Shown piece by piece: positions 1 through 64,000 of a DNA stretch of 64,000 bases. The stretch spans positions 2,368,001 through 2,432,000 of the forward strand of contig OZ253462.1 of assembly GCA_965261395.1 (NCBI GenBank), given 5' to 3'. Position numbers and translations under genes: made by a program. Every line of letters starts with the position of its first letter. The first letter of the stretch is position 1. This DNA is from Candidatus Latescibacterota bacterium. Its GTDB lineage: Bacteria > Latescibacterota > UBA2968 > UBA8231. The notes beneath the pieces were generated by a model, which was not told the origin of the DNA, did no database searches, and worked only from the letters and a program-made list of their open reading frames with translations.

Positions 1-14
1 ACTAGGAGAAGGTA

Positions 15-782
15 TTGCCGATGTGCGCTTCAGTTCCTTTTGGCTACAGACGGGGAGTGTGTATTCTCGTTCTAACTCTCGGTCTCTCTAGCTGCAAGTA
101 CGGCTATCAATATTACGCCGATCCACTGCGACCTCTCGATGAAGAGGGCCAAGCTGCCGGTATGATCGTCAGCGACGATGGGACGGTCACCTATGTGGCC
201 GATCGGCTGGAGATAGCTGTGCGACCGTTTTCCGACCGCGAACTGAACAGGCTGTTTCCGGCTCAATCCCTCCAGGGCACGGAATCGACCAACCCCTATA
301 CCTTTGGCAATTGGCGCGATCCCTCCACGGGCACGACGCCCCGGCGCTTTACCGTCTTCCAGCTCAAAGTCAAGAACTATCAGTACCCGAAACTCCTGAT
401 TGATCCGGCAAAGAGTGCCATCATCAGCGATAACGGTCGCCGCTACCCAGCTTTGAGCCAGACCGATATGGAAGAATACTACCGCAAGTACATCACCGGT
501 TATGTCGGCCAACTCTACACCACTTTCCAGGGCCGGAAGGATCTGCTGAGCAGAACGCTGTACCCCGGCGGTGTGGTCTTCAGCGGGCAGGAGACCGAAG
601 GCTTCATCACCTTTGCCGACCTCCACCCAGAGGTCCGCAGGGTGCGCCTGCGCCTCGGCGATATCGCCCTGCGTTTTAACTTTCGCGATGAGCCGATCGA
701 AACGATCGATATTGAGTACTCCTTTGACCGCGAGATTGGCTATTACTACCCCCGCAGAGAGCGGGAGCCCATTAAAAACTGA
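15..782 (+). CDS. Hypothetical lipoprotein
   Basis: 255-aa ORF; AGGAG at 4-8; hydrophobic N-terminus with lipobox-like LGLSSC; apparently co-transcribed with the next gene (10 bp gap). Start could be ATG at 21. Confidence 0.75.
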   Translation: MPMCASVPFGYRRGVCILVLTLGLSSCKYGYQYYADPLRPLDEEGQAAGMIVSDDGTVTYVADRLEIAVRPFSDRELNRLFPAQSLQGTESTNPYTFGNWRDPSTGTTPRRFTVFQLKVKNYQYPKLLIDPAKSAIISDNGRRYPALSQTDMEEYYRKYITGYVGQLYTTFQGRKDLLSRTLYPGGVVFSGQETEGFITFADLHPEVRRVRLRLGDIALRFNFRDEPIETIDIEYSFDREIGYYYPRREREPIKN

Positions 783-792
783 GGTCCATGCG

Positions 793-2754
793 ATGAGCCA
801 GCAGCCGGTGCCTCGGGATTCCGAACCGCCAACTGCATCCTCCGGTCTGAGTTACAAGGCATTTTTTTGGGGCTGCGTCCTCTCCCTATGCGCCGCGATT
901 GGCGCGCTGCACTCGACCTTTATCAACGCCTCGTGGATGGCCCTCAATATCAGCGTGCCCATCGCCTTCTTCGTCTTTGCGCTCTTCGCGGGGCTGGTCA
1001 ATCCCCTCCTCGGTCTGGTCCACCGACGGCTGATGCTGCGACGTGCCGAGTTGGGAAGCGTCTTCATCATGGCGATGATGGCGGCCACCGTGCCGACGGA
1101 GGGCTATGTTGAGCACATGGTGCCCAAAATCGCCAGTGTGTTCTACTACGCCACGCCCGAGAACGACTGGGTGGACCTGATCCACCCGTATATGAAGGGG
1201 TGGTTCGCGCCGCTGGATGGTGAGGCCGTGCAGCACTTTTTCGAGGGGTCGCCAGCCGGGGTGCCCATTCCGTGGGGGGCGTGGATACAACCGCTGTGCG
1301 GCTGGGCGCTGTTCTTTTTGACCTTGTGCTTCGTGATGGTGTGTACGATGGTCATTCTGCGGCGGCAGTGGATCGACCACGAGCGCTTGGTGTATCCGCT
1401 GGTGAAGCTGCCCCTGGAGATGATTGAGGAGGACGGCTCGCTGATGCGGCCGTTTTTCCGCAATCCCGTCATGTGGCTGGGGTTCTCTATCCCGTTCGCG
1501 TTGCTGAGTCTCGACGCCCTGCACAGCTATTACAATTTCATCCCCGCGATAGTCCTCGACACCAGTATTCCCGTATTCCGCGACCTAGTGAGCCTGCGCC
1601 TCGCCCTCAGCTTTATGACCTTGGGGTTTGCCTATTTCGTCAACCTACAAGTGCTCCTGAGCATCTGGGTTTTTTTTCTGCTGACCACCGCCCAACAGGG
1701 CCTCTTCAGCGTCTTGGGCATCGCCATGAGAGAGCGACTGACCGGGTACGCCACTTCGGAAGCGATTGCAGCCCACGAGGGCATGGGTGCCCTGATTGCC
1801 TTTGTGCTCTTCAGTCTGTGGGTGGGACGGGATCATTTGCGGGCCGTGTGCCGCAAAGCTTTTCTGGGGGACGCAGCAGTGGACGACTCTGGAGAGATGC
1901 TCTCCTATCGCACCGCGGTGTTCGGGACGATTATCGGCTTGGCTATCCTGGGCGCGTGGCTGATCTTGTCGGGGCTGCCGGGTTGGTTGGTGCCCTGGTT
2001 TCTGTTCGTGGTCTTCGTTCTATTCGTGGGGTTGAGCCGCTTTGTGGCCGAGGCGGGCTTGGCGACCATCCGGGCACCGATTTACCCACAGGCCTTTATG
2101 ACCTCCACGGTGGGAACCACGGCCATCGGCGCGGAGGGCTTGGCAGCGCTGGGCATGACGTACGCGTGGATTTTGAAGGTGCGCATCTTCGCCATGGCCG
2201 CGTGCGCCAACGCGCTAAAACTCGACGGGGAACTCCACGCGCGAGGGGGCGGACCGCGGCTGTTCTGGGCGATTGTATGGGCGGTGGTCATCAGTCTGGT
2301 TGGCTCGACCTGGTACCTCCTCCACCAAGCCTATACCTACGGCGGCATCAACCTGAACCAGTACTTTTTCGTGGGGTCGCAAACGCCCTTCGAGGATATA
2401 GCGGGGTGGATCGCCAACCCGATGGCGGTGAACTGGGAGGGATGGTTTTACGTGGCATTGGGCGGTGGGGTCATGGTGTTGCTGATGCTGGCGCGGCACT
2501 ACTTTTTGTGGTGGCCGCTGCATCCGGTCGGCTTGCCCATTGCCACGACTTGGGTTACGAACCAGATCTGGGTGAGCGTCTTCCTGGTGTGGCTCTTCAA
2601 GAGCGTGGTGTTGAAATACGGGGGGCCTAGATTGTACAGGCGGATTCAGCCATTTTTTTTGGGATTGGTTTTGGGTAATGTGGCTGCGGGCGGCGCGTGG
2701 TTTCTAATTGATAGTTCGACGGGCATGCAGGGAAATATCCTGGTCTATTTCTGA
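793..2754 (+). CDS. DUF6785/DUF6784-like polytopic membrane protein (putative transporter), paralog 1
   Basis: Start re-called to ATG 793 (MSQQPVP, GAGG upstream). Many TM segments; motifs RRQWxxHERLxYPL, WWPLHPVG, KYGGxxLY, PFFLGLxLG are shared with paralogs at 11123 and 60501. Confidence 0.8.
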   Translation: MSQQPVPRDSEPPTASSGLSYKAFFWGCVLSLCAAIGALHSTFINASWMALNISVPIAFFVFALFAGLVNPLLGLVHRRLMLRRAELGSVFIMAMMAATVPTEGYVEHMVPKIASVFYYATPENDWVDLIHPYMKGWFAPLDGEAVQHFFEGSPAGVPIPWGAWIQPLCGWALFFLTLCFVMVCTMVILRRQWIDHERLVYPLVKLPLEMIEEDGSLMRPFFRNPVMWLGFSIPFALLSLDALHSYYNFIPAIVLDTSIPVFRDLVSLRLALSFMTLGFAYFVNLQVLLSIWVFFLLTTAQQGLFSVLGIAMRERLTGYATSEAIAAHEGMGALIAFVLFSLWVGRDHLRAVCRKAFLGDAAVDDSGEMLSYRTAVFGTIIGLAILGAWLILSGLPGWLVPWFLFVVFVLFVGLSRFVAEAGLATIRAPIYPQAFMTSTVGTTAIGAEGLAALGMTYAWILKVRIFAMAACANALKLDGELHARGGGPRLFWAIVWAVVISLVGSTWYLLHQAYTYGGINLNQYFFVGSQTPFEDIAGWIANPMAVNWEGWFYVALGGGVMVLLMLARHYFLWWPLHPVGLPIATTWVTNQIWVSVFLVWLFKSVVLKYGGPRLYRRIQPFFLGLVLGNVAAGGAWFLIDSSTGMQGNILVYF

Positions 2755-2759
2755 GCGAG

Positions 2760-3692
2760 GTGAATATGCACTACCGAAAATTGGGCAGGACTGAACTAAG
2801 GGTCTCCGAAATCGGCTATGGCACCAATATGCTGGGCCGGCGGGAACTGACCGAATCCGAGCACATCGCCATGGTGCATCGGGCCATGGAACTGGGCATC
2901 AATTGCGTCGATACAGCGGACGTGTACCAGGAAGGGAGGAGCGAGATCATGCTGGGGAAAGCGCTGAAGGGACGCCGCGACCAGATGATTCTGGCCACCA
3001 AGGTCGGCAGTGTTATCCCCAGAGAGGGACGGGATATTTCTCCGGGGCATATTGAAAAGGCTGTAGAGGCGAGTTTGCGCCGGTTGCAGACGGATTATAT
3101 CGATGTGTACCAACTGCACAGTCCACAGCTTCATCATCTGCAGGAGAACAATTGGCTGGAGGCCATGCAGAGCCTGAAGGAACAGGGCAAGATTCGCTAC
3201 TGGGGGGCTAGTGTCAACCACATCGACGCTGGTGTCTGGCTGCTGGAACAGGACCTAATCGACTCGCTGCAGCCCACCTTCCACATGCTCTACCACGATA
3301 TGGCGGACGCTATGTTCGGGCTGGCGACCGAGCGGGATGTGGGCGTCGTGGTCAAACAGGGTCTGGCCCGGGGCTTGGTGAGCGGCAAGTATGCGGCCGA
3401 CCACGCCTTCACGGGAAGTGGCTGGCACGAACAAGGGGCGGTGGTGGACGCCCAGGTCATTTTGCGGAAAGTGGAAGAACTCCGGTTTCTCGAGCGGGCG
3501 GGGCGCAGCCAAGCTCAGGCCGCCCTCCAGTACCTCCTGAGTTATCCAGTGGTGTCGACCATCATCGCCGGGGCCAAGCGCGTAGAGCAGTTGGAAATGA
3601 ACGCCGGAGCGTCCAATGGAATGGGACTGGCGGGGGAGGAACTGGAACGGGTGAAGGCCATTTTAGGACGGGACGGCGATCAGACTTGGTGA
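2760..3692 (+). CDS. Aldo/keto reductase
   Basis: YRKLGRTELRVSEIGYG, GINCVDTADVY, LATKVG, SLRRLQTDYIDVYQLH motifs. Confidence 0.9.
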   Translation: MNMHYRKLGRTELRVSEIGYGTNMLGRRELTESEHIAMVHRAMELGINCVDTADVYQEGRSEIMLGKALKGRRDQMILATKVGSVIPREGRDISPGHIEKAVEASLRRLQTDYIDVYQLHSPQLHHLQENNWLEAMQSLKEQGKIRYWGASVNHIDAGVWLLEQDLIDSLQPTFHMLYHDMADAMFGLATERDVGVVVKQGLARGLVSGKYAADHAFTGSGWHEQGAVVDAQVILRKVEELRFLERAGRSQAQAALQYLLSYPVVSTIIAGAKRVEQLEMNAGASNGMGLAGEELERVKAILGRDGDQTW

Positions 3693-4759
3693 CGCTCGAC
3701 AAACTCCCAATCTAGTTCCAAGCCCAGGCCGGGCTGTTCGCGCATGGCGATGTGCCCGTTCTCGACTTTGAGAGGGGGATTGTACATACGGGACCAGATC
3801 TGGTAGCTCTCGCTTTCGGGACAGGCGGACATGATCAAACTGTTGGGCACGGCCGCCATCAGGTGGCAGTTGATGTCCGGGTACTGCGCCCCGTGCGGGG
3901 ATATGGGGACATCAAAAGCCTGGGCCAGAGCGGCTATCCGCTTGAGTCCGGTATAGCCGCCGCCGGCCAGGATATCGGTCTGCACCACCTCGAGGGCTTC
4001 TTCTTCGAGCAAGCGCCTGATACCGTGGAGGGTGCCCTCGCCCTCGCCGCCGACCACCAAGGCCGTGGTGACCTCCTGGACTTTGCGCATATAGTACAGC
4101 TCATCGTCTTGGCGCACTGGTTCCTCAATCCAGTAGAGCTGGTAGTCTTCGAGCTGACGGGCGGTCGCCACGGCCTCGTCTCCGTCCCAGGCGTGGTGCA
4201 CGTCGATCATCAGTTTCTTGCGCGGACCAATCAACTCGCGTGAACGCTGCACTCGCTCTACTACTTCCGCGGGATTGGCAGCCTGGTACATGTGGATTTT
4301 GACGGCGTCATAGCCCAGGTCGACGAATTTTTTGACCTGTGTTGCTATGCCCTGTGGGGACTGATCCGGCGCATTTCGATATCCGGCTCCGTCCGCGTAC
4401 ACCGGGATCTTGTCCCGGTAGCCGCCCAAGAGCCGCCACACTGGCTGTCCGCAGATCTTGCCGCACAGATCCCACAAGGCCACGTCTAGGGCCCCAATGG
4501 AGGACATCGCCGACCGGCCCGGTCCACGCCACACGGCTTCGTACATCTGTTCCCAGAGCTGGGCAATACTGAGCGGATCTCGCCCTATGAGCAGGGGCCC
4601 CAGATCGCGGGCGATCACCCGTGGATCGCCGCCACGGCCAAGGCCCTGCAGACCCTGATCGGTGTGGATGAGGACGATGGACCACTCCCCGATTCCTCCT
4701 TTTCCCGTCGGGTCCACGGGTAGCCTTACGACTAGGGTTTCGACACGGGTAATGCGCAT
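3680..4759 (-). CDS. Mandelate racemase/muconate lactonizing enzyme (enolase superfamily)
   Basis: DVALWDLCGK...PVWRLLGG, KIH, MID, WIEEP, GE, PGLGLELD motifs. Confidence 0.9.
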   Translation of the reverse strand: MRITRVETLVVRLPVDPTGKGGIGEWSIVLIHTDQGLQGLGRGGDPRVIARDLGPLLIGRDPLSIAQLWEQMYEAVWRGPGRSAMSSIGALDVALWDLCGKICGQPVWRLLGGYRDKIPVYADGAGYRNAPDQSPQGIATQVKKFVDLGYDAVKIHMYQAANPAEVVERVQRSRELIGPRKKLMIDVHHAWDGDEAVATARQLEDYQLYWIEEPVRQDDELYYMRKVQEVTTALVVGGEGEGTLHGIRRLLEEEALEVVQTDILAGGGYTGLKRIAALAQAFDVPISPHGAQYPDINCHLMAAVPNSLIMSACPESESYQIWSRMYNPPLKVENGHIAMREQPGLGLELDWEFVERHQV

Positions 4760-4779
4760 GAGAATATCCGTCCTCCTCT

Positions 4780-7002
4780 TTAAGGATGGTGATCGCGCCC
4801 GGTTCGGCCAGGGGGCGACAAGTCAAAGGCTTGCAGTTCGACGGGAGTTGGAACCGGATCCCCTTCGCGGATTTTATAGGCCCGATCCATGGCTAGGTCG
4901 GTGAAAAGTTGCGTCTCACCAGAAGCCGGCCAGGTGATTGCGACTGACTCGATGGCCGTCGCTTGGCCCAGACCAATTTCCTGCTGTAGGCTCGAACCGC
5001 CAAAACTGGCCCCGGCCGTCACCGCAGCATAGATGTCGCGACGGCCGCTTTTGGTGTGCAGGCCGACTCGAATGCGGGCCCCAATGGCGGCGCGGTTGGA
5101 ATGCACACCTTGTAACTGGAGGGTGAGCCAGTGGTTGCCGTGTCCGGGATTCTCAAAGAGGACATTGTGGGACAGATCCCCAGTATAGGAGCCCCCTATG
5201 ACCGCGTAGATGTCTTGGTCGCCGTCGTTGTCGAGATCGCCAAAGGCCACGCCGTGGCCTTTTTGCAGATGCCCGAACCCGCCCGAGGTGGTAACCTCCT
5301 GGAACAGTTGCCCCCCGGCGTTGCGGAACATGCGATTGGGCATGACCGAGCGGAACGAAGGCGAACCCGTACCCGCATAAAAGTCGGGCCAGCCGTCGTT
5401 GTCGAGGTCGCCGAAATTGCACCCCATAGTGTAGAGCACCTTGTCGAGCCCGACTTGGAAGGTCACATCGGCGAAAGTGCCGTCGCCTTGGTTGCGGTAC
5501 AGGCGGGGGAACTCGGCATCGTGGGGCAGACCGAGGTATTCGGCTGCTAGATCACCGGCATTGGCGTGATACCCGGAGACGAATAGGTCGAGCCAGCCAT
5601 CGTTGTCGTAGTCCCAGAACCAGGCCGGAAAGCTCCAGACGGGTTCGGCTACTCCGGCCTGGGCGGTGGCGTCGGCAAAGGTCCACTGGCCGGATGTATT
5701 TTCGCCCTCGTTCCTGAAGAGGAGATTGGGAGCGGTGAGCCGCGAAATGTACAGATCGAGCCGGCCGTCGTTGTCGTAGTCGCCCCAGACGACGCCCTTG
5801 ACGTAGCCCGAGACAGCGACGCCCGCTTCTTCCGCCACATCGGCGAACGTGCCGTCGCCCTGGTTGTGAAAGAGCTGGCAGGGGTGGATGTTATGGCGGA
5901 AAGATTCGTTGCCAATGTACAGATCGATCCAGCCGTCGTTGTCGTAGTCGCCCCAGGCAGCCGTCTGGGTGGGATAAAAGGCGAGCAAGCCGGCCTCTGC
6001 GGTGACATCGTCAAAAAAGCTGTCGCCGTAGTTGTGCAGCAGCGAATTGGGATGCCGACCGTCTTCTTCCCACCAAGCCCCGCGCAGGACGAGCACATCG
6101 GCAAAGCCGTTGTTGTCATAGTCGGCGTGGACGATTTGCAGCCCGCCGACTACACCGTTCAAGCCGGCCTCTGCGGTGACATCGTCAAAGGTGCCATCGC
6201 CCCGGTTGCGAAAGTAGCGGAGCTGATCGCGGAGACCCCAGGATGAGGCCATGATATCCAGATCGCCGTCGCTGTCAAAGTCCTCGGCAATACTGCCTCC
6301 CGCCAGAGACACCGCGTCTAATCCTAGGTGCGGGGCGACATCGCCAAAGCGCCCGATGTCGCCATCGGAGACAAAGGCCGTTGGCGGAATGAGCCATTGC
6401 GACGGCACGGAGTCGGGATATTCACCGAGGAGCATGTACGCGATGTTGAGGAGCCAGCGGGCTGTCATTTCGCCGGGATCGTCCCGTAGGATGGCGGTGA
6501 ATTCTCCAAGCGCGGCCCGGGCTCCCCTCTGATTGTCGTGTACTCCGGCTTGGCTGATGGGAAAGAGACACGATTCGCTGGTGTGCTGTTGGAGGCAGTT
6601 GTCCTGTTCACCTAAACGGAGATAGGCCAGGGCAAGGAGTTTGTGTACGCTGGGTTTGGTCTTGGTCGCACCGAGTTGTTGTTTTAGGCTCAGGAAGCGG
6701 TCGATGGCTTCTTGGCTTTGGCCGGCGCGCAGGAATTCGCGCGCCAGATGCACCTGTAGGCGCAGTCTGTCAACCGGGTCGGAGGGCAGGTCGAGTTGGC
6801 GCAAGTACTCGACTCTTGCATCATTGATGTAGGTGTTTGTAGCGGGATTGAGATTGCGGGCGATTTCTTTGAGGCGGGCGGCCATGCGCTTTGTGCCGGG
6901 CCCCTGCTGCGGAGGGGAGGACGAGATATTGCAGGCCGCTAGGACTATAGAGATAGAGGCAGCGACAGTGCCGAGGCGTACTTTCACTGGGTGTACATTC
7001 AT
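4780..7002 (-). CDS. CRTAC1/ASPIC-UnbV family lipoprotein with FG-GAP repeats and TPR-like N-terminus
   Basis: Lipobox IVLAAC; repeated WGDYDNDGxxDLY and LFRNxGDGTFxDV; C-terminal SNRAAIGARI...EIGLG ASPIC domain. Confidence 0.88.
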   Translation of the reverse strand: MNVHPVKVRLGTVAASISIVLAACNISSSPPQQGPGTKRMAARLKEIARNLNPATNTYINDARVEYLRQLDLPSDPVDRLRLQVHLAREFLRAGQSQEAIDRFLSLKQQLGATKTKPSVHKLLALAYLRLGEQDNCLQQHTSESCLFPISQAGVHDNQRGARAALGEFTAILRDDPGEMTARWLLNIAYMLLGEYPDSVPSQWLIPPTAFVSDGDIGRFGDVAPHLGLDAVSLAGGSIAEDFDSDGDLDIMASSWGLRDQLRYFRNRGDGTFDDVTAEAGLNGVVGGLQIVHADYDNNGFADVLVLRGAWWEEDGRHPNSLLHNYGDSFFDDVTAEAGLLAFYPTQTAAWGDYDNDGWIDLYIGNESFRHNIHPCQLFHNQGDGTFADVAEEAGVAVSGYVKGVVWGDYDNDGRLDLYISRLTAPNLLFRNEGENTSGQWTFADATAQAGVAEPVWSFPAWFWDYDNDGWLDLFVSGYHANAGDLAAEYLGLPHDAEFPRLYRNQGDGTFADVTFQVGLDKVLYTMGCNFGDLDNDGWPDFYAGTGSPSFRSVMPNRMFRNAGGQLFQEVTTSGGFGHLQKGHGVAFGDLDNDGDQDIYAVIGGSYTGDLSHNVLFENPGHGNHWLTLQLQGVHSNRAAIGARIRVGLHTKSGRRDIYAAVTAGASFGGSSLQQEIGLGQATAIESVAITWPASGETQLFTDLAMDRAYKIREGDPVPTPVELQAFDLSPPGRTGRDHHP

Positions 7003-7015
7003 TTACGAGATATAG

Positions 7016-7888
7016 ATGCTCGCTTTTCGCCTGTCAAGAAGAGTGATTGGCCTCTTGGTCCTGTCGATTTTGGGCGCACTGGCTGGAGCGTTATATTTTT
7101 TTTCGCCCAAAGTGATCGGATACCTCAAAGAGGTGAGGAGGCCCACGGGCCAGGCCATCGCCGTGGAACTACCCGGTGGTGCGACCATGGATATGGTGTG
7201 GATCGGCCGGGGTAGTTTCCTCATGGGCTCCCCCGCCGACGAACCCGGACGAGATCAGAACGAAGGACCGCAGCACCGAGTTACCATCAGCCGGGGCTTC
7301 TACATCGGGAAATACGAGATCACGCAGGCCCAGTGGACCAGCGTCATGCACTCGCGACCGTGGGTGGGAAAGAGCCATGTCGAGGATAATCCGCACCATC
7401 CGGCCGTGTACATCTCATGGGAAGATGTGCGGGAATTCACGCGTCGTCTCAACCGGATGGCCGGGGCGGAAGTGTACCGCCTCCCCACGGCCGCGGAGTG
7501 GGAGTACGCCTGCCGCGCCGGCACTGCGACGCCGTGGTCCTTTGGGGAGGACGATAGCGCCTTGCAAAAGCACGCTTGGTACGCGGACAATACTTGGGCA
7601 GCGGGCGAGCGCTACGGCCATGCGGTGGGCACCAAGCTTTCCAACCCATGGGGCCTGCACGACATGCACGGGAATGTGTGGGAGTGGGTCCAGGACTGGT
7701 ATTCGAGCGAGCCCTACAGCAACGTGCCCGAGGTCGATCCCAAGGGGCCGGCAAAGGGTTTTTTGCGCGTCGGTCGCGGCGGGGCCTTTGGCAATTACGG
7801 GCACGTTTTGCGGTCGGCCAATCGCTCGGGAGGTGACCCGACCAGCCGCAATGCCGGCACCGGAGCCCGATTGGTGCGCCAAGAGTAG
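7016..7888 (+). CDS. Formylglycine-generating enzyme (FGE-sulfatase/SUMF1) family protein, membrane-anchored
   Basis: FLMGS, EGPQHRV, KYEITQAQW, RLPTAAEWEYACRAG, NPWGLHDMHGNVWEW; N-terminal TM; no catalytic Cys pair visible. Confidence 0.88.
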   Translation: MLAFRLSRRVIGLLVLSILGALAGALYFFSPKVIGYLKEVRRPTGQAIAVELPGGATMDMVWIGRGSFLMGSPADEPGRDQNEGPQHRVTISRGFYIGKYEITQAQWTSVMHSRPWVGKSHVEDNPHHPAVYISWEDVREFTRRLNRMAGAEVYRLPTAAEWEYACRAGTATPWSFGEDDSALQKHAWYADNTWAAGERYGHAVGTKLSNPWGLHDMHGNVWEWVQDWYSSEPYSNVPEVDPKGPAKGFLRVGRGGAFGNYGHVLRSANRSGGDPTSRNAGTGARLVRQE

Positions 7889-7969
7889 CCCTAGTCTATA
7901 TATAGGGGAGGACAAGCCGCTTTTCGCTCCCTTGCGGGTCACAGAGCGAATTTCCTCATAGAGTCCAAG

Positions 7970-9289
7970 GTGAATCCGATGGACAAATCACCCTCTGCTG
8001 AAACCAGTGGCGCACCGGCCCCACAGGTGCCCCGGACTTTTTTTCAGTACCTGCGCTCTTTTGGGCCGGGCATAGTCATCGCAATGACTTGGATGGGTGC
8101 CGGCGACGTGGTCGAGTCGGCCGTGGCCGGTGGCAACTACGGGTACGCGCTGATGTGGGTACTGGCGCTGGCACTGGTAGTGCGCTTTCTGTTCGTATCC
8201 CTGATCGCCAAGTACCAATTGTGCAACCAGCGGGGAGAGGGAGTCTTGGATGGGCTGGGCCGTCTGCATCCTTGGTATCCTCCCTTCCTGGCGCTGATGG
8301 GCTTCGTCATAGGACACATCCAGGGCGCGTACCTCATTGTGGGAATCGGCGAAATTTCGGTCAATGTGACGGGCATCGGGTACGTCTGGCTGTGGGGCCT
8401 GTTCTGGAATTTGGTGACGCTGGCCATTGTTTTCCGCCCGGAGTACGGCCGCCTCGAGTTGCTCTTCAAGATCCTGCTGGGCTTGCTCTCGGTCTCCTTC
8501 CTCGGCGCGGCCCTGTGGGTCGGACCCTCCCCGACCAAAATTTTGCAGGGCGTCTTTGCTTTCGACCTGCCCGAACAGGTGGGTTCCTTTGGCTCGCTCC
8601 TAGTGGCCATTGGGTTGATCGGGACCATCGGCGGATCGCTGGCCAATCTGGTCTATCCCTACTTCTTAGAACAAAAGGGTTGGATCGGGCCTGCGTTCCG
8701 CCGCGTACAGTTCTACGATCTCCTGCTGGGGATCGTCGTCCTAATCGTCCTCGACTTGGCGATTTGGACCCTAGGTGCCGAAGTGCTCCACCCGCGCGGT
8801 TTGACCATCGCAGAGATGGACGATCTGCCCCGACTGCTGAGCACGATCCTCGGAGAGGGTGGCCGTTTATTGTTCTATCTGGGACTCTTTGCCGTCCTGT
8901 ACACGGGCCTAGTGGGGCAGGCCCTTGGTTTTGGTGCCCTGTGCTCCCACGGGTACCAGCGCTGGCGGGCTGGCCCAGAAGTCCAGTTGCAGGCGTACCA
9001 AGCGCATCCGAGCTACCGGTGGGTCGTAGTCTGGTGCCTGATTTCTCCGGTCGTCTGGACTGCGCCCGGTATGCCGGGCTTTGTCGTCATGACCGTCTTC
9101 GCCGCCACCGCCTCAGTGGTATTGATCCCCCTGCTTGTAGGCGGCTTGTGGTGGATTACTGCCAAGGCGGAGTACATCGGCACAGAATACAAGAATCGCC
9201 TGTGGGAGAACGTCCTCATGGGCGCGTTGTTCGCCTTGGGACTGTGGGGGGCCTACGGTTCGGTAAAGTCGATCGCGGAGTCGTTTTGA
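7970..9289 (+). CDS. Nramp-like (APC superfamily) transporter
   Basis: GPGIVIAMTWMGAGD...AGGNYGYALMW N-terminal motif; about 11 TM segments. Confidence 0.8.
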   Translation: MNPMDKSPSAETSGAPAPQVPRTFFQYLRSFGPGIVIAMTWMGAGDVVESAVAGGNYGYALMWVLALALVVRFLFVSLIAKYQLCNQRGEGVLDGLGRLHPWYPPFLALMGFVIGHIQGAYLIVGIGEISVNVTGIGYVWLWGLFWNLVTLAIVFRPEYGRLELLFKILLGLLSVSFLGAALWVGPSPTKILQGVFAFDLPEQVGSFGSLLVAIGLIGTIGGSLANLVYPYFLEQKGWIGPAFRRVQFYDLLLGIVVLIVLDLAIWTLGAEVLHPRGLTIAEMDDLPRLLSTILGEGGRLLFYLGLFAVLYTGLVGQALGFGALCSHGYQRWRAGPEVQLQAYQAHPSYRWVVVWCLISPVVWTAPGMPGFVVMTVFAATASVVLIPLLVGGLWWITAKAEYIGTEYKNRLWENVLMGALFALGLWGAYGSVKSIAESF

Positions 9290-9332
9290 TGCCCGGGCGA
9301 TGAGCGGAAACGCGGCGACCACAAAGCCTATT

Positions 9333-11126
9333 ATGAAACCGCTTTTAGTTGGTCTTTGCCTGTACCTAGGGTGCGATACAGCCCCGCCGCCCGTGCGCTT
9401 TAGGGATGTCACGGCCCAGGCCGGGATCGACTTTGTCCACGTTGATGGTGCCTCAGGGGCGTATTTCTTGATAGAGACGTACGGCGCTGGCGGAGGATTC
9501 TTCGACAGCGATGGCGACGGCGATTTGGATATCTACCTCGTCAATGGCTTTGATCTGGGCGATATCCAAACTACGCCCGTCAATCTCGACCACCGGCGGG
9601 GAGGGACCTATTGGGTTGAGCGGCCGGACCAAGTGAGGTCTGCAGAGCCGGGAGCCGTCGACATCGACTTCTCAATCCTAGCCGAGGCCAGCGGCCGGCG
9701 CGCTGCCAACGTATTGTACCGCAACAATGGCGACGGCTCGTTCTCCGACATCAGCCGGGAATCCGGGGTTGACGATACGGGCTATGGCATGGGCTGCGCG
9801 GCAGCCGACTACGACAACGACGGCGATCAGGATCTATACGTGACTAACTACGGTCCCAATGTCCTGTACCGCAACGAGGGGGACGGCACCTTCACCAATG
9901 TGACGGATCGGGCCGGGGTAGCGGCCCCGCAGTGGAGTTCGAGCGCGGCCTTTTTCGACTACGACGGCGACGGACACCTCGACCTGTACGTGGTCAACAA
10001 CGTCGATTTCACGTTCGCCACCAACAAAGTGTGCGGCGGCTTTGTGGGCACTACTCCTTTGGGGCTGCTGGCCATTACCGAGCGCACCCGATCTTATTGT
10101 GCGCCTTCCGACTATGGAGGCGTACCCGACGCGCTGTATCGCAACGACGGCGACGGCACCTTTACCGACATATCCGCCAAAACCGGCATTGCGGATTTGG
10201 CCGGCAAGGGTCTGGGCGTGGTGGCTTGGGACTTTGATGGCGACGGCGACCAGGACGTATTTGTCGCCAACGACGGCATGGAGAACTATCTGTATCGCAA
10301 CGATGGCGACGGCACCTTTACCGACGTCGCGCTGCAGGTAGGCGCGGCCTTTAACGCCGACGGCGACGACGAAGCCTGCATGGGGGTGGACTTTGGCGAC
10401 TACGACAACGACGGCGACTTCGATCTCTTTGTCACCAACTTCTCCCACGAGACCAACACGCTCTACCGCAACGAGGGCGGGCGCTTCAAAGATGTGACAG
10501 ACGCCGTTGGCTTGGGGCGGCCGAGTTGGCGCTTTTTGGGCTTTGGCACAAATTTCCTCGACTACGACAACGATGGCGACCTCGACCTGTACGTGGCCAA
10601 TGGCCATGTCCTCGACAAGATCGCCCTGTTCCAGTCCGGCGTGGAATACGCCCAAGAGCACCAGCTCTTTTGCAACGACGGAACGGGCCGCTTCGCCTTG
10701 GCGGACACCAACTCGGGCGCTTGGTTCGCCGTCGCACAGGTCGGTCGGGGCACGGCCTTTGGCGACTACGACGGGGATGGGGATATCGATATCTTGGCTA
10801 CCAATGGCGGCGGTGCGGCCAAACTGGTCCGCAATGAGGGAGGCAACGTGCACAACTGGTTGATGGTGCGGACCGAGGGCACCCACAGCAATCGGGACGG
10901 CGTGGGTGCCGAGGTGAAAGTGGTCGCCGGCGATCTGGTCCAGGTGCGGCAGGTGCGCAGCGGCTCCAGCTATCTGTCGATCAGCGATCCGCGACTGCAC
11001 TTCGGGCTGGGCACCAAGAAGCGCGTCGATTTGGTCGAAGTGCACTGGACCAGTGGAATGATCCAGCGAATCGAGGATATCCCCGTCAATCAAGTTCTGT
11101 CGATCAAAGAGAGGCGGGGGCTTTGA
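9333..11126 (+). CDS. CRTAC1/ASPIC-UnbV family protein with FG-GAP repeats
   Basis: Start ATG 9333 gives signal MKPLLVGLCLYLGC (ORF is open from 9300); repeated DYDNDGDxDL; C-terminal SNRDGVGA...SYLS...RLHFGLG. Confidence 0.88.
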   Translation: MKPLLVGLCLYLGCDTAPPPVRFRDVTAQAGIDFVHVDGASGAYFLIETYGAGGGFFDSDGDGDLDIYLVNGFDLGDIQTTPVNLDHRRGGTYWVERPDQVRSAEPGAVDIDFSILAEASGRRAANVLYRNNGDGSFSDISRESGVDDTGYGMGCAAADYDNDGDQDLYVTNYGPNVLYRNEGDGTFTNVTDRAGVAAPQWSSSAAFFDYDGDGHLDLYVVNNVDFTFATNKVCGGFVGTTPLGLLAITERTRSYCAPSDYGGVPDALYRNDGDGTFTDISAKTGIADLAGKGLGVVAWDFDGDGDQDVFVANDGMENYLYRNDGDGTFTDVALQVGAAFNADGDDEACMGVDFGDYDNDGDFDLFVTNFSHETNTLYRNEGGRFKDVTDAVGLGRPSWRFLGFGTNFLDYDNDGDLDLYVANGHVLDKIALFQSGVEYAQEHQLFCNDGTGRFALADTNSGAWFAVAQVGRGTAFGDYDGDGDIDILATNGGGAAKLVRNEGGNVHNWLMVRTEGTHSNRDGVGAEVKVVAGDLVQVRQVRSGSSYLSISDPRLHFGLGTKKRVDLVEVHWTSGMIQRIEDIPVNQVLSIKERRGL

Positions 11127-13090
11127 ATACAGCGGCCCAGGGACGAATGCAGACACAACCTCAATCCTCGGGTTTGACGGTGAAGGCTGTGATTTGGGGG
11201 TGCGCATTGTCGCTGGCCACCAGCGTGGGGGCCTTGTACAGTACCTTCATCAACGCCTCGTGGATGGCTCTTAACATCAGTGCGCCCATTGCCTTGTTCG
11301 TCTTTTTCCTCTTTGCAGCCTTCCTCCACCCCTTGCTCTCCCGACTTTACCACCGGCTGGGTTTAAGCCGAGCAGAGCTAGGGGTGGTATTCATCATGAC
11401 GATGATGGCGGCCACCGTGCCGACGGAAGGGTACGTCGAGCACATGGTCCCCAAGATCGCCAGCGTGTTGTACTACGCCACGCCAGAAAACGAGTGGGCC
11501 GAGCTGATCCATCCGCACCTCAAAGAGTGGATCGCGCCCCAGGACGAGGAGGCCGTGCGCCATTTTTTTGAGGGCCTGCCGCTGGGCGAGCCCATTCCCT
11601 GGGGGGTATGGATACAACCGCTGGGTTATTGGGGGTTTTTCTTTTTGGTGCTGTGTTTCGTGATGCTGTGCATGATGGTGGTGTTGCGCCGGCAGTGGGT
11701 CGAGCACGAACGCTTGGTCTATCCGCTGGTGAAACTGCCGTTGGAGATGCTTGCGGAGGGGGAGGATAAAAGATTTTTTGGGCCTTTTTTTCGGCGTCCG
11801 CTGATGTGGCTGGGTTTTTCGCTGCCGTTCGTCGTTTTGAGCCTGAACGCCCTACATAGCTACTACAATTACATTCCCTCAATCGCCTTGGAGACCAGTC
11901 TGCCTCTCTTTCGCAATACCTTAGTCTTACCCATCGGCCTCAGTTTTATGAGCCTGGGCTTCGCCTATTTCGTCAATTTACAGGTACTCCTCGGAATCTG
12001 GTTTTTCTTTTTGCTGCTGACGGTGCAGCAGGGCGTTTTTGGGATTCTGGGAATTGCTATGACCGAGCGGCTGACCGGCTATAGCACGTCGAGCGCGATC
12101 CCGGCGCACGAGGGCATGGGGGCACTGATCGCCTTTGTGCTCTTCAGCCTGTGGGTGGCCCGAGACCATTTGCAGGCCGTGTGTCGCAAGGCCTTTCGGG
12201 GCGATCCAACCGTGGACGACTCCGCGGAGATGCTCTCGTATCGCACGGCCGTGTTCGGCATTCTGTTCGGTATGGCAGTGCTGGGCGTGTGGCTCGAGCA
12301 ATCCGGGCTGCCGGGCTGGCTGGTATTTTGGTTTTTATTTGTGGCCTTCGTGCTCTTTGTGGGATTAACTCGCTTTGTCGCCGAAGCCGGTTTAGCGACC
12401 ATTCGCGCCCCCATTTATCCCCAGCCGCTCATGACTTCAACTGTGGGGACCACGGCGATTGGGTCGGAGGGTTTAGTCGCCTTGGGAATGACGTACGGCT
12501 GGATTTTGAAGGTGCGCATATTCGCCATGGCTGCGTGCGCCAATGTGCTGAAGATCGACGGAGAAATCCACGGTGGGGGACTGGATCGGCGTCGGCTATT
12601 TTGGGCTTTGGCTCTGGCGTTGGTGGTCAGTCTACTGGCATCGAACTGGTTTTTATTGCACCAAGCCTACACCTACGGCGGCATCAACCTCAATCAGTAC
12701 TTTTTTGTGCGGGCCCAAAATCCCTTCGGGGACGTGGCCGGCTGGATCGACAATCCGACGGCCGTGAACTGGGAAGGGTGGTTTTACATACTGGTGGGCG
12801 CGATAGTCATGGTGGCGCTAATGGTGGCGCGGCACTTCTTGTTGTGGTGGCCGCTGCACCCGGTCGGCTTGCCCATTGCCACGACGGCCGTGGCCAGCCA
12901 GATCTGGTTGAGTATTTTCTTGGTGTGGGCACTCAAGAATTTGGTGTTGAAGTACGGGGGGCCGAGTCTGTACCAGCGGCTCCAGCCGTTTTTCCTAGGG
13001 TTGATCTTGGGCAATGTAACTGCGGGTGGGCTCTGGTTTGCGATTGATGGCATCACCGGCATGCAGGGCAATATTCTGGTCTATTATTGA
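11123..13090 (+). CDS. DUF6785/DUF6784-like polytopic membrane protein, paralog 2
   Basis: Colinear with paralog 1 with long identical stretches (MMAATVPTEGYVEHMVPKIASV, AHEGMGALIAFVLFSLWV); start overlaps the upstream stop. Confidence 0.82.
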   Translation: MNTAAQGRMQTQPQSSGLTVKAVIWGCALSLATSVGALYSTFINASWMALNISAPIALFVFFLFAAFLHPLLSRLYHRLGLSRAELGVVFIMTMMAATVPTEGYVEHMVPKIASVLYYATPENEWAELIHPHLKEWIAPQDEEAVRHFFEGLPLGEPIPWGVWIQPLGYWGFFFLVLCFVMLCMMVVLRRQWVEHERLVYPLVKLPLEMLAEGEDKRFFGPFFRRPLMWLGFSLPFVVLSLNALHSYYNYIPSIALETSLPLFRNTLVLPIGLSFMSLGFAYFVNLQVLLGIWFFFLLLTVQQGVFGILGIAMTERLTGYSTSSAIPAHEGMGALIAFVLFSLWVARDHLQAVCRKAFRGDPTVDDSAEMLSYRTAVFGILFGMAVLGVWLEQSGLPGWLVFWFLFVAFVLFVGLTRFVAEAGLATIRAPIYPQPLMTSTVGTTAIGSEGLVALGMTYGWILKVRIFAMAACANVLKIDGEIHGGGLDRRRLFWALALALVVSLLASNWFLLHQAYTYGGINLNQYFFVRAQNPFGDVAGWIDNPTAVNWEGWFYILVGAIVMVALMVARHFLLWWPLHPVGLPIATTAVASQIWLSIFLVWALKNLVLKYGGPSLYQRLQPFFLGLILGNVTAGGLWFAIDGITGMQGNILVYY

Positions 13091-13130
13091 ATGCCGTTTA
13101 GGGAGTCCGGGGCGCGCTACCACAAATGTT

Positions 13131-13182
13131 CGGGGGCCATCCGCAGGCTGTTGCAAGCCTTACCGGATGGCCCCCGTTTCTT
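13131..13182 (+). terminator. Intrinsic terminator hairpin between convergent genes
   Basis: Perfect 13-bp stem CGGGGGCCATCCG (13131-13143)/CGGATGGCCCCCG (13164-13176), inner AGGCT/AGCCT, followed by TTTCTT. Confidence 0.75.
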
Positions 13183-13224
13183 ATCGCTCTGTGTCGTTAA
13201 GTGCGTTTGGTGCCGCGATCGCGT

Positions 13225-13794
13225 TTAAAAACGATTTTTGAGCTGTCCCCAGGATTGTCCTGCAACTGCTGTAGAAGCGGGTTCCGGATAGAAGCCAGAT
13301 CCCAAGAGGAAATCTTGGCCGAGAGCGCTATAGGGAATGGCGTAGCTCACTTTAGGCGAGCCAGTTTCTTCGTCCCTTTCTACCGCTGGATTGTCCCAAA
13401 GATACTCGACGTAGCCGCCTCCTTCGGCCGCCGCTGCGATGAGCCCCTGTGTGATTTTGACTCCGTTAGAGTCTTCGAGATCAATCAAGTTTTGGCCCTC
13501 GAGGGCTGGATTAGCCGCGTGAAAGACTACGATACCATCAATGGCAATAACAAAGAGGTAGATGGATCCCTGCTTCCAAGTACCTTCGGCTCTGAATTCC
13601 CCCAAGAGAGCTATGTACTGGGGAAGGGTCGTAGCTTTATTCGCGTAGTCCTTTGCCGCGAGTACAAAGGCCTTCAGGGTTTCCCGGTCCACCACATCAG
13701 CGGCTGTTACCTCGGGGTCTTGGGCGACGGCGGGATGCACGGCGGGCAAGAGGGTGGCCAGCGCCAGCATGAGTACTGCTGTTAGACGCTTCAT
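13225..13794 (-). CDS. Secreted stand-alone single Cache-domain protein with C-terminal SWGQLK tail, copy 1
   Basis: Signal peptide; sCache_2-like motifs YLFV, FHAANPALEGQNLIDLEDSNG, GGGYVEYLWDNP, KVSY, GSGFY. Confidence 0.8.
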   Translation of the reverse strand: MKRLTAVLMLALATLLPAVHPAVAQDPEVTAADVVDRETLKAFVLAAKDYANKATTLPQYIALLGEFRAEGTWKQGSIYLFVIAIDGIVVFHAANPALEGQNLIDLEDSNGVKITQGLIAAAAEGGGYVEYLWDNPAVERDEETGSPKVSYAIPYSALGQDFLLGSGFYPEPASTAVAGQSWGQLKNRF

Positions 13795-13880
13795 GATGAT
13801 CTCCTTTCTTATTTAAGTATGAATGACATGGGATAAGATACGCCCGACTCTGCAAAAAATCTATCAGCCAAGCCCACCTG
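13225..13880. repeat. Direct repeat copy A1 (Cache gene plus upstream region)
   Basis: Aligns with 15501-16150, including non-coding upstream GGATAA..AT..GCCC and CAAAAAATCTAT.AG.CAAGCCC.CCT. Confidence 0.85.
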
Positions 13881-13907
13881 CAAAAGCGCGTGTTCCCCCC
13901 AATGCGG

Positions 13908-15440
13908 CTACCCCTTGATAATTATCCCCGATTGTCTGCTTTTCGACGACGGCACCTTCCCAGACGCTACCTCCTCAATGCGGGCGATCACGCCCTCGAC
14001 ATCAAAGACATGGTTAACGCGGCCGTCCATCCGGCCGTCTGGACCCACCAAGAAATAGGAGGGTATGCCCCGGACCTGGTACAACTGAGCCACCGCCGCC
14101 TGCCAGCCGCCTGGGGAGCGGACGTGGACGCCGGTCAGGCCGTGCTCATCGACCGCTTGGTGCCACTCGTCGGCGGGGTCCAAAGAAATGTTCAAAAAGA
14201 CCACCTTCTGATCTCGGGTCCGCTGTTTGATTTTTTCCAGAAAGGGTAATGCCTCGATGCACGGGCCGCACCAACTCGCCCAAAAGTCTAGGAAAACCGC
14301 CTGACCTTTGAAATCGCTCAAGGAGATGCTTTGGCCCTCGAGATCGTCGAGGGTGAAGTCGGGGGCGGGCTGGCCGGGTTTGAACTTGGATGTTTCTCGT
14401 ACTACTTCTTCGACGACCTCGGTGTATTCGGGATAGGGGTTGTCCTGGAGGAATTCGGCTAGGCGTTGTTCACCTTGGTCAAAACGGCCCTGTTGGAAGT
14501 CGTCGATGATTTCACCAGCGAGAAAAAAGTACAGGACTTTGCCGTGCAAGAGCCGCTTGGCCAAGTGGTAGACAATGTTGTGGGGTTGGATTAAGTCTCC
14601 TCGGCGTTGCTCTTCGTCCAACCGTACAATGAAGTCTGGCAGGTAGGTGATGGTGTGAGGTTGGATAAAGGCTCGGCGTTGCTCCTCGGATAGTTGCTCC
14701 CGGAAGGCTCTCGTCTCGGCTTCCTCTTCTATACGCCAGAAATTGCGTTCCAGAAATCTGCGGTAATGGGTGGTGCCGATAGCCGCTTCGTCAACCAATT
14801 CGACTTGATCGAGGGCATCGTGATAGTCCGCGGGGAGGTCCTCGTTTCTGCTTCCATTGGCGAACATGTAGTCAGTGGGATAGGAGACTATGAAATTGGC
14901 CCATTCATAGGCGATTTCAGCGCGATAGTAATCGACGAAAGCCGGCGTGAGTTGGTACTGGCTGCAGCCTTCGTCCAAAAAGGACTCCAATTCCAAACGC
15001 CGTTGATCGATCATTTTGAGAAAGGTATCGACCTCTAGGTCTTTGTAGTCGATGCGCAGGTAATCGGAGAAGCGAGATCGCAGAGTAGCTAGGAACTGGT
15101 TGTTGGCTGCCCCCTGGCCGGAGAAGCGGAGGGACTGAGGGAGGTCGAGCAAGTCCGCGTCAAGGTGCAACTGATCGCCCGGTTCCAAGAAGAGCTTGAC
15201 CTCATCGTCGAGATCGACCGAAACCATTTGCGCTTCAGTAAACGGCAGTTCCACCGCGAGGCCGCCCTTTTCGTCAAGCGGAGCTTCGATGGTAACGGGC
15301 TTATGGTAAATGGGCGTTTGCTGGTACTCGAAGGTGATGCTGCGCCGTTCCAACGCATTGGCTAGCGTGGCGGTGACGCGGGTGGAAAGCGGTGACATGC
15401 TTTTCAGCGAAGCTTCTCGTTGTTCCTCTGATTGTCCCAT
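13908..15440 (-). CDS. TlpA/ResA-like thiol-disulfide reductase with N-terminal extension
   Basis: PAPDFTLDDLEGQSISLSDFKGQAVFLDFWASWCGPC thioredoxin fold at the C-terminus. Confidence 0.87.
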   Translation of the reverse strand: MGQSEEQREASLKSMSPLSTRVTATLANALERRSITFEYQQTPIYHKPVTIEAPLDEKGGLAVELPFTEAQMVSVDLDDEVKLFLEPGDQLHLDADLLDLPQSLRFSGQGAANNQFLATLRSRFSDYLRIDYKDLEVDTFLKMIDQRRLELESFLDEGCSQYQLTPAFVDYYRAEIAYEWANFIVSYPTDYMFANGSRNEDLPADYHDALDQVELVDEAAIGTTHYRRFLERNFWRIEEEAETRAFREQLSEEQRRAFIQPHTITYLPDFIVRLDEEQRRGDLIQPHNIVYHLAKRLLHGKVLYFFLAGEIIDDFQQGRFDQGEQRLAEFLQDNPYPEYTEVVEEVVRETSKFKPGQPAPDFTLDDLEGQSISLSDFKGQAVFLDFWASWCGPCIEALPFLEKIKQRTRDQKVVFLNISLDPADEWHQAVDEHGLTGVHVRSPGGWQAAVAQLYQVRGIPSYFLVGPDGRMDGRVNHVFDVEGVIARIEEVASGKVPSSKSRQSGIIIKG

Positions 15441-15500
15441 CCCACCTTTCTATTCGTCGGGCCTCATAAACAGTGCTGCGATTGCCTGTGTCCCTGCTGT

Positions 15501-16061
15501 CTAAAAGCGACTTTTGAGCTGTCCCCAGGACTGTCCTGCAACCGCCGTAGAAGCGGATCCCGGATAAAAGCCAGAGCCCAAGACGAAATTCTGGCCGAGG
15601 GCGGTATATGGGATGGCGTAGCTCACCTTAAGCGAGCCGGCGTCTTCGTCCCCTTCTACCGCTGGATCGTCCCAAAGATACTCGACGTAGCCTCCTCCCG
15701 CGGCCGCCGTAGCGAGGATCTCCTGTGTAATTTTGACTCCATTGGAGTCTTCGAGATCAATCAAGTTTTGGCCCTCGAGGTCTGGATTAGCCGCGTGAAA
15801 GACTACGATACCATCAGTGGTTCCGACAAAGAGGTAGATGGATCCCTGCTTCCAATCCCCGTCGGCCCTGAAGCTTTCCAAGGCACCTAAGTAATCGGGA
15901 AGGCTTTCAAAGCGATCCAAGTACTCTTTCGCCTCTAGTACAAAGGCTTTCAGGGATTCCCGATCCACCACGTCGCCGGCCGTTACTTTCACGTCGTCCT
16001 GAGCAACGGCGGGAAAGAGGCTGGCCAGCACTAGAATGAGTACTGCTGTCAGACGCTTCAC
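15501..16061 (-). CDS. Secreted stand-alone single Cache-domain protein with SWGQLK tail, copy 2
   Basis: GTG start with GGAGA RBS; near-identical C-terminal two thirds to copy 1. Confidence 0.8.
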   Translation of the reverse strand: MKRLTAVLILVLASLFPAVAQDDVKVTAGDVVDRESLKAFVLEAKEYLDRFESLPDYLGALESFRADGDWKQGSIYLFVGTTDGIVVFHAANPDLEGQNLIDLEDSNGVKITQEILATAAAGGGYVEYLWDDPAVEGDEDAGSLKVSYAIPYTALGQNFVLGSGFYPGSASTAVAGQSWGQLKSRF

Positions 16062-16150
16062 GATGGTCTCCTCTATCGTTGAGGATGTGAATCATATCGG
16101 ATAAAATATGCCCAATCCCCCAAAAAATCTATTAGACAAGCCCGCCTTGT
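15501..16150. repeat. Direct repeat copy A2 (Cache gene plus upstream region)
   Basis: Diverged copy of 13225-13880. Confidence 0.85.
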
Positions 16151-16194
16151 CCGCCGCTTCACCGCCCCCAAACCACCGCTGGTGCCAGCGCGTA

Positions 16195-17640
16195 TCACGG
16201 CCGATCCTGACTGGCCACGTATTGAGATAGGAGGGTGAGATTGCGGTTGAAGGTGCGGCAGGAGATGACTTGGGCGACGATGGGCGCATGGCGGTCTGCG
16301 GGGTTGCGCAGGCGGCCTTCTTCTAGCCAGCGGCCCTCTGAGTCGAGGGCGTCGATAACGGCTTTGATCCGTTCTGCAGCGACCGGGCGCACTTGGGCGC
16401 GTTCGGCTAGGATGGCTTCGCGGCCTTCGGCGCGGATGCGTTGGTGCAGGCTTTCAATGCGATCAGTGGGGTTGCCCACTTTAAAGGCATAGTGCGTCGG
16501 CAGGTCCGCATCGCTGTAGGTGAGCACGTATTCGCTGGTAAAGTAGAGCGGCCGGTTGGTCCTCAGTTCGTAGAACCGGGCCATGCGTCCATCGGGCAAT
16601 TGCGCTGCTTTAGCCCAGGCCAAGGCGCGGGGAATAGGTTCGAGAAAGCGCGGCTCGCCGTATGCGAGATAGAGTTCCAACAGGATTTGCATCACGCCAA
16701 AACTCTCGCCGCCGGTGATGGCGGGCGGTTCAAATTTGCGCGCCCAAGCCGGCTCCATCGCCAAATTGTATTGCTGCGCCCAAGCCGGTTGCGGGTCGGG
16801 CATCTGGGCTAGGATAATGAAGTCGCCGCCTCGTTCGGCCGCGCGGCGCCAGCGCTCGTCGCCATAGATTTGGTGCGCTTCGATCATGGTTTCAATGACG
16901 TCGGCGATGGTGTTGTCGTTAAAGGTGTAGTACGCGAGGTAGCGCTCTTTGGGGTACTGGCGAGACCAACTCGCCGGATAGCGCGCCTTTTTGACGGGGA
17001 ATTGGTTGGGATCGGCCCATTCGCTGTAGCGCTGGGGCCAAGCACCGTTGGGGTATTGGGCTTTGAGCAAGGACTCCAGTCCGTAGAGGACGGCGCGGTG
17101 GAGGTCCGCGTCGGCAAAATCGAGGTGCTGATCGACCTGCATGAGCAAGCGCAGGGCGCTTTGCGTATTGTCGTCGTCCAAGGTGGTGCGGTTGCGGCGT
17201 TCACCGGTTGTTCGGTCGCCCTGTTCGACATCGCGTCGGTAATGCCAGTTTTTGCTCTCCTCTGGGTCAAAGTCGATCCGGTAATCCCAACCGCCCGAAG
17301 CCAGTTGCCCCCAGACCAAGGCTTGTGCCGCCTCGACCGCGCCGTTGAGGAAGAGGGTGTCGCCGGTGGCTTCGTAGGCTTGGAGGAACGCCATGCCTAC
17401 CGACGGGGTGCCCGGGGGCTGTACCCAGATGGTGGTCGGCGACGCAATCCCTTCCCCTTCGCGCCGGGTAAAATCGCTTTGGTAGAGCCAGAGATACCCG
17501 CCGTTGGTGGCCACTTGGCCGCGAAAGTAGCGCGTCGCTTTGACCATGGTCTCCACGGCTGCTTGGTGCAAAGCCTCGTCGCTGTGGAGCGGCGTGCTGT
17601 ATAGCACTAGGAGAAATAGAGAGACGATTTTGTGCATCAT
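16195..17640 (-). CDS. Pectate lyase-like protein, polysaccharide lyase family 10 (PelA/Pel-15E type)
   Basis: Signal peptide (MMHKIV); AQYPNGAWPQ, YTFNDN, PAWAQQY, ARKFEP motifs. Confidence 0.78.
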   Translation of the reverse strand: MMHKIVSLFLLVLYSTPLHSDEALHQAAVETMVKATRYFRGQVATNGGYLWLYQSDFTRREGEGIASPTTIWVQPPGTPSVGMAFLQAYEATGDTLFLNGAVEAAQALVWGQLASGGWDYRIDFDPEESKNWHYRRDVEQGDRTTGERRNRTTLDDDNTQSALRLLMQVDQHLDFADADLHRAVLYGLESLLKAQYPNGAWPQRYSEWADPNQFPVKKARYPASWSRQYPKERYLAYYTFNDNTIADVIETMIEAHQIYGDERWRRAAERGGDFIILAQMPDPQPAWAQQYNLAMEPAWARKFEPPAITGGESFGVMQILLELYLAYGEPRFLEPIPRALAWAKAAQLPDGRMARFYELRTNRPLYFTSEYVLTYSDADLPTHYAFKVGNPTDRIESLHQRIRAEGREAILAERAQVRPVAAERIKAVIDALDSEGRWLEEGRLRNPADRHAPIVAQVISCRTFNRNLTLLSQYVASQDRP

Positions 17641-17723
17641 ATTGCCTTTGCGGTTTGTCAATCTGATATATCTACGTTAGCGAAATGGTCCGCCTCTGCA
17701 AAATTTCTAGGAGTTAAAATTCG

Positions 17724-17753
17724 TTGACAATCTAATAAGGCCAAACGTAGCTT
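17724..17753 (+). promoter_or_regulatory. Sigma70-like promoter for the 17805 gene
   Basis: TTGACA-18 nt-TAGCTT in an AT-rich divergent intergenic region. Confidence 0.5.
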
Positions 17754-17804
17754 AACCCCGACAACAGGGCTAACCTTCCCATCCGCCGAAAGAGGGGGTG
17801 CAAA

Positions 17805-18983
17805 ATGACTACCGATCAATCTCCGGCTCAGGAGACCTACCGCGCCACAGCTTTTGCCGACTCCAAGCCCGAACTCGCCGCTCCCGGGGCCACGCCCGAG
17901 CGATTGGCCCACTTGCGAGAGCATGGTTTTGTCATCATCACCGACTTTGTCGATAACCCGTGGATACCCGTGCTCCGCGAGGCTGGCCGCCGCGTCACCG
18001 AAGCGTGCGCGCCCGAGCATGGCTACAGCAAGATCGACTGCTCAAAGGGCTACGTGCATCGCGCCGGCGGCAATGAGCCGTGGGCGATTCGGGGCCTCGT
18101 CCATCCCGCCTTTGAGGAGCCTTGCTTTGCCGAGTTCCACAGCTCGGATGATTTCCTGAATTTCGTCGCCTCGTGGTGCGATGGGCTTGGGCCTGAAGAT
18201 ATGTCGCTGAGTGGTCTGCTGCTGTGGTGCAATCCCCGGCAGCACGAGAATGGCCCCAGTTGGCACCGCGACGTGACGTGGTGGGGGACGGGCAAGCCCT
18301 ATTTTTCGCAGCGGGACGACCGAGGGGAAGGCACGGAGGATTATTCCGAGGAGGTCGAAAAAGTCCGCTGGGAAGAAATCCGCGCCAGTAACGCCAAGGC
18401 GCTCACCGAGCGAAACGGCGTGAGCATGTTCCTAGCGCTGGTTGACGACGAGTGCCACGAACTCATCCCCGGCACCCACCATCGCTGGCGCACGCCGTTT
18501 GAGCACGACGTGCTCCTGCCGCAAGCGATGAAGGATCAAGGGGTGCCGTACACGCCTAGTTGGAACAGGAAGGACCCGCTGCCGAACCAAGTGTCGATCC
18601 GGCTCAAGCCCGGGGAAGCGCTCATCCGCAATGGGACCACGATCCACACCGGGCACACCGTCCCCGAGCGCGAGCGCAACACCTTGTCCATTGGCTGGTC
18701 GAAGTGGTCGGGTCCGTTCACCGGGGATCCGGCGGTGGCGGACGCGCGCAGTGCGTGGCAACTCGATCCCGCGGTGCGAGAGGCGTTGCCGCACGAGTGG
18801 ATGAAGACCGCGTGGGACCGTTGGGCCGAGACCCAGAAGTTAGGGGATACGCTTGAGGATCGGTACGCGGGGTTTGATGTCCAGCGCATCAAGGCGGGGG
18901 AGGTCGTGGGTTGGCGCAGCGAACTGGAGCGCCAAGCGGCTACCGCCGGCGAAGCGTGGGAGCGGTTTCAAACGGTGGTGTGA
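17805..18983 (+). CDS. Phytanoyl-CoA dioxygenase (PhyH)-like Fe(II)/2OG enzyme
   Basis: LREHGFVII, WHRD, LIPGTH, LKPGEALIRNGTTIHTG. Confidence 0.75.
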   Translation: MTTDQSPAQETYRATAFADSKPELAAPGATPERLAHLREHGFVIITDFVDNPWIPVLREAGRRVTEACAPEHGYSKIDCSKGYVHRAGGNEPWAIRGLVHPAFEEPCFAEFHSSDDFLNFVASWCDGLGPEDMSLSGLLLWCNPRQHENGPSWHRDVTWWGTGKPYFSQRDDRGEGTEDYSEEVEKVRWEEIRASNAKALTERNGVSMFLALVDDECHELIPGTHHRWRTPFEHDVLLPQAMKDQGVPYTPSWNRKDPLPNQVSIRLKPGEALIRNGTTIHTGHTVPERERNTLSIGWSKWSGPFTGDPAVADARSAWQLDPAVREALPHEWMKTAWDRWAETQKLGDTLEDRYAGFDVQRIKAGEVVGWRSELERQAATAGEAWERFQTVV

Positions 18984-19005
18984 AGTGCGATCCGACGCGT
19001 CTAGA

Positions 19006-19827
19006 TCACTGCGAAGTTTTAGCTAGCTCCGCCCTGCGCTCGACAAACGCCTGCGGTGGGGGCGTCAGGATCGCGCGTTTGCGCTCGTCCACCCCTTGCC
19101 ATGGGTCGGCGTCCGTTGGGCTGAAAAAATTATTCGGGCCGGAATAGGTCTCTTCGCGCGCCATGTATTTGTAAAAGAGCGTAGTCCGCGTGCTCGGTGC
19201 CGTCCACGGCAGGGTGACGTGACACAGGGCCTCGGTGAAGATAATGGCAGTGCCAGCGCGGGCCGGCACGCGGGTGACCATTGGATGCACGCCTTTGGAC
19301 AAATCGACCCACGCTTCCGGGACGGGATAATGCCCCTTGTGCGAGCCAGCCAAGCAGCCGAATCCTCCCCCATTACAAACGGTATCCTCTAGTTCGTACG
19401 CCACGGTGACCAGACCGTTGGAGAAAGTCCCGGTTGCGGGGTCGCGAGCGAAGTAATGAGTGACTAGCTCATGCGGCCGATTGGGATTTAGCAAGCGTCC
19501 GTTGCTGCCGTGGATAGTGCCCCCGGCGAGATCTTTGTTGAAGGTACCGTGCGTGTGCACGTTGATGTGGTCGATGCGGAAAGGGGGGAGCCCCCCGGCC
19601 CGTTGGCCGCCGTAGATCTCTGCTAGGATTTCCGCAATTACCGGAACGTCCAGCAAATCGACGAAAGCCTGAGACCAGAAACCGCCTCGGTCCGCGTGCT
19701 GCGAATGGAGTTCTGGCCCCCTTGCATCGACGGTGGCCTTGAGATCTGCAACCTGCTCAGGGGTAATTGCATCCTCTACCGTGAGGAAGCCCCACGTGTC
19801 AAAAGCGAAGCGCTGTTCTTCATTCAT
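19006..19827 (-). CDS. PhyH-like dioxygenase
   Basis: FAFDTWGFLTVEDA, GGFGCLAGSHK, AGTAIIFTEALCH, RTTLFYKY. Confidence 0.78.
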   Translation of the reverse strand: MNEEQRFAFDTWGFLTVEDAITPEQVADLKATVDARGPELHSQHADRGGFWSQAFVDLLDVPVIAEILAEIYGGQRAGGLPPFRIDHINVHTHGTFNKDLAGGTIHGSNGRLLNPNRPHELVTHYFARDPATGTFSNGLVTVAYELEDTVCNGGGFGCLAGSHKGHYPVPEAWVDLSKGVHPMVTRVPARAGTAIIFTEALCHVTLPWTAPSTRTTLFYKYMAREETYSGPNNFFSPTDADPWQGVDERKRAILTPPPQAFVERRAELAKTSQ

Positions 19828-19842
19828 TTTTAATCGAATCCC

Positions 19843-22470
19843 TCAGTACGCGACGGCAATGGTTTTTAGAACCTGTTCGTCCTCGATGCCAGCACCCTCG
19901 GTGTCCGTGTCGATCCGCAAGCGAGCGTAATACACCCCAGGCGACACCAAGACCCCCGCATCGTCTCTGCCGTCCCAGACGATGGCGTAGGAGCCTGTGC
20001 TCAAATCCCGTTGCTCCACCAACCGGCGCACCCGACGGCCTGCCAGATCGAAAACTTCCACTTCCGCCGGGCTATCGTCGCCTACCCGCACTACCTTGAA
20101 GGCGAACAGAGCTTGGTCGTTGACGCCGTCGCCATTGGGCGTAAAGGCGCGGGGGATCACCTCCACCTCTGTCAGCAGCGAGGCACTCTGCACCGTACCG
20201 ACCAGCGTTGTAGTGTTGCTCTCGATGCCGGCTAGCGCGTCGCCGGCATCGACTCGCTGCCAACTGCCCGCGCCCGCGTCGCTATTCTTTAAAAGTGCCC
20301 GCATCACTGCGCCCGTCGAAAACAATGCAGTCGCGAAATCTAGCCGCACCACTTCCGCGCCTGAACGCGGCCCCACCGGTGGGAAGGCCAGTTGCAGGCT
20401 ATCCGCGTGCGTCTGCATCACCTCCACATCGGCCACGGCCAGACTGGACAAGTCGGCGCTGGGACCGAAGGCATCCTCGGCACCGGCATACAGTTTCACG
20501 AAGCGCAGCGGCATATCGGACGGTGCCACCAGCAGCAACTGGTCGAAACCTGGATCCTGCGCCGCGAAATCTGGACGTACATAGAACGAAAATACTTGCT
20601 CCTGACCCAGTTGGTGCACCTGAAACGGCGAGATCTCACCGGTGATGCCCTGTGCCACGGGATTGCTAAAGTTGAGCCGGATCGAGCGCAAGGTCGGACT
20701 GACCTCCAGATCGTCCGATAGCAAGGTTGCCCGCAAAGTCAGAAACTCGCGCGGGCTGGGCGAAGTCACCGGCGAACCGGTCGGGTCTTCGTACGGCTGG
20801 CTCCACGGCTCCCAATCGGAACCAGCGGTTTCTTCGGCGACGATTTCGCCACGGAAAATCGACAGCAGCTTGTCGTAGTCTGCCTTGGATACTTCAGTGC
20901 CGTCTTTTTTAAAGTAATGCAGGGTTTCACTCAACTCGTTGCCAGTACGGGTCTGGATCAGCACGCTCGTGCCGGGCGGCGTGTCGGCATCCCACTCGAC
21001 GGAGAGCAGGTTGCGGCTGCTGCCCAAACGGATCAGATCAGAGGTCAGGGTCACTTCGGGCTGGAACCCCCGTCCGTATAGCTGTAGCTCCGCCGGCTGC
21101 CCAGTAGCTCCGCCCTTGCCCGTGGAACTGGTGCTTTCGAACTGCTTCCAGACGAAGCGAAAAAAACGGGCTTTGAGCCGCTCGAAATCGTTGCCTTCGT
21201 AAAATCCGAACCCTAGGGCCGAAACTCCGCCGCCGCCGAGTTGCTCGCGATCAACGGCGGTATTCCACTTGATGCTGCCGTCGGCGGCCAGCGTACCGTC
21301 TGAAAAATCCAGCCGGTAATTGGAGAACCTGGACCCACCGTAGGCCATCCTGAAGGCGTCGATCCAGTAAAAGGCACCTAAATCGAAAAGCACCTCCCCT
21401 TCGGGCGATTTGAGCGAGCCCCTGCCGTAGGTGTAGATGAACTGTACTTTGCTTTCGATCTGGCCATCGATCAAACTGTTAATTGACGCCGTCTGGGAAG
21501 CCGTGCCAAAACCGCCCCTGTCCAACGCCCCGGTGAGGATCTCGTCGCCTTCTGCCCACACTTCCAACTCGGCCAGCCGTGGACGCTCGATCCGGTAATA
21601 GCGCACCGAGCCTTGTTGCTCGGGCTCAAGTTGGCGGTGTACCTCTTGAGGCACTAGGGTCTCGCGCCCGTCTGCATGGAGCTTAAAATAATCGACTTCG
21701 CCCCGCTCGTCGGCCGCGAGCTGATCGTATTCGGCCTGAGTGACTTCTCGACCGCGGCCGAAATTACTGCCAGTCACCACCACCTGTACGAAACGAATGC
21801 CGACCCCCTCGAAATCGCGTTCTAGGTCCATGTCGATCTCGAAAAGCCGCTGTTCCTTGTTGGGCTTGATGGTCCGCAACATGGTGGTGTATTCGAGAGC
21901 AGGGCCACGACTGCCCGTGGGCTTGTTGCCCTGGGACACCAGCAGGTCGAACTGCAGGAAGGGATCGCCCAATTCCTCGTCGACGAATTTCAGCACGATT
22001 GTCTTGGCGATCACTAGCCGCCCCAGATCGACGGTAAACCACCACTGGCCGGCCAGCTCGCCCTCATCTGTGGGCGCGGCGGGCTGCCAGTACGTTGCTA
22101 GGTTGCCGTCGAAAAGGTTGACCACGTCCGCCTGGTTGCCAGCGGTTCCGGCCTGGATGCCGTCTAGGACGGTGATTTCTTCTGGAGCCTTTTTCACTCC
22201 ATCGGGTGGGCGGGCTTGCAGATAAGCGGCGATGTCCTGTACCGCGTTGATGTCGCGGTGCAACTGGTGCGGCGTCAAGGCACCACTGGGCGAAATTTCC
22301 ACTACCCCTTGGGGAAAGGTCCAATTGCGCCAGTGCGATGCGCCGTTGACCACTACCTGGTTGGCAGTCACTTGGTGGCCCGCCCCCTGACCGTACGCCG
22401 CCGTACCTAGAACCGCCGACAAGACCGCCCAGCCCATGCACTTCAGAATCCGTTCCATATCTCTTACCAC
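19843..22470 (-). CDS. Large secreted protein with discoidin-like modules and C-terminal FlgD/CHU_C-like Ig domain (type B of pair 1)
   Basis: Signal peptide; FDGxxxTYW and VDLG modules; FTPNGDGVND...WDGRD...PGVY; ends VAY. Confidence 0.8.
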   Translation of the reverse strand: MVRDMERILKCMGWAVLSAVLGTAAYGQGAGHQVTANQVVVNGASHWRNWTFPQGVVEISPSGALTPHQLHRDINAVQDIAAYLQARPPDGVKKAPEEITVLDGIQAGTAGNQADVVNLFDGNLATYWQPAAPTDEGELAGQWWFTVDLGRLVIAKTIVLKFVDEELGDPFLQFDLLVSQGNKPTGSRGPALEYTTMLRTIKPNKEQRLFEIDMDLERDFEGVGIRFVQVVVTGSNFGRGREVTQAEYDQLAADERGEVDYFKLHADGRETLVPQEVHRQLEPEQQGSVRYYRIERPRLAELEVWAEGDEILTGALDRGGFGTASQTASINSLIDGQIESKVQFIYTYGRGSLKSPEGEVLFDLGAFYWIDAFRMAYGGSRFSNYRLDFSDGTLAADGSIKWNTAVDREQLGGGGVSALGFGFYEGNDFERLKARFFRFVWKQFESTSSTGKGGATGQPAELQLYGRGFQPEVTLTSDLIRLGSSRNLLSVEWDADTPPGTSVLIQTRTGNELSETLHYFKKDGTEVSKADYDKLLSIFRGEIVAEETAGSDWEPWSQPYEDPTGSPVTSPSPREFLTLRATLLSDDLEVSPTLRSIRLNFSNPVAQGITGEISPFQVHQLGQEQVFSFYVRPDFAAQDPGFDQLLLVAPSDMPLRFVKLYAGAEDAFGPSADLSSLAVADVEVMQTHADSLQLAFPPVGPRSGAEVVRLDFATALFSTGAVMRALLKNSDAGAGSWQRVDAGDALAGIESNTTTLVGTVQSASLLTEVEVIPRAFTPNGDGVNDQALFAFKVVRVGDDSPAEVEVFDLAGRRVRRLVEQRDLSTGSYAIVWDGRDDAGVLVSPGVYYARLRIDTDTEGAGIEDEQVLKTIAVAY

Positions 22471-22486
22471 CCGCTGAGTATTCAGG

Positions 22487-24424
22487 TCAATAAACCAGCG
22501 AAACCACTCGTTCCTCAGATTCCACCCCCCCGTCGCTGTCCACTTCTAGGCGCAGGATATAGAGGCCCGGCGGCACCAAGTTAGCCTGGGCGTCGCGACC
22601 GTCCCAGGTCACTTCAAAACTGCCGCTAGCTGCGGTGCCGCGGTATATCTCGCCGATGCGCCGTCCCGAAAGATCATACAGATCAATAGCCACCGGTACG
22701 GCACCCAGATTGAGCAATTCGTACTGAATTCGCAGCAGATCGTTGGCACCGTCCCCATTCGGGGTAAATGCCCGCGTGGGCAGGCGTAGGACGTTGACCG
22801 CCTTTTTGTCGATATCTATCAGACTAACACTTAAAGTGTTGCTGTCGGCCAGTTGATCGGCATCTCCTGCGGTTACCTCTTGATGCACTTCGTGGGGTTG
22901 CTCGCTATCGAAAATCCGTGCCGCGAACACGGTGCCGAACTGGAAGACTGCGGCCTGGAAATCCACTTCCAGCAATTCGTTGGTGCGCTGCAGGTTCATG
23001 CGAGGAATTCGCAATTCGAATTCGTCTTCTTCCACTCGAACCTCGGTGAAATCCACCGGCACCCCTTCTAGCCGGACTTGGTCGATGCTGGCCACCCGCG
23101 CTGGCGTCTCGATCTCAATGCTGTCGAAACCTAGATCAGTGCCGGTCAATCGCGGCAGGATCTTATAGGTAAACTGCGTCACCGCGCCCGCCGCTACCTG
23201 CACCGGGACGATCTCAGCCAGCGCTTGGGACGCCACCGGCGGATCGGATACTTCAAATTGCAGGTAATGCAGCCACCCGCCCGCTTCCGCAGTAGAAGAG
23301 AAATGGACGGCGAATTGGATGAATTGCCGCGGCTTGTTGCCAGCGAGGGCACCGTTGCCGAGGGACAGATCGTACGGAGGGCTCCAAGCTTGCCAGTTTT
23401 CGGTGTCCGGCGTGATTCCGGCTCGCTCCCCCTTGTCCATTTTGTTGTATGTGGACAACACCAAGGCTTTGCCATCGCTATAGCGCGTAGTCTCGTCGCC
23501 GCGAAAGGTTTTGCGCCAGTACGTGTTGGGATCGGAATCGTCGCCGCTGCGCATAATCAGATTAATCGACGCGCCTTCGTCTTTTTCTACTGACCAGTTG
23601 AGTCGGCCCAAGCTGACCGCCTGTCCTAGGTCGATCACATTGGAGACATAGGTGGACTGCGGCGCAAAACCGGAACCGTAAATTTCAAATTCGGCAATTT
23701 CCCAAGCGCCGCGGATATTGGCCGGCGCTTCGAACAGGATGTTGCGGACGGGCCGATCGGGCATTTCGATGATGATATCGGAGCGGGTGTTTTCGGTGGC
23801 GTTGAGGACGATTTCAAAATCTCTCTGGCCGCCAGGCGGTCGCCTGGCCCACCTCTCGCCCACTAGGTATTCCCGGGTCCCGTCCTTGAGTGGGTCGCCG
23901 TCGTTGATGCCGACTATAAAGGTCTCGATAAAGCGATCTACAAGGTGCTTTTCGCGGGGATAGAAGCGAACCCGGTCGATGTTGAATAGCCCGCCCAGAT
24001 CGAATACCAGCACTTTGTTCTCTATCGCGCCATAGTCTCCACCCCAATCGCCGTCGCCCAGAAAATGGGTGGTGGGATCGCCGTCGAACATTGGCGCATC
24101 GCGGGCGGGAAAATCGGCCCAGCCCACGATCGAACGCAGCGTTTCGATCTTCCCGCCTCGTTCATCCAGCAACGGTGTCAGGTTGACCGTGGGGGCTAGC
24201 TGCTGCGGCGCAAGGGCCGTGCCGATCTCTGTCAGCAGGGTGCTGCCGTGCTGCTTGGCATCGATATCAGCCCATTCTAGCTGGACGAAATTGAAAGGCG
24301 CGTCTCGCTCGGGCGGCGGCAGATCGGAGCCGCCGATGCGGTAGAGGGTCAGCGCTTGGCTCACGTCGGTCAGCATGGCGCAAAATACCAAGGTTACGAG
24401 CGGCAATACCAGACATCGGCTCAT
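22487..24424 (-). CDS. Large secreted protein with C-terminal FlgD/CHU_C-like Ig domain (type A of pair 1)
   Basis: Start re-called to ATG 24424 (MSRCLVL, GAGGG upstream); FTPNGDGAND...WDGRD...PGLY; ends LVY. Confidence 0.8.
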   Translation of the reverse strand: MSRCLVLPLVTLVFCAMLTDVSQALTLYRIGGSDLPPPERDAPFNFVQLEWADIDAKQHGSTLLTEIGTALAPQQLAPTVNLTPLLDERGGKIETLRSIVGWADFPARDAPMFDGDPTTHFLGDGDWGGDYGAIENKVLVFDLGGLFNIDRVRFYPREKHLVDRFIETFIVGINDGDPLKDGTREYLVGERWARRPPGGQRDFEIVLNATENTRSDIIIEMPDRPVRNILFEAPANIRGAWEIAEFEIYGSGFAPQSTYVSNVIDLGQAVSLGRLNWSVEKDEGASINLIMRSGDDSDPNTYWRKTFRGDETTRYSDGKALVLSTYNKMDKGERAGITPDTENWQAWSPPYDLSLGNGALAGNKPRQFIQFAVHFSSTAEAGGWLHYLQFEVSDPPVASQALAEIVPVQVAAGAVTQFTYKILPRLTGTDLGFDSIEIETPARVASIDQVRLEGVPVDFTEVRVEEDEFELRIPRMNLQRTNELLEVDFQAAVFQFGTVFAARIFDSEQPHEVHQEVTAGDADQLADSNTLSVSLIDIDKKAVNVLRLPTRAFTPNGDGANDLLRIQYELLNLGAVPVAIDLYDLSGRRIGEIYRGTAASGSFEVTWDGRDAQANLVPPGLYILRLEVDSDGGVESEERVVSLVY

Positions 24425-24572
24425 CTGAACGACCCTCTTCGGGCGGAGTGATCTTTGATAGGCTACTTGGCTACTTAAGGGATATATAGAAAAAGGGGGG
24501 GAAGAGCAACTGCGAACCGCATGTCCGCACGTCGAGTGCGGGCGACTGCCACGCAGCTTGATTGAGGTACCA

Positions 24573-25883
24573 TTAGCTGCCTTGCCCCACGGGCAAGATA
24601 CCATACTGACGCAGCGTATCCTCCAAGGTCGGCCGACGGAGGCGAATGCGATCGTCGCTCAACAAATAAGAAAATACATATCCAAGCCCAAGCATCAGAA
24701 TCCCAATCAGGAAGCAATAGATGAACGCCCGGTCGGGATATTGATCCTTGAGGTACCCCACGTACAGCGGCCCGCAAATCCCCGCTGCCGCCCAAGCCGT
24801 CAAAATGGTCCCGTAGATCGTCGACATCTTTTGCGGGCCAAAAACATCGAGTACGAAAGAGGGCATGGTGGCAAAGCCCCCGCCAAAGCATAAAAGGACA
24901 TAACAAACGAGCGCCGAAAAAACATAGGGATTGCGTTCGGTCATTAGGATGCCAAAGACGACCATCTGACTGGCGAGCAGAATTCTGAAGACCCTGACGC
25001 GGCCCAGGCGATCCGAAAGCAACCCCCAAAACAGCCGGCCTACGCCATTGCACAGCGAACTGACGGCGATCAGCGTCGCCCCATATTCGGCCAGCGTCGC
25101 TGGCTCCACCGACGGATCGGCCAGCCCCCAAACTTCCTGTAGCAGTTCCGACTGAAAGCTGATGATGGAGATGCCGGCGGCGATGTTGCAAAAGAAGACG
25201 ATCCACATGAGAACGAATTCGGAGGACCGCAGATAAGGCGCAACCGAGTCAGACTCGTCGTTGCGCGGCTGTTCGGCAACCGCTCCAACGGCGACCGGGG
25301 GATTGCTCAACACCAAGCTGCAGGGGATCAGTACACAGGCGAATATCACCCCGAGCCCCAAGAAGACAAGCGACAGATCGCCTTCCATGTGCACTATGAG
25401 CAGGGGTGCCAAGCCCTTGCTCAACAGCAGTGCGCCCACCCCAAACCCCATCACGACGATCCCGGTTGCCAACCCCTTTTTGTCCGGGAACCACTTGGCC
25501 ACCGTCGCCACGGGCGTGACGTAGCCCATCCCGATGCCCGCCCCCCCGATGACGCCGTACCCCACGTAGAACAGCGCGAGCATGTCCCACTTCAGCGCCA
25601 GACTCGCCAGCATATAGCCGCCTGCAAACATGACGCTGCCGGTCACGGCCAAGCGTCGCGGTCCGACCCTCGGCAGCAGCGCGCCGGCCCAAGCCGCCGA
25701 GGTGCCCAGCGAAAGGATCGTCAGGCTGAAAGCCCAAGCCGTTTCCGTGAACGACCAACCCAATTGCCGCACTAAGATCGTTTGGAAGAAACTCCACGCA
25801 TACACCGTCCCAAAGCAGACCTGCAGGACCGTGCAGAACAGCGCCATGATCGAGCGCGGAATCAGTAGCCTTTGTTGCGCCAT
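24573..25883 (-). CDS. MFS transporter, oxalate/formate antiporter (OFA)-like
   Basis: GTVYAWS, GxGMGYVTPVATVAKWFPDKKGLATG, GRLFWGLLSDRLGR; start ATG 25883. Confidence 0.87.
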   Translation of the reverse strand: MAQQRLLIPRSIMALFCTVLQVCFGTVYAWSFFQTILVRQLGWSFTETAWAFSLTILSLGTSAAWAGALLPRVGPRRLAVTGSVMFAGGYMLASLALKWDMLALFYVGYGVIGGAGIGMGYVTPVATVAKWFPDKKGLATGIVVMGFGVGALLLSKGLAPLLIVHMEGDLSLVFLGLGVIFACVLIPCSLVLSNPPVAVGAVAEQPRNDESDSVAPYLRSSEFVLMWIVFFCNIAAGISIISFQSELLQEVWGLADPSVEPATLAEYGATLIAVSSLCNGVGRLFWGLLSDRLGRVRVFRILLASQMVVFGILMTERNPYVFSALVCYVLLCFGGGFATMPSFVLDVFGPQKMSTIYGTILTAWAAAGICGPLYVGYLKDQYPDRAFIYCFLIGILMLGLGYVFSYLLSDDRIRLRRPTLEDTLRQYGILPVGQGS

Positions 25884-25943
25884 TTTCCTAGACCTCAATC
25901 GCCAAGCACTCGCATCGAGCGACCTCACTCCACCGCTGCGCTA

Positions 25944-25961
25944 ATCTGCGTTCATCTGCGG
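25944..25961. repeat. ATCTGCGTTCATCTGCGG short intergenic repeat unit
   Basis: Tandem ATCTGCG core at 10-bp period; resembles the CCGCAGATGAACGCAGAT dispersed repeats of GxxExxY-associated loci. Confidence 0.45.
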
Positions 25962-25986
25962 ATACACTACCGCCGGGGAGTCGAAT

Positions 25987-26716
25987 CTATTCCACGTTTT
26001 CAGGCGAGCGCTGGCCTCTGTCGGCAACATAGAGGAAGAGTCGAGCTAAGTGTCCAACTTCGTCGTCGCGCGCCAACAGGTTGTCGTCGTCGGGTTTCTT
26101 ATCGTTCCCATCGCTCGCCATGCCCACGGCATAGCCCAAAAGTGCGCCCAGCGGCTTGGCCGCCAGATTGACCAACCAAACGGCGGCAAAGACGACGACG
26201 ACGAGGATGATAGAAAAAAGGTACACCTGCTGGCCGATTGCGCGTTGAATTTTTAGCGCAATCAGACCGGTGTCCATGCCCACGTGAACCGTCCCGGCAA
26301 CGCCAGCGAGAATCGGACTGCCTACTTCGACGAAATCGCCCATTCCAGGCAGGCTGCGCTCCACCGTGTCCATATTAAACGGATCGCTGGCGCGAATTTC
26401 TGCGGGAATGCCCGGCACAAAAGGTGTGGGCGAGAAACTCGCCGGCCTCGTTGGTGATGTAGATATACTTGATGCCCTGAATCTCGACGAACTGATCGAT
26501 GAGCGATTGCAAGGCCGACAAGTCGCGATTCAGGAGAATGTCCACGCTGGAATCGGCGATGGTCTTGGCAATGTCGCGGCTATTGCTCTCGTATTCGGCC
26601 GACAGGTGCGTATCGACTGTATAGACGCACAGAATGGAGGTCGAGAGGCCGATCAAGCCAAACAGCGCAAAGACGCCGAATAGCGTTTTCTTAAATAGCT
26701 TTTGAATTTTTATCAT
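25987..26716 (-). pseudogene. HAMP-domain membrane sensor-like protein, frameshifted
   Basis: ORFs 26375-26716 and 25987-26418 join as ...EFLAHTF/VPGIP... if one A is removed from A4 at 26419-26422; TM-periplasmic-TM-HAMP (KPL...DEVGHLARLF) with no output domain. Confidence 0.75.
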
Positions 26717-28005
26717 CAGGCAAACCTAGCGCGCCAATCGTCCAGTGGGACAAAGCGGCCTTCATCGACCACCGTGTAGTACACTCGCTGGAGACCCTGG
26801 CGGCGGTCGGGACCAAAGGAGACCTGTTCGCCAATACCCAGATCGAAATCTGCGACGGAGAACACCGCATCTTCGAGTTGGTTGCGCTGCGGCTCGGCCC
26901 CGAGGCGGTGCAAAATTTCAACCATCAACTTGGCGTTGAGAAAGCCTTCGAGACTGACGAAGCTGTAGTCAAAGGGTGTGTAGGAGTCTTACAACAGGTC
27001 CGCGGGCGGCTGCGGGGCATAGCGGTTCATCAAGTTGCGGTACTCTTGCACCGCGGGTATGGATGTGTCTTCGTAACTGGGCACCACTTGGGAGTTTACC
27101 AGCCATTGCGTATAGCGCTGGCTGTCGTCGCGCCCCTCGGTGAGCAGCTTGAGGAGATTTTCGCTGCCGACAAACGACAGGTTGGCAAAGGGCACCTGTA
27201 GGCCGAGATCGACGGCATCGCGAGCAAAGGCCGCGCAGGCCGCATAGGCCCCGATGCAGATTACCACTTCGGGCTTGGCAGCCTTGAGGATCTCGACCTG
27301 CTTGCGCATCGTGCCGGTGAACCGTTCGCCGCGCCGGTAGGTGGCCTCGCCGACGATTTGTTCGCCGTGTTTTTTTAGGGCACTTCTCACGCCGGCCCAG
27401 CCGCTGCGACCGTACGCATCGGCCTGATAGAACACGGCAATGCGCCGGCGGTTAATGCGCATGAAATTATCGACTAAGCCAGCCGTTTCCTGGCGATAGG
27501 AGGCTCGCAGATTAAAGGCGAAGGCACCATACGGCGGTTCGCGCTGGGGTTGCGCGCCGGTGAAGGGGAAGAACAGCAGGATGTTCTGGTCTTGGAATTT
27601 CTTGAGGATAGGCAACACGCGCGTCACCGTTGGCGTGCCAACGTAGCCGAACAGCAAAAACACCTGATCGTCGAGCATCAGCTTCATGGTGTTTTTGACT
27701 GAAGGGCCGGGTTGGTAGCCATCGTCATAGGCTTTGACCCGCAAGGTGCGGCTAGCCACGCCCCCCTGCTGATTTACGTGGGTAAAATACGCGCCAGCAC
27801 CTCGATAGAGTTCGATGCCCAACCCCCGGGAGGAGCCGGAGAAAGCGGCGGACATGCCGAGGATTATCTCGGTGTCGGTTACGCCAGATGCTGTCGGCGG
27901 CTCAACGGGGCGAGCGGCAAAGGCCCGCAGCGCGTGCCACCAGGGGGCGACCAAGCAACCGGTAAGGCCGGCACGGAGCAGCGAGCGCCGCGTCATTGAT
28001 CGCAT
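26716..28005 (-). pseudogene. ABC substrate-binding protein (branched-chain amino acid/LivJ-like, Tat signal) with in-frame premature stop
   Basis: TRRSLL Tat signal, GVTDTEIILGMSAAFSG, YDDGYQP, GYVGTPT; TAA at 26989-26991, then the same frame continues DSYTPFDYSFVSLEGFLNAK to 26716. Confidence 0.8.
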
Positions 28006-28178
28006 ACAGTTACCGCTAGCTTCTTTCTGCTGGGGAGGGCCAGCATGTGGTCGGAATGTAAGGCAAATAAAGGGATTTTGTTGGTCGTGGGTCAAGCTAT
28101 TTAGGGGTGGACTTGCGGCGGCTTTTGGCAGTTTTTTGGGGACTAATCCTACCACCCGCCACAACCACAGGAGCCTCT

Positions 28179-30185
28179 ATGCAAACTCTCACTTCCCGCG
28201 CTCCCACCTTACCGCCGGCCCCGCGTCCTCGCGTTGCCTACTACGACTTGGGCATCCCCTTTGTCGGTGCTGTGTGGAACGGCTTCTCCATCACCTACGA
28301 CCCCGCCAATGGGCACACCCTGGCCTGGGGGGCCGAATTCTCTCAGGACGGGGCCCATTACTTTTGCAACGACCTCGACACCGGCCGCTTGGAAGTCTTT
28401 CCCATGCCCTGCCGCGAGCACGGCCCGGTCTTCCAGGCCCGAGACGGCACCATTTACGCCCGGATCATGTCCGGTCTGTCGGCCGACCACGGCCACCATC
28501 TCATGGTCTTTGACGCCCAGGCTCGCACCTTCAGCAGTCTGGGGCGTCCCGCCCCCGGCGATCAGCGCCTTCTGTGCATGGAGGAGCGCGATGGCCTGTT
28601 GTACATGGGCGGCCACGAACTGGCCGAACTGTTTTGCTACGACCCGCAAAAGCGGTGCTTTGACAAACTCTGCCGTCCGTTTGCTCCTCCCACCGATCGC
28701 CTAGTGCGCATCCAATTGCTGCCCGACGGCCGGCTGCTACTCAGCGGCTACCCGGCCGTCCCGGCCAAAATCTACGATGTGGAAAGCGGTCAATTGAGCG
28801 ATGTGCCGCCCGCAGCCGAGGGGATTGCCGGCGCTATATCCGAAGGGGATCGCCTGTTTTTGGCGGCTGGCGATCAAGTGCGCGTACTCAACGCCGATTT
28901 TACTGAAGTGGCCCGCCTCGACAGCCCCGTTGCTGGCGCGGCGCTCGCGCCTTTAGCCTTGGGCCGCAACAGTCGCGCCAGTGATCGCGGGGTGGTGTAC
29001 GCTTGGGCTGGGGAGCAATTGGTGGCCATTGACGCCCATACCTTGGACATCCGCTCCATTTGCCAAGGTCCTTTCGCCGGCATAGCGGGGCTGAGCAAAG
29101 ACGGCCATTTGGTCTTCGCCCAAGTAGAGGAGGGCCGCGCCACTATGGTAGATCCTGATACCGGCGACAGGGAAGAGCGCAGTTTTGAAGTTTATCAAGG
29201 TAGCCGTGGCAGCGCGGTCTGCGCCCTAGGTAGAGGGCCGGAGGGCAAAATCTACGGCACCAATATTTACGGTATGCACCTGTGCGCCATAGATCCCGCT
29301 ACCGATGCCATAGAGGATTTGGGTTACACTTGGTCCGGCGGCGAACTGTACCACGTCCACACCCACCAAGACAAGCTCTATGTCGGCAGCTACGGCGGCT
29401 CCAACATAGGGGTGTACGACCCGAGTTTGCCGTGGAACCCCGGCTCTGAGCACGACAGCAATCCGCGCAACTGGGGCCAGTTGGGCCAGAACCAGAACCG
29501 ACCTTTTGAAGCGGTGACCGGACCCGACGGCCGCATTTATGTGGCCAACCGCAGCAATTACGGTATTCTAGGCGGCTCCCTGGCCTCGTACGATCCCGCA
29601 ACCGGCCTCGATGATAGGGAGATCTACCTCGACCCCGAACAAAGCGTGCAATGCGTGGCCGCAGACCAGCGCTATGTGTACGGGGGCACCAGCATTTACG
29701 GGGGCCGCGGCGCGGAAATCACCACCCGCGACGGCCTGTTATTCGTCTTTGACCCCCAGACTAAACAGCGCGTTTGCCAACTGCGTCCGGTGGAAGGGGC
29801 CAACACGGTCACCAGCTTGGCCGTCCACCCCTCGGGGCTGGTTTTTGGCACCACGGACAACCGCCGCTTGTTCGTCTTTGACCCGGAGCGATTGGTCGTA
29901 GAAGAAGTGATGGGACCTCTGCGCTCGGAGGGTACTCGATTGATGGGTGTGCCCGAAGGGGTGGAGATGTTCCCGCTAATCTGCGCTTCCGACGGCTTTA
30001 TCTACGGCCTGACGCGCTTTGACCTGTTCCGCATCGACGGCTCATCCGGCGTCCTCACCTATCTCAATGATCCGCCCCTGCCCGAACTCTACGCCCTGAC
30101 CGAAGGGGATCCCGGCGTGCTCTACATGAGCGCCGGCACCCACGTCATCAAGTGCCTGCTGAGGCCGCCGCCCTTTTACCGCTGA
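28179..30185 (+). CDS. Hypothetical beta-propeller protein
   Basis: ATG 28179 with AGGAG RBS; repeats GPEGKIYG, GPDGRIYV, SDGFIYG, LFVFDP; no signal peptide. Confidence 0.72.
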   Translation: MQTLTSRAPTLPPAPRPRVAYYDLGIPFVGAVWNGFSITYDPANGHTLAWGAEFSQDGAHYFCNDLDTGRLEVFPMPCREHGPVFQARDGTIYARIMSGLSADHGHHLMVFDAQARTFSSLGRPAPGDQRLLCMEERDGLLYMGGHELAELFCYDPQKRCFDKLCRPFAPPTDRLVRIQLLPDGRLLLSGYPAVPAKIYDVESGQLSDVPPAAEGIAGAISEGDRLFLAAGDQVRVLNADFTEVARLDSPVAGAALAPLALGRNSRASDRGVVYAWAGEQLVAIDAHTLDIRSICQGPFAGIAGLSKDGHLVFAQVEEGRATMVDPDTGDREERSFEVYQGSRGSAVCALGRGPEGKIYGTNIYGMHLCAIDPATDAIEDLGYTWSGGELYHVHTHQDKLYVGSYGGSNIGVYDPSLPWNPGSEHDSNPRNWGQLGQNQNRPFEAVTGPDGRIYVANRSNYGILGGSLASYDPATGLDDREIYLDPEQSVQCVAADQRYVYGGTSIYGGRGAEITTRDGLLFVFDPQTKQRVCQLRPVEGANTVTSLAVHPSGLVFGTTDNRRLFVFDPERLVVEEVMGPLRSEGTRLMGVPEGVEMFPLICASDGFIYGLTRFDLFRIDGSSGVLTYLNDPPLPELYALTEGDPGVLYMSAGTHVIKCLLRPPPFYR

Positions 30186-30208
30186 GATTGTTTGGGGAAA
30201 CGGGTTCG

Positions 30209-31000
30209 TTATGCGAGGGCTTCCCGCACCACTTGTCCGGCCCAATCCCGCGCCGGTGCCACTTTTAGCAAAGCGGCAATAGTCGTCGGGTTGTCGATGA
30301 TACTCACCGGCTCCTGCAAGCGCCGCCCGGAGGACACCGCAGGACCGGCGATCACCCACGGAATGGTCATGTCCTCGTCCATTTCCGTGCCGTGGGTGTG
30401 CTCGTGTCCCCCGTGGTCGCTAGTGACGATGACCACGGTCTCTTCTTGGTTGACCGCCTCCAACACCGCGCCAATGGCTGCATCGGCCCGCCCAATAGCG
30501 GTTAGATATTCGGCCGACATCCAGCCGTGGTTGTGACCGGCTATATCGGTACAGCCTAGATAGACAAAGGCGAAATCGGGCGTCCATTCCCGCAGCGTCG
30601 CCGCGGCCAAGCTGGCCAATTCCCAATCGCCGTCCGGCTCGTGGCAATTGTTCAGATAGTACGAGCGGTCCAGCGAGCCGGGGTCGGCCAGGTCGCGCAA
30701 TTGTTCCCAGTTATAGAAGAAGGCCGTGCGCTTGCCAGCTTGGTGCAGCACGTCGACTAGGCTGGGCACGGGTCTGACTTGGGGCACCCAGGTGTTGGTG
30801 GTAATGCCGTGCCGTTGTGGGGTCACGCCGCGAAACATGGAGGTGTGGCAGGGCAAGGTGGACGAAGGCATCACGGTGCGGGCTGTATAGGTGCTGGCAC
30901 CCTCGCTGATCAAGCGGTCTATGCAGGGGGTGGAGGCCTGTTGCAAACCGTCGGGCCGCAGCCCGTCGAGGACAAAGAGGATGACGCGTTGTGGGGACAT
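30209..31000 (-). CDS. Alkaline phosphatase superfamily (nucleotide pyrophosphatase/phosphodiesterase)
   Basis: VILFVLDGLRPD, PSSTLPCH, DIAGH, TSDHGG; start ATG 31000. Confidence 0.88.
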   Translation of the reverse strand: MSPQRVILFVLDGLRPDGLQQASTPCIDRLISEGASTYTARTVMPSSTLPCHTSMFRGVTPQRHGITTNTWVPQVRPVPSLVDVLHQAGKRTAFFYNWEQLRDLADPGSLDRSYYLNNCHEPDGDWELASLAAATLREWTPDFAFVYLGCTDIAGHNHGWMSAEYLTAIGRADAAIGAVLEAVNQEETVVIVTSDHGGHEHTHGTEMDEDMTIPWVIAGPAVSSGRRLQEPVSIIDNPTTIAALLKVAPARDWAGQVVREALA

Positions 31001-31031
31001 GGGATTCCTTTCTTTGGGGGCACTGATGCGA

Positions 31032-32096
31032 TCACGCGCTTGCGTACAGTTCCGCATCGTGCGGTTTCAGCGGATACCTCGGCACTACCCCTCGGTTGAC
31101 GATGTTTTCCGGCGCTGGCCAGTGGCCCTTGAGGACGGATGCCAGATTGCAGACGCCAGTGTGCGCCACGTCTTCGCCGGACTGTACCGAATGGGCGGAG
31201 ACGTGGGATGTCAGCAGGACGTTGTCCAGCTCCATGAGGGGATGCTGCGGGGTTTGATCCTCGTCCGTGAAAACGTTGAGCCACTCATAGGTGTCCAGCG
31301 CCGCGCCGGCTAGTGGTCCTTCTCGCAGGACCCGTGCCAGCGCATCTTCATCTACCAAGGCACCGCGCGAGGTGTTGATCAGGTAGGAGCCCGGCTTCAT
31401 CTTGCGCAGCAGCTCCTCGTCGAACATGTGGTAGGTGTCCGCGTTCAGGGGCACCTGTAAGGAGATGAAGTCGGACTCGGCCAGTAGTGTTTCCAGATCC
31501 ACCATCTCGACGTCCAAGTCCGCCGGTAGGGGTGCTTGCAGGTTTCTGCGCGTGGCCAAGACCCGAAGGCCAAAGGCCCTAGCGCGGCGGGCGACCATCT
31601 CACCAGTAGCTCCGAAACCGACGATGCCCAGCGCACAGGTGGAGAGCCGCTGCAACTGGGTGGACTCGGTGCGGGCTTGGCGGAAGCGGCCGGCGCGCAT
31701 GAACTGTTCCATCCTCGGCAGTTGGCGGGCTAGGGACAATAGCATGGCCATGATGTGATCGGTCATTTCCTCGGCGCAGAAGAAAGGGGCATTGGAGACG
31801 ACGATACCGTTTTCCGTGGCCGTTGCCACGGCGATTTTATCGGTGCCGTTGCCGAGGCGCGAAATCAGGCGACAGCGGTCCAGCGATGCGATCACGGCCG
31901 CGGGCAAGCCGGTCGAGACGACGGCGACTGCGTCGCAGCCAGCTAGCCGGCGAATGAGTTCCTGCGGATCTTCTTCTTCGACGTATTCAGGTTCGATGCC
32001 GAACTTGGCATACAGCGATCGTTCCAGCTCGCTGGCTGGATACATGATGGCGTTGAGGCGGACGAAGCGGAAGGGCGATGTGATGTCAGACGCCAT
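31032..32096 (-). CDS. D-2-hydroxyacid dehydrogenase (CtBP-like)
   Basis: GIVGFGATG, SDFISLQVPL, MKPGSYLINTSRG, AALDTY, TSHVS. Confidence 0.9.
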   Translation of the reverse strand: MASDITSPFRFVRLNAIMYPASELERSLYAKFGIEPEYVEEEDPQELIRRLAGCDAVAVVSTGLPAAVIASLDRCRLISRLGNGTDKIAVATATENGIVVSNAPFFCAEEMTDHIMAMLLSLARQLPRMEQFMRAGRFRQARTESTQLQRLSTCALGIVGFGATGEMVARRARAFGLRVLATRRNLQAPLPADLDVEMVDLETLLAESDFISLQVPLNADTYHMFDEELLRKMKPGSYLINTSRGALVDEDALARVLREGPLAGAALDTYEWLNVFTDEDQTPQHPLMELDNVLLTSHVSAHSVQSGEDVAHTGVCNLASVLKGHWPAPENIVNRGVVPRYPLKPHDAELYASA

Positions 32097-32109
32097 GATC
32101 TTGGACCAA

Positions 32110-32973
32110 TCACCAGGCCACTTCCATCATGTCCCGCGCCCAGTACATAGGCCCGCTGAAGACGCTTTTTACCTCGGCGATGCCCTCGGTGGTCTCTTCT
32201 TCCGAATCGAGGGTCGGGGACTGGTGGTTGATTACCAAGCGCTTGGCACCGGCCTCGGTGGCCATGCGCCCGGCATTTAGGGTGCCGGTTTCGGAGATGA
32301 CGCTGGGGAAGGTTTGGATCTTTTCCTCCCGATGCACGGCCTCCATCACGAACAGGTCCGCATCCCTTGCTAATTCGACTACGGACTCGATCGGCGCTGT
32401 ATCGCCGCTAAAGGCGACGATGCCTTCGTCGGTCTCAAAGCGGAAGCCGTAGCATTCGATATAGGGCTGGGCGTGCTTGACTTCGCGCGTGTAGCAGGTC
32501 CAGCCTTCCCCTGCGGCCACTTTTCCCTCGGCGTATTCGACTGCGTGAACTACCGGTTCTGGCCTGGACTCGCCTACGCCGCCGCGCATCTGATAGGCGT
32601 GAACGCTCATGGGATGATTGGTGCGGGCGATCACGTCGTACCAGAAGAGGCCATCGGGACTCCAGATACCGTCGGTGATGCGCTTGATCGGGGGAGGCCC
32701 ATAGACGTGGAGGTCTGGCTCAGTGCCGATGCACTGGTCGAAGCGCGTCATCAAGAAGCAGAGATAATCGGAGATATGGTCGGAGTGCAGGTGGGTGAAA
32801 AACAGGTTGTGTACCGAGGTACAGGGGATGCCCATGCGGTGCATCTTAAAGGTCGATGCAGGGCCGCAGTCGATCATCAGCCGCTGGTCGCAGATCTCGA
32901 GAATGAAACAGGTACCCCAGCGGTCGCGAGTGGGGGTGGGCGTACCGGCACCGACAATGTTTAGCTTTGGCAT
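32110..32973 (-). CDS. Metallo-beta-lactamase-fold hydrolase, RNase Z/arylsulfatase-like
   Basis: GAGTPTP, IDCG, THLHSDH, FSGDT, LVINH. Confidence 0.87.
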   Translation of the reverse strand: MPKLNIVGAGTPTPTRDRWGTCFILEICDQRLMIDCGPASTFKMHRMGIPCTSVHNLFFTHLHSDHISDYLCFLMTRFDQCIGTEPDLHVYGPPPIKRITDGIWSPDGLFWYDVIARTNHPMSVHAYQMRGGVGESRPEPVVHAVEYAEGKVAAGEGWTCYTREVKHAQPYIECYGFRFETDEGIVAFSGDTAPIESVVELARDADLFVMEAVHREEKIQTFPSVISETGTLNAGRMATEAGAKRLVINHQSPTLDSEEETTEGIAEVKSVFSGPMYWARDMMEVAW

Positions 32974-33158
32974 GGGATCGTCTCCAAATTGTAGGGCAAA
33001 TAAATAGGCATTATTGATAGAGGGTCAAGCTCGTCGGCAGGTATTTGCACAACGGCTTATTGCAGGAAAATAGTGGAAAGAAATCCTTCCCGCAGGTGTT
33101 GAACGTGGTATTTTTAGGAGGGAATCCTTCAGCCTCTACTATTCGGGAGAATCCGCCT

Positions 33159-33553
33159 TTGGAATTCGACACTAAAAAACTACCCGCCACCCCTGACGTG
33201 ACCGCCCCCGACGGCTCGGATGTGCGCATTCTATTGGGCCTGCAAGGCGGCGGCATGGCGCATTTTGAACTCCAACCCAGCCAGACGTCCAAAGCCGTTA
33301 CCCACCGCACGGTCGAAGAGATCTGGTTTTTTTCGCCGGCCGCGGTCAAATGTGGCGGCGGCAGAACGACCGCGAGGAAATCGTGGCGGTCGAGCCGGGC
33401 GTCTGCCTGACCATTCCGCTGGGCACCCACTTCCAGTTCCGCGCCTTGGGCGACGAGCCGCTCGCCGAGATTGCCGTTACCCTGCCCCCTTGGCCCGGCG
33501 AGGACGAAGCGTACCCGGTCGAGGGGATGTGGCCAGAGACTGCGTCCCGTTAG
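33159..33553 (+). pseudogene. Cupin-domain protein, frameshifted at a T7 run
   Basis: TTG start after GGGAGA; APDGSDVRIL...HRTVEEIWFF then frame change at T7 33327-33333 to AGRGQMWR...GTHFQFR...PPWPG. Confidence 0.78.
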
Positions 33554-33639
33554 GCGAATACAGGGCCTTCAGGCTGGAGATTGGGCGTATCAGCGGCGGC
33601 GACATTACCGTATATTACAAGGCGACTGGAGGCATTATT

Positions 33640-33873
33640 ATGATTGAATCCTCTATTACAAAAAAAGGACAGACGACACTACCTAAGTGCGTGCGGGAGA
33701 CGCTTGGTCTAAAGGCCGGAGACCGGGTACGCTACGTCATTTCCGATGGCGAGGTGCGAATGCTGCCCGTGCGTCCTATCCGTCGGCTGTTCGGCGCGCT
33801 CCAGCACGACGGCCCCGCCGTCACTGTGGAGGAAATGGAACAGGCCGCAGCCGATGGGGCGTGTGAGGAGTGA
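33640..33873 (+). CDS. AbrB/MazE/SpoVT-family antitoxin
   Basis: SITKKGQTTLPKCVRETLGLKAGDRV; GGAGG RBS; GTGA overlap with the PIN gene. Confidence 0.87.
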   Translation: MIESSITKKGQTTLPKCVRETLGLKAGDRVRYVISDGEVRMLPVRPIRRLFGALQHDGPAVTVEEMEQAAADGACEE

Positions 33874-34277
33874 TCGCACTCGATACCAATGTTCTCGTCC
33901 GCTATCTGGTACGCGACGACATCGAACAGGCGGAAGCCGCCCGATCGCTACTGGAGTCGCTCTCGGTGGACCGTCCCGGCTACGTTTGTCGTGAAGTTAC
34001 CATCGAGGTCGTCTGGGTGCTGGAACGAGCCTACGGCTATTCCCGTGACCAGATTGCGGCGATATTGGAAGAACTGGTAGCGACAGAGGAACTCATAATT
34101 GAGGCAGCCGACGATGTGGGCCGTACGGCCTCTCGCTACTGGACGGGTGGCGCGGGTTTTTCCGACCTGATGATCCTGGCTGCCGCCGAACGAGTGGGTG
34201 CCCACCCCCTATATACCTTTGATCAGAAGGCAGCACGGCTTGAGGGTGCGACGCTGGTGATGAATAAGGCCGACTAG
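33870..34277 (+). CDS. vapC: PIN-domain VapC toxin
   Basis: IALDTNVLVR, EVVWVL, FSDLMI, LYTFD acidic PIN residues. Confidence 0.88.
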   Translation: MIALDTNVLVRYLVRDDIEQAEAARSLLESLSVDRPGYVCREVTIEVVWVLERAYGYSRDQIAAILEELVATEELIIEAADDVGRTASRYWTGGAGFSDLMILAAAERVGAHPLYTFDQKAARLEGATLVMNKAD

Positions 34278-34290
34278 TACGGCTTTAGCT

Positions 34291-34566
34291 ATGCCCCTCA
34301 AAAGCCACCCCGTCCACCTGCACACGTCCCGCCTGCACCTGCGTCCCATGACCGACGCCGATTGGGACACCTTGCTGCGCTGGAACCAAGATCCCGAAGT
34401 GTTGTATTACGCCGATTACAATCCCCGCAGCCGAACCGCGTTCGCCAAAGTAGGCTTCCGCGTCGTGGCTCACATCGCCTTGCCGCCCGGCGGCAAGGCG
34501 CGCTCCACCTGCGATATGTGTATCGCTCGAACCGAGTGGGCGGCGGGTGCCAATCCGCTGGCTTAG
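34291..34566 (+). pseudogene. RimJ/RimL-type GNAT acetyltransferase with internal in-frame deletion
   Basis: N-terminal TSRLHLRPMTDADW...DPEVLYY is fused directly to C-terminal DYNPRSRTAFAKVGF; only 91 aa; the central core is missing. Confidence 0.65.
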
Positions 34567-34579
34567 GTCTGTGGAGAAT

Positions 34580-34618
34580 GCCGACCTATGCGCTTAGTCG
34601 TCCCGTCGTACAGCCACC
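34580..34618. repeat. Direct repeat copy B1 (orphan copy of the Gfo/Idh/MocA gene start)
   Basis: 37/39 identical to 36576-36614. Confidence 0.85.
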
Positions 34619-34680
34619 GCAACGCCGCGCAAGCCGCGCTGTTATCAGTTGTGGACCCGCACGATAGCCCGTTGTCCATC

Positions 34681-34950
34681 TCAGAGTCTCTTGAGAAGCT
34701 GATCATATTTGGCGTGCGAGCCAATCCAGAACCAAATCATGGAGTCGTTGCGGCGAACACCCAGGGCGCGATAATCTCTGCTGATTCGAACGGCGAAAAT
34801 CGGTTTAGTCGGATGAACTTTCTTGAACCGGAGACTTGGGTGATAAGGATCGGCTTGGAATTGCCGGTAGGCTGATCTGGCTTGGTCTCGGACGCCGCGC
34901 GGCAAACCTTGAAGTGCCGCGCGAAATCGCTCCGTGGTCCGAGAGGTCAT
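34681..34950 (-). CDS. RelE/ParE-like toxin
   Basis: DPYHPSLRFKKV, VRISRDYRAL, WFWIGSHAKYD; overlaps the upstream small acidic gene. Confidence 0.8.
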   Translation of the reverse strand: MTSRTTERFRAALQGLPRGVRDQARSAYRQFQADPYHPSLRFKKVHPTKPIFAVRISRDYRALGVRRNDSMIWFWIGSHAKYDQLLKRL

Positions 34951-35165
34951 ATCTGCTCTGGGTCGAGAGGCTCAGTCTTGTTATCGCTGTATTCTTTGAG
35001 TGCCTCTTCAGCAAGTTGGTCCAACTCGGCCCTAGAGTTCTCAAAGGCGTTGTCCCACTGTCGCTCAGATTCTAGCTCTGCCATTATGACGGCGGCGATG
35101 GCGTCTTGCTCCTCGTCTGGGAGCTTCTTGATCTCTAAAATGGCCTTCTCAAGGAATTGGGTCAT
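34947..35165 (-). CDS. Putative antitoxin
   Basis: 72-aa acidic protein (LPDEEQDAIA...WDNAF...LAEEAL); ATGA overlap with the toxin. Confidence 0.75.
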   Translation of the reverse strand: MTQFLEKAILEIKKLPDEEQDAIAAVIMAELESERQWDNAFENSRAELDQLAEEALKEYSDNKTEPLDPEQI

Positions 35166-35252
35166 GATAAGTGTCTCCTCACTCAGATCGTCGGGTACCT
35201 TCTGGTCGTCCTTTCATTATAATTAAATAGTCAACCTGAGAAAGGACAGACC

Positions 35253-36593
35253 ATGTTGTACCACCGCTTGCGCCAACTCGACCAAAGGGGCACACCCATT
35301 CAGATCGGCCTCATCGCGGCCGGCACCTTTGGCACCCAGATCGCCTCGCAACTGGCCCATGCCCCCGGCATGCGCTTGGCCGCCATTGCCGAATTGGATC
35401 TAACCAAAGCCCGGCGCGCGTACGGCCGGGGCGATGTCCCCGACGACCAGATAGACACAGCCGACGATCCTGCGGCCATTGACGCGGCTATGGAGGCGGG
35501 CCGCTACGCCGTCACCGTTGATGCCCACGCCCTGATGGAGAGCCGCATTGACCTAGTTATCGAAGCCACGGGCAACGTCGAGGCCGGAGCGGCCCACGCC
35601 CGCTATGCCATCGCGCAAAAAAAGCATCTAGTCATGGTCACGGTGGAGGCCGATGTAGTCGTCGGCAGCCAACTGAAAAAACTGGCCGACCAGGCCGGCG
35701 TACTCTACAGCGCCGCGTACGGCGATGAGCCGGCCTGCGCCTTGGAACTGTGGGACTGGGCCCGTGCCCTCGGCTTCAGGGTAATAGCCGCCGGCAAGGG
35801 CACGCGCTTTAAGACCGCCTTCCGCAAAGCCAATCCCGACGACGTGCCGCGTCTGTACGGCTTTACCGGACGCGATTACAACGCCCAGATGTTTGGTTCA
35901 TTTTTAGACGGCACTAAGCACGCCATTGAAATGGCCTGTCTGGCCAATATGAGCGGCCTCGTGCCCGATGTGCGCGGGATGCACTTCCCAGCCGCGGACT
36001 TGCGCCAGATCCCCGACATCTTGTGCCATCGGAGCAAGGGCGGCCTGCTCAACGCGGAAGGCGTGGTCGAGGCGGTCAGTCTAATCGACGAGAACGAACG
36101 GCCCGTCGAGCGCGGTCTGCGCGGCGGCCTGTACTGCGTCGTCGATGGGGCCACGCCCTTTGCCATGGAATCGCTCGGTTCGTACGGCGAAATCATCGGC
36201 ATGATTATCGGCCAGCGCAGCGGCTACGGCATGATCTATCGCCCACAGCACTGGATTGGCCACGAAATGCCCATCAGCGCGGCGCGCATCGCCCTCGACG
36301 GCCAGACATCGGGTCACCCCATCGGCCATTACGCCGAAGTCGTGACCGCGGCCAAAAAGCCCCTCGCCGCTGGCACTATGCTCGACGGCGAGGGCGGTTA
36401 TTGCGCGTATGGCCTGTTGGAAAAAGCCACCCTCGCCCGCTCCGGCAACCTACTGCCCATAGGTCTGTCGCAACGGGCCGTGCTCACCCGCGATATCCCC
36501 GAGGACGCCCTGATCACCTACGACGATGTCGAACTGCCCGATTCCGAATTGCTCACCTTGCGCCGCCAGCAGGAGGCCGACCTATGCGCCTAG
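35253..36593 (+). CDS. Homoserine-dehydrogenase-like NAD(P) oxidoreductase with C-terminal SAF domain
   Basis: IGLIAAGTFG, IEATG, GDEPA, DGTK, AKKPLAAGTMLDGEGGY, LPIGL. Confidence 0.87.
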   Translation: MLYHRLRQLDQRGTPIQIGLIAAGTFGTQIASQLAHAPGMRLAAIAELDLTKARRAYGRGDVPDDQIDTADDPAAIDAAMEAGRYAVTVDAHALMESRIDLVIEATGNVEAGAAHARYAIAQKKHLVMVTVEADVVVGSQLKKLADQAGVLYSAAYGDEPACALELWDWARALGFRVIAAGKGTRFKTAFRKANPDDVPRLYGFTGRDYNAQMFGSFLDGTKHAIEMACLANMSGLVPDVRGMHFPAADLRQIPDILCHRSKGGLLNAEGVVEAVSLIDENERPVERGLRGGLYCVVDGATPFAMESLGSYGEIIGMIIGQRSGYGMIYRPQHWIGHEMPISAARIALDGQTSGHPIGHYAEVVTAAKKPLAAGTMLDGEGGYCAYGLLEKATLARSGNLLPIGLSQRAVLTRDIPEDALITYDDVELPDSELLTLRRQQEADLCA

Positions 36594-36614
36594 TCGTCCT
36601 GTCGTACAGCCACC
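36576..36614. repeat. Direct repeat copy B2 (functional gene start)
   Basis: Matches 34580-34618. Confidence 0.85.
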
Positions 36615-37654
36615 ACGGCCGCAGCATCGGCCAGACCGCCCGTGCCTTGGGGCACGATATAATCGGGGTTATGGATGGGGAAGAAGCCCCGCGCCAACAA
36701 CTCGCAGAAATTTTCCAATGCCCAGGCTTTGCTACCGCTGGCGAGTGCCTCGACGCCATGCAGCCCGCCGCCGCTATAGTCGCTGGCAAGCACATTGAAA
36801 TGCCGGATCACGTGCAGGCCTGCGTCGATCGGCGCAGCCCCTACCTGCTCGACAAACCCTTTGCCGATTGCGCTGCTCGGCTCCGACCCGCGGCCGCAGC
36901 GTCAGCCAAATACGGGGTCTTCAGCGCTCTCACCCTGCCCAATCGCGCTAGCCGCATCGTCGCTACTGTGGAGCGGTTGCTGGCGGATGGCACGCTGGGC
37001 GATTTGGTCCAGTATAGCTGCCGCCTCAACAACGGCCCACCTTCGCGCTACGACCCGACGCCCTCGGCTTGGCACAACGACCCGGCCATTTCCGGCGGCG
37101 GCAGTTGGGCCGTAGAGGCGGCCCACGGCATTGACACCTTCCTGCAATTCGTCGGCGAGCAGACGGTACACGTGGTCGGCGCGATCATGTCCAATGCCAC
37201 TCACGGCCGGACAGTGGAGGATATTGGCTTGGGAATGCTGCGCACGGACGGGGGCGTGACCGGCTTTATTGAAAGCGGCTACGCCTACCCGGCAGGAGTG
37301 CGCGGCGGCGACCACTTCTTCCGCTTTATCGGCACCCGTGCCATGGTCTTCCAGCAGTACGGCAAAGAGGGCGAGCCTCTCATCGAAGTCCACACTACCG
37401 AAGGCGTACAATTCAGTGAAGATCTGTCGCACGGCGAGCGCATGAAGAACATTGTCGATCAAGCCCTGACCGCTTTGGCAGATGGGCGGCCCTTCACTCC
37501 CAACATCGATCAAGCTATGCGCATTCTCGAAATACAGGACGCAGTGTACGACCACGCCCGCAGAAGCGCTCTGACCAACGGTCCGCATCCCATGGGCACC
37601 CCGCCTATGGCATCTAATGATGATGATGCGACGGCGAAAAACTACGGGCTATAG
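36584..37654 (+). CDS. Gfo/Idh/MocA family oxidoreductase
   Basis: ATG 36584 after AGGAGG; LLDKPFA, W..DPAISGGG...HGID, VED motifs. Confidence 0.82.
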   Translation: MRLVVLSYSHHGRSIGQTARALGHDIIGVMDGEEAPRQQLAEIFQCPGFATAGECLDAMQPAAAIVAGKHIEMPDHVQACVDRRSPYLLDKPFADCAARLRPAAAASAKYGVFSALTLPNRASRIVATVERLLADGTLGDLVQYSCRLNNGPPSRYDPTPSAWHNDPAISGGGSWAVEAAHGIDTFLQFVGEQTVHVVGAIMSNATHGRTVEDIGLGMLRTDGGVTGFIESGYAYPAGVRGGDHFFRFIGTRAMVFQQYGKEGEPLIEVHTTEGVQFSEDLSHGERMKNIVDQALTALADGRPFTPNIDQAMRILEIQDAVYDHARRSALTNGPHPMGTPPMASNDDDATAKNYGL

Positions 37655-38800
37655 CTGCTTGTATAGTTGAATGGTGCGGTGGGCCGCGTCTTCCCACGTG
37701 AAGGCTGCGGCCCGGTGGCGTCCTTGATGCGATAGCCGTTGGCGGAGCACGGAATCGGTCAGTAGGCGCTGCATCCCGGCGGCGATGGACGCGATGTCGA
37801 GCGGATCAACGAGCACGGTGCTTTCCCCAGCGACTTCGGCGAGCGAGGAACAGTTCGACGTGAGCACCGGACAGCCGCTGGCCATCGCTTCGAGCACGGG
37901 CAAGCCGAATCCTTCTATCAGTGACGGAAATGCAAAGAAGAGCGCATGGGCAAAACAGGCGCGGATTTGATCGTCGCTGAGCTGGCCGACGAGGAGCACC
38001 CGGTCGCTCAGGCCAAGTTGATGTGCTAGGCGCACAAGCGCAGGATTGCCCTCGCCGCGGCCGGCGAACACGAGGGCGAGATCGGGATGGTCCGGGGCGA
38101 CTTGGGCAAAAGCGCGCACCAGCCGAGGCAGGTTTTTGTACGGCAAGCTGTTGCCCAGGCCAAAGGCAAAAGGCCGTTCTGCAAGACCGTCGAGAATATC
38201 CTGCTGCGCACGGTCTTGGTCGGTCGCGTTGCCCAAGTCAAACGGGGCCGGTTCCGCGTTGTCCGAGTGCCAGGCGGGAGCTACGCCGTGGAGGATGGCT
38301 GTTACTTTGTCGGCTGGCACGCCGTGGTCGAGCGCAGCTTGGCGCGTGGTTTGGGAGACGGCGACGATGTGGTCGGCTGTGGTAATGGCCCGGCGGATAC
38401 CCATACTCCCGAGCGACCCCTTGACCCACCGCCGCCAGCGCCGGCCATCGGCGAGGTAGGAGTGATCCACCCATATCAGGTCGTGCAAGGTGATGACGAC
38501 GCGCCGGGCGCGCACGCCGATGGGGAGAAAGTGGTACAGGGAGTGATACACGTCGGCGTCGAGGGCGTTGATGACCCGGGCACCGGCGAGGATGTTGTGT
38601 GCCGAGGAAATATCGTGCGGTGAGAAAATCTCCCTGAAGTTGGCCTGATCGGCGATGGGGCCGTGACGCGAGGGTCGGCGGACGACGATGTACTCGTTTT
38701 CGCGGTCCAGCTTGGCGATGTGGCTGACGAGGTCGGCAGCGTAGCGGCCGAGGCTGGTGGGCACGTCGCGCAGTGAGCGGGCGTCGATACAGATTCTCAT
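37649..38800 (-). CDS. Glycosyltransferase family 4 (GT-B)
   Basis: ICIDAR, GRY, VITLHDL, PYKN, FPSLIEGFGLPVLEAMASGCPV. Confidence 0.9.
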   Translation of the reverse strand: MRICIDARSLRDVPTSLGRYAADLVSHIAKLDRENEYIVVRRPSRHGPIADQANFREIFSPHDISSAHNILAGARVINALDADVYHSLYHFLPIGVRARRVVITLHDLIWVDHSYLADGRRWRRWVKGSLGSMGIRRAITTADHIVAVSQTTRQAALDHGVPADKVTAILHGVAPAWHSDNAEPAPFDLGNATDQDRAQQDILDGLAERPFAFGLGNSLPYKNLPRLVRAFAQVAPDHPDLALVFAGRGEGNPALVRLAHQLGLSDRVLLVGQLSDDQIRACFAHALFFAFPSLIEGFGLPVLEAMASGCPVLTSNCSSLAEVAGESTVLVDPLDIASIAAGMQRLLTDSVLRQRLSHQGRHRAAAFTWEDAAHRTIQLYKQL

Positions 38801-39546
38801 GGAGCGAGGCTAGCACAGTAGTTGGGGATGTGCGCCAGCGCCGCCCGCGGCCAGACCCGGAAGTCGGCGTAGGCGGCTACGGCGTGTCCCTGGGTCGAAT
38901 TGGCATCAGTGAGCAACGCTATGCCGATGGTCTTTTTAGGTAGGTTGGACGACAAAACGCGCTCGTGATCCCTTGCTAGATCGACCTGCTCTTGCAGCCA
39001 TTGCCCTAGCTTCTCCGGTCCGCTTTCGAGCACGACAAACCAGGGGCGGGCAATGCCTTTGCGGCGGGCGACGGTGCCGAGGGCCAAGGTCGTGCTCCAC
39101 ACGTATTTGATCTGTCGCGGGATGCCGAGCCAGTTGTGCGAAAAAATGACGTGTACTCCGGCGGCGCTGTCGTTGGTCTCGGTATAGCGCTCGTCGCCTC
39201 CCGGCGGCAGGGCGTCGGCGCGCCAGCACCAAGTCATAATTGGGTATTGCCGGGGATCCCAGTGGAATCTCTTCATAAGGACGACCGAGTGGCCGGTATC
39301 CTGTGCGGCTAGGTAGCGGTGGCCGTTGGCCTCGCGGACGGCGTAGAGCTTGGGTTTGTCGTCGTCTTTGCCACGCCAGCGCCAGCCACGGGGCAGGCTG
39401 TCTAGAGGCGTGGTGGCAAAGTCTTCGATGACTATGTAGGAGGGGGCTTCACGCTCACCTTCATCCGGCGGCGCGTCTTGGGCTGAGGCAGTGTTGAGAG
39501 AGAGGACGCAGCAGCCCGCTAGGCAAGCGAGTATGTGTCGACGCAT
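38797..39546 (-). CDS. DUF3047-like secreted protein
   Basis: Signal peptide; PIMTWCWR, NDSAAGVHVIF, IKYVWS, LLTDANST. Confidence 0.7.
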   Translation of the reverse strand: MRRHILACLAGCCVLSLNTASAQDAPPDEGEREAPSYIVIEDFATTPLDSLPRGWRWRGKDDDKPKLYAVREANGHRYLAAQDTGHSVVLMKRFHWDPRQYPIMTWCWRADALPPGGDERYTETNDSAAGVHVIFSHNWLGIPRQIKYVWSTTLALGTVARRKGIARPWFVVLESGPEKLGQWLQEQVDLARDHERVLSSNLPKKTIGIALLTDANSTQGHAVAAYADFRVWPRAALAHIPNYCASLAP

Positions 39547-39570
39547 TGCTCCATCTCTTGTGGGTCCGGG

Positions 39571-40602
39571 TCAGCGCGGGTTTTCTTGTTCCTGGAGCAT
39601 GGTTAAGGCCGTCGAGGGGCGGCGCTGGAGCGCGGTGCGACTCATGTAGCTGAGAAAGATCCAGCCGATGAAAATCCAGAATACGCGGCGCATGCGGCGC
39701 GTAAGACCCAAGGACAGGCCGAGAGACGGGTCCAACCCCAAGCTGGAGAACAGGAATACGAGGCTGCCTTCCATGACCCCAATATTGGAGGGCATGAAAA
39801 AGAACAGGCCGTTGATGACCGCGCCCAAGGCGTTGAGCAGAAAACAAAACCAAAAACCAATGCCCGCGTCCAGTGCCCAGAGGATGGCGTAGGTCTCACA
39901 GGTGCCCATAAACCAGCCGATGCTCTGAAAGAACAAGGCGCGGAGGAAGCGGGTGCGGTGGGTGCGGTAAAAGGTGCCGATATTGGTGTCGATGCGCGCT
40001 GCGCGCCCCATATTGCGCTCGATCATGTCGGTGCGTAGGCCGGCCGAGCGAAGCAGTTTGAGCAGGGACGTGAACATGCGATCTTGACGCTTGTAGAAGA
40101 CCCAGAAGGCCGCCAAGCTGACAATGAGCAGACCGGCGAAAAAGACCCGGTACTCCAAGGGAATAAGCTCGGACACGTCGTGGTAGTAGAACAACAACCC
40201 TAGGCCGAGGACGGTGAAGGACAGGCCAACTGCAATTTGCGCGGTTTTGTCAACGACCACCGAGGCCATGCCGCGCGGGCCGGGCGTCCGGTGGGAGAGC
40301 AAATAGGCCTTGACCGGCTCGCCGCCGAGATTGGCCAGCGGCGTGAGTTGATTGACCGCCTCGCCGGCCAGCTTGGCTGCAAAAAGGGTGGGCAGCCGTG
40401 GTTTGAAGGCGTCGGGCGGGAAGGCGAAGTTCCAAGCGATCGTGTTGGAGAGGTGCCAAGCGCACGAGGGCAGCAACAGCAAGGGGAACGCCCACTTGAT
40501 CGCATCTAAGTGGTGGAGGACCTCCTCGACCCCGAGCTGGCCGACGAGATAGCCCAGCAGCAGGAAGCCCAAGGCAACCATGGAAATTTGCAGGGCTTTC
40601 AC
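39571..40602 (-). CDS. Lysylphosphatidylglycerol synthase TM-domain (flippase-like) membrane protein
   Basis: GEAVNQLTPLANLGGEPVK, PSNIGVME, RRMRR; multiple TMs. Confidence 0.8.
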   Translation of the reverse strand: MKALQISMVALGFLLLGYLVGQLGVEEVLHHLDAIKWAFPLLLLPSCAWHLSNTIAWNFAFPPDAFKPRLPTLFAAKLAGEAVNQLTPLANLGGEPVKAYLLSHRTPGPRGMASVVVDKTAQIAVGLSFTVLGLGLLFYYHDVSELIPLEYRVFFAGLLIVSLAAFWVFYKRQDRMFTSLLKLLRSAGLRTDMIERNMGRAARIDTNIGTFYRTHRTRFLRALFFQSIGWFMGTCETYAILWALDAGIGFWFCFLLNALGAVINGLFFFMPSNIGVMEGSLVFLFSSLGLDPSLGLSLGLTRRMRRVFWIFIGWIFLSYMSRTALQRRPSTALTMLQEQENPR

Positions 40603-41891
40603 GCGGTCTCCTCCCGGTTGACGGCCGGTGCCGGAAGCGAGGCGATCTGCGGCTCAGCAGCGCGTTGATTGCCCATTAGTCGATAGTGGGTCGTCAAAAC
40701 GCCCAGCGCTGCCACGTGCAGCAGGACGACCAAGAGCCAATAAACAACCGCCAACAGATTGGCCACCAAGCCGACGGCGATGAACAACGAAAGGAAGTCC
40801 CGCTTGGTAATAAAGCCGGCGCGCTCTAGGAACCGATAGCTCCAGTCCTTTTCGCCATCGGGAACCTTGTTGCCCAAGTCGCCTAGGTAGTATTGTAAGC
40901 TGCCAGTGCCGGTTTTTAGGGCATAGCTGTAGAGCAGGACTAGGGTCAGGACCATCGAGGCGATGGCGGAGATGCCGGCGTAGATGGGCAGGTAATTGTC
41001 GGGATAAAGATGCCACATACCGGCCATCAGCGCGGCGTAGCCGAAGAGATAGGCGAGGTTGTCGGTGACCGTATCGAACCAAGCGCCGAATTTGGTCTCG
41101 GCTAGCTTGACCCGAGCGATCTCGCCGTCGCAGCCGTCGAGGATGGAGGCGAGCTGCCAAAGGATGCCGGCGACGGCGAGCCGCAGGTAGTCGTCGGGCT
41201 GCGTCGCCAGATAGGCGGCGAACAGGCCCGGGCACAGGACCATAAAAAAGGTCACCATGTTGGGCGAGACGCCGGTATCGACGATGAGTTTGCTGATGGG
41301 CACGGAGATGCGCACATTGAGCAGGCGTGCCACCGTGCCGCTGGTGGTCTTGCTCACTTGCTCGAAGAGCATGTTCTTAGCGGCGCGCGCGCTGCGCTTG
41401 TCGGTTACGTGTTGCCACAGGTTCGGCGCGATGTCTTCGCGGCGGTGCGGACGCTCTTCGAATGCGCTCCAGAGGTCGCCGGTTAGCGCATCCGGGGGCA
41501 ACGCGCCTGGGGCGCAGAGAAACGCTCCGCTGCTGACGCGGCCGTCGCCGCTGGTCTGCGCGACGAGGTCATCTCGTTGCAGGCCCGCGGCGATGAGGGC
41601 TTGCAGTGAAGAGGGGTGGTGGACGCAATCGCCCCTGAGCAGCAGCAAGGGCACTTCGGGTAGGCAAGCGGCCTCCGGGGTGGTTTGCTCTACTTGAATG
41701 TCGAGGTCGGGGACTGGGGATTTGCCGCTGGGGGCGTGGCCGGGGGGAAGCACGAGCAAGAGGCGCTTGATGCCCGCGCTGGCCACGGTGCGGATCCCGC
41801 GCTGGAGGAGGGTGCGGCCAGCGACCTGCACATCGGTTGCAGCGCCAGCGGGGAAAATCAAAATGCCTTGCTCAATTGCGCGCTTTCGCAT
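40599..41891 (-). CDS. CDP-alcohol phosphatidyltransferase with degenerate N-terminal nucleotidyltransferase-like domain
   Basis: SPNMVT, DGCDGEIAR...FGAWFDTVTD signature; N-terminal VAGRTLLQR; start ATG 41891. Confidence 0.85.
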   Translation of the reverse strand: MRKRAIEQGILIFPAGAATDVQVAGRTLLQRGIRTVASAGIKRLLLVLPPGHAPSGKSPVPDLDIQVEQTTPEAACLPEVPLLLLRGDCVHHPSSLQALIAAGLQRDDLVAQTSGDGRVSSGAFLCAPGALPPDALTGDLWSAFEERPHRREDIAPNLWQHVTDKRSARAAKNMLFEQVSKTTSGTVARLLNVRISVPISKLIVDTGVSPNMVTFFMVLCPGLFAAYLATQPDDYLRLAVAGILWQLASILDGCDGEIARVKLAETKFGAWFDTVTDNLAYLFGYAALMAGMWHLYPDNYLPIYAGISAIASMVLTLVLLYSYALKTGTGSLQYYLGDLGNKVPDGEKDWSYRFLERAGFITKRDFLSLFIAVGLVANLLAVVYWLLVVLLHVAALGVLTTHYRLMGNQRAAEPQIASLPAPAVNREETA

Positions 41892-41994
41892 GCGTTTGCC
41901 GTTCAATTTGGGGAGTGAATAGAAGAAGTGCTTATTAAAGAAACACTTAGTATAAAGAATTTTGCATTGTTTGTCGGACCTTAATTTCATGTGG

Positions 41995-42011
41995 CCATTG
42001 TGTTACAATGG
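41995..42011 (+). promoter_or_regulatory. Extended -10 promoter overlapped by a palindromic candidate operator
   Basis: CCATTGT-GTT-ACAATGG inverted repeat containing TG-T-TACAAT, 16 nt upstream of ATG 42028. Confidence 0.55.
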
Positions 42012-42027
42012 ACAGAAAGGGCGCGTC

Positions 42028-44046
42028 ATGGTGGTTAAGATCCTCACATGGCTGCTGCTGGTATGCTGGGCCACGGCTAGCAGTGCCCAGCGGCAAAATT
42101 GGCAAATCGGCGGCGCGGGCTTGGCTTGGAGCGAGGGCGATTCTTCCACGGTGCTCGTCGATTTCGACTCAGTGCCCGGCGCTATTCAGCCCGTCTATAT
42201 CGACCCCGACCAAAGTCTGTTTTCGCTCTTTACCGACTGGGAGCCGCTCAAAGAGCCGCGCGAGTTGACCTATGTCGAAGGCGAGACGCCACGGGCTTGG
42301 AAGGGTGCGCAGGGCAACGAGACGACGGCCCACAATGGCACCTATATGGTCGATGGCGACAGTATGTCTTTCAATCCGCCGGTCTCTTCCAATCCCGAAT
42401 CGGTCTGGTACACCATTGATCTAGCCGTACCGGTGCCTGCGCACCGCTTTGGTTTTTTCACTCCGCCTCGGGGCTTTCGCGCCGACGGCATCCCCTTTGC
42501 CCAAGATGCCGTGCCGGCCTACGAGGTGTCTATCGCGGCGGAAGGCGATCCGAGTTGGCTCGAAGGGAGCCAACCCTACAAGCGCATTGGTCCATTGATT
42601 GCCGACGTGGCCGAAAATTTTATCGCCCGGGTGCAGATCGAATTTCCCAGACAATACGTGCGCTTCGTGCGCTACAAGCGGAAGACCTCGCTGTTGGATT
42701 CGGGGAGGGGAGGCAACACTAGCGTGAGTTCGGGGACCGCTTTCAAGGGGTCCATCGGCGACTTTGAACTCTTTGGCGAGGGGGTGCCGCGCAAGGCGGT
42801 TTACCGCTCGCGGATTTTCGCCTTGGAAAAGCCCGTCAACTTCGGTCGCCTGTCCTGGGCGGCAACGGCGCTGCGCCTAGTCGATGGAGAACGGGTGGAG
42901 GCACCCGATGCCGAGGTGGGGGTGGAGATTGAGGTGCGTACGGGGCGCGACGGGGATCCAAATATCTACCACGAATACACCGACCGCGGGGGTGAGGAAG
43001 TGGTGACGCGCGAGCGCTACGATTTGGTTTTGCAGCCGCGCTGGCGCGCGGGTCTCCTGCGCGACCCCCGGCCGGGAATGCGGGCCCCGATTACCTACGA
43101 TAGCGACAACTGGTCTTTCTGGTCGTTGCCCTTTTTTGAGTCGGGGCTGGTGCTTGACCTCAAGGGGGGGACCCATTTCCAGTTGCGGATTACACTCAAA
43201 AGCGAGGACTCCGCCGCATTCGTGCGGCTCGACTCGTTGTGGGTTGAGACCGCGCCGCTACTGGCTAGCCGGGTCGTGGGCGAGGTCGCGCTAGCCGGCG
43301 ACGTGCAGCCGGCCGGGGGCTTGACCCAAGTGCCGTTGGGGGAAGCGGCGGAACTGATCTACGACATCCGCGGCGAATTTGCCGGTGAGGGAGCAGGCTT
43401 TGACGCGCTGAGGATTCGCACTGGGACGCGGGCTGTGTTTACCCGGCTAGAGATGGGGAACCCTCCAAGGGCGATCGAGCCGGTTGAAGTCGTCGAGGGC
43501 GACGGGGAACTAGCGGTGGTGTTGCCGGAGCGGATCGGACCGGGAGACGCGGAGGGGGCACGGGTCGTCTTTGTCGCCGATGTGTTCTCGCTGGCCTGGA
43601 CGTTTGCGGGCGAGGTCTATAATGCAGGCGTCGATGCGCTACCCCAGCCCGTCGAACCGGGCGATGCCAGCGCCGAACTGGGGACCAATAGTCTGCGGGT
43701 TTTAGGGATGGCTGGGCAAAGCGATGGGCCGGTGGTAGGATTGGATCTTTCCACTAGGGTGCTGACGCCCAATGGCGACGGAGTCCACGACGAGGTCGAG
43801 ATCAGCTATGCGCTGGTGGGGTTGCCCGAGGATGTCCCCGTGGTGTTTAAGGTGTATTCGCTCGACGGGAGGCGGGTAGCCCAGCGGTCGTTGGGTGCGC
43901 AGCGCTTCGGTGCGCAGCGGGTGCGCTGGGATGGGCGCAATGGGGACGGGGTTTTATTGTCGCCCGGTCTCTATCTAGTTGAAGTAGCGCCTGAAGCCGA
44001 GCGGCAGGGGGTGCGTCGGTTGCGCCCATTAACACTAATCTACTGA
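42028..44046 (+). CDS. Large secreted protein with C-terminal FlgD/CHU_C-like domain (type A of pair 2)
   Basis: Signal peptide; WQIGG; VRTGRDGDP; WSFWS; LTPNGDGVHD...WDGRN...PGLY; ends LIY. Confidence 0.8.
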   Translation: MVVKILTWLLLVCWATASSAQRQNWQIGGAGLAWSEGDSSTVLVDFDSVPGAIQPVYIDPDQSLFSLFTDWEPLKEPRELTYVEGETPRAWKGAQGNETTAHNGTYMVDGDSMSFNPPVSSNPESVWYTIDLAVPVPAHRFGFFTPPRGFRADGIPFAQDAVPAYEVSIAAEGDPSWLEGSQPYKRIGPLIADVAENFIARVQIEFPRQYVRFVRYKRKTSLLDSGRGGNTSVSSGTAFKGSIGDFELFGEGVPRKAVYRSRIFALEKPVNFGRLSWAATALRLVDGERVEAPDAEVGVEIEVRTGRDGDPNIYHEYTDRGGEEVVTRERYDLVLQPRWRAGLLRDPRPGMRAPITYDSDNWSFWSLPFFESGLVLDLKGGTHFQLRITLKSEDSAAFVRLDSLWVETAPLLASRVVGEVALAGDVQPAGGLTQVPLGEAAELIYDIRGEFAGEGAGFDALRIRTGTRAVFTRLEMGNPPRAIEPVEVVEGDGELAVVLPERIGPGDAEGARVVFVADVFSLAWTFAGEVYNAGVDALPQPVEPGDASAELGTNSLRVLGMAGQSDGPVVGLDLSTRVLTPNGDGVHDEVEISYALVGLPEDVPVVFKVYSLDGRRVAQRSLGAQRFGAQRVRWDGRNGDGVLLSPGLYLVEVAPEAERQGVRRLRPLTLIY

Positions 44047-44050
44047 GAGC

Positions 44051-46414
44051 ATGGCGATGCGCTCGTTTTATGCGCTATGGGTGATGCTGCTATTGGGAAT
44101 AAGCGGCGCGGTATGGGCCGATGAGCTGCGCTTCGACCGTGCGGCAGCGTGGCGGACTTGGCAGATGCCCAACGACTTGATACAGATCGATGCCGACGGT
44201 AGGCTGCGGCTGACGAAGTTCCGCAAGGAAATCAACGCCGTGGCCAACGCCGGAGATTTTCGCCACGAGACGAAGGAGCGGGGCGAGGTGGTCGGCGGGA
44301 TCTGGGAGGCCAAGAGCAACCCGCAGACGGCAAATTTGATTGTCGATGGCGATCTGGAAACCTTCTGGCAACCCAACCCCGACGATGCGCTTGATCAGTG
44401 GTCGGTGCAGATCGATTTGGGCCGTCCGGTACTGGCGCGTCAGATTCGCTTGGTCTTTCCCGACCGCGAGGGGGCGCGGCCCTTGCGGCAATTCAGCGTC
44501 TTTCTCGCCTCGGGTGCCCGAATCCAGGCGCTCAACGATGTCTTCAAGTTTGAAGCGATCTATCGCACATCCAGACCCCATACCGCTACCGAACTGGTGA
44601 TTCCCTTGGAGTATCTAGGAACCGACAGCACCTATGTACTCGACGAGGGGCTGGCGCTCGATTTTGAGCGCGAGAAGCGCTTTCAAGTGATCCAGTATAT
44701 CATTATCGAAATCGACGAGCACAGCCCGGGCGTGGCGCTGGCGGAGGTCGAGGTTTTGGCGGTGGGGGACAATGTGAGCTTGGGCACGGCGGGTCGCGGT
44801 GGCAGTTTTCTCGAAGGCGGACGGACTACGGGCGCGGCCCTGATGTTCGACGGCGATATGGACAGCTTCGCGCTGTTGACCAGTGCCGAAGGCGGCTGGC
44901 ACGACGCGGGTGTGTGGTGGCGGGTAGATTTAGGGGCGGTGTTTTTTCTCGACGAGCTTTTCATTTACTTCAGCCAGCTAGGCGAAGGGCTACGCAGTCA
45001 GGTCCAAGGCGGCAACCCTTCGGCAGCGGGCGGGCTTTTCTTGGTCTCCGATGGCCGCCCGGCCGCGGGATCGGGATTGCCGGTACCCGAGCAGGTTGAC
45101 TACGAGGTACTGGTCGAAGATCGCTGTCGGCCCCAGTGTTTGGGGCGACTTTTTCACCAGCGCTACCTATTCGCCCCGCGCAAGATCCGCTACCTGCTCT
45201 GGCACGAGATAGACGGGGCGGCAACAGGCTTTGGTTGGGGCCTAGAGACCATGCTTTTTTCTCCAGGGTACCCGGCGCGCGTGGAGATGCGCTCGGGCTT
45301 TGTCGATTTAGCGACAGAAGCTGGCGACGGGCGGCCCCAGGTGATTGAGCGGCTGACGTGGGAAGCCCACCTGCCGCCGCAGACTAGAATCCAACTGCGC
45401 TCGCGGGCGGGCAACGCACTGCAGGAGGTGTACACTTTCTCCGACCGCAAAGGCGATATCGTCACCGAGGAGAAGTGGAACAGCTTGCCCAAGGTGTTAA
45501 AAGGCCCGATTGATACGACCTTGGTCGGCGGTGAAGATTGGGACGCTTGGAGCAATGTTTACCAGGCTTCGGGCGAGGCCTTCCAATCGGCGAGCCCGCG
45601 TCGCTTCGTGCAATTGGAGATGATTCTTGCAAGCGACGACCCGCACGTGGCTCCGGCAGTGGATGCGCTGACGATAGAGTTTACCGACGCGCTAGTGCAG
45701 TCGGCGCGGGGGCAAATCTGGCCACGGGAAGCTCGGCTCAACGAGGATACGCGCTTTACCTATACGCTGTGGCCGAGCACCGACGGGCAGGATAGCGGCT
45801 TTGATCGCTTGCGCTTTCGCATTCCCGGCGCGACCACGGGCAACGTGGCCCTGCGGATCGCCGGTGAGGACGTAGCGCCTCAGCAGGTGGCGCTGAGCGG
45901 CGATTCACTGTTGGTCTTGTTGCCGCACGTGGTGGTCGCCGATTCGGTGGAAGTGGATTTTACGGTGCGTCTTTGGGACAATGCAGCGCTGTTCGCACTC
46001 GACCTAGGCGCGAGTGAGCGCCCCGGGATCTGGCAGTCGGTAGTGCCGAGCGAACGACGGGCCAATATCGTGTTGTTACCCGGCCTGCCCGTCCAGGCTG
46101 CGCTCGTCGGCGACGTGAAGATCGCGCCCGCGGCGTTTACGCCCAACGGTGATGGGGTCAATGACTCGGTGGAGATCGACTTTATAGTTTTCAAGGCGCA
46201 GGGCATCCAGCCACAGGTACGGATTTTTGATGTTGCCGGTCGGTTGGTCGCCCAGCCGGGTGGCACCAAGGTTGCCGGACGCTGGCACTTTCGCTGGTCG
46301 GGGCACGCTGCGGACGGCGCGTTGGCGTTGCCGGGGATGTACCTCTGCCGGATTGATCTAGGGACGGCGAGCGGTAGCGCAGCGGTCTTGCGGCCGCTCG
46401 CCTTGGCCTATTAG
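44051..46414 (+). CDS. Large secreted protein with discoidin-like modules and C-terminal FlgD/CHU_C-like domain (type B of pair 2)
   Basis: Signal peptide; WRTWQMP; DGDLETFWQP; IDLGR; FTPNGDGVND...PGMY; ends LAY. Confidence 0.8.
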   Translation: MAMRSFYALWVMLLLGISGAVWADELRFDRAAAWRTWQMPNDLIQIDADGRLRLTKFRKEINAVANAGDFRHETKERGEVVGGIWEAKSNPQTANLIVDGDLETFWQPNPDDALDQWSVQIDLGRPVLARQIRLVFPDREGARPLRQFSVFLASGARIQALNDVFKFEAIYRTSRPHTATELVIPLEYLGTDSTYVLDEGLALDFEREKRFQVIQYIIIEIDEHSPGVALAEVEVLAVGDNVSLGTAGRGGSFLEGGRTTGAALMFDGDMDSFALLTSAEGGWHDAGVWWRVDLGAVFFLDELFIYFSQLGEGLRSQVQGGNPSAAGGLFLVSDGRPAAGSGLPVPEQVDYEVLVEDRCRPQCLGRLFHQRYLFAPRKIRYLLWHEIDGAATGFGWGLETMLFSPGYPARVEMRSGFVDLATEAGDGRPQVIERLTWEAHLPPQTRIQLRSRAGNALQEVYTFSDRKGDIVTEEKWNSLPKVLKGPIDTTLVGGEDWDAWSNVYQASGEAFQSASPRRFVQLEMILASDDPHVAPAVDALTIEFTDALVQSARGQIWPREARLNEDTRFTYTLWPSTDGQDSGFDRLRFRIPGATTGNVALRIAGEDVAPQQVALSGDSLLVLLPHVVVADSVEVDFTVRLWDNAALFALDLGASERPGIWQSVVPSERRANIVLLPGLPVQAALVGDVKIAPAAFTPNGDGVNDSVEIDFIVFKAQGIQPQVRIFDVAGRLVAQPGGTKVAGRWHFRWSGHAADGALALPGMYLCRIDLGTASGSAAVLRPLALAY

Positions 46415-46446
46415 TTCCCAAACTCCAACGAGTAAAGGTAGGTATC

Positions 46447-47472
46447 ATGGCAGTTAAGACGTGTTTGATGATCGGTGCCAGCGGCATGGCTGGCGGTTGG
46501 ATCGAGCGGCTGACTCAGCGCCTCGGCGACAGAGTCCAGATCGTCGGGTTGGTGGATGTCAACGAGGAAGTGCTCGCCGCCCAAGGAGCCAAGCTCGGCT
46601 TGGGGGCCGAGCAGCTTTTTACCGATTACGAAGAGGCTTGCGCCAAGGTGCAGGCTGATTTCTGCGGCATTGCCACCCCGCCGCAGTTCCACAGCCCGCA
46701 GGCCATCGCCGCGCTGGAAGCGGGGATGCCGGTTATCTGCGAGAAGCCGATTGCCGATACCTTAGCAGCGGCCAAGGCCATGGCCGCCAAGGCCGAGGAG
46801 ACGGGGTTGCCCTGCGCGATTATCCAGAATTACCGCTACGCGCCCAACAAGCAGGAGGTGGTGCGGATTCGCGACGAAGGGAGACTGGGGCGGCTGCAGC
46901 ACATCTTTGGCCGCTACGCCTGCGACTATCGCGAATACATGTCGTGGGGCAAGGCGTGGCGACACGACATGGATTTCAGCTTGCTCTTTGAAGGCTCGGT
47001 GCATCACTTCGATATGATGCTCTTCTTGTCGGGGGGGAATTGCGAGGTGTTTCAAGGATTTGGGTGGAACCCGGCGTGGTCGAGCTTTAAACACTATTCG
47101 AGCGGATTTTATCTGATGAGGATGGACAATGGAGTGCACACAGCGTACGAGGGGAACAGTTCGGCGGCGGGGATTAAGAGTTGTTGGCACAGCGAGTACT
47201 ATCGCTTGGAGTTCGAGGAAGGGACGGTGGAGATAGGCGCGGGAGACGAGGTGCGAATTTATCGGGTGGGGCAGGAGGTGGAGGTGTATCCGGCGCCAGC
47301 CATGGAGTGGGCCGGGCACGAGTATTTGCTCAAGGAGTTTGTGGATTGGCTGGAGGGGGGCAAGGCGTCGGCGACGAGGATTGAAGATAATTTGCAGAGT
47401 TTCGCGCTAGTGATTGCGGCGATGGAGACGACAGAGGATGGGGAGCCCAAGCGAATTGCGGATTATTTGTAA
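46447..47472 (+). CDS. Gfo/Idh/MocA family oxidoreductase
   Basis: IGASGMA, ATPPQFH, ICEKPIA, NYRY, SVHHFD. Confidence 0.9.
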   Translation: MAVKTCLMIGASGMAGGWIERLTQRLGDRVQIVGLVDVNEEVLAAQGAKLGLGAEQLFTDYEEACAKVQADFCGIATPPQFHSPQAIAALEAGMPVICEKPIADTLAAAKAMAAKAEETGLPCAIIQNYRYAPNKQEVVRIRDEGRLGRLQHIFGRYACDYREYMSWGKAWRHDMDFSLLFEGSVHHFDMMLFLSGGNCEVFQGFGWNPAWSSFKHYSSGFYLMRMDNGVHTAYEGNSSAAGIKSCWHSEYYRLEFEEGTVEIGAGDEVRIYRVGQEVEVYPAPAMEWAGHEYLLKEFVDWLEGGKASATRIEDNLQSFALVIAAMETTEDGEPKRIADYL

Positions 47473-47587
47473 AGTCTCGGCTTTAGAAACTAAGACGCAG
47501 ACGCACGGCTCTGGTCGTGCCATTGAAACTGAACAGGAATCGCGGAATCGCCTGTCCTAGCCGTCGTTGTTGCCGCGCAGCAGGAAC
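47350..47587. repeat. Direct repeat copy C1 (Gfo 3' end + spacer + orphan tail of the membrane gene)
   Basis: Aligns with 49423-49688; the minus strand encodes orphan FLLRGNNDG*. Confidence 0.9.
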
Positions 47588-47693
47588 TTGCCGGGGTATG
47601 GAAAAAAGTACATCATATTCTGTTGAATCATCTCTATGTCGCTTTTGCGAGACGATCTGCACACGATTGTCTTGACAACCAAGGAGAGTCGCC

Positions 47694-49436
47694 ATGATTC
47701 GCTTCATCCTTTTTGTCCTCGTCCTCACCCTAGTCGCCTGCTCCGACCCTGCACCGGTAGCACCCCACCCTGCGGGCAAAGCCAACTGTGCCTTGTGCGG
47801 GTTCTTGGGCGACGACACCCACACCATTGCCGATGGGCAAGGTGCCCACGAAAGCCCCGAGCCCGACAGCCTGTCCGTTGTGTTCGCGGACTCCACTCTA
47901 GAGGGCGCAGTGAGGCAAGCATTGGATCGACTCCAAGGACGCCTCACACCGGAAGACGTCGCGTCCCTAACCCGTATATCGGCCAGTGGTAAGACCATTC
48001 ACAGTTTAGCCGGACTGGAGCACTTTACAGCCCTGAAAAAGCTAGATCTAAAGGACAACCAGATCGCCGATATAACACCGTTGGCGACCTTGGCCGAGGT
48101 GGATTCGTTGGCTCTGCAGGACAACCAGATTGTCGATGTGACGCCGCTAACCGGCTTGACCGGCCTGTCTTGGCTGGAACTAGGGAACAACCTGATTGAA
48201 GACGTGGCACCCTTGGTTGCCAACACCGGTCTGGGTGAAGGCGATCATGTCAACTTGGAGAACAACCCCCTCAGCGCCCAAGCTCTCAGTGAACAGATCC
48301 CCGCCTTGCAAGCACGAGGCGTCGAGGTTGAGTACACCATTGCCGACGAGCAAGACACTGATACAAGCTCCGACGGCGCTTCCATATTCGACGCTTTTAA
48401 CGCCATAAGCTCCGAATTGCCATCAATTGGTAGTATAGAGACTCGTCTTCTCACACATAGTGGGCGTGGGCCAAGATGGTCATCAGATGGTCAACGTATT
48501 GTTTTTTACTCCAGTCGTAACGGCCGGTGGGATATATATAGTATCGACTCTGATGGAACAAACGAAATCCGCCTAACGACACACGAAACTGGTGAATGGT
48601 CTCCGACGTGGTCGCCTGACGGTCTCAGAATTGCCTTCGTGTCTTACCGCGACGGTTACGCCGGTCACCAGAGTATTCATATCATGGACTCTGATGGAAA
48701 AAACGAAACTCGACTAACAGAAAATAACCGTCATGACGAATATCCAAGGTGGTCACCTGATGGTCGGCGTATAGCATACGTATCTGTTCTTCGTGAAAAT
48801 AATCGTCAAAACAGAGAGATATATGTCATGGACGCCGATGGTTCCAACAAGACCCGGCTCACGCAACATGTTGAGGATGACTGGTTGCCGGCGTGGTCGC
48901 CCGATGGTCAAAGTATTGCATTCTTGTCTCTACGCAATCTTGACATTGAGGTATATATCATGGATGCCGATGGGCGCAACAAGAAAAGACTCACGCAAAG
49001 GAATCCCAGCCATTACCCAGCGTGGTCCCCTGCACCTGATAGCAGACGCATTGCTTACAATTCACTTCCTTCATTTGATGATTATGGTAAGGGGCGTATT
49101 GCCTGGGGAGCGAACCATGAGATATATGTCATGGATGCCGATGGCCGCAACAAGAAAAGACTCACATGGGTTGAAGGCTCAGATTTCTGGCCAGCGTGGT
49201 CGCCTGATGGGGAACGTATTGCCTTTGTGTCTGAGCGTGATGGCGATATGGAGATATATGTCATGGACGCTGATGGGCGCAACGAGAAAAGACTCACATA
49301 CGGCGCTGGGAACGATGGTAATGTACCAAACGCCCTTGCGTGGTCGCCTGATCCTGATAGTCATAGAATCGTCTTTGAGCGAGGTCGGGACGAAGAAATA
49401 TATATCGTGGAGTTCATGGAAATTGAAGGGCGGTAA
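47694..49436 (+). CDS. Lipoprotein with internalin-like leucine-rich repeats and TolB-like (PD40) beta-propeller
   Basis: Lipobox LVAC; LxxLxLxxNxIxDxxPL repeats; WSPDG..IAF.S...EIYVMDADG.N..RLT repeats; AAGGAG RBS. Confidence 0.88.
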   Translation: MIRFILFVLVLTLVACSDPAPVAPHPAGKANCALCGFLGDDTHTIADGQGAHESPEPDSLSVVFADSTLEGAVRQALDRLQGRLTPEDVASLTRISASGKTIHSLAGLEHFTALKKLDLKDNQIADITPLATLAEVDSLALQDNQIVDVTPLTGLTGLSWLELGNNLIEDVAPLVANTGLGEGDHVNLENNPLSAQALSEQIPALQARGVEVEYTIADEQDTDTSSDGASIFDAFNAISSELPSIGSIETRLLTHSGRGPRWSSDGQRIVFYSSRNGRWDIYSIDSDGTNEIRLTTHETGEWSPTWSPDGLRIAFVSYRDGYAGHQSIHIMDSDGKNETRLTENNRHDEYPRWSPDGRRIAYVSVLRENNRQNREIYVMDADGSNKTRLTQHVEDDWLPAWSPDGQSIAFLSLRNLDIEVYIMDADGRNKKRLTQRNPSHYPAWSPAPDSRRIAYNSLPSFDDYGKGRIAWGANHEIYVMDADGRNKKRLTWVEGSDFWPAWSPDGERIAFVSERDGDMEIYVMDADGRNEKRLTYGAGNDGNVPNALAWSPDPDSHRIVFERGRDEEIYIVEFMEIEGR

Positions 49437-49688
49437 GGCATCGGCGACGAGGATTGAAGATAATTTGCAGAGTTTTGCGCTGGTGATTGCGGCGCTGGAG
49501 ACGACGGTGGATGGGAAGCCCAAGCGAATTGCGGATTATCTGTAAGAAGCAATTCGCTTGGGCGCACTACTTTAGAAACTGAGGCGCAGACGCACGGCTC
49601 TGGTCGCGCCGTTAAAACCGAACTGATTCACTTCCCAAGGATACTGAAGCGCCTGTCCTAGCCGTCGTTGCCTCCCCGCAGCAGGAAC
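49423..49688. repeat. Direct repeat copy C2 (orphan Gfo 3' end + spacer + functional membrane gene tail)
   Basis: Encodes orphan GKASATRIEDNLQSFALVIAALETTVDGKPKRIADYL* (stop 49545, offset 2073 from 47472). Confidence 0.9.
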
Positions 49689-50098
49689 ACGCCCATCGCG
49701 CCCGCAAGCAGCGGCAGCGTGGCGTCGATGAGGATCCACACGAGGCTGGCCGTATCCCCTCCTGCGGCGGTGAATGCAGGACTGAGCAGGATAAACCAGT
49801 TCCAGAAGAACAGGATGCCCACGAACAGGAAGCCGTAGAATTGCGCGTTGGCGGCAACAAACTCGCGCGTCACCGCGCCGCTGTCCCCCTCGCTGTCAGC
49901 GGCTTTCTTGCGGAGGTAGCCGAATATCACGCCCAAGGCGATGGCCAGCGCCATCAACGGGTCCAAGATGTCCCAAAGCGGGCTATACGGCTGCCCTTTG
50001 CTCGAGGTGTGATAGAGCGGTTCGACTACGGTGTGGACTGCGACCGCAACCGCCATCAGGACGAGAAATATGCCACTAATTCGCTTGAGCGTATCCAT
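49658..50098 (-). CDS. Hypothetical 4-TM membrane protein
   Basis: 146-aa ORF, strong AGGAGG RBS, four hydrophobic segments. Confidence 0.75.
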   Translation of the reverse strand: MDTLKRISGIFLVLMAVAVAVHTVVEPLYHTSSKGQPYSPLWDILDPLMALAIALGVIFGYLRKKAADSEGDSGAVTREFVAANAQFYGFLFVGILFFWNWFILLSPAFTAAGGDTASLVWILIDATLPLLAGAMGVFLLRGGNDG

Positions 50099-50101
50099 GA
50101 T

Positions 50102-50120
50102 TCCCTCCTATGTGATGTGG
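50102..50120. repeat. Direct repeat copy D1
   Basis: TCCCTCCTATGTGA(TGTGG); 14 bp exact and 17/19 match with 53562-53580. Confidence 0.6.
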
Positions 50121-50151
50121 TTGAATTTTCCCTCAAGTTAAGCACCTATGC

Positions 50152-51029
50152 CTATGGTGATTCAATAGGAAAGGAACGCGTCCGCACATTGACTTCGAGG
50201 CGGGTTCCGCCGCCGCCTTGGAGGACGCCGCGCGTCGGCGACACGTCGCGGTAATCGCGCCCTACTGCGATATGTACTTTCCCCCCTTGCCAGCGAAGCT
50301 CTGGTTGGTCGGATCGAAGCCGATCCAGCCCAGCTCTGGCAGCCGGCTTTCGACCCAGGCGTGCGTGGCATTGTTTAGCGCCTGCTCGCCGGGATCGGTT
50401 GGGTTCAGGTAGCCCGAGACATAGCGGGCGGGGATACCCCAAGAGCGCGCGATAGCGATCATCAGGTGGGCATAATCTTGGCAGACGCCCCGACCGGTTT
50501 CGAGGATGTGCTCGACGGGGGATTCCGCCGAGGTGCTTCCCGGAATGTATTGCAAGCAGGTGTGGAGCGTGTGCGACAGTTGCAGCAGACTTTCGAGCGG
50601 GTCGTCCATAGGCGCGATGTGATGCCGGTCGACGAATGCGGTGAGTGCGGGCGAGGGGCGCACCAATGCGCTCGGGTGCGTGAAGTCCCAATAGACGCAC
50701 GATTCTCCAAGGGAGCGGATCTCTTCCCAGGCACCGGGGTGCAAACGCGCTGGGAGTGGCGGGGCGGACGCGACCTCGACCGTGGCGCGGGTCGTGATTT
50801 CCAAGGTTTGGTGCGCTTGGTGGAGGTCGAGGAGGTGCCGCGTGTTGCCGAAAGAGTCCGTCTCGCGGTTTAGGTTGGCCGGAGGTTGCGTCTCAATCTC
50901 AAAGTCTAGGAGCCGCTGCCCTCGATCTTCGCGCGGCTCCAGACACAGGAGCATCACGCACTGCTGGGCTAGGGCTGTGTAGCAGTAGCGAGAGAGGTGT
51001 TCGATCTCGTAACGGACGGCTCTAGTCAT
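50152..51029 (-). pseudogene. Transglutaminase family protein, frameshifted near the C-terminus
   Basis: GVCQDYAH, ARYVSGY, THAWVE, GFDPTN; the conserved tail IAVGRDYRDVSPTRG is in another frame after the C6/T3 run at 50278-50286. Confidence 0.82.
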
Positions 51030-51033
51030 GGCG

Positions 51034-52002
51034 TTAGTGGACTGGAGAGTCTTCGACGGCATAATCGATATACGCCGTGGTCACGAGCGCGTGGAGCTTG
51101 CGGCACTCCTCGCCCACCTGCACGAGAAGTGCTTCCCGATCTTCCCGGTCCGGCCACTCGTAGCGGACTAGGGTACACAGTCGGCCGGCGAGCCGCTCGG
51201 CCGCGGCTCCAGCGTGCGAGTTAGGGCTCGCCCCGATGGCTGCCAGCTCTGCTGCTAGCGCGTCGAGCGCACAGCACAATGAACTGGGCAGCAGAGGGTC
51301 GGTGACTAGCAGGTCCAACACCCGGTCCGGCTGGATTTCGACACTATAGTTGCGTTTGTAAGCGTCGAATGCCTGGCATGAACGCAACAGGCTCGTCCAG
51401 TCCGTGTCCGCGGTCTCGCCCTGCGCACGGCCAGCGGCGAACTGGGCGAGGAGCAATGCGACCAGAAACTGGGCGCGTTCGATGAACTGGCCGAGCCGCA
51501 TGAAGTGCCAGCCCTCGTCGCGGTACATGGTTGCGTCGGCCACCCCGGTGAAGGTGTTGATCTCGCGCGTGGTCTCCGCGTAAAAGCTCTCTGGGGAGAC
51601 CTTCCAGATGTCTTCGATGTCGAGGTCGCGGATGCGCAGCCAAGCCAAATTCAGGCAGGTCCACATTTCGGCGCTGATGCAGTGGCGCACTTGGCGGGCG
51701 TTCTCGCGGCCGAAGGCGAGGTAGTTCCGCACTGAATTGGAGTTGTCGCGCTCAAACGTGAGATCGCCCGCTAGGGTGTAGGAATCGGCCAAGGTGTAGT
51801 CGTCGCTCTCGTTGGTCTCGATATCGCCCCAAGGCGGCTGCTGCCCTAGGGCCGTGTAGATCCGACTCCAGCCGAAGTGAATTTCAGCGATCGGTCGATC
51901 CACCAGCGCTTCCACCTGCAAACGCAGCAGGCCGCACAGATATTTCGTCCGCTCGAGGTAGCGGCCTACCCAGTACAGTCCTTGGGCGCTGCGCGAGAGC
52001 AT
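51034..52002 (-). CDS. Alpha-E domain protein (DUF403)
   Basis: MLSR...LYWVGRYLER, RENARQVR, GWHFMRLGQFIERA. Confidence 0.88.
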   Translation of the reverse strand: MLSRSAQGLYWVGRYLERTKYLCGLLRLQVEALVDRPIAEIHFGWSRIYTALGQQPPWGDIETNESDDYTLADSYTLAGDLTFERDNSNSVRNYLAFGRENARQVRHCISAEMWTCLNLAWLRIRDLDIEDIWKVSPESFYAETTREINTFTGVADATMYRDEGWHFMRLGQFIERAQFLVALLLAQFAAGRAQGETADTDWTSLLRSCQAFDAYKRNYSVEIQPDRVLDLLVTDPLLPSSLCCALDALAAELAAIGASPNSHAGAAAERLAGRLCTLVRYEWPDREDREALLVQVGEECRKLHALVTTAYIDYAVEDSPVH

Positions 52003-53431
52003 TCAGTCCTCCAGCACCCAGAGGTCCTTGCCGCCGCCTTGGCTGGAATTGACCACGAGGCTGCCCCGACGTAGCGCCACGCGGCAAAAGGCCCCGGGCA
52101 CGATGCGGGTCTCGCGGCCGTGGAGGACAAAAGGACGCAGATCAACGTGGCGCGGCGCGGCCCTCAATGAAGCAGGGCGCGCTTGAGAGCGCGAGCACCG
52201 GCTGAGAAATAAAATCGGCTGGGTTGGCGCGAAGCTCCTCGGCGTAGGCTGCGCGCTCTGCGGGCGTTGCGTGCGGACCGATGAGCATACCGTAGCCGCC
52301 GGATTCGCCCACGCGCTTCACTACTAGGTTTTCGAGGTTGTCGAGGGTGTAATCTAGATCCTCCGGCCGTCGGCACAGGTGGGTCTGCACGTTGGCGAGG
52401 ATTGGCTCTTCGCCTAGATAGTAGCGGATCATGTCGGGGACGTAGGCATAGACACTCTTGTCATCGGCCACGCCCGTCCCCGGTGCGTTTGCCAAAGCTA
52501 CGTGCCCGAGCTTAAAGGCGTGCAGCAGCCCAGGCACCCCGAGTAGGGAGTCGGGGCGGAAGACGAGGGGGTCGAGGAAGTCGTCGTCCACCCGGCGGTA
52601 GATCACATCGACGCGCCGTAGTCCCGTGGTGGTGCGCATGTACACGAAGCCGTCCTTGACTAGCAGGTCGCGGCCTTCCACGAGTGATGCGCCAATCTCA
52701 TGCGCTAGGAACATATGTTCGTAAAAGGCTGAGTTATAGACTCCGGGCGTGAGCAGGACGATGCAGGGGTCGGTGCATCCATTGGGGGCGAGGTCGCGCA
52801 AGGTCTGGAGTAGCACCTGCCCGTAGTGCTCTACCTCTCGCACTCGGCAGCTCCGGTAGAGGCGACGCAAGCTGGTCTTCACCACCTTGCGGTTGGCGAT
52901 CATATAGGACACGCCCGAGGGCACTCGTAGGTTGTCCTCAAGCACCACGAAGCCGTCGTCTTGGGTGCGCACTAGGTCGGTGCCGCAGATGGCGACCCAC
53001 GTGCCGTGGGGGACGGAGACGCCGCGCATCTCGATGAGGTACTGGGGACAGCCGCGCACTACGTCGGCCGGGATCACGCCATCGGCGATGATGCGGGCTT
53101 CGCCGTACACGTCCTCTAGGAAGCGGTTCAGGGCAGCGATGCGCTGGGTGAGGCCGCTTTCGAGATGTTGCCACTCGGCAGCCGAGAGGAGCCGGGGCAC
53201 GCAGTCGATGGGAATGATGCGCTCGTCGGCCTCGTCGTCGTCATAGACGGTGAAGGTGATGCCTTCGGTAGAGAAGGAGTGCGTTACTCGCTCTTGGATT
53301 GCGCCGATTTCCTCGTCTGAGAGCCGGCACAAGGTGTCGTATAATTCGCGGCAGTGTGGGCGGGGCGTGCCGTCGGGCAGGAACATCTCATCGTAGGTTG
53401 CAGCATTGAGATCGTAGGCGTCGAAGTGCAT
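52003..53431 (-). pseudogene. Circularly permuted type 2 ATP-grasp protein, frameshifted near the C-terminus
   Basis: VLEDNLRVPSGVSY, LLTPGVYNSAFYEH, YRRVDDDFLDP; the tail [10 protein letters not shown]...[17 protein letters not shown] is out of frame from about 52160. Confidence 0.85.
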
Positions 53432-53561
53432 GGGACGACTTTCCGATCGAGGGCCTTGCGGCTTGGGACGGGTTGCGAGGGCACGGCCGGAGGAGGGTAA
53501 TCCCGGCCGACCTCACATTTAGGTGAAATATATACTATTTACCTGTAGAAAAACAGATAAA

Positions 53562-53580
53562 TCCCTCCTATGTGACGAGG
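53562..53580. repeat. Direct repeat copy D2
   Basis: TCCCTCCTATGTGA(CGAGG), matches 50102-50120. Confidence 0.6.
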
Positions 53581-53648
53581 AGCATCTTGCGCCCGTGGAC
53601 GACCGGACCGGCCTACAATTGGACTACGTGTAGCCCCTCAGGATCGCC

Positions 53649-54902
53649 TCATTCCGCCGTCATCACTGGCGACTCGGCGGCGCGGGCATGGAGATCGGCG
53701 AATTCGGCGCTGCCGTCGTCGTCGAGTAGCTCGGTGCTCGATCCCCATTCGTCAACGGGGTGGTTGCCGCCTTGGAAGAAGGTCCACTTCTGTCCCGAGT
53801 TGGCAAAGTAGATGTTGATGCCGCCGGCGCGGGTGACCTTGACCAGTCGTTTGGGCAGGCTGTGATCGGCTTGATCGACGCGGTACTTTGCCAGCGCCTC
53901 TTCGTCGATTTCAATGCCCAAGCCCGGCGCTTCGGGCACTCGGGCGTGGCCGCCGATGACCTCGATCCGCTGTTTGAGCAGGCTGTGCTCGTACAGCTCG
54001 TGGCAGGTGATGGTCGGCCACTGGGCTTGGACTAGCACCGCGCTCAAGTGCAGCGAAAGTGCGGTGGTTGGCCCGGCACCGACCATTTGCAGGAAGAAAG
54101 GCATGCGCAGTGCCGCGCAAGTGCTGCCTTGGCTGGTGATCTCGTTGACGCCGCCGCCCAAGATCCAGCCGTCGCAGACGCCGCCTAGCTCCAGGGCCTC
54201 GCGGGGGTGGATCACGCCGTAGTGGTGGGCGATGGCCGTTTTGATCTGGGTGCGCAGGAAGCGGTTGCCGGAGGCGTCGTGGCGCGGGATTGGGTCTTCG
54301 AAAATTTTGATTTTGGGGAAGGTCTGCTCCAGCTCGCGCAGCAAGGGGATGGCATTGGAGGCGTTGTTCAAAAAGGCGTTCCAGTCGGCGTCGATGCGAA
54401 AGTGGTCGGGAGTGACGGCGCTGATTTGGCGGATGGTCTCGCGGACATCGAACCACGGTCGGGTCTTGATTTTTATGGAGGTATAGCCGAGTTCAACCGC
54501 GGTTTGCGCCTCAATGGCGTAGCGCTCCGGCGACATATCGTGATCCCAAAACGAAATGGCGCACCAGTCGCGGCACTTGGTGCCCAATAGCTTATAAAGC
54601 GGCACGCCGGCCAGTTTGCCCGCGGCGTCGAAGAGGGCCATCTGTAGGCCGGCGCCCAAGGAGTCGTCCCACATGATGGCAAAGGGCGATTGACCGAGGA
54701 CGCGCTCGTGGGTTTGGACGCGGCCCCAAGTATAGTTCTGAATGGTCTCGCCCCAGCCGACGACGCCGGCGTCGGTTTCGACGCGGGTGATTTCAAGCTC
54801 GGACCAGGTGTGGATGCCAGCGCGTTCCATCTCGCGGCGGATGCGCTCGACAAACGGCACCTGTAGGGTGAAGCGTTCGACGTGGGTAATTTTGGCAGTC
54901 AT
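53649..54902 (-). CDS. Mandelate racemase/muconate lactonizing family enzyme (probable acid-sugar dehydratase)
   Basis: GVVGWGE, ALFDAAGKLAGVPLYKLLG, KIK, IDADWN, FEDP, PGLGIEID. Confidence 0.87.
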   Translation of the reverse strand: MTAKITHVERFTLQVPFVERIRREMERAGIHTWSELEITRVETDAGVVGWGETIQNYTWGRVQTHERVLGQSPFAIMWDDSLGAGLQMALFDAAGKLAGVPLYKLLGTKCRDWCAISFWDHDMSPERYAIEAQTAVELGYTSIKIKTRPWFDVRETIRQISAVTPDHFRIDADWNAFLNNASNAIPLLRELEQTFPKIKIFEDPIPRHDASGNRFLRTQIKTAIAHHYGVIHPREALELGGVCDGWILGGGVNEITSQGSTCAALRMPFFLQMVGAGPTTALSLHLSAVLVQAQWPTITCHELYEHSLLKQRIEVIGGHARVPEAPGLGIEIDEEALAKYRVDQADHSLPKRLVKVTRAGGINIYFANSGQKWTFFQGGNHPVDEWGSSTELLDDDGSAEFADLHARAAESPVMTAE

Positions 54903-54963
54903 GGGTGGGTTTCCTTGGTGTGGGGTGATATGAGGCAGGTAGTGTCGAATAGGGTAGCGGAGG

Positions 54964-55029
54964 TGTCAAGGCCGACGCCCCGGCACAAGTGCGGTCTCGC
55001 TTGACGGACCAAGTGCTCCTCCCTTAATT
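54964..55029. promoter_or_regulatory. Back-to-back sigma70-like promoters
   Basis: TTGACA on the minus strand near 54964-54969; TTGACG-17 nt-TTAATT on the plus strand at 55001-55029. Confidence 0.4.
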
Positions 55030-55060
55030 CCCCCCCCTCACATTGCCAAAGGAAGGCCCT

Positions 55061-56020
55061 ATGTCTGCTACTAGTTGGCGGGATCACCCGTGGACGGGTG
55101 TGTTTCCCGCGACGTTGTGCCCCTTCCACGCCGACGAGTCGATTGACGAAGAAGGGCTGCGGGACTATATCGCCGAATTAGCCGCGGTCGATGGCGTCGA
55201 TGGATTGACCTGCAATGGCCACACCGGCGAGATCATGTCGCTGCGTGCGGCCGAGCGCAATCGGGTGACGCAGCTTGTGGCCGAGACGGTCAAAGCTTCC
55301 GGGCACGCGGTGAAGACGATCTCGGGCGTGTCGGTCGAGGGCAGCTTGGAGGGGATTGACCACGCGCTGGCGGCCAAGGAAGCCGGGGCCGATGCGATCT
55401 TGTTGATGCCGCCGCACCACTGGTTGCGCTTTGGCCGATCGAGCCAGACGGCAGTGGGCTTTTTTGAGGATGTAGCCTCGGCCGGGATCGACATTGTGGT
55501 GCATCAGTATCCGGCGTGGACCAAGGCTGGCTATACGCTCGACGAGATGAAGGCGCTCGTGCAGATCCCTAGGGTCAAGTGCATCAAGATGGGCACCCGC
55601 GATATGAGCCGCTGGCTCTACGACTATCAGGAATTGAAAAAGGTCAACGCCGACGTGCCGATCATCACCTGCCACGACGAGTTTTTACTCCCCAGCTTGC
55701 TGGAGGCGGCCGATGGGGCGCTGGTCGGCTTTGCCGGTTTTGTGCCCGAGCTGATCGTCGAGCTGGTGCAGCGGGCGTTGGACGGGGATTTGGCCGGGGC
55801 GAAAGAGGTGCAGAAAAAGGTCGAGCCGCTCAATCGCATCGTCTATGCTTTTGGCGAGCCGTCGTCGAGCGCGCATCAGCGCATGAAGTGCGCCCGCTGG
55901 CTGCTGGGCAAGTTCCCCTCGCCCAAGATGCGGCGGCCCTTGCGGGACTTAGCACCGGCGGAGATCGCGGGCATTCGGCAGGGGTTGGAAGTGCTTGGCT
56001 ACGAGTGCGTGCGCAAATAA
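55061..56020 (+). CDS. Dihydrodipicolinate synthase/N-acetylneuraminate lyase family aldolase or dehydratase
   Basis: GVFPATLCPF, NGHTGE, AGADAILLMPP, catalytic Lys in CIKMG. Confidence 0.88.
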   Translation: MSATSWRDHPWTGVFPATLCPFHADESIDEEGLRDYIAELAAVDGVDGLTCNGHTGEIMSLRAAERNRVTQLVAETVKASGHAVKTISGVSVEGSLEGIDHALAAKEAGADAILLMPPHHWLRFGRSSQTAVGFFEDVASAGIDIVVHQYPAWTKAGYTLDEMKALVQIPRVKCIKMGTRDMSRWLYDYQELKKVNADVPIITCHDEFLLPSLLEAADGALVGFAGFVPELIVELVQRALDGDLAGAKEVQKKVEPLNRIVYAFGEPSSSAHQRMKCARWLLGKFPSPKMRRPLRDLAPAEIAGIRQGLEVLGYECVRK

Positions 56021-56035
56021 AAGAGCAGGTCTGTC

Positions 56036-57316
56036 ATGGAAGTTCCCAAGTTAGATGATCCGGTAAAAGTCGCCCTGATCGGCACGGGCAATCGCGCCAG
56101 CACCATCTATCAGCCCTTGCTGCCGTCGCTTAAAGACTGGGTCGAGGTGGTGGCCTGCGTCGATCCGGTCCAGGAGTATTGCGACCGGGCGGCAGCAGCC
56201 CTCGGCGCGCGGGCTTATTACGATGTGCGCGAGTTGGTCAAGGACGGAATCGCCGAGGCGGCATTGGTCGTAACGCCGGTGCCCTCGCACTACGCCTATT
56301 CGATATATCTGTCGAGCCACGGCATCCACAACATGTGCGAGACGACTTGGTGCAGCTTGGTGGCGCAGGCGCGGGAGATGATCCGGGTGGCGCGGGAGCA
56401 GGAGGTGGTGGTGCGAGTGGCGGAAAACTTCTTCCGCTTTGCCTGCGACCGCTTCGCGCAAACCGTAAAGGACAGCGGGTTTATCGGTCGCATCGGCCGC
56501 ATCTTCAGCTACGCCGACCACACTGGGTATCACAACAACTCGCGCTGGGTGCGGTTTTTTGGGCATCCGGTATGGGCGCAGGCCATCGGGCATTCGATAG
56601 AGACGCCGTCCTTCCGCTCCATGCCGCACCGCTTTCACTCCGGCGAGCACTTCAAGGCGCATTACTTCGGCTTTGCGGGAGGAGAGATGGTCGCCGATCA
56701 GCTTGCCAATGGCAAAGGCTGGTTGGGGCGGCATCCACGGCCTGGGTACACCGAATGGCAGGGCGAGCGGGGGACACTGCTCTACCGGGCGCAGGATCCG
56801 GGGGTGGGAGCGAGCACAAGGGGCTTTACGCTTGCCAAGATGCAGCTTAGGCGCTGTTCGGATGCCGGGGTTGACCACGAGCACGGGGTGGAGACGATCC
56901 GCTCGATTGCCGACGAGATCGTCGATGTCATTGACGAGGACGACGGCTATAGCTGGACCCGGAGCTATGCCGACACTAGCACGGGCCGGATCGAATACGA
57001 AAATCCCTTCCGCACCCGTGAGTTTGCGAATCTGCGCAAGGACTACGGCGCGTCGGCCATGAGCCATATCGCCGACTTTGCGCTCGCCGTGCGGGGGGTG
57101 CAGCCAAGCGAGTTCGACGACGAAGACGCGTTGATGTCGCTGGTGATGAATGTGGCCTGCGATTTGTCGGCGGGGAATCAGGGGCAGCGGGTGGCTCTGC
57201 CATTGGCCGACGAGGCGGCCGCGGATGCTCCGCTGCACCAGCATCTCACCAAACAATACGGCATCGATCCCATGGATGTAGAGGGCATGATGTCGGTCAA
57301 CTACGCCCAGCCCTGA
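56036..57316 (+). CDS. Gfo/Idh/MocA family oxidoreductase
   Basis: VALIGTGNRA, VVTP...H, VAENF; atypical CETTW in place of EKP. Confidence 0.82.
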   Translation: MEVPKLDDPVKVALIGTGNRASTIYQPLLPSLKDWVEVVACVDPVQEYCDRAAAALGARAYYDVRELVKDGIAEAALVVTPVPSHYAYSIYLSSHGIHNMCETTWCSLVAQAREMIRVAREQEVVVRVAENFFRFACDRFAQTVKDSGFIGRIGRIFSYADHTGYHNNSRWVRFFGHPVWAQAIGHSIETPSFRSMPHRFHSGEHFKAHYFGFAGGEMVADQLANGKGWLGRHPRPGYTEWQGERGTLLYRAQDPGVGASTRGFTLAKMQLRRCSDAGVDHEHGVETIRSIADEIVDVIDEDDGYSWTRSYADTSTGRIEYENPFRTREFANLRKDYGASAMSHIADFALAVRGVQPSEFDDEDALMSLVMNVACDLSAGNQGQRVALPLADEAAADAPLHQHLTKQYGIDPMDVEGMMSVNYAQP

Positions 57317-57317
57317 C

Positions 57318-58409
57318 GTGGGACGGGGCACGCTTTATCCGCCCGAGTCGCGGACTTTGCGCGACGCACAGACGGGTGCCGAAATCCGCCAGATTACGGC
57401 GCACCCGTCGATCCACCACCATCCGTTCTATTATATTCCCGCGTACGACGACGCGATGCGGCATCTGGTGTTTGTCTCGCACCGCACGGGCCGTCCAGAA
57501 CTTTTTCTGGAATTGCGCGATTCCGGGCAGTTGCTGCAACTAACCGAGCACGAGGGGCTGGCCGAGTTTTCGATCGCGCCGTCGCACGATGGCCGCTATG
57601 TCTATTTCACCGACGGGCAAGGGGCTTGGCGGGTGGATACCGAGACCTGCGAGGAAGAGCAGTTGGCTTCTTTTGCCACGGTTGCCATGCGCGAAAAAGG
57701 CATGGTCGCAGCGGCGATGGGGACGACGGCACTTAGTTATGACGATGCGTGGTGGGCGGTGCCGGTGAAGATGGGTGCTGTGGCGCGCTTGGTGGTGATT
57801 GATACCCGTAGCGGTGCTAGTGAAGTGATTGTAGAGCGGGATTCGATTGGCCATCCAGAGTTTCATCCCAATGACAGTTCGCTGTTGCGCTATGCTGGGC
57901 CGTATTACGAGCGGATGTGGGTGATAAATCGGGATGGCAACAACCATCGGCTGGCGTATAGGCGCGAGGGCAACGAGTGGATCGTCCACGAGACTTGGCA
58001 TCCGCACAAGCGGGAGCTGCTGACGACGCGCTGGCCGCACGGGGTGATCGGCGTCGATGTCGATAGCGGGGCCGTGCGCCCGGTCTGTTCGTTCAACGCT
58101 TGGCATCCGATGGTCAGCCGCGACGGCGCGCGGATGGTGGCGGATACGACGTTTCCCGATAGCGGATTGCAGGTGTTTGATCCCAACGACGGCGTTGGCA
58201 CGCCGCAATTGCTCTGCCTGTCGGAGTCGAGCAACGAGGGCAAACATTGGAATATTGACCACTGTCCGTACGACGACGGTCCGGTCGAGGTTTATGCGCC
58301 GCAGCACACGCATCCGCACCCGAACTTTTCGCCGGATGGGTGCTACGTGGTTTTTGCATCGGATCGGAGCGGTTGGGCGCAGATATACGAGTGTAAGATT
58401 GAGATTTAA
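57318..58409 (+). CDS. Oligogalacturonate lyase (PL22)-like beta-propeller
   Basis: DAQTGAEIRQIT, HPFYY, GHPEFHPND, VHETW, QHTHPHPNFSPDG metal-site motif. Confidence 0.8.
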   Translation: MGRGTLYPPESRTLRDAQTGAEIRQITAHPSIHHHPFYYIPAYDDAMRHLVFVSHRTGRPELFLELRDSGQLLQLTEHEGLAEFSIAPSHDGRYVYFTDGQGAWRVDTETCEEEQLASFATVAMREKGMVAAAMGTTALSYDDAWWAVPVKMGAVARLVVIDTRSGASEVIVERDSIGHPEFHPNDSSLLRYAGPYYERMWVINRDGNNHRLAYRREGNEWIVHETWHPHKRELLTTRWPHGVIGVDVDSGAVRPVCSFNAWHPMVSRDGARMVADTTFPDSGLQVFDPNDGVGTPQLLCLSESSNEGKHWNIDHCPYDDGPVEVYAPQHTHPHPNFSPDGCYVVFASDRSGWAQIYECKIEI

Positions 58410-58430
58410 CCACTAAATAGAGGAAGGATT

Positions 58431-59327
58431 ATGCTACCTATCGTCGATACGCATCAACACATGTGGGATTTGGCGCAGTTCGCGCTGCCGTGGCTGGAGG
58501 GTGAGGGCATAGAGCCGCTGCGGAAAAATTACTTGATGAGCGATTACTTGGCGGCGGCCGCAGGAGCCGGCATTGCCCGCACCGTCTATATGGAAGTGGA
58601 TGTCGCCGCTGCGCAGCGCATTGCGGAGGCGGAGTTTGTGGCCGGCCTGTGTAGGGCCGACGACAACCTAATGGCCGCGGCGGTGATCGGAGGCAGTCCG
58701 GGGGAGGAAAGTTTCCGCGCCTATATCGATCGCTTTAAGGGCAATGATTTCATTAGGGGCGTGCGGCAGGTGTTGCACGTGCCCGCCGCCGAGCCGGGCC
58801 GTTGTCTGCAGGAAAGTTTCGTCCGCGACGTGCAGTACCTGGGCGAGATCGGCCTAAGTTTCGATCTGTGCCTGCGACCGAGCGAGTTGGGAGACGCGGT
58901 CGGCTTGGTGGATCAGTGTCTGGGTACGCGCTTCATCGTCGATCACTGCGGCAATGCCGACCCGCAGATCGTCAACGGCGCGGCTGAGCACGATCCGGCC
59001 AACCCCTTTAGCCACACCAAAGAGCAATGGCAGCGCGACATGGCCGCACTGGGCGCACGAGAGCACGTAGTCTGCAAAGTATCCGGGATCATCGCCCGGG
59101 CACCCGCAGGGTGGAGCGCCGACACGCTGGCACCGACGGTCAATCACTGCTTGGACAGCTTTGGGCCGGACCGGGTGGTGTTCGGCGGCGATTGGCCGGT
59201 GTGCAACTTCGGGGCGAGTTTGGGCGCGTGGGTGGCTGCGCTGCGAGAAATCGTCTCCGGGAGACCGGAGGAAGAGCAGGCCAAATTGCTCGCTGGCAAT
59301 GCCGAGTGGCTCTACGGATTGGAGTGA
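58431..59327 (+). CDS. Amidohydrolase_2 family (sugar lactonase-like)
   Basis: VDTHQHMWD, GVR, SFDLC, VDHCG, CKVSG, FGGDWPV. Confidence 0.87.
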   Translation: MLPIVDTHQHMWDLAQFALPWLEGEGIEPLRKNYLMSDYLAAAAGAGIARTVYMEVDVAAAQRIAEAEFVAGLCRADDNLMAAAVIGGSPGEESFRAYIDRFKGNDFIRGVRQVLHVPAAEPGRCLQESFVRDVQYLGEIGLSFDLCLRPSELGDAVGLVDQCLGTRFIVDHCGNADPQIVNGAAEHDPANPFSHTKEQWQRDMAALGAREHVVCKVSGIIARAPAGWSADTLAPTVNHCLDSFGPDRVVFGGDWPVCNFGASLGAWVAALREIVSGRPEEEQAKLLAGNAEWLYGLE

Positions 59328-59329
59328 GT

Positions 59330-60343
59330 ATGGACCCTTTTGAAAAAGTAGCGATTGGCGATACGGGCGTGGAGGTGACACGGCTGGGGTTGGGCGGCGC
59401 GCCGTTGGGCGGGATGATCTTGGCCGACGGGATTTTTGAGGGTAGCGGGTACGACGAGGCATTGGCCATCATCCGCCGGGCCTATGAAATGGGCGTGCGC
59501 TATTTCGATACCGCGCCGATGTACGGCGACGGGCGCAGCGAGGTGCGCTACGGGCGGGTGCTGGGCGAGTTCCCGCGCGAGTCTTTCGCCATCTCGACCA
59601 AGGGATCACGGGTGTTGCGGCCTGTAGACCCGGACGACTTGGCACCCTACAGCGAGGACAGGATCCCGCACTATACCTACGATTTCGATTTCAGCGCCGA
59701 GGGCTTGCGGGCCTCGCTCGATTCGAGCTTGGAACGGCTGGGCTTGGCGGCGGTGGATATTTTCTTTGTCCACGACAGCGACTTCAAGGGGCAGCACACC
59801 GACGAGGAATTTATCGAAGCACTAGAGGCGGCGGTCGAATTGCGTGCAGCGGGTACGGTCAAGGCCATCGGCATGGGCATGAACGAGTGGGAGCGCACCG
59901 GGCGGATGGTCGAGCGCTTTGATCTGGATTACATCCTCTTGGCCGGGCGCTACACGCTGCTGGACCAGTCGGCGCTGCCCGAGTTTTTGCCGCTGTGCGT
60001 AGAGCGCGGAGTGAAGCTGACCATGGGCGGGCCGTACAACAGCGGCATCCTCGCCCGCGATTTGAGCCAGCCGGTTTCTTTTGATTACCAGCCCGCGCCC
60101 GCGCATCTGGTGCAACAGGCCCAGGCGCTCAAGGCGATCTGCGACCGGCACGGCGTTGAGCTACGGGCGGCGGCATTGCAATTTCCCTTTGGGCACGAGG
60201 CGGTGATTTCGGCGGTGCCTGGCGCGGCGTCCGTGGCCGAGTTAGAGGACAACGCGCGCGTGATGCAGGCGGAGATTCCGCCGGCTCTGTGGGACGAGTT
60301 CAAGGCCGAGGGGTTGTTGCCAGAGGGGGCACCGACGCCGTAA
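59330..60343 (+). CDS. Aldo/keto reductase (D-threo-aldose 1-dehydrogenase/L-fucose dehydrogenase-like)
   Basis: Start ATG 59330; LGLGGAPLG, YFDTAPMYG, FDFS, SLERLG, LAGRYTLLDQ, GPYNSGIL. Confidence 0.88.
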   Translation: MDPFEKVAIGDTGVEVTRLGLGGAPLGGMILADGIFEGSGYDEALAIIRRAYEMGVRYFDTAPMYGDGRSEVRYGRVLGEFPRESFAISTKGSRVLRPVDPDDLAPYSEDRIPHYTYDFDFSAEGLRASLDSSLERLGLAAVDIFFVHDSDFKGQHTDEEFIEALEAAVELRAAGTVKAIGMGMNEWERTGRMVERFDLDYILLAGRYTLLDQSALPEFLPLCVERGVKLTMGGPYNSGILARDLSQPVSFDYQPAPAHLVQQAQALKAICDRHGVELRAAALQFPFGHEAVISAVPGAASVAELEDNARVMQAEIPPALWDEFKAEGLLPEGAPTP

Positions 60344-60445
60344 GAAAAGGACAGGGGTATCGGGGTCGGCTCCAGCGAAAAGCGCGCGATTGTCTTCGGC
60401 GCGGCTATTTAATATTCGAATTTCAAATTATATCTGATCGCTCTA

Positions 60446-60494
60446 GGCCAGATAGCCTTTGACCTTTCGGGCAAGGGTTATCTGGTCTTTCTTT
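60446..60494 (+). terminator. Long hairpin with U-rich tail immediately upstream of paralog 3 (terminator/attenuator-like)
   Basis: GGCCAGATAGCCTTTGACC-TTTC-GGGCAAGGGTTATCTGGTC: 19-position stem with G-U pairs and one mismatch, followed by TTTCTTT. Confidence 0.6.
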
Positions 60495-60500
60495 ACGGCT

Positions 60501-62432
60501 ATGAGTGCGGTCTCTGTGGACTCGGCAAAGGGCTGTACTGCCAAGGCGCTTTTCGTCGGGCTGGCCGGGGCAGTCTGCCTGGGCTTAGGGTCGACCTACA
60601 ACGATATGATCATCAAAGGTTCCGGCTTGGCGGTTTGGAACCTGACGCCGGGGGCGATCTTTTTATTTTTCTCAGTCGTTGTCGGCAATGGGCTGGTGCG
60701 TTGGGTCTATCCCCGTTTGGCGCTGGTGCGGGGAGAGTTGGCGGTGGTGTTTTTCCTGTTGCTGTTGGCCAATACGCTTTCCGGGCGCGGTTTGCCGGTG
60801 CAACTGCTGCCGGTGATGACCGGAGCCTATTATTACGCGACCCCCGAAAATAATTGGCGAGAGCTGGTCCAGCCCTTTCTGCCGGATTGGCCGCTGCCGC
60901 AGGGGGATGAGGCTGTTCGCCGGTTTTACGAGGGCGCACCCGACGGGGCGATCCCCTGGGATGTATGGGTGGCGCCATTATGCTGGTGGGCCATTTTCGG
61001 GTTGGCGCTCTTTTGGGCGATGATCTGCCTGATGGTCATCGTCAGGCGCCAGTGGGTTGAGCACGAGCGGCTGAGTTATCCGATGGTGCAGTTGCCGCTG
61101 GCGCTCTTGGGCGGCGAGAGGCAGAAGCCTCTATTGCGGCGGGGACTGGTGTGGATTGGTTTTGCCGTGCCCTTTCTGCTCGGCTCGATCAACGCCCTGC
61201 ATAATTATTATGGGATCTTTCCCCAGGTGAGCTTGTCGCTGGGCTCGGTGGAGATCGTGCGCGGCATGCCCACGCTCGGGTTGGGGCTCAACTCCTCGAT
61301 GATCGGTTTCTCGTATTTCGTGCCGCAGAACGTCGCCTCGGGTTTGGTGGTCTTCTTTTTGTTCAATCGCTTACAGAGCGGGTTGCTGACGCAGTTTGCC
61401 TGGGGCGGCAGGGATGCCAGCATGGGCCCCTACAGCCAGTATACGGATTCGGTTATTATCTACCAGGCAATGGGGGGTATGATCGTGCTGGTGCTGGGGA
61501 TGTTATGGGTGGGTCGGGAGCATTTGCGGGCGGTGTTGCGCCGCGCTCTACGCGGCGCTGCGGATGTCGAAGACGGCGACGAGATCATGTCCTATCGCGC
61601 GGCGGTCGCTGGCGCGATAATTAGCTTTATGGTGATGACCGTCTGGCTCTGGCGCACGGGAATGCCATTGCCGGTGGCAGTGATGTTGTTAGTCGGCTCG
61701 TTTGTCGGTTTTATAACCATCACGCGGGTGGTCGCCCAAGGGGGGGTGGCTTCGATGTTTCCGCCGAGCAACGGCCCGGATTTCGTCATCTCGGGGGTCG
61801 GGGCCTCGCTATTGGGTTTCAAGGGCACAGTGGGGCTGGCGCTGAGCTATGCCTGGGGAGTGGATCAGTTGATCTTGCTGATGGCGGCCTGCGCCAATGG
61901 CCTGAAGCTGTTTACCGAGATAGACCTGGCCGGCCGGCGGCGGATGTTTTGGGGTGTTTTGGCGGTGATCGGGCTGACGCTGAGTTCGGTGATCGGGCTG
62001 ACGCTCTATCTGGCCTACGAACACGGGGCGATCAATCTGTCGAATTTTTATTTTAATAATGTCGCCCAGTATCCGTACAATTTTATGAGTAAGAACGTGC
62101 AGACCCCCGAGGGGCCGAGTCCAGGTATGTGGTCGCATACTTGGGTCGGGGCGGGAATTATGGGCGCGTTGATGTGGTTGCAATATCGCTTCGTGTGGTG
62201 GCCTTTTCACCCGCTGGGTTTTCCGATCAGTTGCGTCTTCGGCTCAATGTGGTTTTCGGTATTCGTCGCTTGGGCGATTAAAGGCACAGTACTCAAATAC
62301 GGGGGTTTGGGGCTTTTCGAGCGCTTGAAGCCATTGTTTTTGGGCTTGATCCTAGGCGAGGCGGTCGTCGCCGGCTTCTGGGTGGTCGTCGATTATTGCA
62401 CCGGGATGCAGGGCAATATCACCATGAGGTAG
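60501..62432 (+). CDS. DUF6785/DUF6784-like polytopic membrane protein, paralog 3
   Basis: YYATPENNW, RRQWVEHERLSYP, WWPFHPLG, KYGG, PLFLGLILG, TGMQGN shared with paralogs 1 and 2. Confidence 0.82.
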   Translation: MSAVSVDSAKGCTAKALFVGLAGAVCLGLGSTYNDMIIKGSGLAVWNLTPGAIFLFFSVVVGNGLVRWVYPRLALVRGELAVVFFLLLLANTLSGRGLPVQLLPVMTGAYYYATPENNWRELVQPFLPDWPLPQGDEAVRRFYEGAPDGAIPWDVWVAPLCWWAIFGLALFWAMICLMVIVRRQWVEHERLSYPMVQLPLALLGGERQKPLLRRGLVWIGFAVPFLLGSINALHNYYGIFPQVSLSLGSVEIVRGMPTLGLGLNSSMIGFSYFVPQNVASGLVVFFLFNRLQSGLLTQFAWGGRDASMGPYSQYTDSVIIYQAMGGMIVLVLGMLWVGREHLRAVLRRALRGAADVEDGDEIMSYRAAVAGAIISFMVMTVWLWRTGMPLPVAVMLLVGSFVGFITITRVVAQGGVASMFPPSNGPDFVISGVGASLLGFKGTVGLALSYAWGVDQLILLMAACANGLKLFTEIDLAGRRRMFWGVLAVIGLTLSSVIGLTLYLAYEHGAINLSNFYFNNVAQYPYNFMSKNVQTPEGPSPGMWSHTWVGAGIMGALMWLQYRFVWWPFHPLGFPISCVFGSMWFSVFVAWAIKGTVLKYGGLGLFERLKPLFLGLILGEAVVAGFWVVVDYCTGMQGNITMR

Positions 62433-62467
62433 CGATCGCGTCGCGATCATATCACAGGGAGGCAGCT

Positions 62468-63406
62468 ATGGCTGAACGATTGGTGTATTTCAACGGCGAG
62501 TTCGTCCCCGAGTCGGAGGCGCGGATCTCGATTTTTGACTGCGCCCTGATGTATGGGGACATGGTTTTTGAGATGACGCGGAGCTTTGGGCAAAAGCCCT
62601 TTCGGCTGCACGAGCATCTGGAGCGGCTCTACGGCTCGCTCAAATACGCGCAGATCGACTGCGGGCTGGATATCGACGCGATGGAGGAGGCGACCCACGA
62701 GACCATTGCCCGCAACCTGCCCGCGATCGGCGCGCTGGACTTCCAAATCATGCACGATGTCACGCGCGGTGCTCTGCCGCTGTACAATACTATCGTCAAG
62801 GAAGGCGCGGCCCCGATTGTCACCATCAATGTCTTCCCACTGGTGCGGCACACCGGCGGGATGGCGCATCTCTATCAACAGGGCGCGCACTTTGTCGTCC
62901 CGCCTCAGCAGTCGGTGCCTTCGCGCTACATCGACCCCAAGGCCAAAAACCGCAGCCGCATCTTCTACAAGCTCGCCGAGCTACAGGCCGCGCAGATGGA
63001 AGCCGGGGCCCAAGCGCTGCTGACCGACGAGCACGGCTTTATCACCGAGGGGACGGGCAACAACTTCTTCATGGTTCGCGACGGTCAGGTAATCACGCCC
63101 AAAGGACATAACATCCTGCGCGGCGTATCGCGCGGCACGTGTATAGAACTGGCCGCTAAGCTCGGCCTGCCCCTGTGCGAAGCCGATATCGAACCCTACG
63201 ACGTGCGCGAAGCCGACGAGGCGTGGTTTACCAGCACCACGATCTGCATGGTGCCGATTACGCGCTTTAACTTTCAGGCGGTGGGCGACGGCCAAGTGGG
63301 GCCAGTGTATCGTCGGTTGCTGGCGGCGTGGTCTGAGGAGGTGGGCGTGGACATCGCCGCTCAAGCGCGTCAGTACGCCGAGATGATGGAGGGGTGGACC
63401 CCCTAG
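62468..63406 (+). CDS. Aminotransferase class IV (branched-chain/D-amino acid aminotransferase-like)
   Basis: VYFNGEFVP, YGDMVFE, HLERL, KAK, ITEGTGNNFF, ILRGVSR, ADEAWFTST; GGAGG RBS. Confidence 0.9.
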   Translation: MAERLVYFNGEFVPESEARISIFDCALMYGDMVFEMTRSFGQKPFRLHEHLERLYGSLKYAQIDCGLDIDAMEEATHETIARNLPAIGALDFQIMHDVTRGALPLYNTIVKEGAAPIVTINVFPLVRHTGGMAHLYQQGAHFVVPPQQSVPSRYIDPKAKNRSRIFYKLAELQAAQMEAGAQALLTDEHGFITEGTGNNFFMVRDGQVITPKGHNILRGVSRGTCIELAAKLGLPLCEADIEPYDVREADEAWFTSTTICMVPITRFNFQAVGDGQVGPVYRRLLAAWSEEVGVDIAAQARQYAEMMEGWTP

Positions 63407-63419
63407 GAAGGCTTCGATT

Positions 63420-64000
63420 ATGACCGACCATCCTACAGATGCCGAGCGCTTCTTCTTCGACAACAACGGCTACTTGGTGCTAGAAGATTTCCTCGCGCCG
63501 GATCGGGTCGCGGCCCTCGACGCGGCCCTGGAACGCACCATCGAGCGTCGCCGCGACCCCCAGTTCAAGCGCGAGCACGATCCGGCCTTTGCCGACCGGC
63601 TCGACGCGGCCAACGTGCGGGTCATGCACCTTTTGGCCGAGGATCCGCTCTTTTTGGAGATGCTCGACTACGAGCCGATGATGGCCTATGTCCACGGTCT
63701 CTTTAACGAGATGCCGCACCTGCACTCGACGGACGCCTTCTACGAGGTCGAACCCGCTGACTACCACGGGCAGGGCTGGCACATCGACGGGATTCAGGAT
63801 GGCTTCCGCAACCTCAAGCCGCATATCCCACTGTTGCAGTTCAAGGTGGGCTATTACCTGAGCGACATGAGCGCGCCCGACCAAGGCAACCTGACTTTAG
63901 TGCCCGGCAGCCACAAGGCGCTGCTAGAGCCAGGCACAGGGGATGGTATGCCCGGGGCTGTGCAAATATGTGGCGGCCCGGGGACGGCGGTGCTTTTTCA
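63420..64000 (+). CDS. PhyH-like dioxygenase, truncated by the window end
   Basis: Not in the ORF track; my translation gives MTDHPTDAERFFFDNNGYLVLEDFL...WHIDG...KVGYYLSD...GNLTLVPGSHK. Confidence 0.82.
   Translation, partial: MTDHPTDAERFFFDNNGYLVLEDFLAPDRVAALDAALERTIERRRDPQFKREHDPAFADRLDAANVRVMHLLAEDPLFLEMLDYEPMMAYVHGLFNEMPHLHSTDAFYEVEPADYHGQGWHIDGIQDGFRNLKPHIPLLQFKVGYYLSDMSAPDQGNLTLVPGSHKALLEPGTGDGMPGAVQICGGPGTAVLF

Follow-up and report, generated by a model that had tools for sequence, protein, structure and literature searches.

[quoted passage not shown]

Described systems and the window analyzed

Integrase-mediated islands at tRNA genes or gene 3' ends, together with their integrase-less derivatives (cis-mobilizable elements), use a fixed attachment core and require an integrase. 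In the outcome described for homology-facilitated illegitimate recombination, recipient DNA is deleted, and not duplicated, as the foreign DNA goes in. This route is said to have been reported in natural transformation by de Vries & Wackernagel 2002 and Prudhomme et al. 2002. Insertion with long target duplication was reportedly described by Nobusato et al. 2000 (Gene 259:99).

In the parts of Furuta, Abe & Kobayashi 2010 (NAR 38:2428; PMC2853133) that we draw on, insertion with long target duplication is described mainly for restriction-modification genes. Those parts give nine intraspecific cases and further repeat-flanked cases across all screened prokaryote genomes. Restriction and modification genes were the screening criterion, and the duplication had to be longer than 30 bp. 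An excerpt of PMC3457768 records the pattern for "other DNAs" too.

We analyzed a window of 64,000 nt (positions 2,368,001-2,432,000 of OZ253462.1, assembly GCA_965261395.1, Candidatus Latescibacterota bacterium). The genome under study is G000, its relatives have codes of the same form (for example G022), and blocks A-E are numbered in window positions. What we found fits the published pattern, and the process is not new. The original prediction had placed four cargo blocks (A-D) between direct repeats of host sequence. The repeat pairs of A, B and C held up, and that of D proved to be a chance-level resemblance between ribosome-binding sites (RBS). The further claim that one copy is functional and the other an orphan applies to B and C; D is a chance match, and block A, which lay outside that claim, has both copies intact. 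The window gene labels were mostly correct (Cache, an AhpC/TlpA-like 510-aa protein, SAF/DRL oxidoreductase, GFO/IDH/MocA, LRR+PD40 and a circularly permuted ATP-grasp operon). As predicted, the window contains no integrase, transposase or tRNA gene (55 called ORFs searched against Pfam; 0 tRNAs by ARAGORN), and the repeats of different blocks are unrelated to one another in sequence. A site-specific island with an integrase and attachment site was rejected on the same three grounds. Multi-copy IS elements are present in the genome beyond the window.

Repeat-flanked blocks in the window

Block B lies at the start of a GFO/IDH/MocA gene. Its repeats (34575-34618 and 36571-36614, plus strand) are 44 nt long, identical at 40 of 44 positions and spaced 1996 nt apart. 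Copy 1, an orphan, comprises the RBS and the opening 31 nt of the GFO/IDH/MocA gene and is fused in frame with a weak ORF of 95 codons; copy 2 is the working start of the GFO/IDH/MocA gene at 36584-37654. The 1.95-kb cargo (34619-36570, plus strand) holds two small ORFs of no known family and a gene for an SAF/DRL-type oxidoreductase (35253-36593), which stops at the very TAG used by the upstream gene in genomes with an empty site. We found no paralog of this cargo elsewhere in the genome. The small ORFs (34588-34875 and 34882-35226) had been read as a TA pair. They match no Pfam or NCBIfam family and have a weak coding score; a genuine AbrB/MazE-PIN pair lies upstream of B, outside the repeats (33529-34277).

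Block C lies at the convergent junction of a second GFO gene and a 146-aa gene. The repeats (47351-47592 and 49424-49693, plus strand) are 85-91% identical in blocks and 78% identical with gaps, at a spacing of 2073-2101 nt; the duplication is about 240-270 bp long and the insert 1.83 kb. The left copy, J1, contains the functional final 122 nt of the GFO gene (46447-47472), the spacer and the orphan last ~37 nt of the 146-aa gene, and lacks the second arm of the terminator hairpin. The right copy, J2, contains an orphan GFO 3' end, the functional 3' end of the minus-strand 146-aa gene (49658-50098) and, alone of the two, the intact terminator hairpin seen in empty sites. The cargo (47593-49423, plus strand) is an LRR and PD40 beta-propeller gene (47694-49436) whose stop codon falls within J2 and whose 5' LRR part shares 87% identity with paralogs clustered at 4.88-4.89 Mb of the genome. 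A 16-nt insertion is common to J1 and J2 and absent from all other genomes compared.

The empty, single-copy alleles that the original prediction proposed to seek in relatives exist for both blocks among 12 single-contig congeners, and the flanks of these alignments are 88-95% identical to the congeners. B is empty in three (G004, G012 and G018), whose single copy aligns to both B copies with a 50-bp subject overlap. Six genomes are clean empties for C (G001, G009, G011, G012, G021 and G022), with one junction copy and both neighbours adjacent; this junction aligns to both C copies with a subject overlap of 116-247 bp. G022 carries both B copies. Its orphan copy is the same as that of G000 and shares a C>T change with it, and a G022-specific change is common to the two copies in G022. 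G044 has the orphan GFO end of C as well, and G010 a shortened form of it; derived bases are shared. The copies of B and C are 9-20% apart, equal to the distance between species. An assembly artefact was rejected for B and C because other genomes carry both B copies (G022) or the C orphan GFO end (G044 and G010).

Blocks B and C show the features by which Furuta et al. 2010 defined their cases: an indel polymorphism, one empty-site sequence to which both repeats align, a duplication of more than 30 bp, and an insert of less than 20 kb with no integrase or transposase (55 ORFs against Pfam). The cargo of B and C is not of the restriction-modification type, and that of a G043 insert at the same locus is. 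Judged from these alignments, B and C are true insertions.

We identified an additional block, E, beyond the original prediction. Copy 1 (42026-42040, plus strand) takes in the start codon and the first four codons of the next GFO gene, and the first cargo gene uses it as its own start. Copy 2 (46445-46459, plus strand) matches it at 13 of 15 nt and is the working start of the GFO gene at 46447-47472. The cargo (42041-46444, plus strand) encodes two secreted-type proteins of 672 and 787 aa with FlgD_ig, F5/8 type C and CHU_C matches, and 42041-46433 is absent from G021 and G022. The 15-nt duplication falls under the 30-bp criterion of Furuta et al. 2010, as does the 14-nt core of D. Public runs were seen as assembled contigs only and contain several co-occurring strains with different alleles of the region; in four runs the E stretch has roughly half the summed contig depth of its flanks, a figure that is not a share of cells.

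Block D does not stand as a repeat-flanked insertion. Its two segments (50097-50120 and 53557-53580, minus strand) are identical at 20 of 24 positions, with a 14-nt exact core and a spacing of 3460 nt. The first is the RBS of the 146-aa gene and lies outside the phenomenon; the second is in the spacer upstream of the ATP-grasp operon. In 40 Markov-1 simulations of the window, about one exact direct repeat of at least 14 nt at 300-4000 nt spacing is expected (mean 1.05, maximum 4), so D is not above chance. The operon is also contiguous in most relatives. An insertion hot spot at 53542-53624, used by G009, G010, G022 and G044, adjoins the second segment, and G009 and G044 have 53- and 58-bp duplications at 53564-53621.

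Block A had been described as cargo between two Cache gene copies, and its two Cache ORFs are both intact. Cache gene 1 (13223-13880, minus strand; 189 aa, with 86 nt of upstream sequence) and Cache gene 2 (15499-16147, minus strand; 186 aa) share 88% identity in their first 300 nt and, with gaps, 80% overall, at a spacing of 2267-2276 nt. Between them lies a gene for a TlpA/ResA-like thiol-disulfide oxidoreductase (13908-15440, minus strand). Cache gene 2 is a chimera: its 5' part is orthologous to a double-Cache gene of ~335 aa in relatives (matches begin at 15647), and its 3' part is like Cache gene 1. Relatives have one to at least four TlpA-like paralogs, extra Cache fragments and the double-Cache gene. 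Block A thus has the marks of a tandem paralog array (intact copies, variable copy number and a hybrid gene). We conclude that A is separate from B, C and E and is a case of unequal recombination in a Cache/TlpA paralog array. Tandem paralog arrays are frequent in this genome.

Block A bears on one rival explanation, in which a boundary segment is duplicated in tandem and then replaced by a diverged allele or deleted internally. A comparable scheme is drawn in fig. 6A(ii), in the part of PMC3457768 used here. It fits the intact paralogs, variable TlpA/Cache number and chimeric gene of A, in a genome where such arrays are common. For the other blocks we consider it very unlikely. The cargo of B, C and the recent events described below is unrelated to the flanks and low in G+C, and that of B and the recent events has no paralog in the genome. 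Both copies of B and of C hold the full contiguous junction of the empty sites, and tandem duplication with deletion cannot split working gene ends between copies.

At the hot spots of the window, the congeners have insertions of their own. In G043, a 4.4-kb Eco47II-type restriction-modification pair (N6_N4_Mtase and RE_Eco47II) with IS1595 is enclosed by a 124-bp duplication of the convergent GFO/glycosyltransferase junction. Duplications of a GFO start (17 and 59 bp) surround an ATPase_2/DUF234 gene in G009 and G043, and a 214-bp duplication surrounds AbiC-like and DDE genes in G012. Across the region, 13 of 48 pure-indel clusters have an overlap of at least 15 bp, a number that counts C twice (two clusters) and includes four Cache-array clusters. 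Because three quarters of the pure indels carry no duplication, duplication-flanked insertion is one route among several. Neighbouring segments yield conflicting trees; therefore recombination between lineages is common and blurs any polarity test.

A genome-wide census and recent events

The original prediction called for a genome-wide repeat search, and local direct repeats greatly exceed inverted ones. At 85% identity or more, we counted 244 direct and 19 inverted local pairs. Restricting the census to boundary or intergenic repeats present exactly twice gave 105 direct pairs at 83 loci versus two inverted pairs; it used a crude purpose-made gene caller, and nested pairs were counted. Repeat density was about three times that of a comparator (mean 14.4 versus 5 per 400 kb), which was a single 400-kb sample from another family. 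Duplications range from 15 to ~750 bp across loci. The bracketed DNA has a median G+C of 56.3%, compared with 60.3% for size-matched random segments. Strain-chimeric misassembly or repeats at a random level could be suspected from the chance-level match at D and from public runs that mix strains with different alleles. This reading is scarcely credible given the 105 to 2 excess of direct pairs, the same two-copy structures in independent assemblies of other species, and contigs of public runs that bridge B copy 2 at 100% identity (35745-37598).

The cargo differs from site to site and is unrelated. It includes an oxidoreductase, LRR/PD40/WD40 proteins, an ABC operon, secreted proteins and RmuC, with restriction- or defence-type genes (Mrr, methylases, GmrSD) in some recent events of this genome. 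Some cargos hold IS copies. A site-specific recombinase or transposase acting in trans from elsewhere would suit a genome with active IS elements, copies of which sit in some cargos. We regard such an enzyme as highly improbable, since repeat sequence and length (15 to ~750 bp) differ at every site, the window has no tRNA or integrase, and inspection of 17 boundary pairs by eye found neither a common motif nor inverted ends.

All six recent events tested elsewhere in the genome show a single-copy site in one or more of five congeners. In one, a perfect 50/50 duplication covers the end of an aconitase-family large-subunit gene, and the insert parts that gene from its small-subunit gene. In another, at genome positions 2189570/2191883, a 129-bp duplication is identical at 128 of 129 positions across a junction 14 nt wide; in this event, as in C, each copy has one working and one orphan gene end. 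In all four recent events examined, the two copies are mutually nearest, with 4-10 differences between them versus 4-28 to congeners; in event L071, the occupied copy of G022 itself ties at four differences. On sequence grounds, mutually nearest copies favour duplication in place over import of a foreign allele. They argue against a donor allele from another sampled species, and a conspecific donor would be compatible with them. The flanking genes each keep one intact end at every duplication. These results support the predicted recurrent, recombinase-free insertion pattern that leaves flanking host genes whole. Support does not extend to the two mechanisms proposed with it.

Origin of the duplications

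We think it probable that blocks B, C and E and some 80 further loci arose by insertion of mostly foreign DNA without a dedicated recombinase, accompanied by a target duplication of 15 to ~750 bp. The duplication would arise in place, in a single step. Incoming DNA might be joined into two offset strand breaks, or link the two sister duplexes of a replication fork, with gap filling to follow. Selection would retain only events whose duplication covers a gene end or start, because only those keep tightly packed or overlapping genes whole. Later, the two copies would recombine with each other, which would explain scarless loss, and hence the patchy distribution among species, as well as the copy-to-copy gene conversion to which the 16-nt insertion common to J1 and J2 and the G022-specific change in both its B copies point. 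Counting against this reading are the 9-20% distance between the copies of B and C, which are old events, the mosaic of the C copies and the orphan copy of event L069, both described below.

The first of the two proposed mechanisms was Campbell-type integration, in which a circle with cargo and one related-strain copy of the junction enters by a single homologous crossover to give junction-cargo-junction. The structure is exactly what such a crossover predicts. The C copies are mosaic relative to G022, J1 being G022-like on the left and J2, which alone kept the hairpin, on the right. Since the copies recombine with each other, circles could form, and the conflicting local trees attest to DNA exchange among lineages. 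The ABC-operon cargo of G022 is 98% identical to that of G000, versus 94-96% for the flanks. However, this mechanism accounts for spread and not for origin, as a circle of junction and cargo requires a junction-cargo-junction donor. The copies in all four recent events are nearest to each other and not to sampled species, two of them at 50/50 and 128/129. Contigs show a single back-joint, from 49693 to 47679 (run X1, depth 7.8); it is missing 86 nt expected of a circle of this allele and is better read as a variant strain. We therefore judge a Campbell-type origin unlikely.

The second was homology-facilitated illegitimate recombination. Linear DNA would be anchored in one flanking gene and its other end would join illegitimately inside the anchored region, leaving one native and one donor copy of the gene end. 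Only host recombination and uptake genes are needed; ComEC and DprA are present in the genome, and no Ku gene was found in it. ComEC and DprA are nonetheless of little diagnostic value because they also occur in 10-11 of 14 control genomes. The route predicts clean insertions, insertion-deletions and insertion-duplications, as catalogued, and one-sided states of C, which are found in G002 (left orphan only) and in G010 and G044 (right orphan only). In event L069, the unique changes sit in the working copy, and the orphan, nearer to the outgroups, looks ancestral, as the route would have it. This pattern is the reverse of simple orphan drift. However, a tract of raised divergence beside the L069 repeat was not seen over ~400 nt, and the junction-type events (C and 2189570/2191883) would need two events or an orphan-bearing donor. 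We consider this route quite unlikely, somewhat more so than circle integration.

Duplication in place, our preferred reading, extends to a broader and tentative proposal, which we hold as possible though doubtful: that in this genus a host-driven, recombinase-free duplicative insertion of any cargo is a main builder of the accessory genome, and that the direct repeats make inserts into cassettes for host recombination. If so, host homologous recombination could excise, scarlessly lose or convert inserts and possibly transmit them as circles, which would amount to a cassette system lacking a dedicated enzyme.

Comparison with known systems

In the literature, insertion with long target duplication goes back to 2000 without a mechanism, mostly as scattered restriction-modification cases. 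The genus offers a much richer data set, with ~80 candidate loci in one closed genome, many kinds of cargo and events of very unequal age, the copies being perfect over 50 bp at one extreme and 20% diverged at the other. About thirty relatives, of which many are assembled as single contigs, add the same sites in empty, occupied and half-decayed form. These data could settle whether the duplication is made in place or by recombination with a donor allele, and could reveal what share of an accessory genome of symbiont type (defence genes and repeat proteins) is gained without mobile-element machinery. It also carries a warning for annotation: short orphan gene ends and chimeric starts near accessory genes are scars, not genes.

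We compared these insertions with described systems. Like transposon target-site duplication, they lie between copies of a target duplicated in place; unlike transposons, which have short fixed duplications and defined ends, they have duplications of 15 to ~750 bp and no element ends. They share with integrase islands the direct repeats around cargo, one copy completing the target gene and the other an orphan, but here the repeat is particular to each site, its length varies 50-fold, and the window has no integrase or tRNA. As in homology-facilitated illegitimate recombination, foreign DNA lies beside a homologous anchor with no dedicated enzyme and may leave a second anchor end; the split-junction type is beyond the single-step reach of that process. 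The closest match is to insertion with long target duplication, as far as the parts of its literature cited above describe it. Shared features are inserts of less than 20 kb without a mobility gene, long direct repeats that vary in length and are unrelated in sequence, a single copy in a related genome that aligns to both repeats, repeats that often overlap a gene 3' end, and fusions at the joint. The G043 methylase and Eco47II-type nuclease are classic cargo by that account. Measured against the same account, the cargo here is mostly of other kinds than restriction-modification, some of the duplications fall below 30 bp (E, 15 nt), and ~80 loci lie in one genome, set against the counts given in PMC2853133.

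Inserts between duplicated gene boundaries

The original prediction described four cargo blocks (A to D) in the window, each bracketed by direct repeats of host sequence. We could locate every repeat pair, and the spacings assigned to them were correct. The block A repeats lie at 13223-13880 and 15499-16147 (88% identity over the first 300 nt, 80% overall with gaps; spacing 2267-2276 nt), and those of block B at 34575-34618 and 36571-36614 (40/44 identical; spacing 1996 nt). Block C is bracketed by 47351-47592 and 49424-49693 (blocks of 85-91% identity, 78% with gaps; spacing 2073-2101 nt), and block D by 50097-50120 and 53557-53580 (20/24 identical with a 14-nt exact core; spacing 3460 nt). 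Most of the predicted gene labels were supported by Pfam; as had been claimed, no integrase or transposase family occurred among the 55 ORFs called in the window (Pfam), and no tRNA was found there. The "TA pair" assigned to block B did not hold up. It consists of two small ORFs that have no Pfam or NCBIfam match and a weak coding score, and a genuine AbrB/MazE-PIN pair lies upstream of the block at 33529-34277.

We compared the window, which lies within one 6.55-Mb contig, with related genomes. Thirty genomes belong to the same genus, and the syntenic 60 kb from each of 12 single-contig congeners was aligned to the window. The block C cargo is an LRR + PD40 gene (47694-49436) between a left (J1) and a right (J2) junction copy. 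In six of the 12 congeners (G001, G009, G011, G012, G021 and G022) the site is empty: the GFO/IDH/MocA (GFO) gene adjoins the convergent 146-aa gene, and this single junction matches J1 as well as J2, the overlaps being 122-247 bp. Two congeners (G010, G044) carry a homologous PD40 gene at the site, and four (G004, G006, G018, G043) hold different content or deletions. Right of the cargo, G044 carries the orphan GFO end, a repeat copy without a working gene, and G010 a shortened one; each has derived bases in common with the orphan in the window. A further genome from a wider search (G002) retains only the left orphan. The 5' LRR part of the cargo (47680-48389) is 87% identical to one gene of an LRR-headed cluster 2.5 Mb away (genome 4880700-4894800). 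The match takes in 14 nt 5' of the cargo gene's start, and the PD40 part does not share this identity; the LRR part is a shuffled N-terminal module.

Block B is empty in three congeners (G004, G012, G018), where a lone GFO start immediately follows the upstream GNAT-like gene. As read from the sequence, the stop codon of the GNAT-like gene lies 8 nt into the GFO frame, so the two genes overlap. G022 has both repeat copies and the same cargo. The SAF oxidoreductase is present without the orphan copy and without the small ORFs in five congeners (G009, G010, G011, G021, G044), and the remaining three (G001, G006, G043) hold different content. Upstream, the window carries a 300-bp deletion at 34411-34416 relative to 12/12 relatives (overlap 5-6 nt) that truncates the GNAT-like gene (34291-34566).

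A fifth cargo block (E, 42026-46459) was absent from the original list. The stretch 42041-46433 (4.4 kb, two secreted-type protein genes) is missing in G021 and G022, and the duplication (42026-42040 and 46445-46459, 13/15 identical) comprises the start codon of the next GFO gene plus its first four codons. The first cargo gene thereby runs from the old GFO promoter and start codon.

These comparisons demonstrate that cargo was inserted at a junction that was ancestrally contiguous, with a duplication that spans a gene end or start and leaves both flanking genes intact. Empty alleles in relatives had been proposed as a check on the original prediction, and single-copy, cargo-free sites exist for both block B (3/12) and block C (6/12); for these two blocks the prediction saw something real. 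Misassembly is very unlikely, because two-copy structures also occur in independent assemblies of other species.

The other two predicted blocks have a different character, and the prediction claimed too much for them. Block D was described as an ATP-grasp operon between repeats. First-order Markov simulations of the window (n = 40) yielded a mean of 1.05 and a maximum of 4 exact direct repeats of at least 14 nt at spacings of 300-4000 nt, so the block D repeat is no more than chance would supply. The operon is continuous with its neighbors in nine of the 12 congeners, decayed in G043, and missing from G004 and G006, where much other sequence is absent too; in none of the 12 aligned relatives do the repeats form the edges of an indel. 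We also considered block D as a scar of a hot spot at 53542-53624 and rejected this, since no relative has the expected arrangement, the 146-aa gene adjoining the mandelate-racemase-like gene with a single D copy. Block A had been read as TlpA cargo between ~650-bp Cache gene copies. Each of its two Cache copies is an open gene that encodes a signal peptide. Six relatives encode a two-Cache-domain protein of ~335 aa that matches the window from 15647 on, and the second Cache gene (15501-16061) joins a double-Cache 5' end to a 3' part resembling the first Cache gene. The comparison with relatives that bears on this chimera included, e.g., the G010 locus L014/L015. Between the Cache genes, relatives hold from one to at least four TlpA-like paralogs plus extra Cache fragments. 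Block A is a paralog array remodeled by unequal homologous recombination, and does not consist of cargo with a live gene end on one side and a dead one on the other. The window also holds three paralogs of a DUF6785/DUF6784 protein of ~640-650 aa (793-2754, 11174-13090 and 60516-62432). The first two, 10.3 kb apart and 71-78% identical in DNA, are each preceded by FG-GAP/ASPIC genes.

Relatives carry further inserts flanked by duplications at the hot spots used in the window. In G043, 124 bp of a convergent GFO/glycosyltransferase junction flank 4.4 kb encoding a DNA methylase, an Eco47II-type nuclease, P63C and an IS1595 transposase. This insert (L042:12832-17205, equivalent to window 37628-37751) contains a complete Type II restriction-modification pair (N6_N4 methylase and Eco47II-type nuclease), and its duplicate covers the overlapping convergent gene ends; a second copy of the junction is also visible in G001 and G041. 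An ATPase_2/DUF234 gene is flanked by 17 and 59 bp of a GFO start in G009 and G043, respectively, and an AbiC-like gene with a DDE transposase by 214 bp in G012. Duplications of 53 and 58 bp at 53564-53621 occur in G009, around a WD40 gene, and in G044. We catalogued 125 pairwise gap records, of which 84 pure indels formed 48 clusters. An overlap of at least 15 bp was found in 13 of the 48, a count that includes block C twice and four clusters in the Cache array; thus about one-fifth of pure indels outside the array have a target duplication, and most pure indels in the region have none.

Contigs from four public runs, which are mixtures of related strains, were also compared with the window. 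None of the 15 joints listed out of 56 led from 47472/47592 to 49424/49693. Run X1 contains a joint that goes back from 49693 to 47679 (depth 7.8); the 86 nt separating J1 from the cargo start are missing from it, so we rejected a circle or a tandem junction as its source. In one contig variant (X15, X16), 25 other nucleotides replace 33534-34285. Another variant, present in all four runs (X1, X15, X16, X19), has AGT in place of 34571-34961 and so has lost block B's orphan GFO start.

Repeat pairs and recent events across the genome

A genome-wide self-alignment had likewise been suggested, and it revealed many such pairs. Comparing the genome with itself in 40-kb pieces (pairs of 30-800 bp, at least 85% identity, spacing 300-12000 bp) yielded 244 direct and 19 inverted local pairs. 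With genes from our own simple caller (5206 genes, 89.5% coding), 148 direct vs 13 inverted pairs contained a gene boundary or were at least partly intergenic. Pairs whose repeat is present exactly twice in the genome numbered 105 direct, at 83 loci, vs 2 inverted. Repeats have a median length of ~80 bp and bracket a median of 2.9 kb. Median G+C is 56.3% in bracketed DNA vs 60.3% in size-matched random segments, a comparison whose P value overstates the significance, since the pairs are not independent. Density is 14.4 pairs per 400 kb (range 5-32), compared to 5 in a single 400-kb sample from a genome of another family in the same class.

We scanned the genes at 12 loci whose repeat copies are 94-100% alike. 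Cargos in this recent set include a caspase-like protease with an Mrr nuclease, an N6/N4 methylase, RmuC, a C5 methylase with GHKL ATPase and PIN, GmrSD, a TIR/TPR/TaqI_C protein with an SMC-like ATPase, PD40 and WD40 proteins, an ABC peptide transporter operon, and a 934-aa secreted-type protein. For six of six recent events, a single-copy site exists in at least one of five congeners compared. In the clearest case, 50 bp are duplicated perfectly where an aconitase-family large-subunit gene ends, and the insert parts this gene from its small-subunit partner. In four of the five congeners the two lie directly side by side, and G012, the fifth, preserves the arrangement that immediately preceded the last insertion. 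In a 129-bp event (128/129 identical), the duplicated junction joins two genes 14 nt apart, with one copy supplying the stop of the upstream gene and the other copy the downstream gene's RBS and start. A single junction is present at this site in all five congeners. The event lies at genome 2189570/2191883; a further copy-cargo-copy locus is at genome 5990176/5993222. At L075 (286-bp repeat) the two flanks lie at separate places in relatives, so an empty site could not be scored.

Recent cargos have a G+C of 47-59% (65% for the ABC operon), compared to 59.3% for the genome. Close paralogs of these cargos within the genome were limited to nested IS copies. Template switching from within the genome was rejected as a cargo source: six of the 12 cargos have no other match, and for the remainder the only 99.7-100% matches are nested IS copies, the others being distant paralogs (66-90%). 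By eye, 17 pairs of cargo boundaries showed no shared motif or inverted ends. Multi-copy IS elements in the genome are 99.7-100% identical, which indicates that transposition is active outside the window. The Mrr gene of L068 (genome 2188550-2194538) has an 89% identical counterpart in G012 (L098), on the other side of the TIM-barrel neighbor and without flanking repeats. The same slot in this genome holds a family-A DNA polymerase gene that is missing in G022, G009 and G012. For the 934-aa gene, G012 has a 78-85% homolog at another place.

Origin of the duplications

The two copies are mutually nearest in four of four recent events, with 4-10 differences between them vs 4-28 to congeners; in one event (L071), the copy from G022's own occupied site is equally close, at 4 differences. 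This mutual nearness, together with perfect or nearly perfect copies in two events, makes it moderately probable that the target was duplicated in place, in one step, around the insert. A live rival is a homology-facilitated route, with homology-anchored import from an occupied donor. In its favor, the orphan at L069 appears closer to the ancestral state than the working copy does; however, split-junction events are beyond the reach of a single homology-anchored event, which also argues for duplication in place. For the latter we conjecture that DNA would be joined at two offset strand breaks followed by fill-in, or alternatively that a joint might bridge sister duplexes at a fork before fill-in. 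Selection would retain insertions that duplicate a boundary, since with genes overlapping or 14 nt apart only such an insertion spares both.

Campbell-type integration, by one crossover between the site and a donor allele, is also a live rival to in-place duplication, and the differences between the block C copies form a left/right mosaic relative to G022, as such a crossover would produce. In old events the copies are as far apart as different species, a divergence that would speak against duplication in place. After insertion the copies appear to interact: J1 and J2 share a 16-nt insertion present in no other genome, and a change specific to G022 is found in each of its block B copies. Copy-to-copy recombination would remove the cargo and leave no scar, which would fit the patchy distribution in which G022 lacks block C and more distant genomes have it.

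Maximum-likelihood trees of three neighboring conserved segments (window 28200-58350 vs 12 congeners) were star-like. G022 is the window's nearest relative in two of these three local trees, and the segment trees conflict on that relative (G004/G018/G006, G022, or G018). This conflict is a sign of common recombination between lineages, which makes polarity tests weak. Scoring which copy is outgroup-like gave mixed results (1?12111, 22?2?, 1221, and 10 mixed sites for the RmuC event), all confounded by recombination. A Ku family search of the genome (95% complete, single contig) gave no match, and ComEC (one match) and DprA (two), which also occur in most control genomes, are present; this slightly favors recombination-based routes over classical end joining. 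Genomes of this genus would let the insertion mechanism be tested.

Relation to a known insertion pattern

The founding paper on insertion with long target duplication is reportedly Nobusato et al. 2000. The original prediction had proposed its process as new, and we found that the literature already names it. In PMC2853133 it is defined as an indel relative to a related genome, with an insert of <20 kb, no mobility gene, and a duplication of >30 bp matching the one copy in the insert-free genome. The screen in that study is confined to restriction-modification cargo, the mechanism is left open, and double-strand breakage is suggested. Judged by its sequence features, the pattern reported here fits this description, and this genome is a new, unusually rich instance of an already known insertion pattern.

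Follow-up and report, generated by a model that had tools for sequence, protein, structure and literature searches.

A PD40 propeller gene between two diverged copies of a convergent gene junction in Latescibacterota, ending within a displaced gene tail

How does a single gene come to lie between two copies of the junction in which it sits, with no mobility gene beside it? The question is raised by a locus of a Candidatus Latescibacterota bacterium (assembly GCA_965261395.1, genome G000), analysed in a window of 64,000 nucleotides (contig OZ253462.1, positions 2,368,001 to 2,432,000) whose numbering is used below. A repeat search and alignment showed that a direct repeat of about 260 nt, with copies at 47334-47593 and 49409-49694, flanks one gene of 580 amino acids. 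The repeat consists of the last 46 codons of an oxidoreductase gene, a spacer and the last 11-12 codons of a convergent membrane-protein gene. The left copy holds the working oxidoreductase tail (stop at 47470-47472), a spacer with only the first arm of a hairpin and, on the minus strand, an orphan membrane-gene end (47557-47593; 11-12 codons ending ...FLLRGNNDG, stop 47557-47559). The right copy holds an orphan oxidoreductase tail on the plus strand (49409-49545), whose own frame still ends at the TAA 49543-49545, a spacer with both hairpin arms and the working membrane-gene end (...FLLRGGNDG and stop). This layout, with a working and an orphan tail in each copy, had been proposed in an initial annotation, and repeat search, alignment and open reading frames all bear it out. 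The two copies stand as described there, but their extent does not: tails given as about 40 and about 9 codons are 46 and 11-12 codons long, and the left border lies 17 nt further out.

In the co-linear direct-repeat search, the repeat appeared as three blocks: 47351-47472/49424-49545 (122 nt, 91%), 47481-47534/49570-49623 (54 nt, 89%) and 47545-47592/49646-49693 (48 nt, 85%). The block spacings of 2073, 2089 and 2101 imply two indels: the right copy is longer by 16 nt at one and by 12 nt at the other. Comparison with relatives placed the start of both copies at GGAGTT, with lengths of 260 nt (left) and 286 nt (right). Across the 6.55-Mb genome, the repeat matched these two places only. The hairpin of the right copy (49518-49563, detected by an inverted-repeat search) is a perfect 15-bp stem, GCCCAAGCGAATTGC / GCAATTCGCTTGGGC, with a 16-nt loop; its first arm is coding sequence of the oxidoreductase tail, the arm that stands alone in the left copy (47445-47459). 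None of the 8 inverted-repeat pairs found lies at the insert ends.

Both neighbouring genes remain whole despite the insert. The left neighbour (46447-47472, plus strand, 341 amino acids, complete) encodes a GFO/IDH/MocA-family oxidoreductase in which the N-terminal Rossmann domain and the family C-terminal domain are both present (PF01408, 6.3e-18, 66 bits; PF22725, 33.9 bits; PF02894, 27 bits; all above cut-offs), and its orthologue is present in 38 of 41 related genomes. The right neighbour (49658-50098, minus strand, 146 amino acids, complete) encodes a small membrane protein that matched no Pfam family above the family's own cut-off; its orthologue adjoins the oxidoreductase gene in most relatives. 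A transglutaminase gene sought in G004, G006, G007, G043 and G046 was matched in G046 alone with the query used, thus in the remaining four the right-hand block is either absent or too far diverged.

We compared the junction in 31 genomes of the genus, one per species, a set in which recent loss is indistinguishable from recent gain in a single lineage. Four genomes (G000, G002, G010 and G044) carry the inserted gene, hereafter the cargo, with the same right-hand join between cargo and orphan oxidoreductase tail. The event thus predates the present genome, which supports one of the two readings first put forward for the repeat, an old long target duplication. Thirteen genomes have a cargo-free, plain junction with a spacer of 43-171 nt, present as a single copy in all 13; the duplication without cargo was looked for and found in none of the 31. 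Of the others, G018 has a different 1.1-kb insert, in one genome the membrane gene is reduced to a remnant, 11 lack this gene in the available DNA and one gave no match. The left join is common to G000 and G002. The orphan membrane-gene tail, also present in G002, is lost in G010 and G044; G010 keeps the orphan oxidoreductase tail with a 45-nt deletion and a TAG, and in G002 the remaining orphan tail and spacer are lost down to the membrane-gene stop. G019 has the left-type spacer and no cargo, which fits either a source lineage or loss via the short membrane-tail repeat. In an rpoB tree (30 rows), the carriers are scattered and four changes are needed; rpoB rejects their union (p-AU 6e-161), for a group that was named after the tree was seen.

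This distribution bears on the reality of the locus itself. The assembly is of the metagenome type, public contigs are short, and among the matches listed no public read or contig spans both copies, as might be expected had two strain variants of the junction been stitched around a strain-specific gene. However, three other genomes, each independently assembled and from another species, show the right join and one of them the left join as well, which excludes an artefact of assembly. Moreover, short public contigs from three studies, with one run each, cross the left join (X1, error-free over 47379-47744; X5, with 1 difference; X9, with 3 differences), and the right join is bridged in one run, X1 (49295-49470), which may be the source sample. 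The orphan tail also has changes of its own, common to G044. Stitching during assembly can hardly be given any credence. The empty-site joint was not seen in public contigs among the matches listed. One run showed a joint from 49693 to 47679, which may link the end of the right copy to the cargo start as a circular or tandem form would.

The cargo gene (47694-49436, plus strand) encodes a putative signal peptide followed by an LRR module, an acidic linker and, as its last domain, a PD40 propeller of seven blades. Its leader (47594-47693, plus strand) contains AAGGAG at 47681-47686, 7 nt before the ATG, and bases 47606-47682 are 80% identical to the leader of G002 over 77 nt. The LRR module (47679-48388, plus strand) sits where the other three carriers have a CARDB module, and shares 87% DNA identity with the module that opens a paralogue, at G000:C1:4886665-4887374. 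The PD40 module (48389-49408, plus strand) is common to G044 (91% DNA identity), G002 (83%) and G010 (81%); its G+C content is 0.49, against 0.59 for the genome. Twelve Pfam matches were obtained, with PD40 (PF07676, 3.3e-49) and LRR_4 (2.4e-11) in the cargo protein. The N-terminus, MIRFILFVLVLTLVAC..., with a lipobox-like LVAC, was read straight from the sequence. Judging from its domains only, the cargo protein is probably a surface-exposed binding lipoprotein.

The protein had been labelled a TolB homologue in the initial annotation, a label that had to be abandoned. TolB_N is absent from the 12 Pfam matches, and the propeller has seven blades, not six. Indeed, the AlphaFold model (pLDDT 84, pTM 0.85) resembles seven-bladed S9-peptidase propellers (TM 0.75-0.78) better than TolB (0.56), and the gene neighbours an oxidoreductase and a small membrane protein, in contrast to the tol-pal neighbourhood expected of TolB. 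The first strand of the modelled propeller is ETRLL and the last EIYIVEF; we read from the strand order, not from a measured contact, that these two would close the ring. Repeated PD40 units in a predicted closed propeller qualify the cargo as a PD40 beta-propeller protein. With a dN/dS of 0.36-0.70, the gene is under constraint. PADLOC assigned it to no family. A donor of the PD40 module was not found among 132 genomes of the class: seven match at E <= 1e-60, four of these matches are the present locus and the best other is 57% identical, the best PD40 paralogue in the same genome being 56% identical. A scan of 47200-49900 gave no promoter-like site against 1.8 expected and a single terminator-like site, which falls within the membrane gene, a result uninformative on cargo transcription; no RNA sample was listed among the public matches to the locus.

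The cargo gene ends in the orphan tail. As first noticed from the letters alone, its TAA (49434-49436) falls within the orphan oxidoreductase tail, inside GGT AAG. More than the stop codon is borrowed: the first ~28 nt of the orphan tail now encode the cargo end ...EFMEIEGR and supply the TAA, so that the tail contributes the final residues (EF...) as well; the last four residues of the model have a pLDDT below 50. All four carriers share the right join GTG/GAGTT, and the cargo ends ...EEIY[IL]VEF in 4 of 4. After this motif, G002 and G010 read VD and then TAG, whereas G000 and G044 read on to TAA. The TAG derives from an oxidoreductase TGG codon and the TAA lies in a shifted frame; G044 has the same 2-nt-shorter version as G000, together with the TAA. 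All 3 orphan tails carry the T that creates the TAA, against 1 of 16 working tails. From this comparison, the TAG was the original cargo stop, retained in two species.

The two copies differ from each other in a telling way. Over 39 codons, the tail copies of G000 show 7 synonymous and 4 non-synonymous changes (pS 0.25, pN 0.045, pN/pS 0.18; binomial p 0.006 against neutral expectation), in agreement with the early remark that many of the differences are synonymous. A pS of 0.25 is the level seen between species; in the well-aligned 109 nt, both states of 4 of the 8 differences occur in other species' working tails. The two spacers are different haplotypes, and each haplotype occurs as a plain junction in cargo-free genomes. 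The tail copies thus look like two working alleles, which upholds the other reading first offered, that two coding alleles are joined here. Accordingly, the comparison favours a blend of both readings, alleles and old duplication. The left copy is closer to the plain junction of G019 (92% over 237 nt) and to its counterpart in G002 (88% over 240 nt) than to the right copy beside it (78%, with gaps). For the right copy as a whole, the plain junction of G009 matches best (83.5% over 272 nt); since the right spacer is closer to G009 than to the sister genome G022, the claim is limited to the spacers being different haplotypes.

These comparisons weigh heavily on a simpler account, in which the duplication was made in the present genome when the gene was inserted and the copies then diverged in place. 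The sharp repeat borders and the G+C content of the insert (0.52 against 0.62) would agree with it, but three further species have the right join, one of them together with the left join, the left copy is nearer to junctions of other species than to its own partner, and the tail differences resemble those between working alleles. As to the place of origin, this account is refuted, and overall it is very improbable; as a description of an ancestral founding event, it is counted within the explanation that we prefer.

We next consider how the cassette reached four scattered species. Between G000 and G044, dS is 0.160 for the cargo, against 0.376 for rpoB, 0.337 for the oxidoreductase gene and 0.428 for the alpha-E gene; between G002 and G010, it is 0.140 for the cargo, against 0.495, 0.335 and 0.439, respectively. 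Between the two pairs, the cargo differs by 0.28-0.31 and rpoB by 0.41-0.47. The cargo groups G000 with G044 and G002 with G010, contrary to rpoB. Intragenic conversion among PD40 repeats, or odd codon use in a low-G+C gene, could distort dS, although neither should lower it between species. Between G044 and its near sister G009, dS is 0.074 for rpoB and 0.113 for the alpha-E gene but 0.387 for the oxidoreductase gene; in one of these genomes, the left flank has been replaced. For the membrane gene, dS between G000 and G044 is 0.251, between cargo and flanks, thus the ends of the transferred tract are not mapped. Sliding-window identity in the sister pairs G044/G009, G000/G022 and G002/G005 showed no clean imported tract, because background identity of 92-95% is too uneven; for G000/G022, the co-linearity filter removed the central part. 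Taken together, these values suggest spread by homologous recombination in the flanks.

Could the cassette instead be ancestral to the main clade of the genus, inherited vertically and patchy only through repeated precise loss, without any exchange across species? The 260-nt direct repeats, ~90% identical, are a ready substrate for a deletion that would restore the plain junction, and 13 plain junctions as well as the left-type spacer of G019 are what such losses might leave. Vertical descent, however, does not account for the cargo dS in both carrier pairs, which stays below half the rpoB value and reaches about half, at most, of the value for either flank, nor for the lower dS between the pairs, the grouping against rpoB and the replaced oxidoreductase flank of G044 or G009. 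We therefore regard it as unlikely.

No integrase was found in or beside the 1.8-kb insert, whose only open reading frame is the cargo with its LRR and PD40 domains (Pfam). The family search covered tyrosine recombinases only, and the nearest PF00589 match lies at G000:C1:3611975, 1.19 Mb away. A transposon or insertion sequence with its target-site duplication was rejected: there are no terminal inverted repeats and no transposase domain, and the duplication measures 260-286 nt.

The closest known architecture is that of e14 (and phage 21) in icd of Escherichia coli, which leaves icdC behind; as described in PMC13626634, recombination between the repeats removes the insert and gives a chimeric gene. 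There too, in that account, the direct repeats consist of a working tail beside the insert and, at its far end, an orphan C-terminal fragment, and the present tails likewise differ mostly at synonymous sites. One could thus see in the two copies the attL and attR of an integrative element of this kind, with a surrogate tail, that has lost its integrase and most of its body. Unlike e14, which according to the same account has its own site-specific recombination system, the present cassette has no integrase that the tyrosine search could find; its insert is a single gene, its repeat spans the ends of two convergent genes, and its cargo reading frame is joined in frame with the orphan tail, hardly the tidy end of an element. 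Further cassettes also argue against this origin. The present genome contains at least eight more of the same build, with repeats of 156-387 nt in unrelated targets. One of these, likewise in a duplicated convergent junction, carries a Hachiman defence pair, and in a cytosine-methylase cassette the two copies match alleles of two different species. Among the 12 repeat-flanked inserts of the genome, no common motif or inverted repeats were found at the ends beyond PD40 similarity, and the joins have no conserved core of the kind expected of the e14/icd type. Descent from such an element seems quite improbable.

An old duplication-insertion, followed by movement between species of the genus by homologous recombination and with no mobility gene, is therefore the explanation that we consider probable. 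A single founding event, older than the present genome, left a putative lipoprotein gene flanked on either side by a copy of the ~260-bp stretch that reaches from oxidoreductase codon 296 to membrane-gene codon -11. The cargo frame extended into the orphan oxidoreductase tail and took its last residues and stop from it. The orphan parts were later trimmed differently in each lineage and, in G000, the N-terminal CARDB module was swapped for the LRR module at the shared linker. Cassette and flanking copies would have passed between species, the junction copies and neighbouring genes serving as arms, as synonymous divergence and allele patterns suggest; such transfer would yield both the patchy spread and the allele-like difference between the copies of G000. 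The direct repeats would also permit scar-free loss.

The origin of the duplication is a separate matter. Incoming DNA may already have carried a junction copy, entering by a single crossover ('ends-in') or by one homologous and one illegitimate join, a route to which we give a little less than an even chance. An illegitimate insertion into a staggered break, or else a copying switch, is a reasonable though lesser possibility; tandem duplication followed by deletion seems unlikely, and a lost site-specific system equally so. Integrase-free precedents exist: homology-facilitated illegitimate recombination combines one homologous with one illegitimate join (as outlined in PMC3240628), and transformation can trigger tandem duplication through alternative repeat pairing on sister chromatids (as outlined in PMC3784515). 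By analogy, either route could yield an insert flanked by duplicated target. As presented in these sources, they are known from laboratory work in competent species, and the merodiploids span 100-900 kb, as opposed to 0.26 kb here.

In its distribution, the present cassette recalls the minimal mobile elements (Saunders and Snyder 2002) known from Neisseria, outlined in PMC3787668 as genes that vary among close relatives between conserved flanks, without mobility genes, exchanged by homologous recombination in the flanks. Here also, the variable part has no mobility genes, and the same junction is empty in 13, holds the cargo in 4 and another insert in G018 among the 31 genomes. We know of no description of minimal mobile elements as bracketed by a long target duplication, in which the present cassette differs from them. 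In Rhs and CDI toxin genes, a new end recombines into the conserved part and the old end is displaced downstream as an orphan with a shared repeat. There, however, the incoming piece replaces the functional tip of the gene, whereas in the present case an unrelated gene is inserted and the neighbours keep equivalent tails. In the literature covered, which excludes subscription journals, we found no description of integrase-free cassettes bracketed by hundreds of base pairs of duplicated target. By title, the papers on long target-site duplication among the matches listed concern casposons and eukaryotic elements.

The locus offers a clean natural case of a gene gaining its C-terminus and stop codon from a neighbour's displaced fragment, with two successive stop solutions surviving in different species. 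Most accounts of the gain of a single accessory gene invoke mobile elements with their own enzymes; the present gene has no such enzyme nearby, and the four species that share the join differ 2-3 times more in their core genes than in the cargo. More tentatively, there may be a class of integrase-free cassettes, each with a 150-400-bp copy of its own target, in this lineage and perhaps in many uncultured phyla. The flanking copies would be the working part, letting host homologous recombination place the cassette in a related cell that has an empty junction, with both copies re-formed and the neighbours spared, and remove it again without a scar. If the duplicated target is such a portable homology arm, it would account for the circulation of defence and surface genes where classical mobile elements are scarce and, if this is true, an orphan gene tail behind an insert would be a simple signature of such traffic in metagenomes.

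In the source genome (G000), a single contig of 6.55 Mb, a gene for a GFO/IDH/MocA oxidoreductase (341 aa, 46447-47472, plus strand) converges with a gene for a membrane protein (146 aa, 49658-50098, minus strand). Three co-linear repeat blocks and an alignment of both copies showed that the junction between these genes is doubled, confirming the duplicated convergent junction that the initial annotation had described around an inserted gene. This gene, the cargo (47694-49436, plus strand), encodes 580 aa, in which a putative signal peptide that ends in LVAC is followed by LRR and PD40 repeats. The left copy (47334-47593) holds the working oxidoreductase tail and an orphan membrane-gene tail, and the right copy (49409-49694) holds the reverse; the borders were set by comparison with relatives, and each copy starts with GGAGTT. 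The right copy has 16 additional bases, which supply the second arm of a hairpin with a perfect 15-bp stem (49518-49532 / 49549-49563), and 12 more besides. The repeat had no third match elsewhere in the 6.55-Mb genome. The G+C content of the insert is 0.52, versus 0.62 in the flanks. The gene set around the junction is ordinary and kept in relatives: upstream (41962-46414) are genes for two large secreted proteins whose ends are of the F5/8 type C and CHU_C/FlgD-Ig-like kinds, and downstream (50262-53431) are a transglutaminase-like gene and two further ORFs, putatively an alpha-E gene and a circularly permuted ATP-grasp gene. The window also has an isolated pair of 187-nt direct repeats, 2276 nt apart (13393-13579 / 15669-15855; contig positions G000:C1:2381393 and 2383669).

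An assembly artefact was rejected, as the joins are common to three other assemblies. Public short contigs from three studies bridge the left join, and those of a single run, maybe the source sample, bridge the right join. Three other joints were also seen in public contigs of other samples: 47592 joined to 47679 with TCATC between (X10), 49693 joined back to 47679, again through TCATC (X9), and 49566 joined back to 48383 (X5, X9 and X10). These may be variant alleles of related strains, and the second might reflect a circular or tandem form.

The stop codon of the cargo was said to be borrowed from the duplicate, and this held: in G000 and in G044, another cargo carrier, it is a TAA inside GGT AAG of the orphan oxidoreductase tail. 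The T of GGT AAG was found in 3/3 surviving orphan tails versus 1/16 working tails. In the carriers G010 and G002, the cargo orthologue ends ...EEIY(L/I)VEFVD followed by TAG, and its GAG TTT GTG GAT TAG corresponds to GAG TTT GTG GAT TGG (KEFVDW) of the oxidoreductase gene, with TGG changed to a stop. The cargo was thus fused in frame with the orphan tail, and a nonsense change shortened it later. In G000 and G044 the same stretch is 2 nt shorter, with several substitutions, and the shifted frame adds four codons (ending MEIEGR in G000 and VEIEGQ in G044).

The propeller part was modelled with AlphaFold from an 8-row alignment (pLDDT 84, pTM 0.85); the model has ETRLL as first strand and EIYIVEF as last, the final four residues falling below pLDDT 50. 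In our reading, it shows a propeller with all seven blades; the final strand would end with the two borrowed residues, and a loose tail would follow. The gene had been called an LRR-TolB gene, a name we rejected: a Pfam domain search found no TolB_N domain in the cargo, and in Foldseek seven-bladed S9-peptidase propellers came top (TM 0.75-0.78), above TolB (0.56). In the other three carriers, a CARDB domain occupies the position of the LRR in G000. The G000 LRR module (47679-48388) shares 87% DNA identity with the first module in a 559-aa paralogue, and the swap point is the linker EQDTDTSSD, common to this paralogue and the cargos of G044, G002 and G000; the linker appears to be a recurring module border. 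Elsewhere in the genome, at G000:C1:4880600-4895000, more than 10 genes or gene fragments for LRR lipoproteins form an array. They are akin to the cargo N-terminal module, many of them having one in-frame TAA within the match.

Comparison of the two G000 tails over 39 codons gave 7 synonymous and 4 non-synonymous changes (pS 0.25, pN 0.045, ratio 0.18, binomial p 0.006 versus neutrality), which bears out the earlier claim that many differences between the copies are synonymous and supports its reading as two coding alleles. The pattern is that of two working alleles at between-species distance. In the well-aligned 109 nt, both states of 4 of the 8 differences occur in working tails of other species, among which 27/109 columns vary; two differences are private to the orphan, both protein-changing, and two to the working copy. 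The spacers (the bases between the convergent gene ends) also differ. The left one, a haplotype lacking the hairpin arm, is 92% identical over 237 nt to the single-copy, cargo-free (plain) junction of G019 and 88% to the G002 left copy; the right one is the hairpin haplotype, with its best match in G009 (83.5% over 272 nt). The right spacer of G010 is a third, GC-hairpin haplotype, as in G021, G011, G005 and G024. Since the right spacers belong to differing haplotypes, the right-hand copies seem to have recombined with local junction alleles, as would be expected of exchange through the junction copies. The initial reading, two recombined alleles or an old target duplication, thus stands on the allele-like copies and on joins common to relatives, with the TolB name removed.

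Across the 31 genomes of the genus set, the cargo was found at the junction in four (G000, G044, G002 and G010) and a plain junction with a spacer of 43-171 nt in 13. G018 has another 1.1-kb insert, G042 a membrane-gene remnant and G017 (58% complete) no match, while in 11 the membrane gene was not found in the available sequence. A relative with the duplication and no cargo, which would have counted against the initial reading, was seen in none of the 31. Remnants differ among carriers: G000 keeps both copies; G002 keeps the left copy and has the stop of its cargo fused to that of the membrane gene; G010 retains a right orphan tail, shortened by a 45-nt deletion, and of the left spacer no more than its first bases; G044 has the right copy and lacks the orphan membrane tail. 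One founding event followed by separate decay most simply accounts for these states. The oxidoreductase/membrane-gene junction is a variable spot. The G018 insert (locus L044, 1546-2650) contains a membrane-like ORF of 194 aa and is not flanked by a duplication, G045 (L071) has a 171-nt spacer, the membrane gene is missing in G008 (L047) and G046 (G046:C13:1616838-1618047), and other genes follow the oxidoreductase gene in G004 and G006, one of them putatively a DNA methyltransferase, judging by a TSPPY motif.

The carriers were scattered on a 30-genome rpoB tree, requiring four changes: G000 is sister to cargo-free G022, G044 to cargo-free G009, and G002 lies within a distant cargo-free clade. 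The tree rejected a carrier clade, a group named after tree inspection. Vertical descent with many losses would explain this spread and is compatible with the rpoB tree, but it does not fit the synonymous divergence. For the propeller module, dS was 0.160 for G000-G044, 0.140 for G002-G010 and 0.28-0.31 between the two pairs (pS standard errors about 0.02-0.035), whereas rpoB, oxidoreductase and alpha-E genes gave 0.376, 0.337 and 0.428 for G000-G044 and 0.495, 0.335 and 0.439 for G002-G010. Because cargo dS is below that of rpoB and the flanks, the cargo alleles would be younger than their host species, and we infer that the cargo was probably exchanged between species by homologous recombination at the junction locus. 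Between G044 and G009 (loci L139 / L125), dS was 0.074 in rpoB and 0.113 in alpha-E, and 0.387 in the oxidoreductase and 0.350 in the upstream surface-protein gene; on these values the left flank is recombinant, having been replaced in either G044 or G009.

Domain and repeat searches of the insert found no transposase, integrase or terminal inverted repeats, and the nearest tyrosine-recombinase match lies 1.19 Mb away. The copy borders are sharp (at most 1-3 bases ambiguous) and fall just past the final propeller strand and 11-12 codons short of the membrane-gene stop. Several routes could have founded the duplication. Incoming DNA already carrying a junction copy may have entered by a single crossover or 'ends-in' event; in the excerpt of PMC3784515, alternative pairing during transformation generates duplications. 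One homologous and one illegitimate join, as outlined in part of PMC3240628, an illegitimate insertion at a staggered break, a copying switch, or a tandem duplication followed by deletion could also have produced it.

A 15-mer scan of G000 for isolated same-strand repeats 400-12000 nt apart returned 39 pairs, and 11, chosen by eye, were inspected closely. Eight of the 11 resemble the junction cassette: their repeats (156-387 nt, 91-98% identical) include a gene end or sit in a between-gene junction, and they enclose 1-5 complete ORFs of at least 100 aa with no recombinase or transposase domain. No motif was common to the ends of the repeat-flanked inserts compared in G000. Relatives were compared for four of the eight. 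The first (L176, G000:C1:5214777-5215034 / 5219615-5219876; 258/262-nt copies, 92%), at a convergent CreD-like/PhyH junction, carries a Hachiman pair, HamA (2e-21, 258 aa) and HamB (1e-124, 1144 aa, HIRAN domain). G022, G012 and, in part, G046 share it, and an empty site with one copy was seen in at least 14 relatives. The second (L177, G000:C1:509057-509248 / 513017-513208; 192-nt copies, 97%), whose repeats are copies of the 3' part of a PhyH gene, encloses a 3.8-kb insert with genes for a C-5 cytosine methylase and for a protein that is PD-Lambda-5_A-like at its N-terminus, along with an unknown ORF. This cassette was seen only in G000, and at least eight relatives have an empty site with a single copy. 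Its two copies differ at 5 sites, all of which vary among species; one copy equals G001 at 5/5 sites and the other equals the sister G022 at 4/5. The remaining six are L175 (G000:C1:4996724-4996879 / 5002337-5002492) and L174 (G000:C1:1650940-1651326 / 1654545-1654931), both compared with relatives, and L173 (G000:C1:3693444-3693675 / 3697412-3697643), L178 (G000:C1:4512270-4512528 / 4514195-4514453), L179 (G000:C1:6267839-6267995 / 6273831-6273987) and L181 (G000:C1:2934146-2934317 / 2938885-2939056). Their cargos are two large unknown proteins, a 609-aa unknown protein, another PD40-dockerin protein, an RmuC-like protein adjoining a SIR2/Dsr1-like gene, a protein of the AAA-ATPase/PD-(D/E)XK type and a TPR protein paired with an AAA_22-like one. 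A two-gene cassette at a convergent PhyH/nucleotidyltransferase junction also occurs in G022, with at least 10 relatives empty; at this junction G003 and G042 have other inserts, and each of these shows a partial duplication of its own. The cassette located behind an AIR-synthase-related gene also occurs in G002, where the second copy spans 505 nt.

The cargo locus has the architecture of e14 in icd, which leaves an icdC fragment behind; e14, as presented in the excerpt of PMC13626634, has a recombinase, whereas none was found at the cargo locus. At the population level the cargo locus behaves like the minimal mobile elements of Neisseria as portrayed in part of PMC3787668, from which it differs by its long duplicated target. 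By analogy, we would file the cargo locus as a variant form that combines this known architecture with this known population behaviour. The cassette build that recurs in G000 is a more interesting lead than the junction locus alone.
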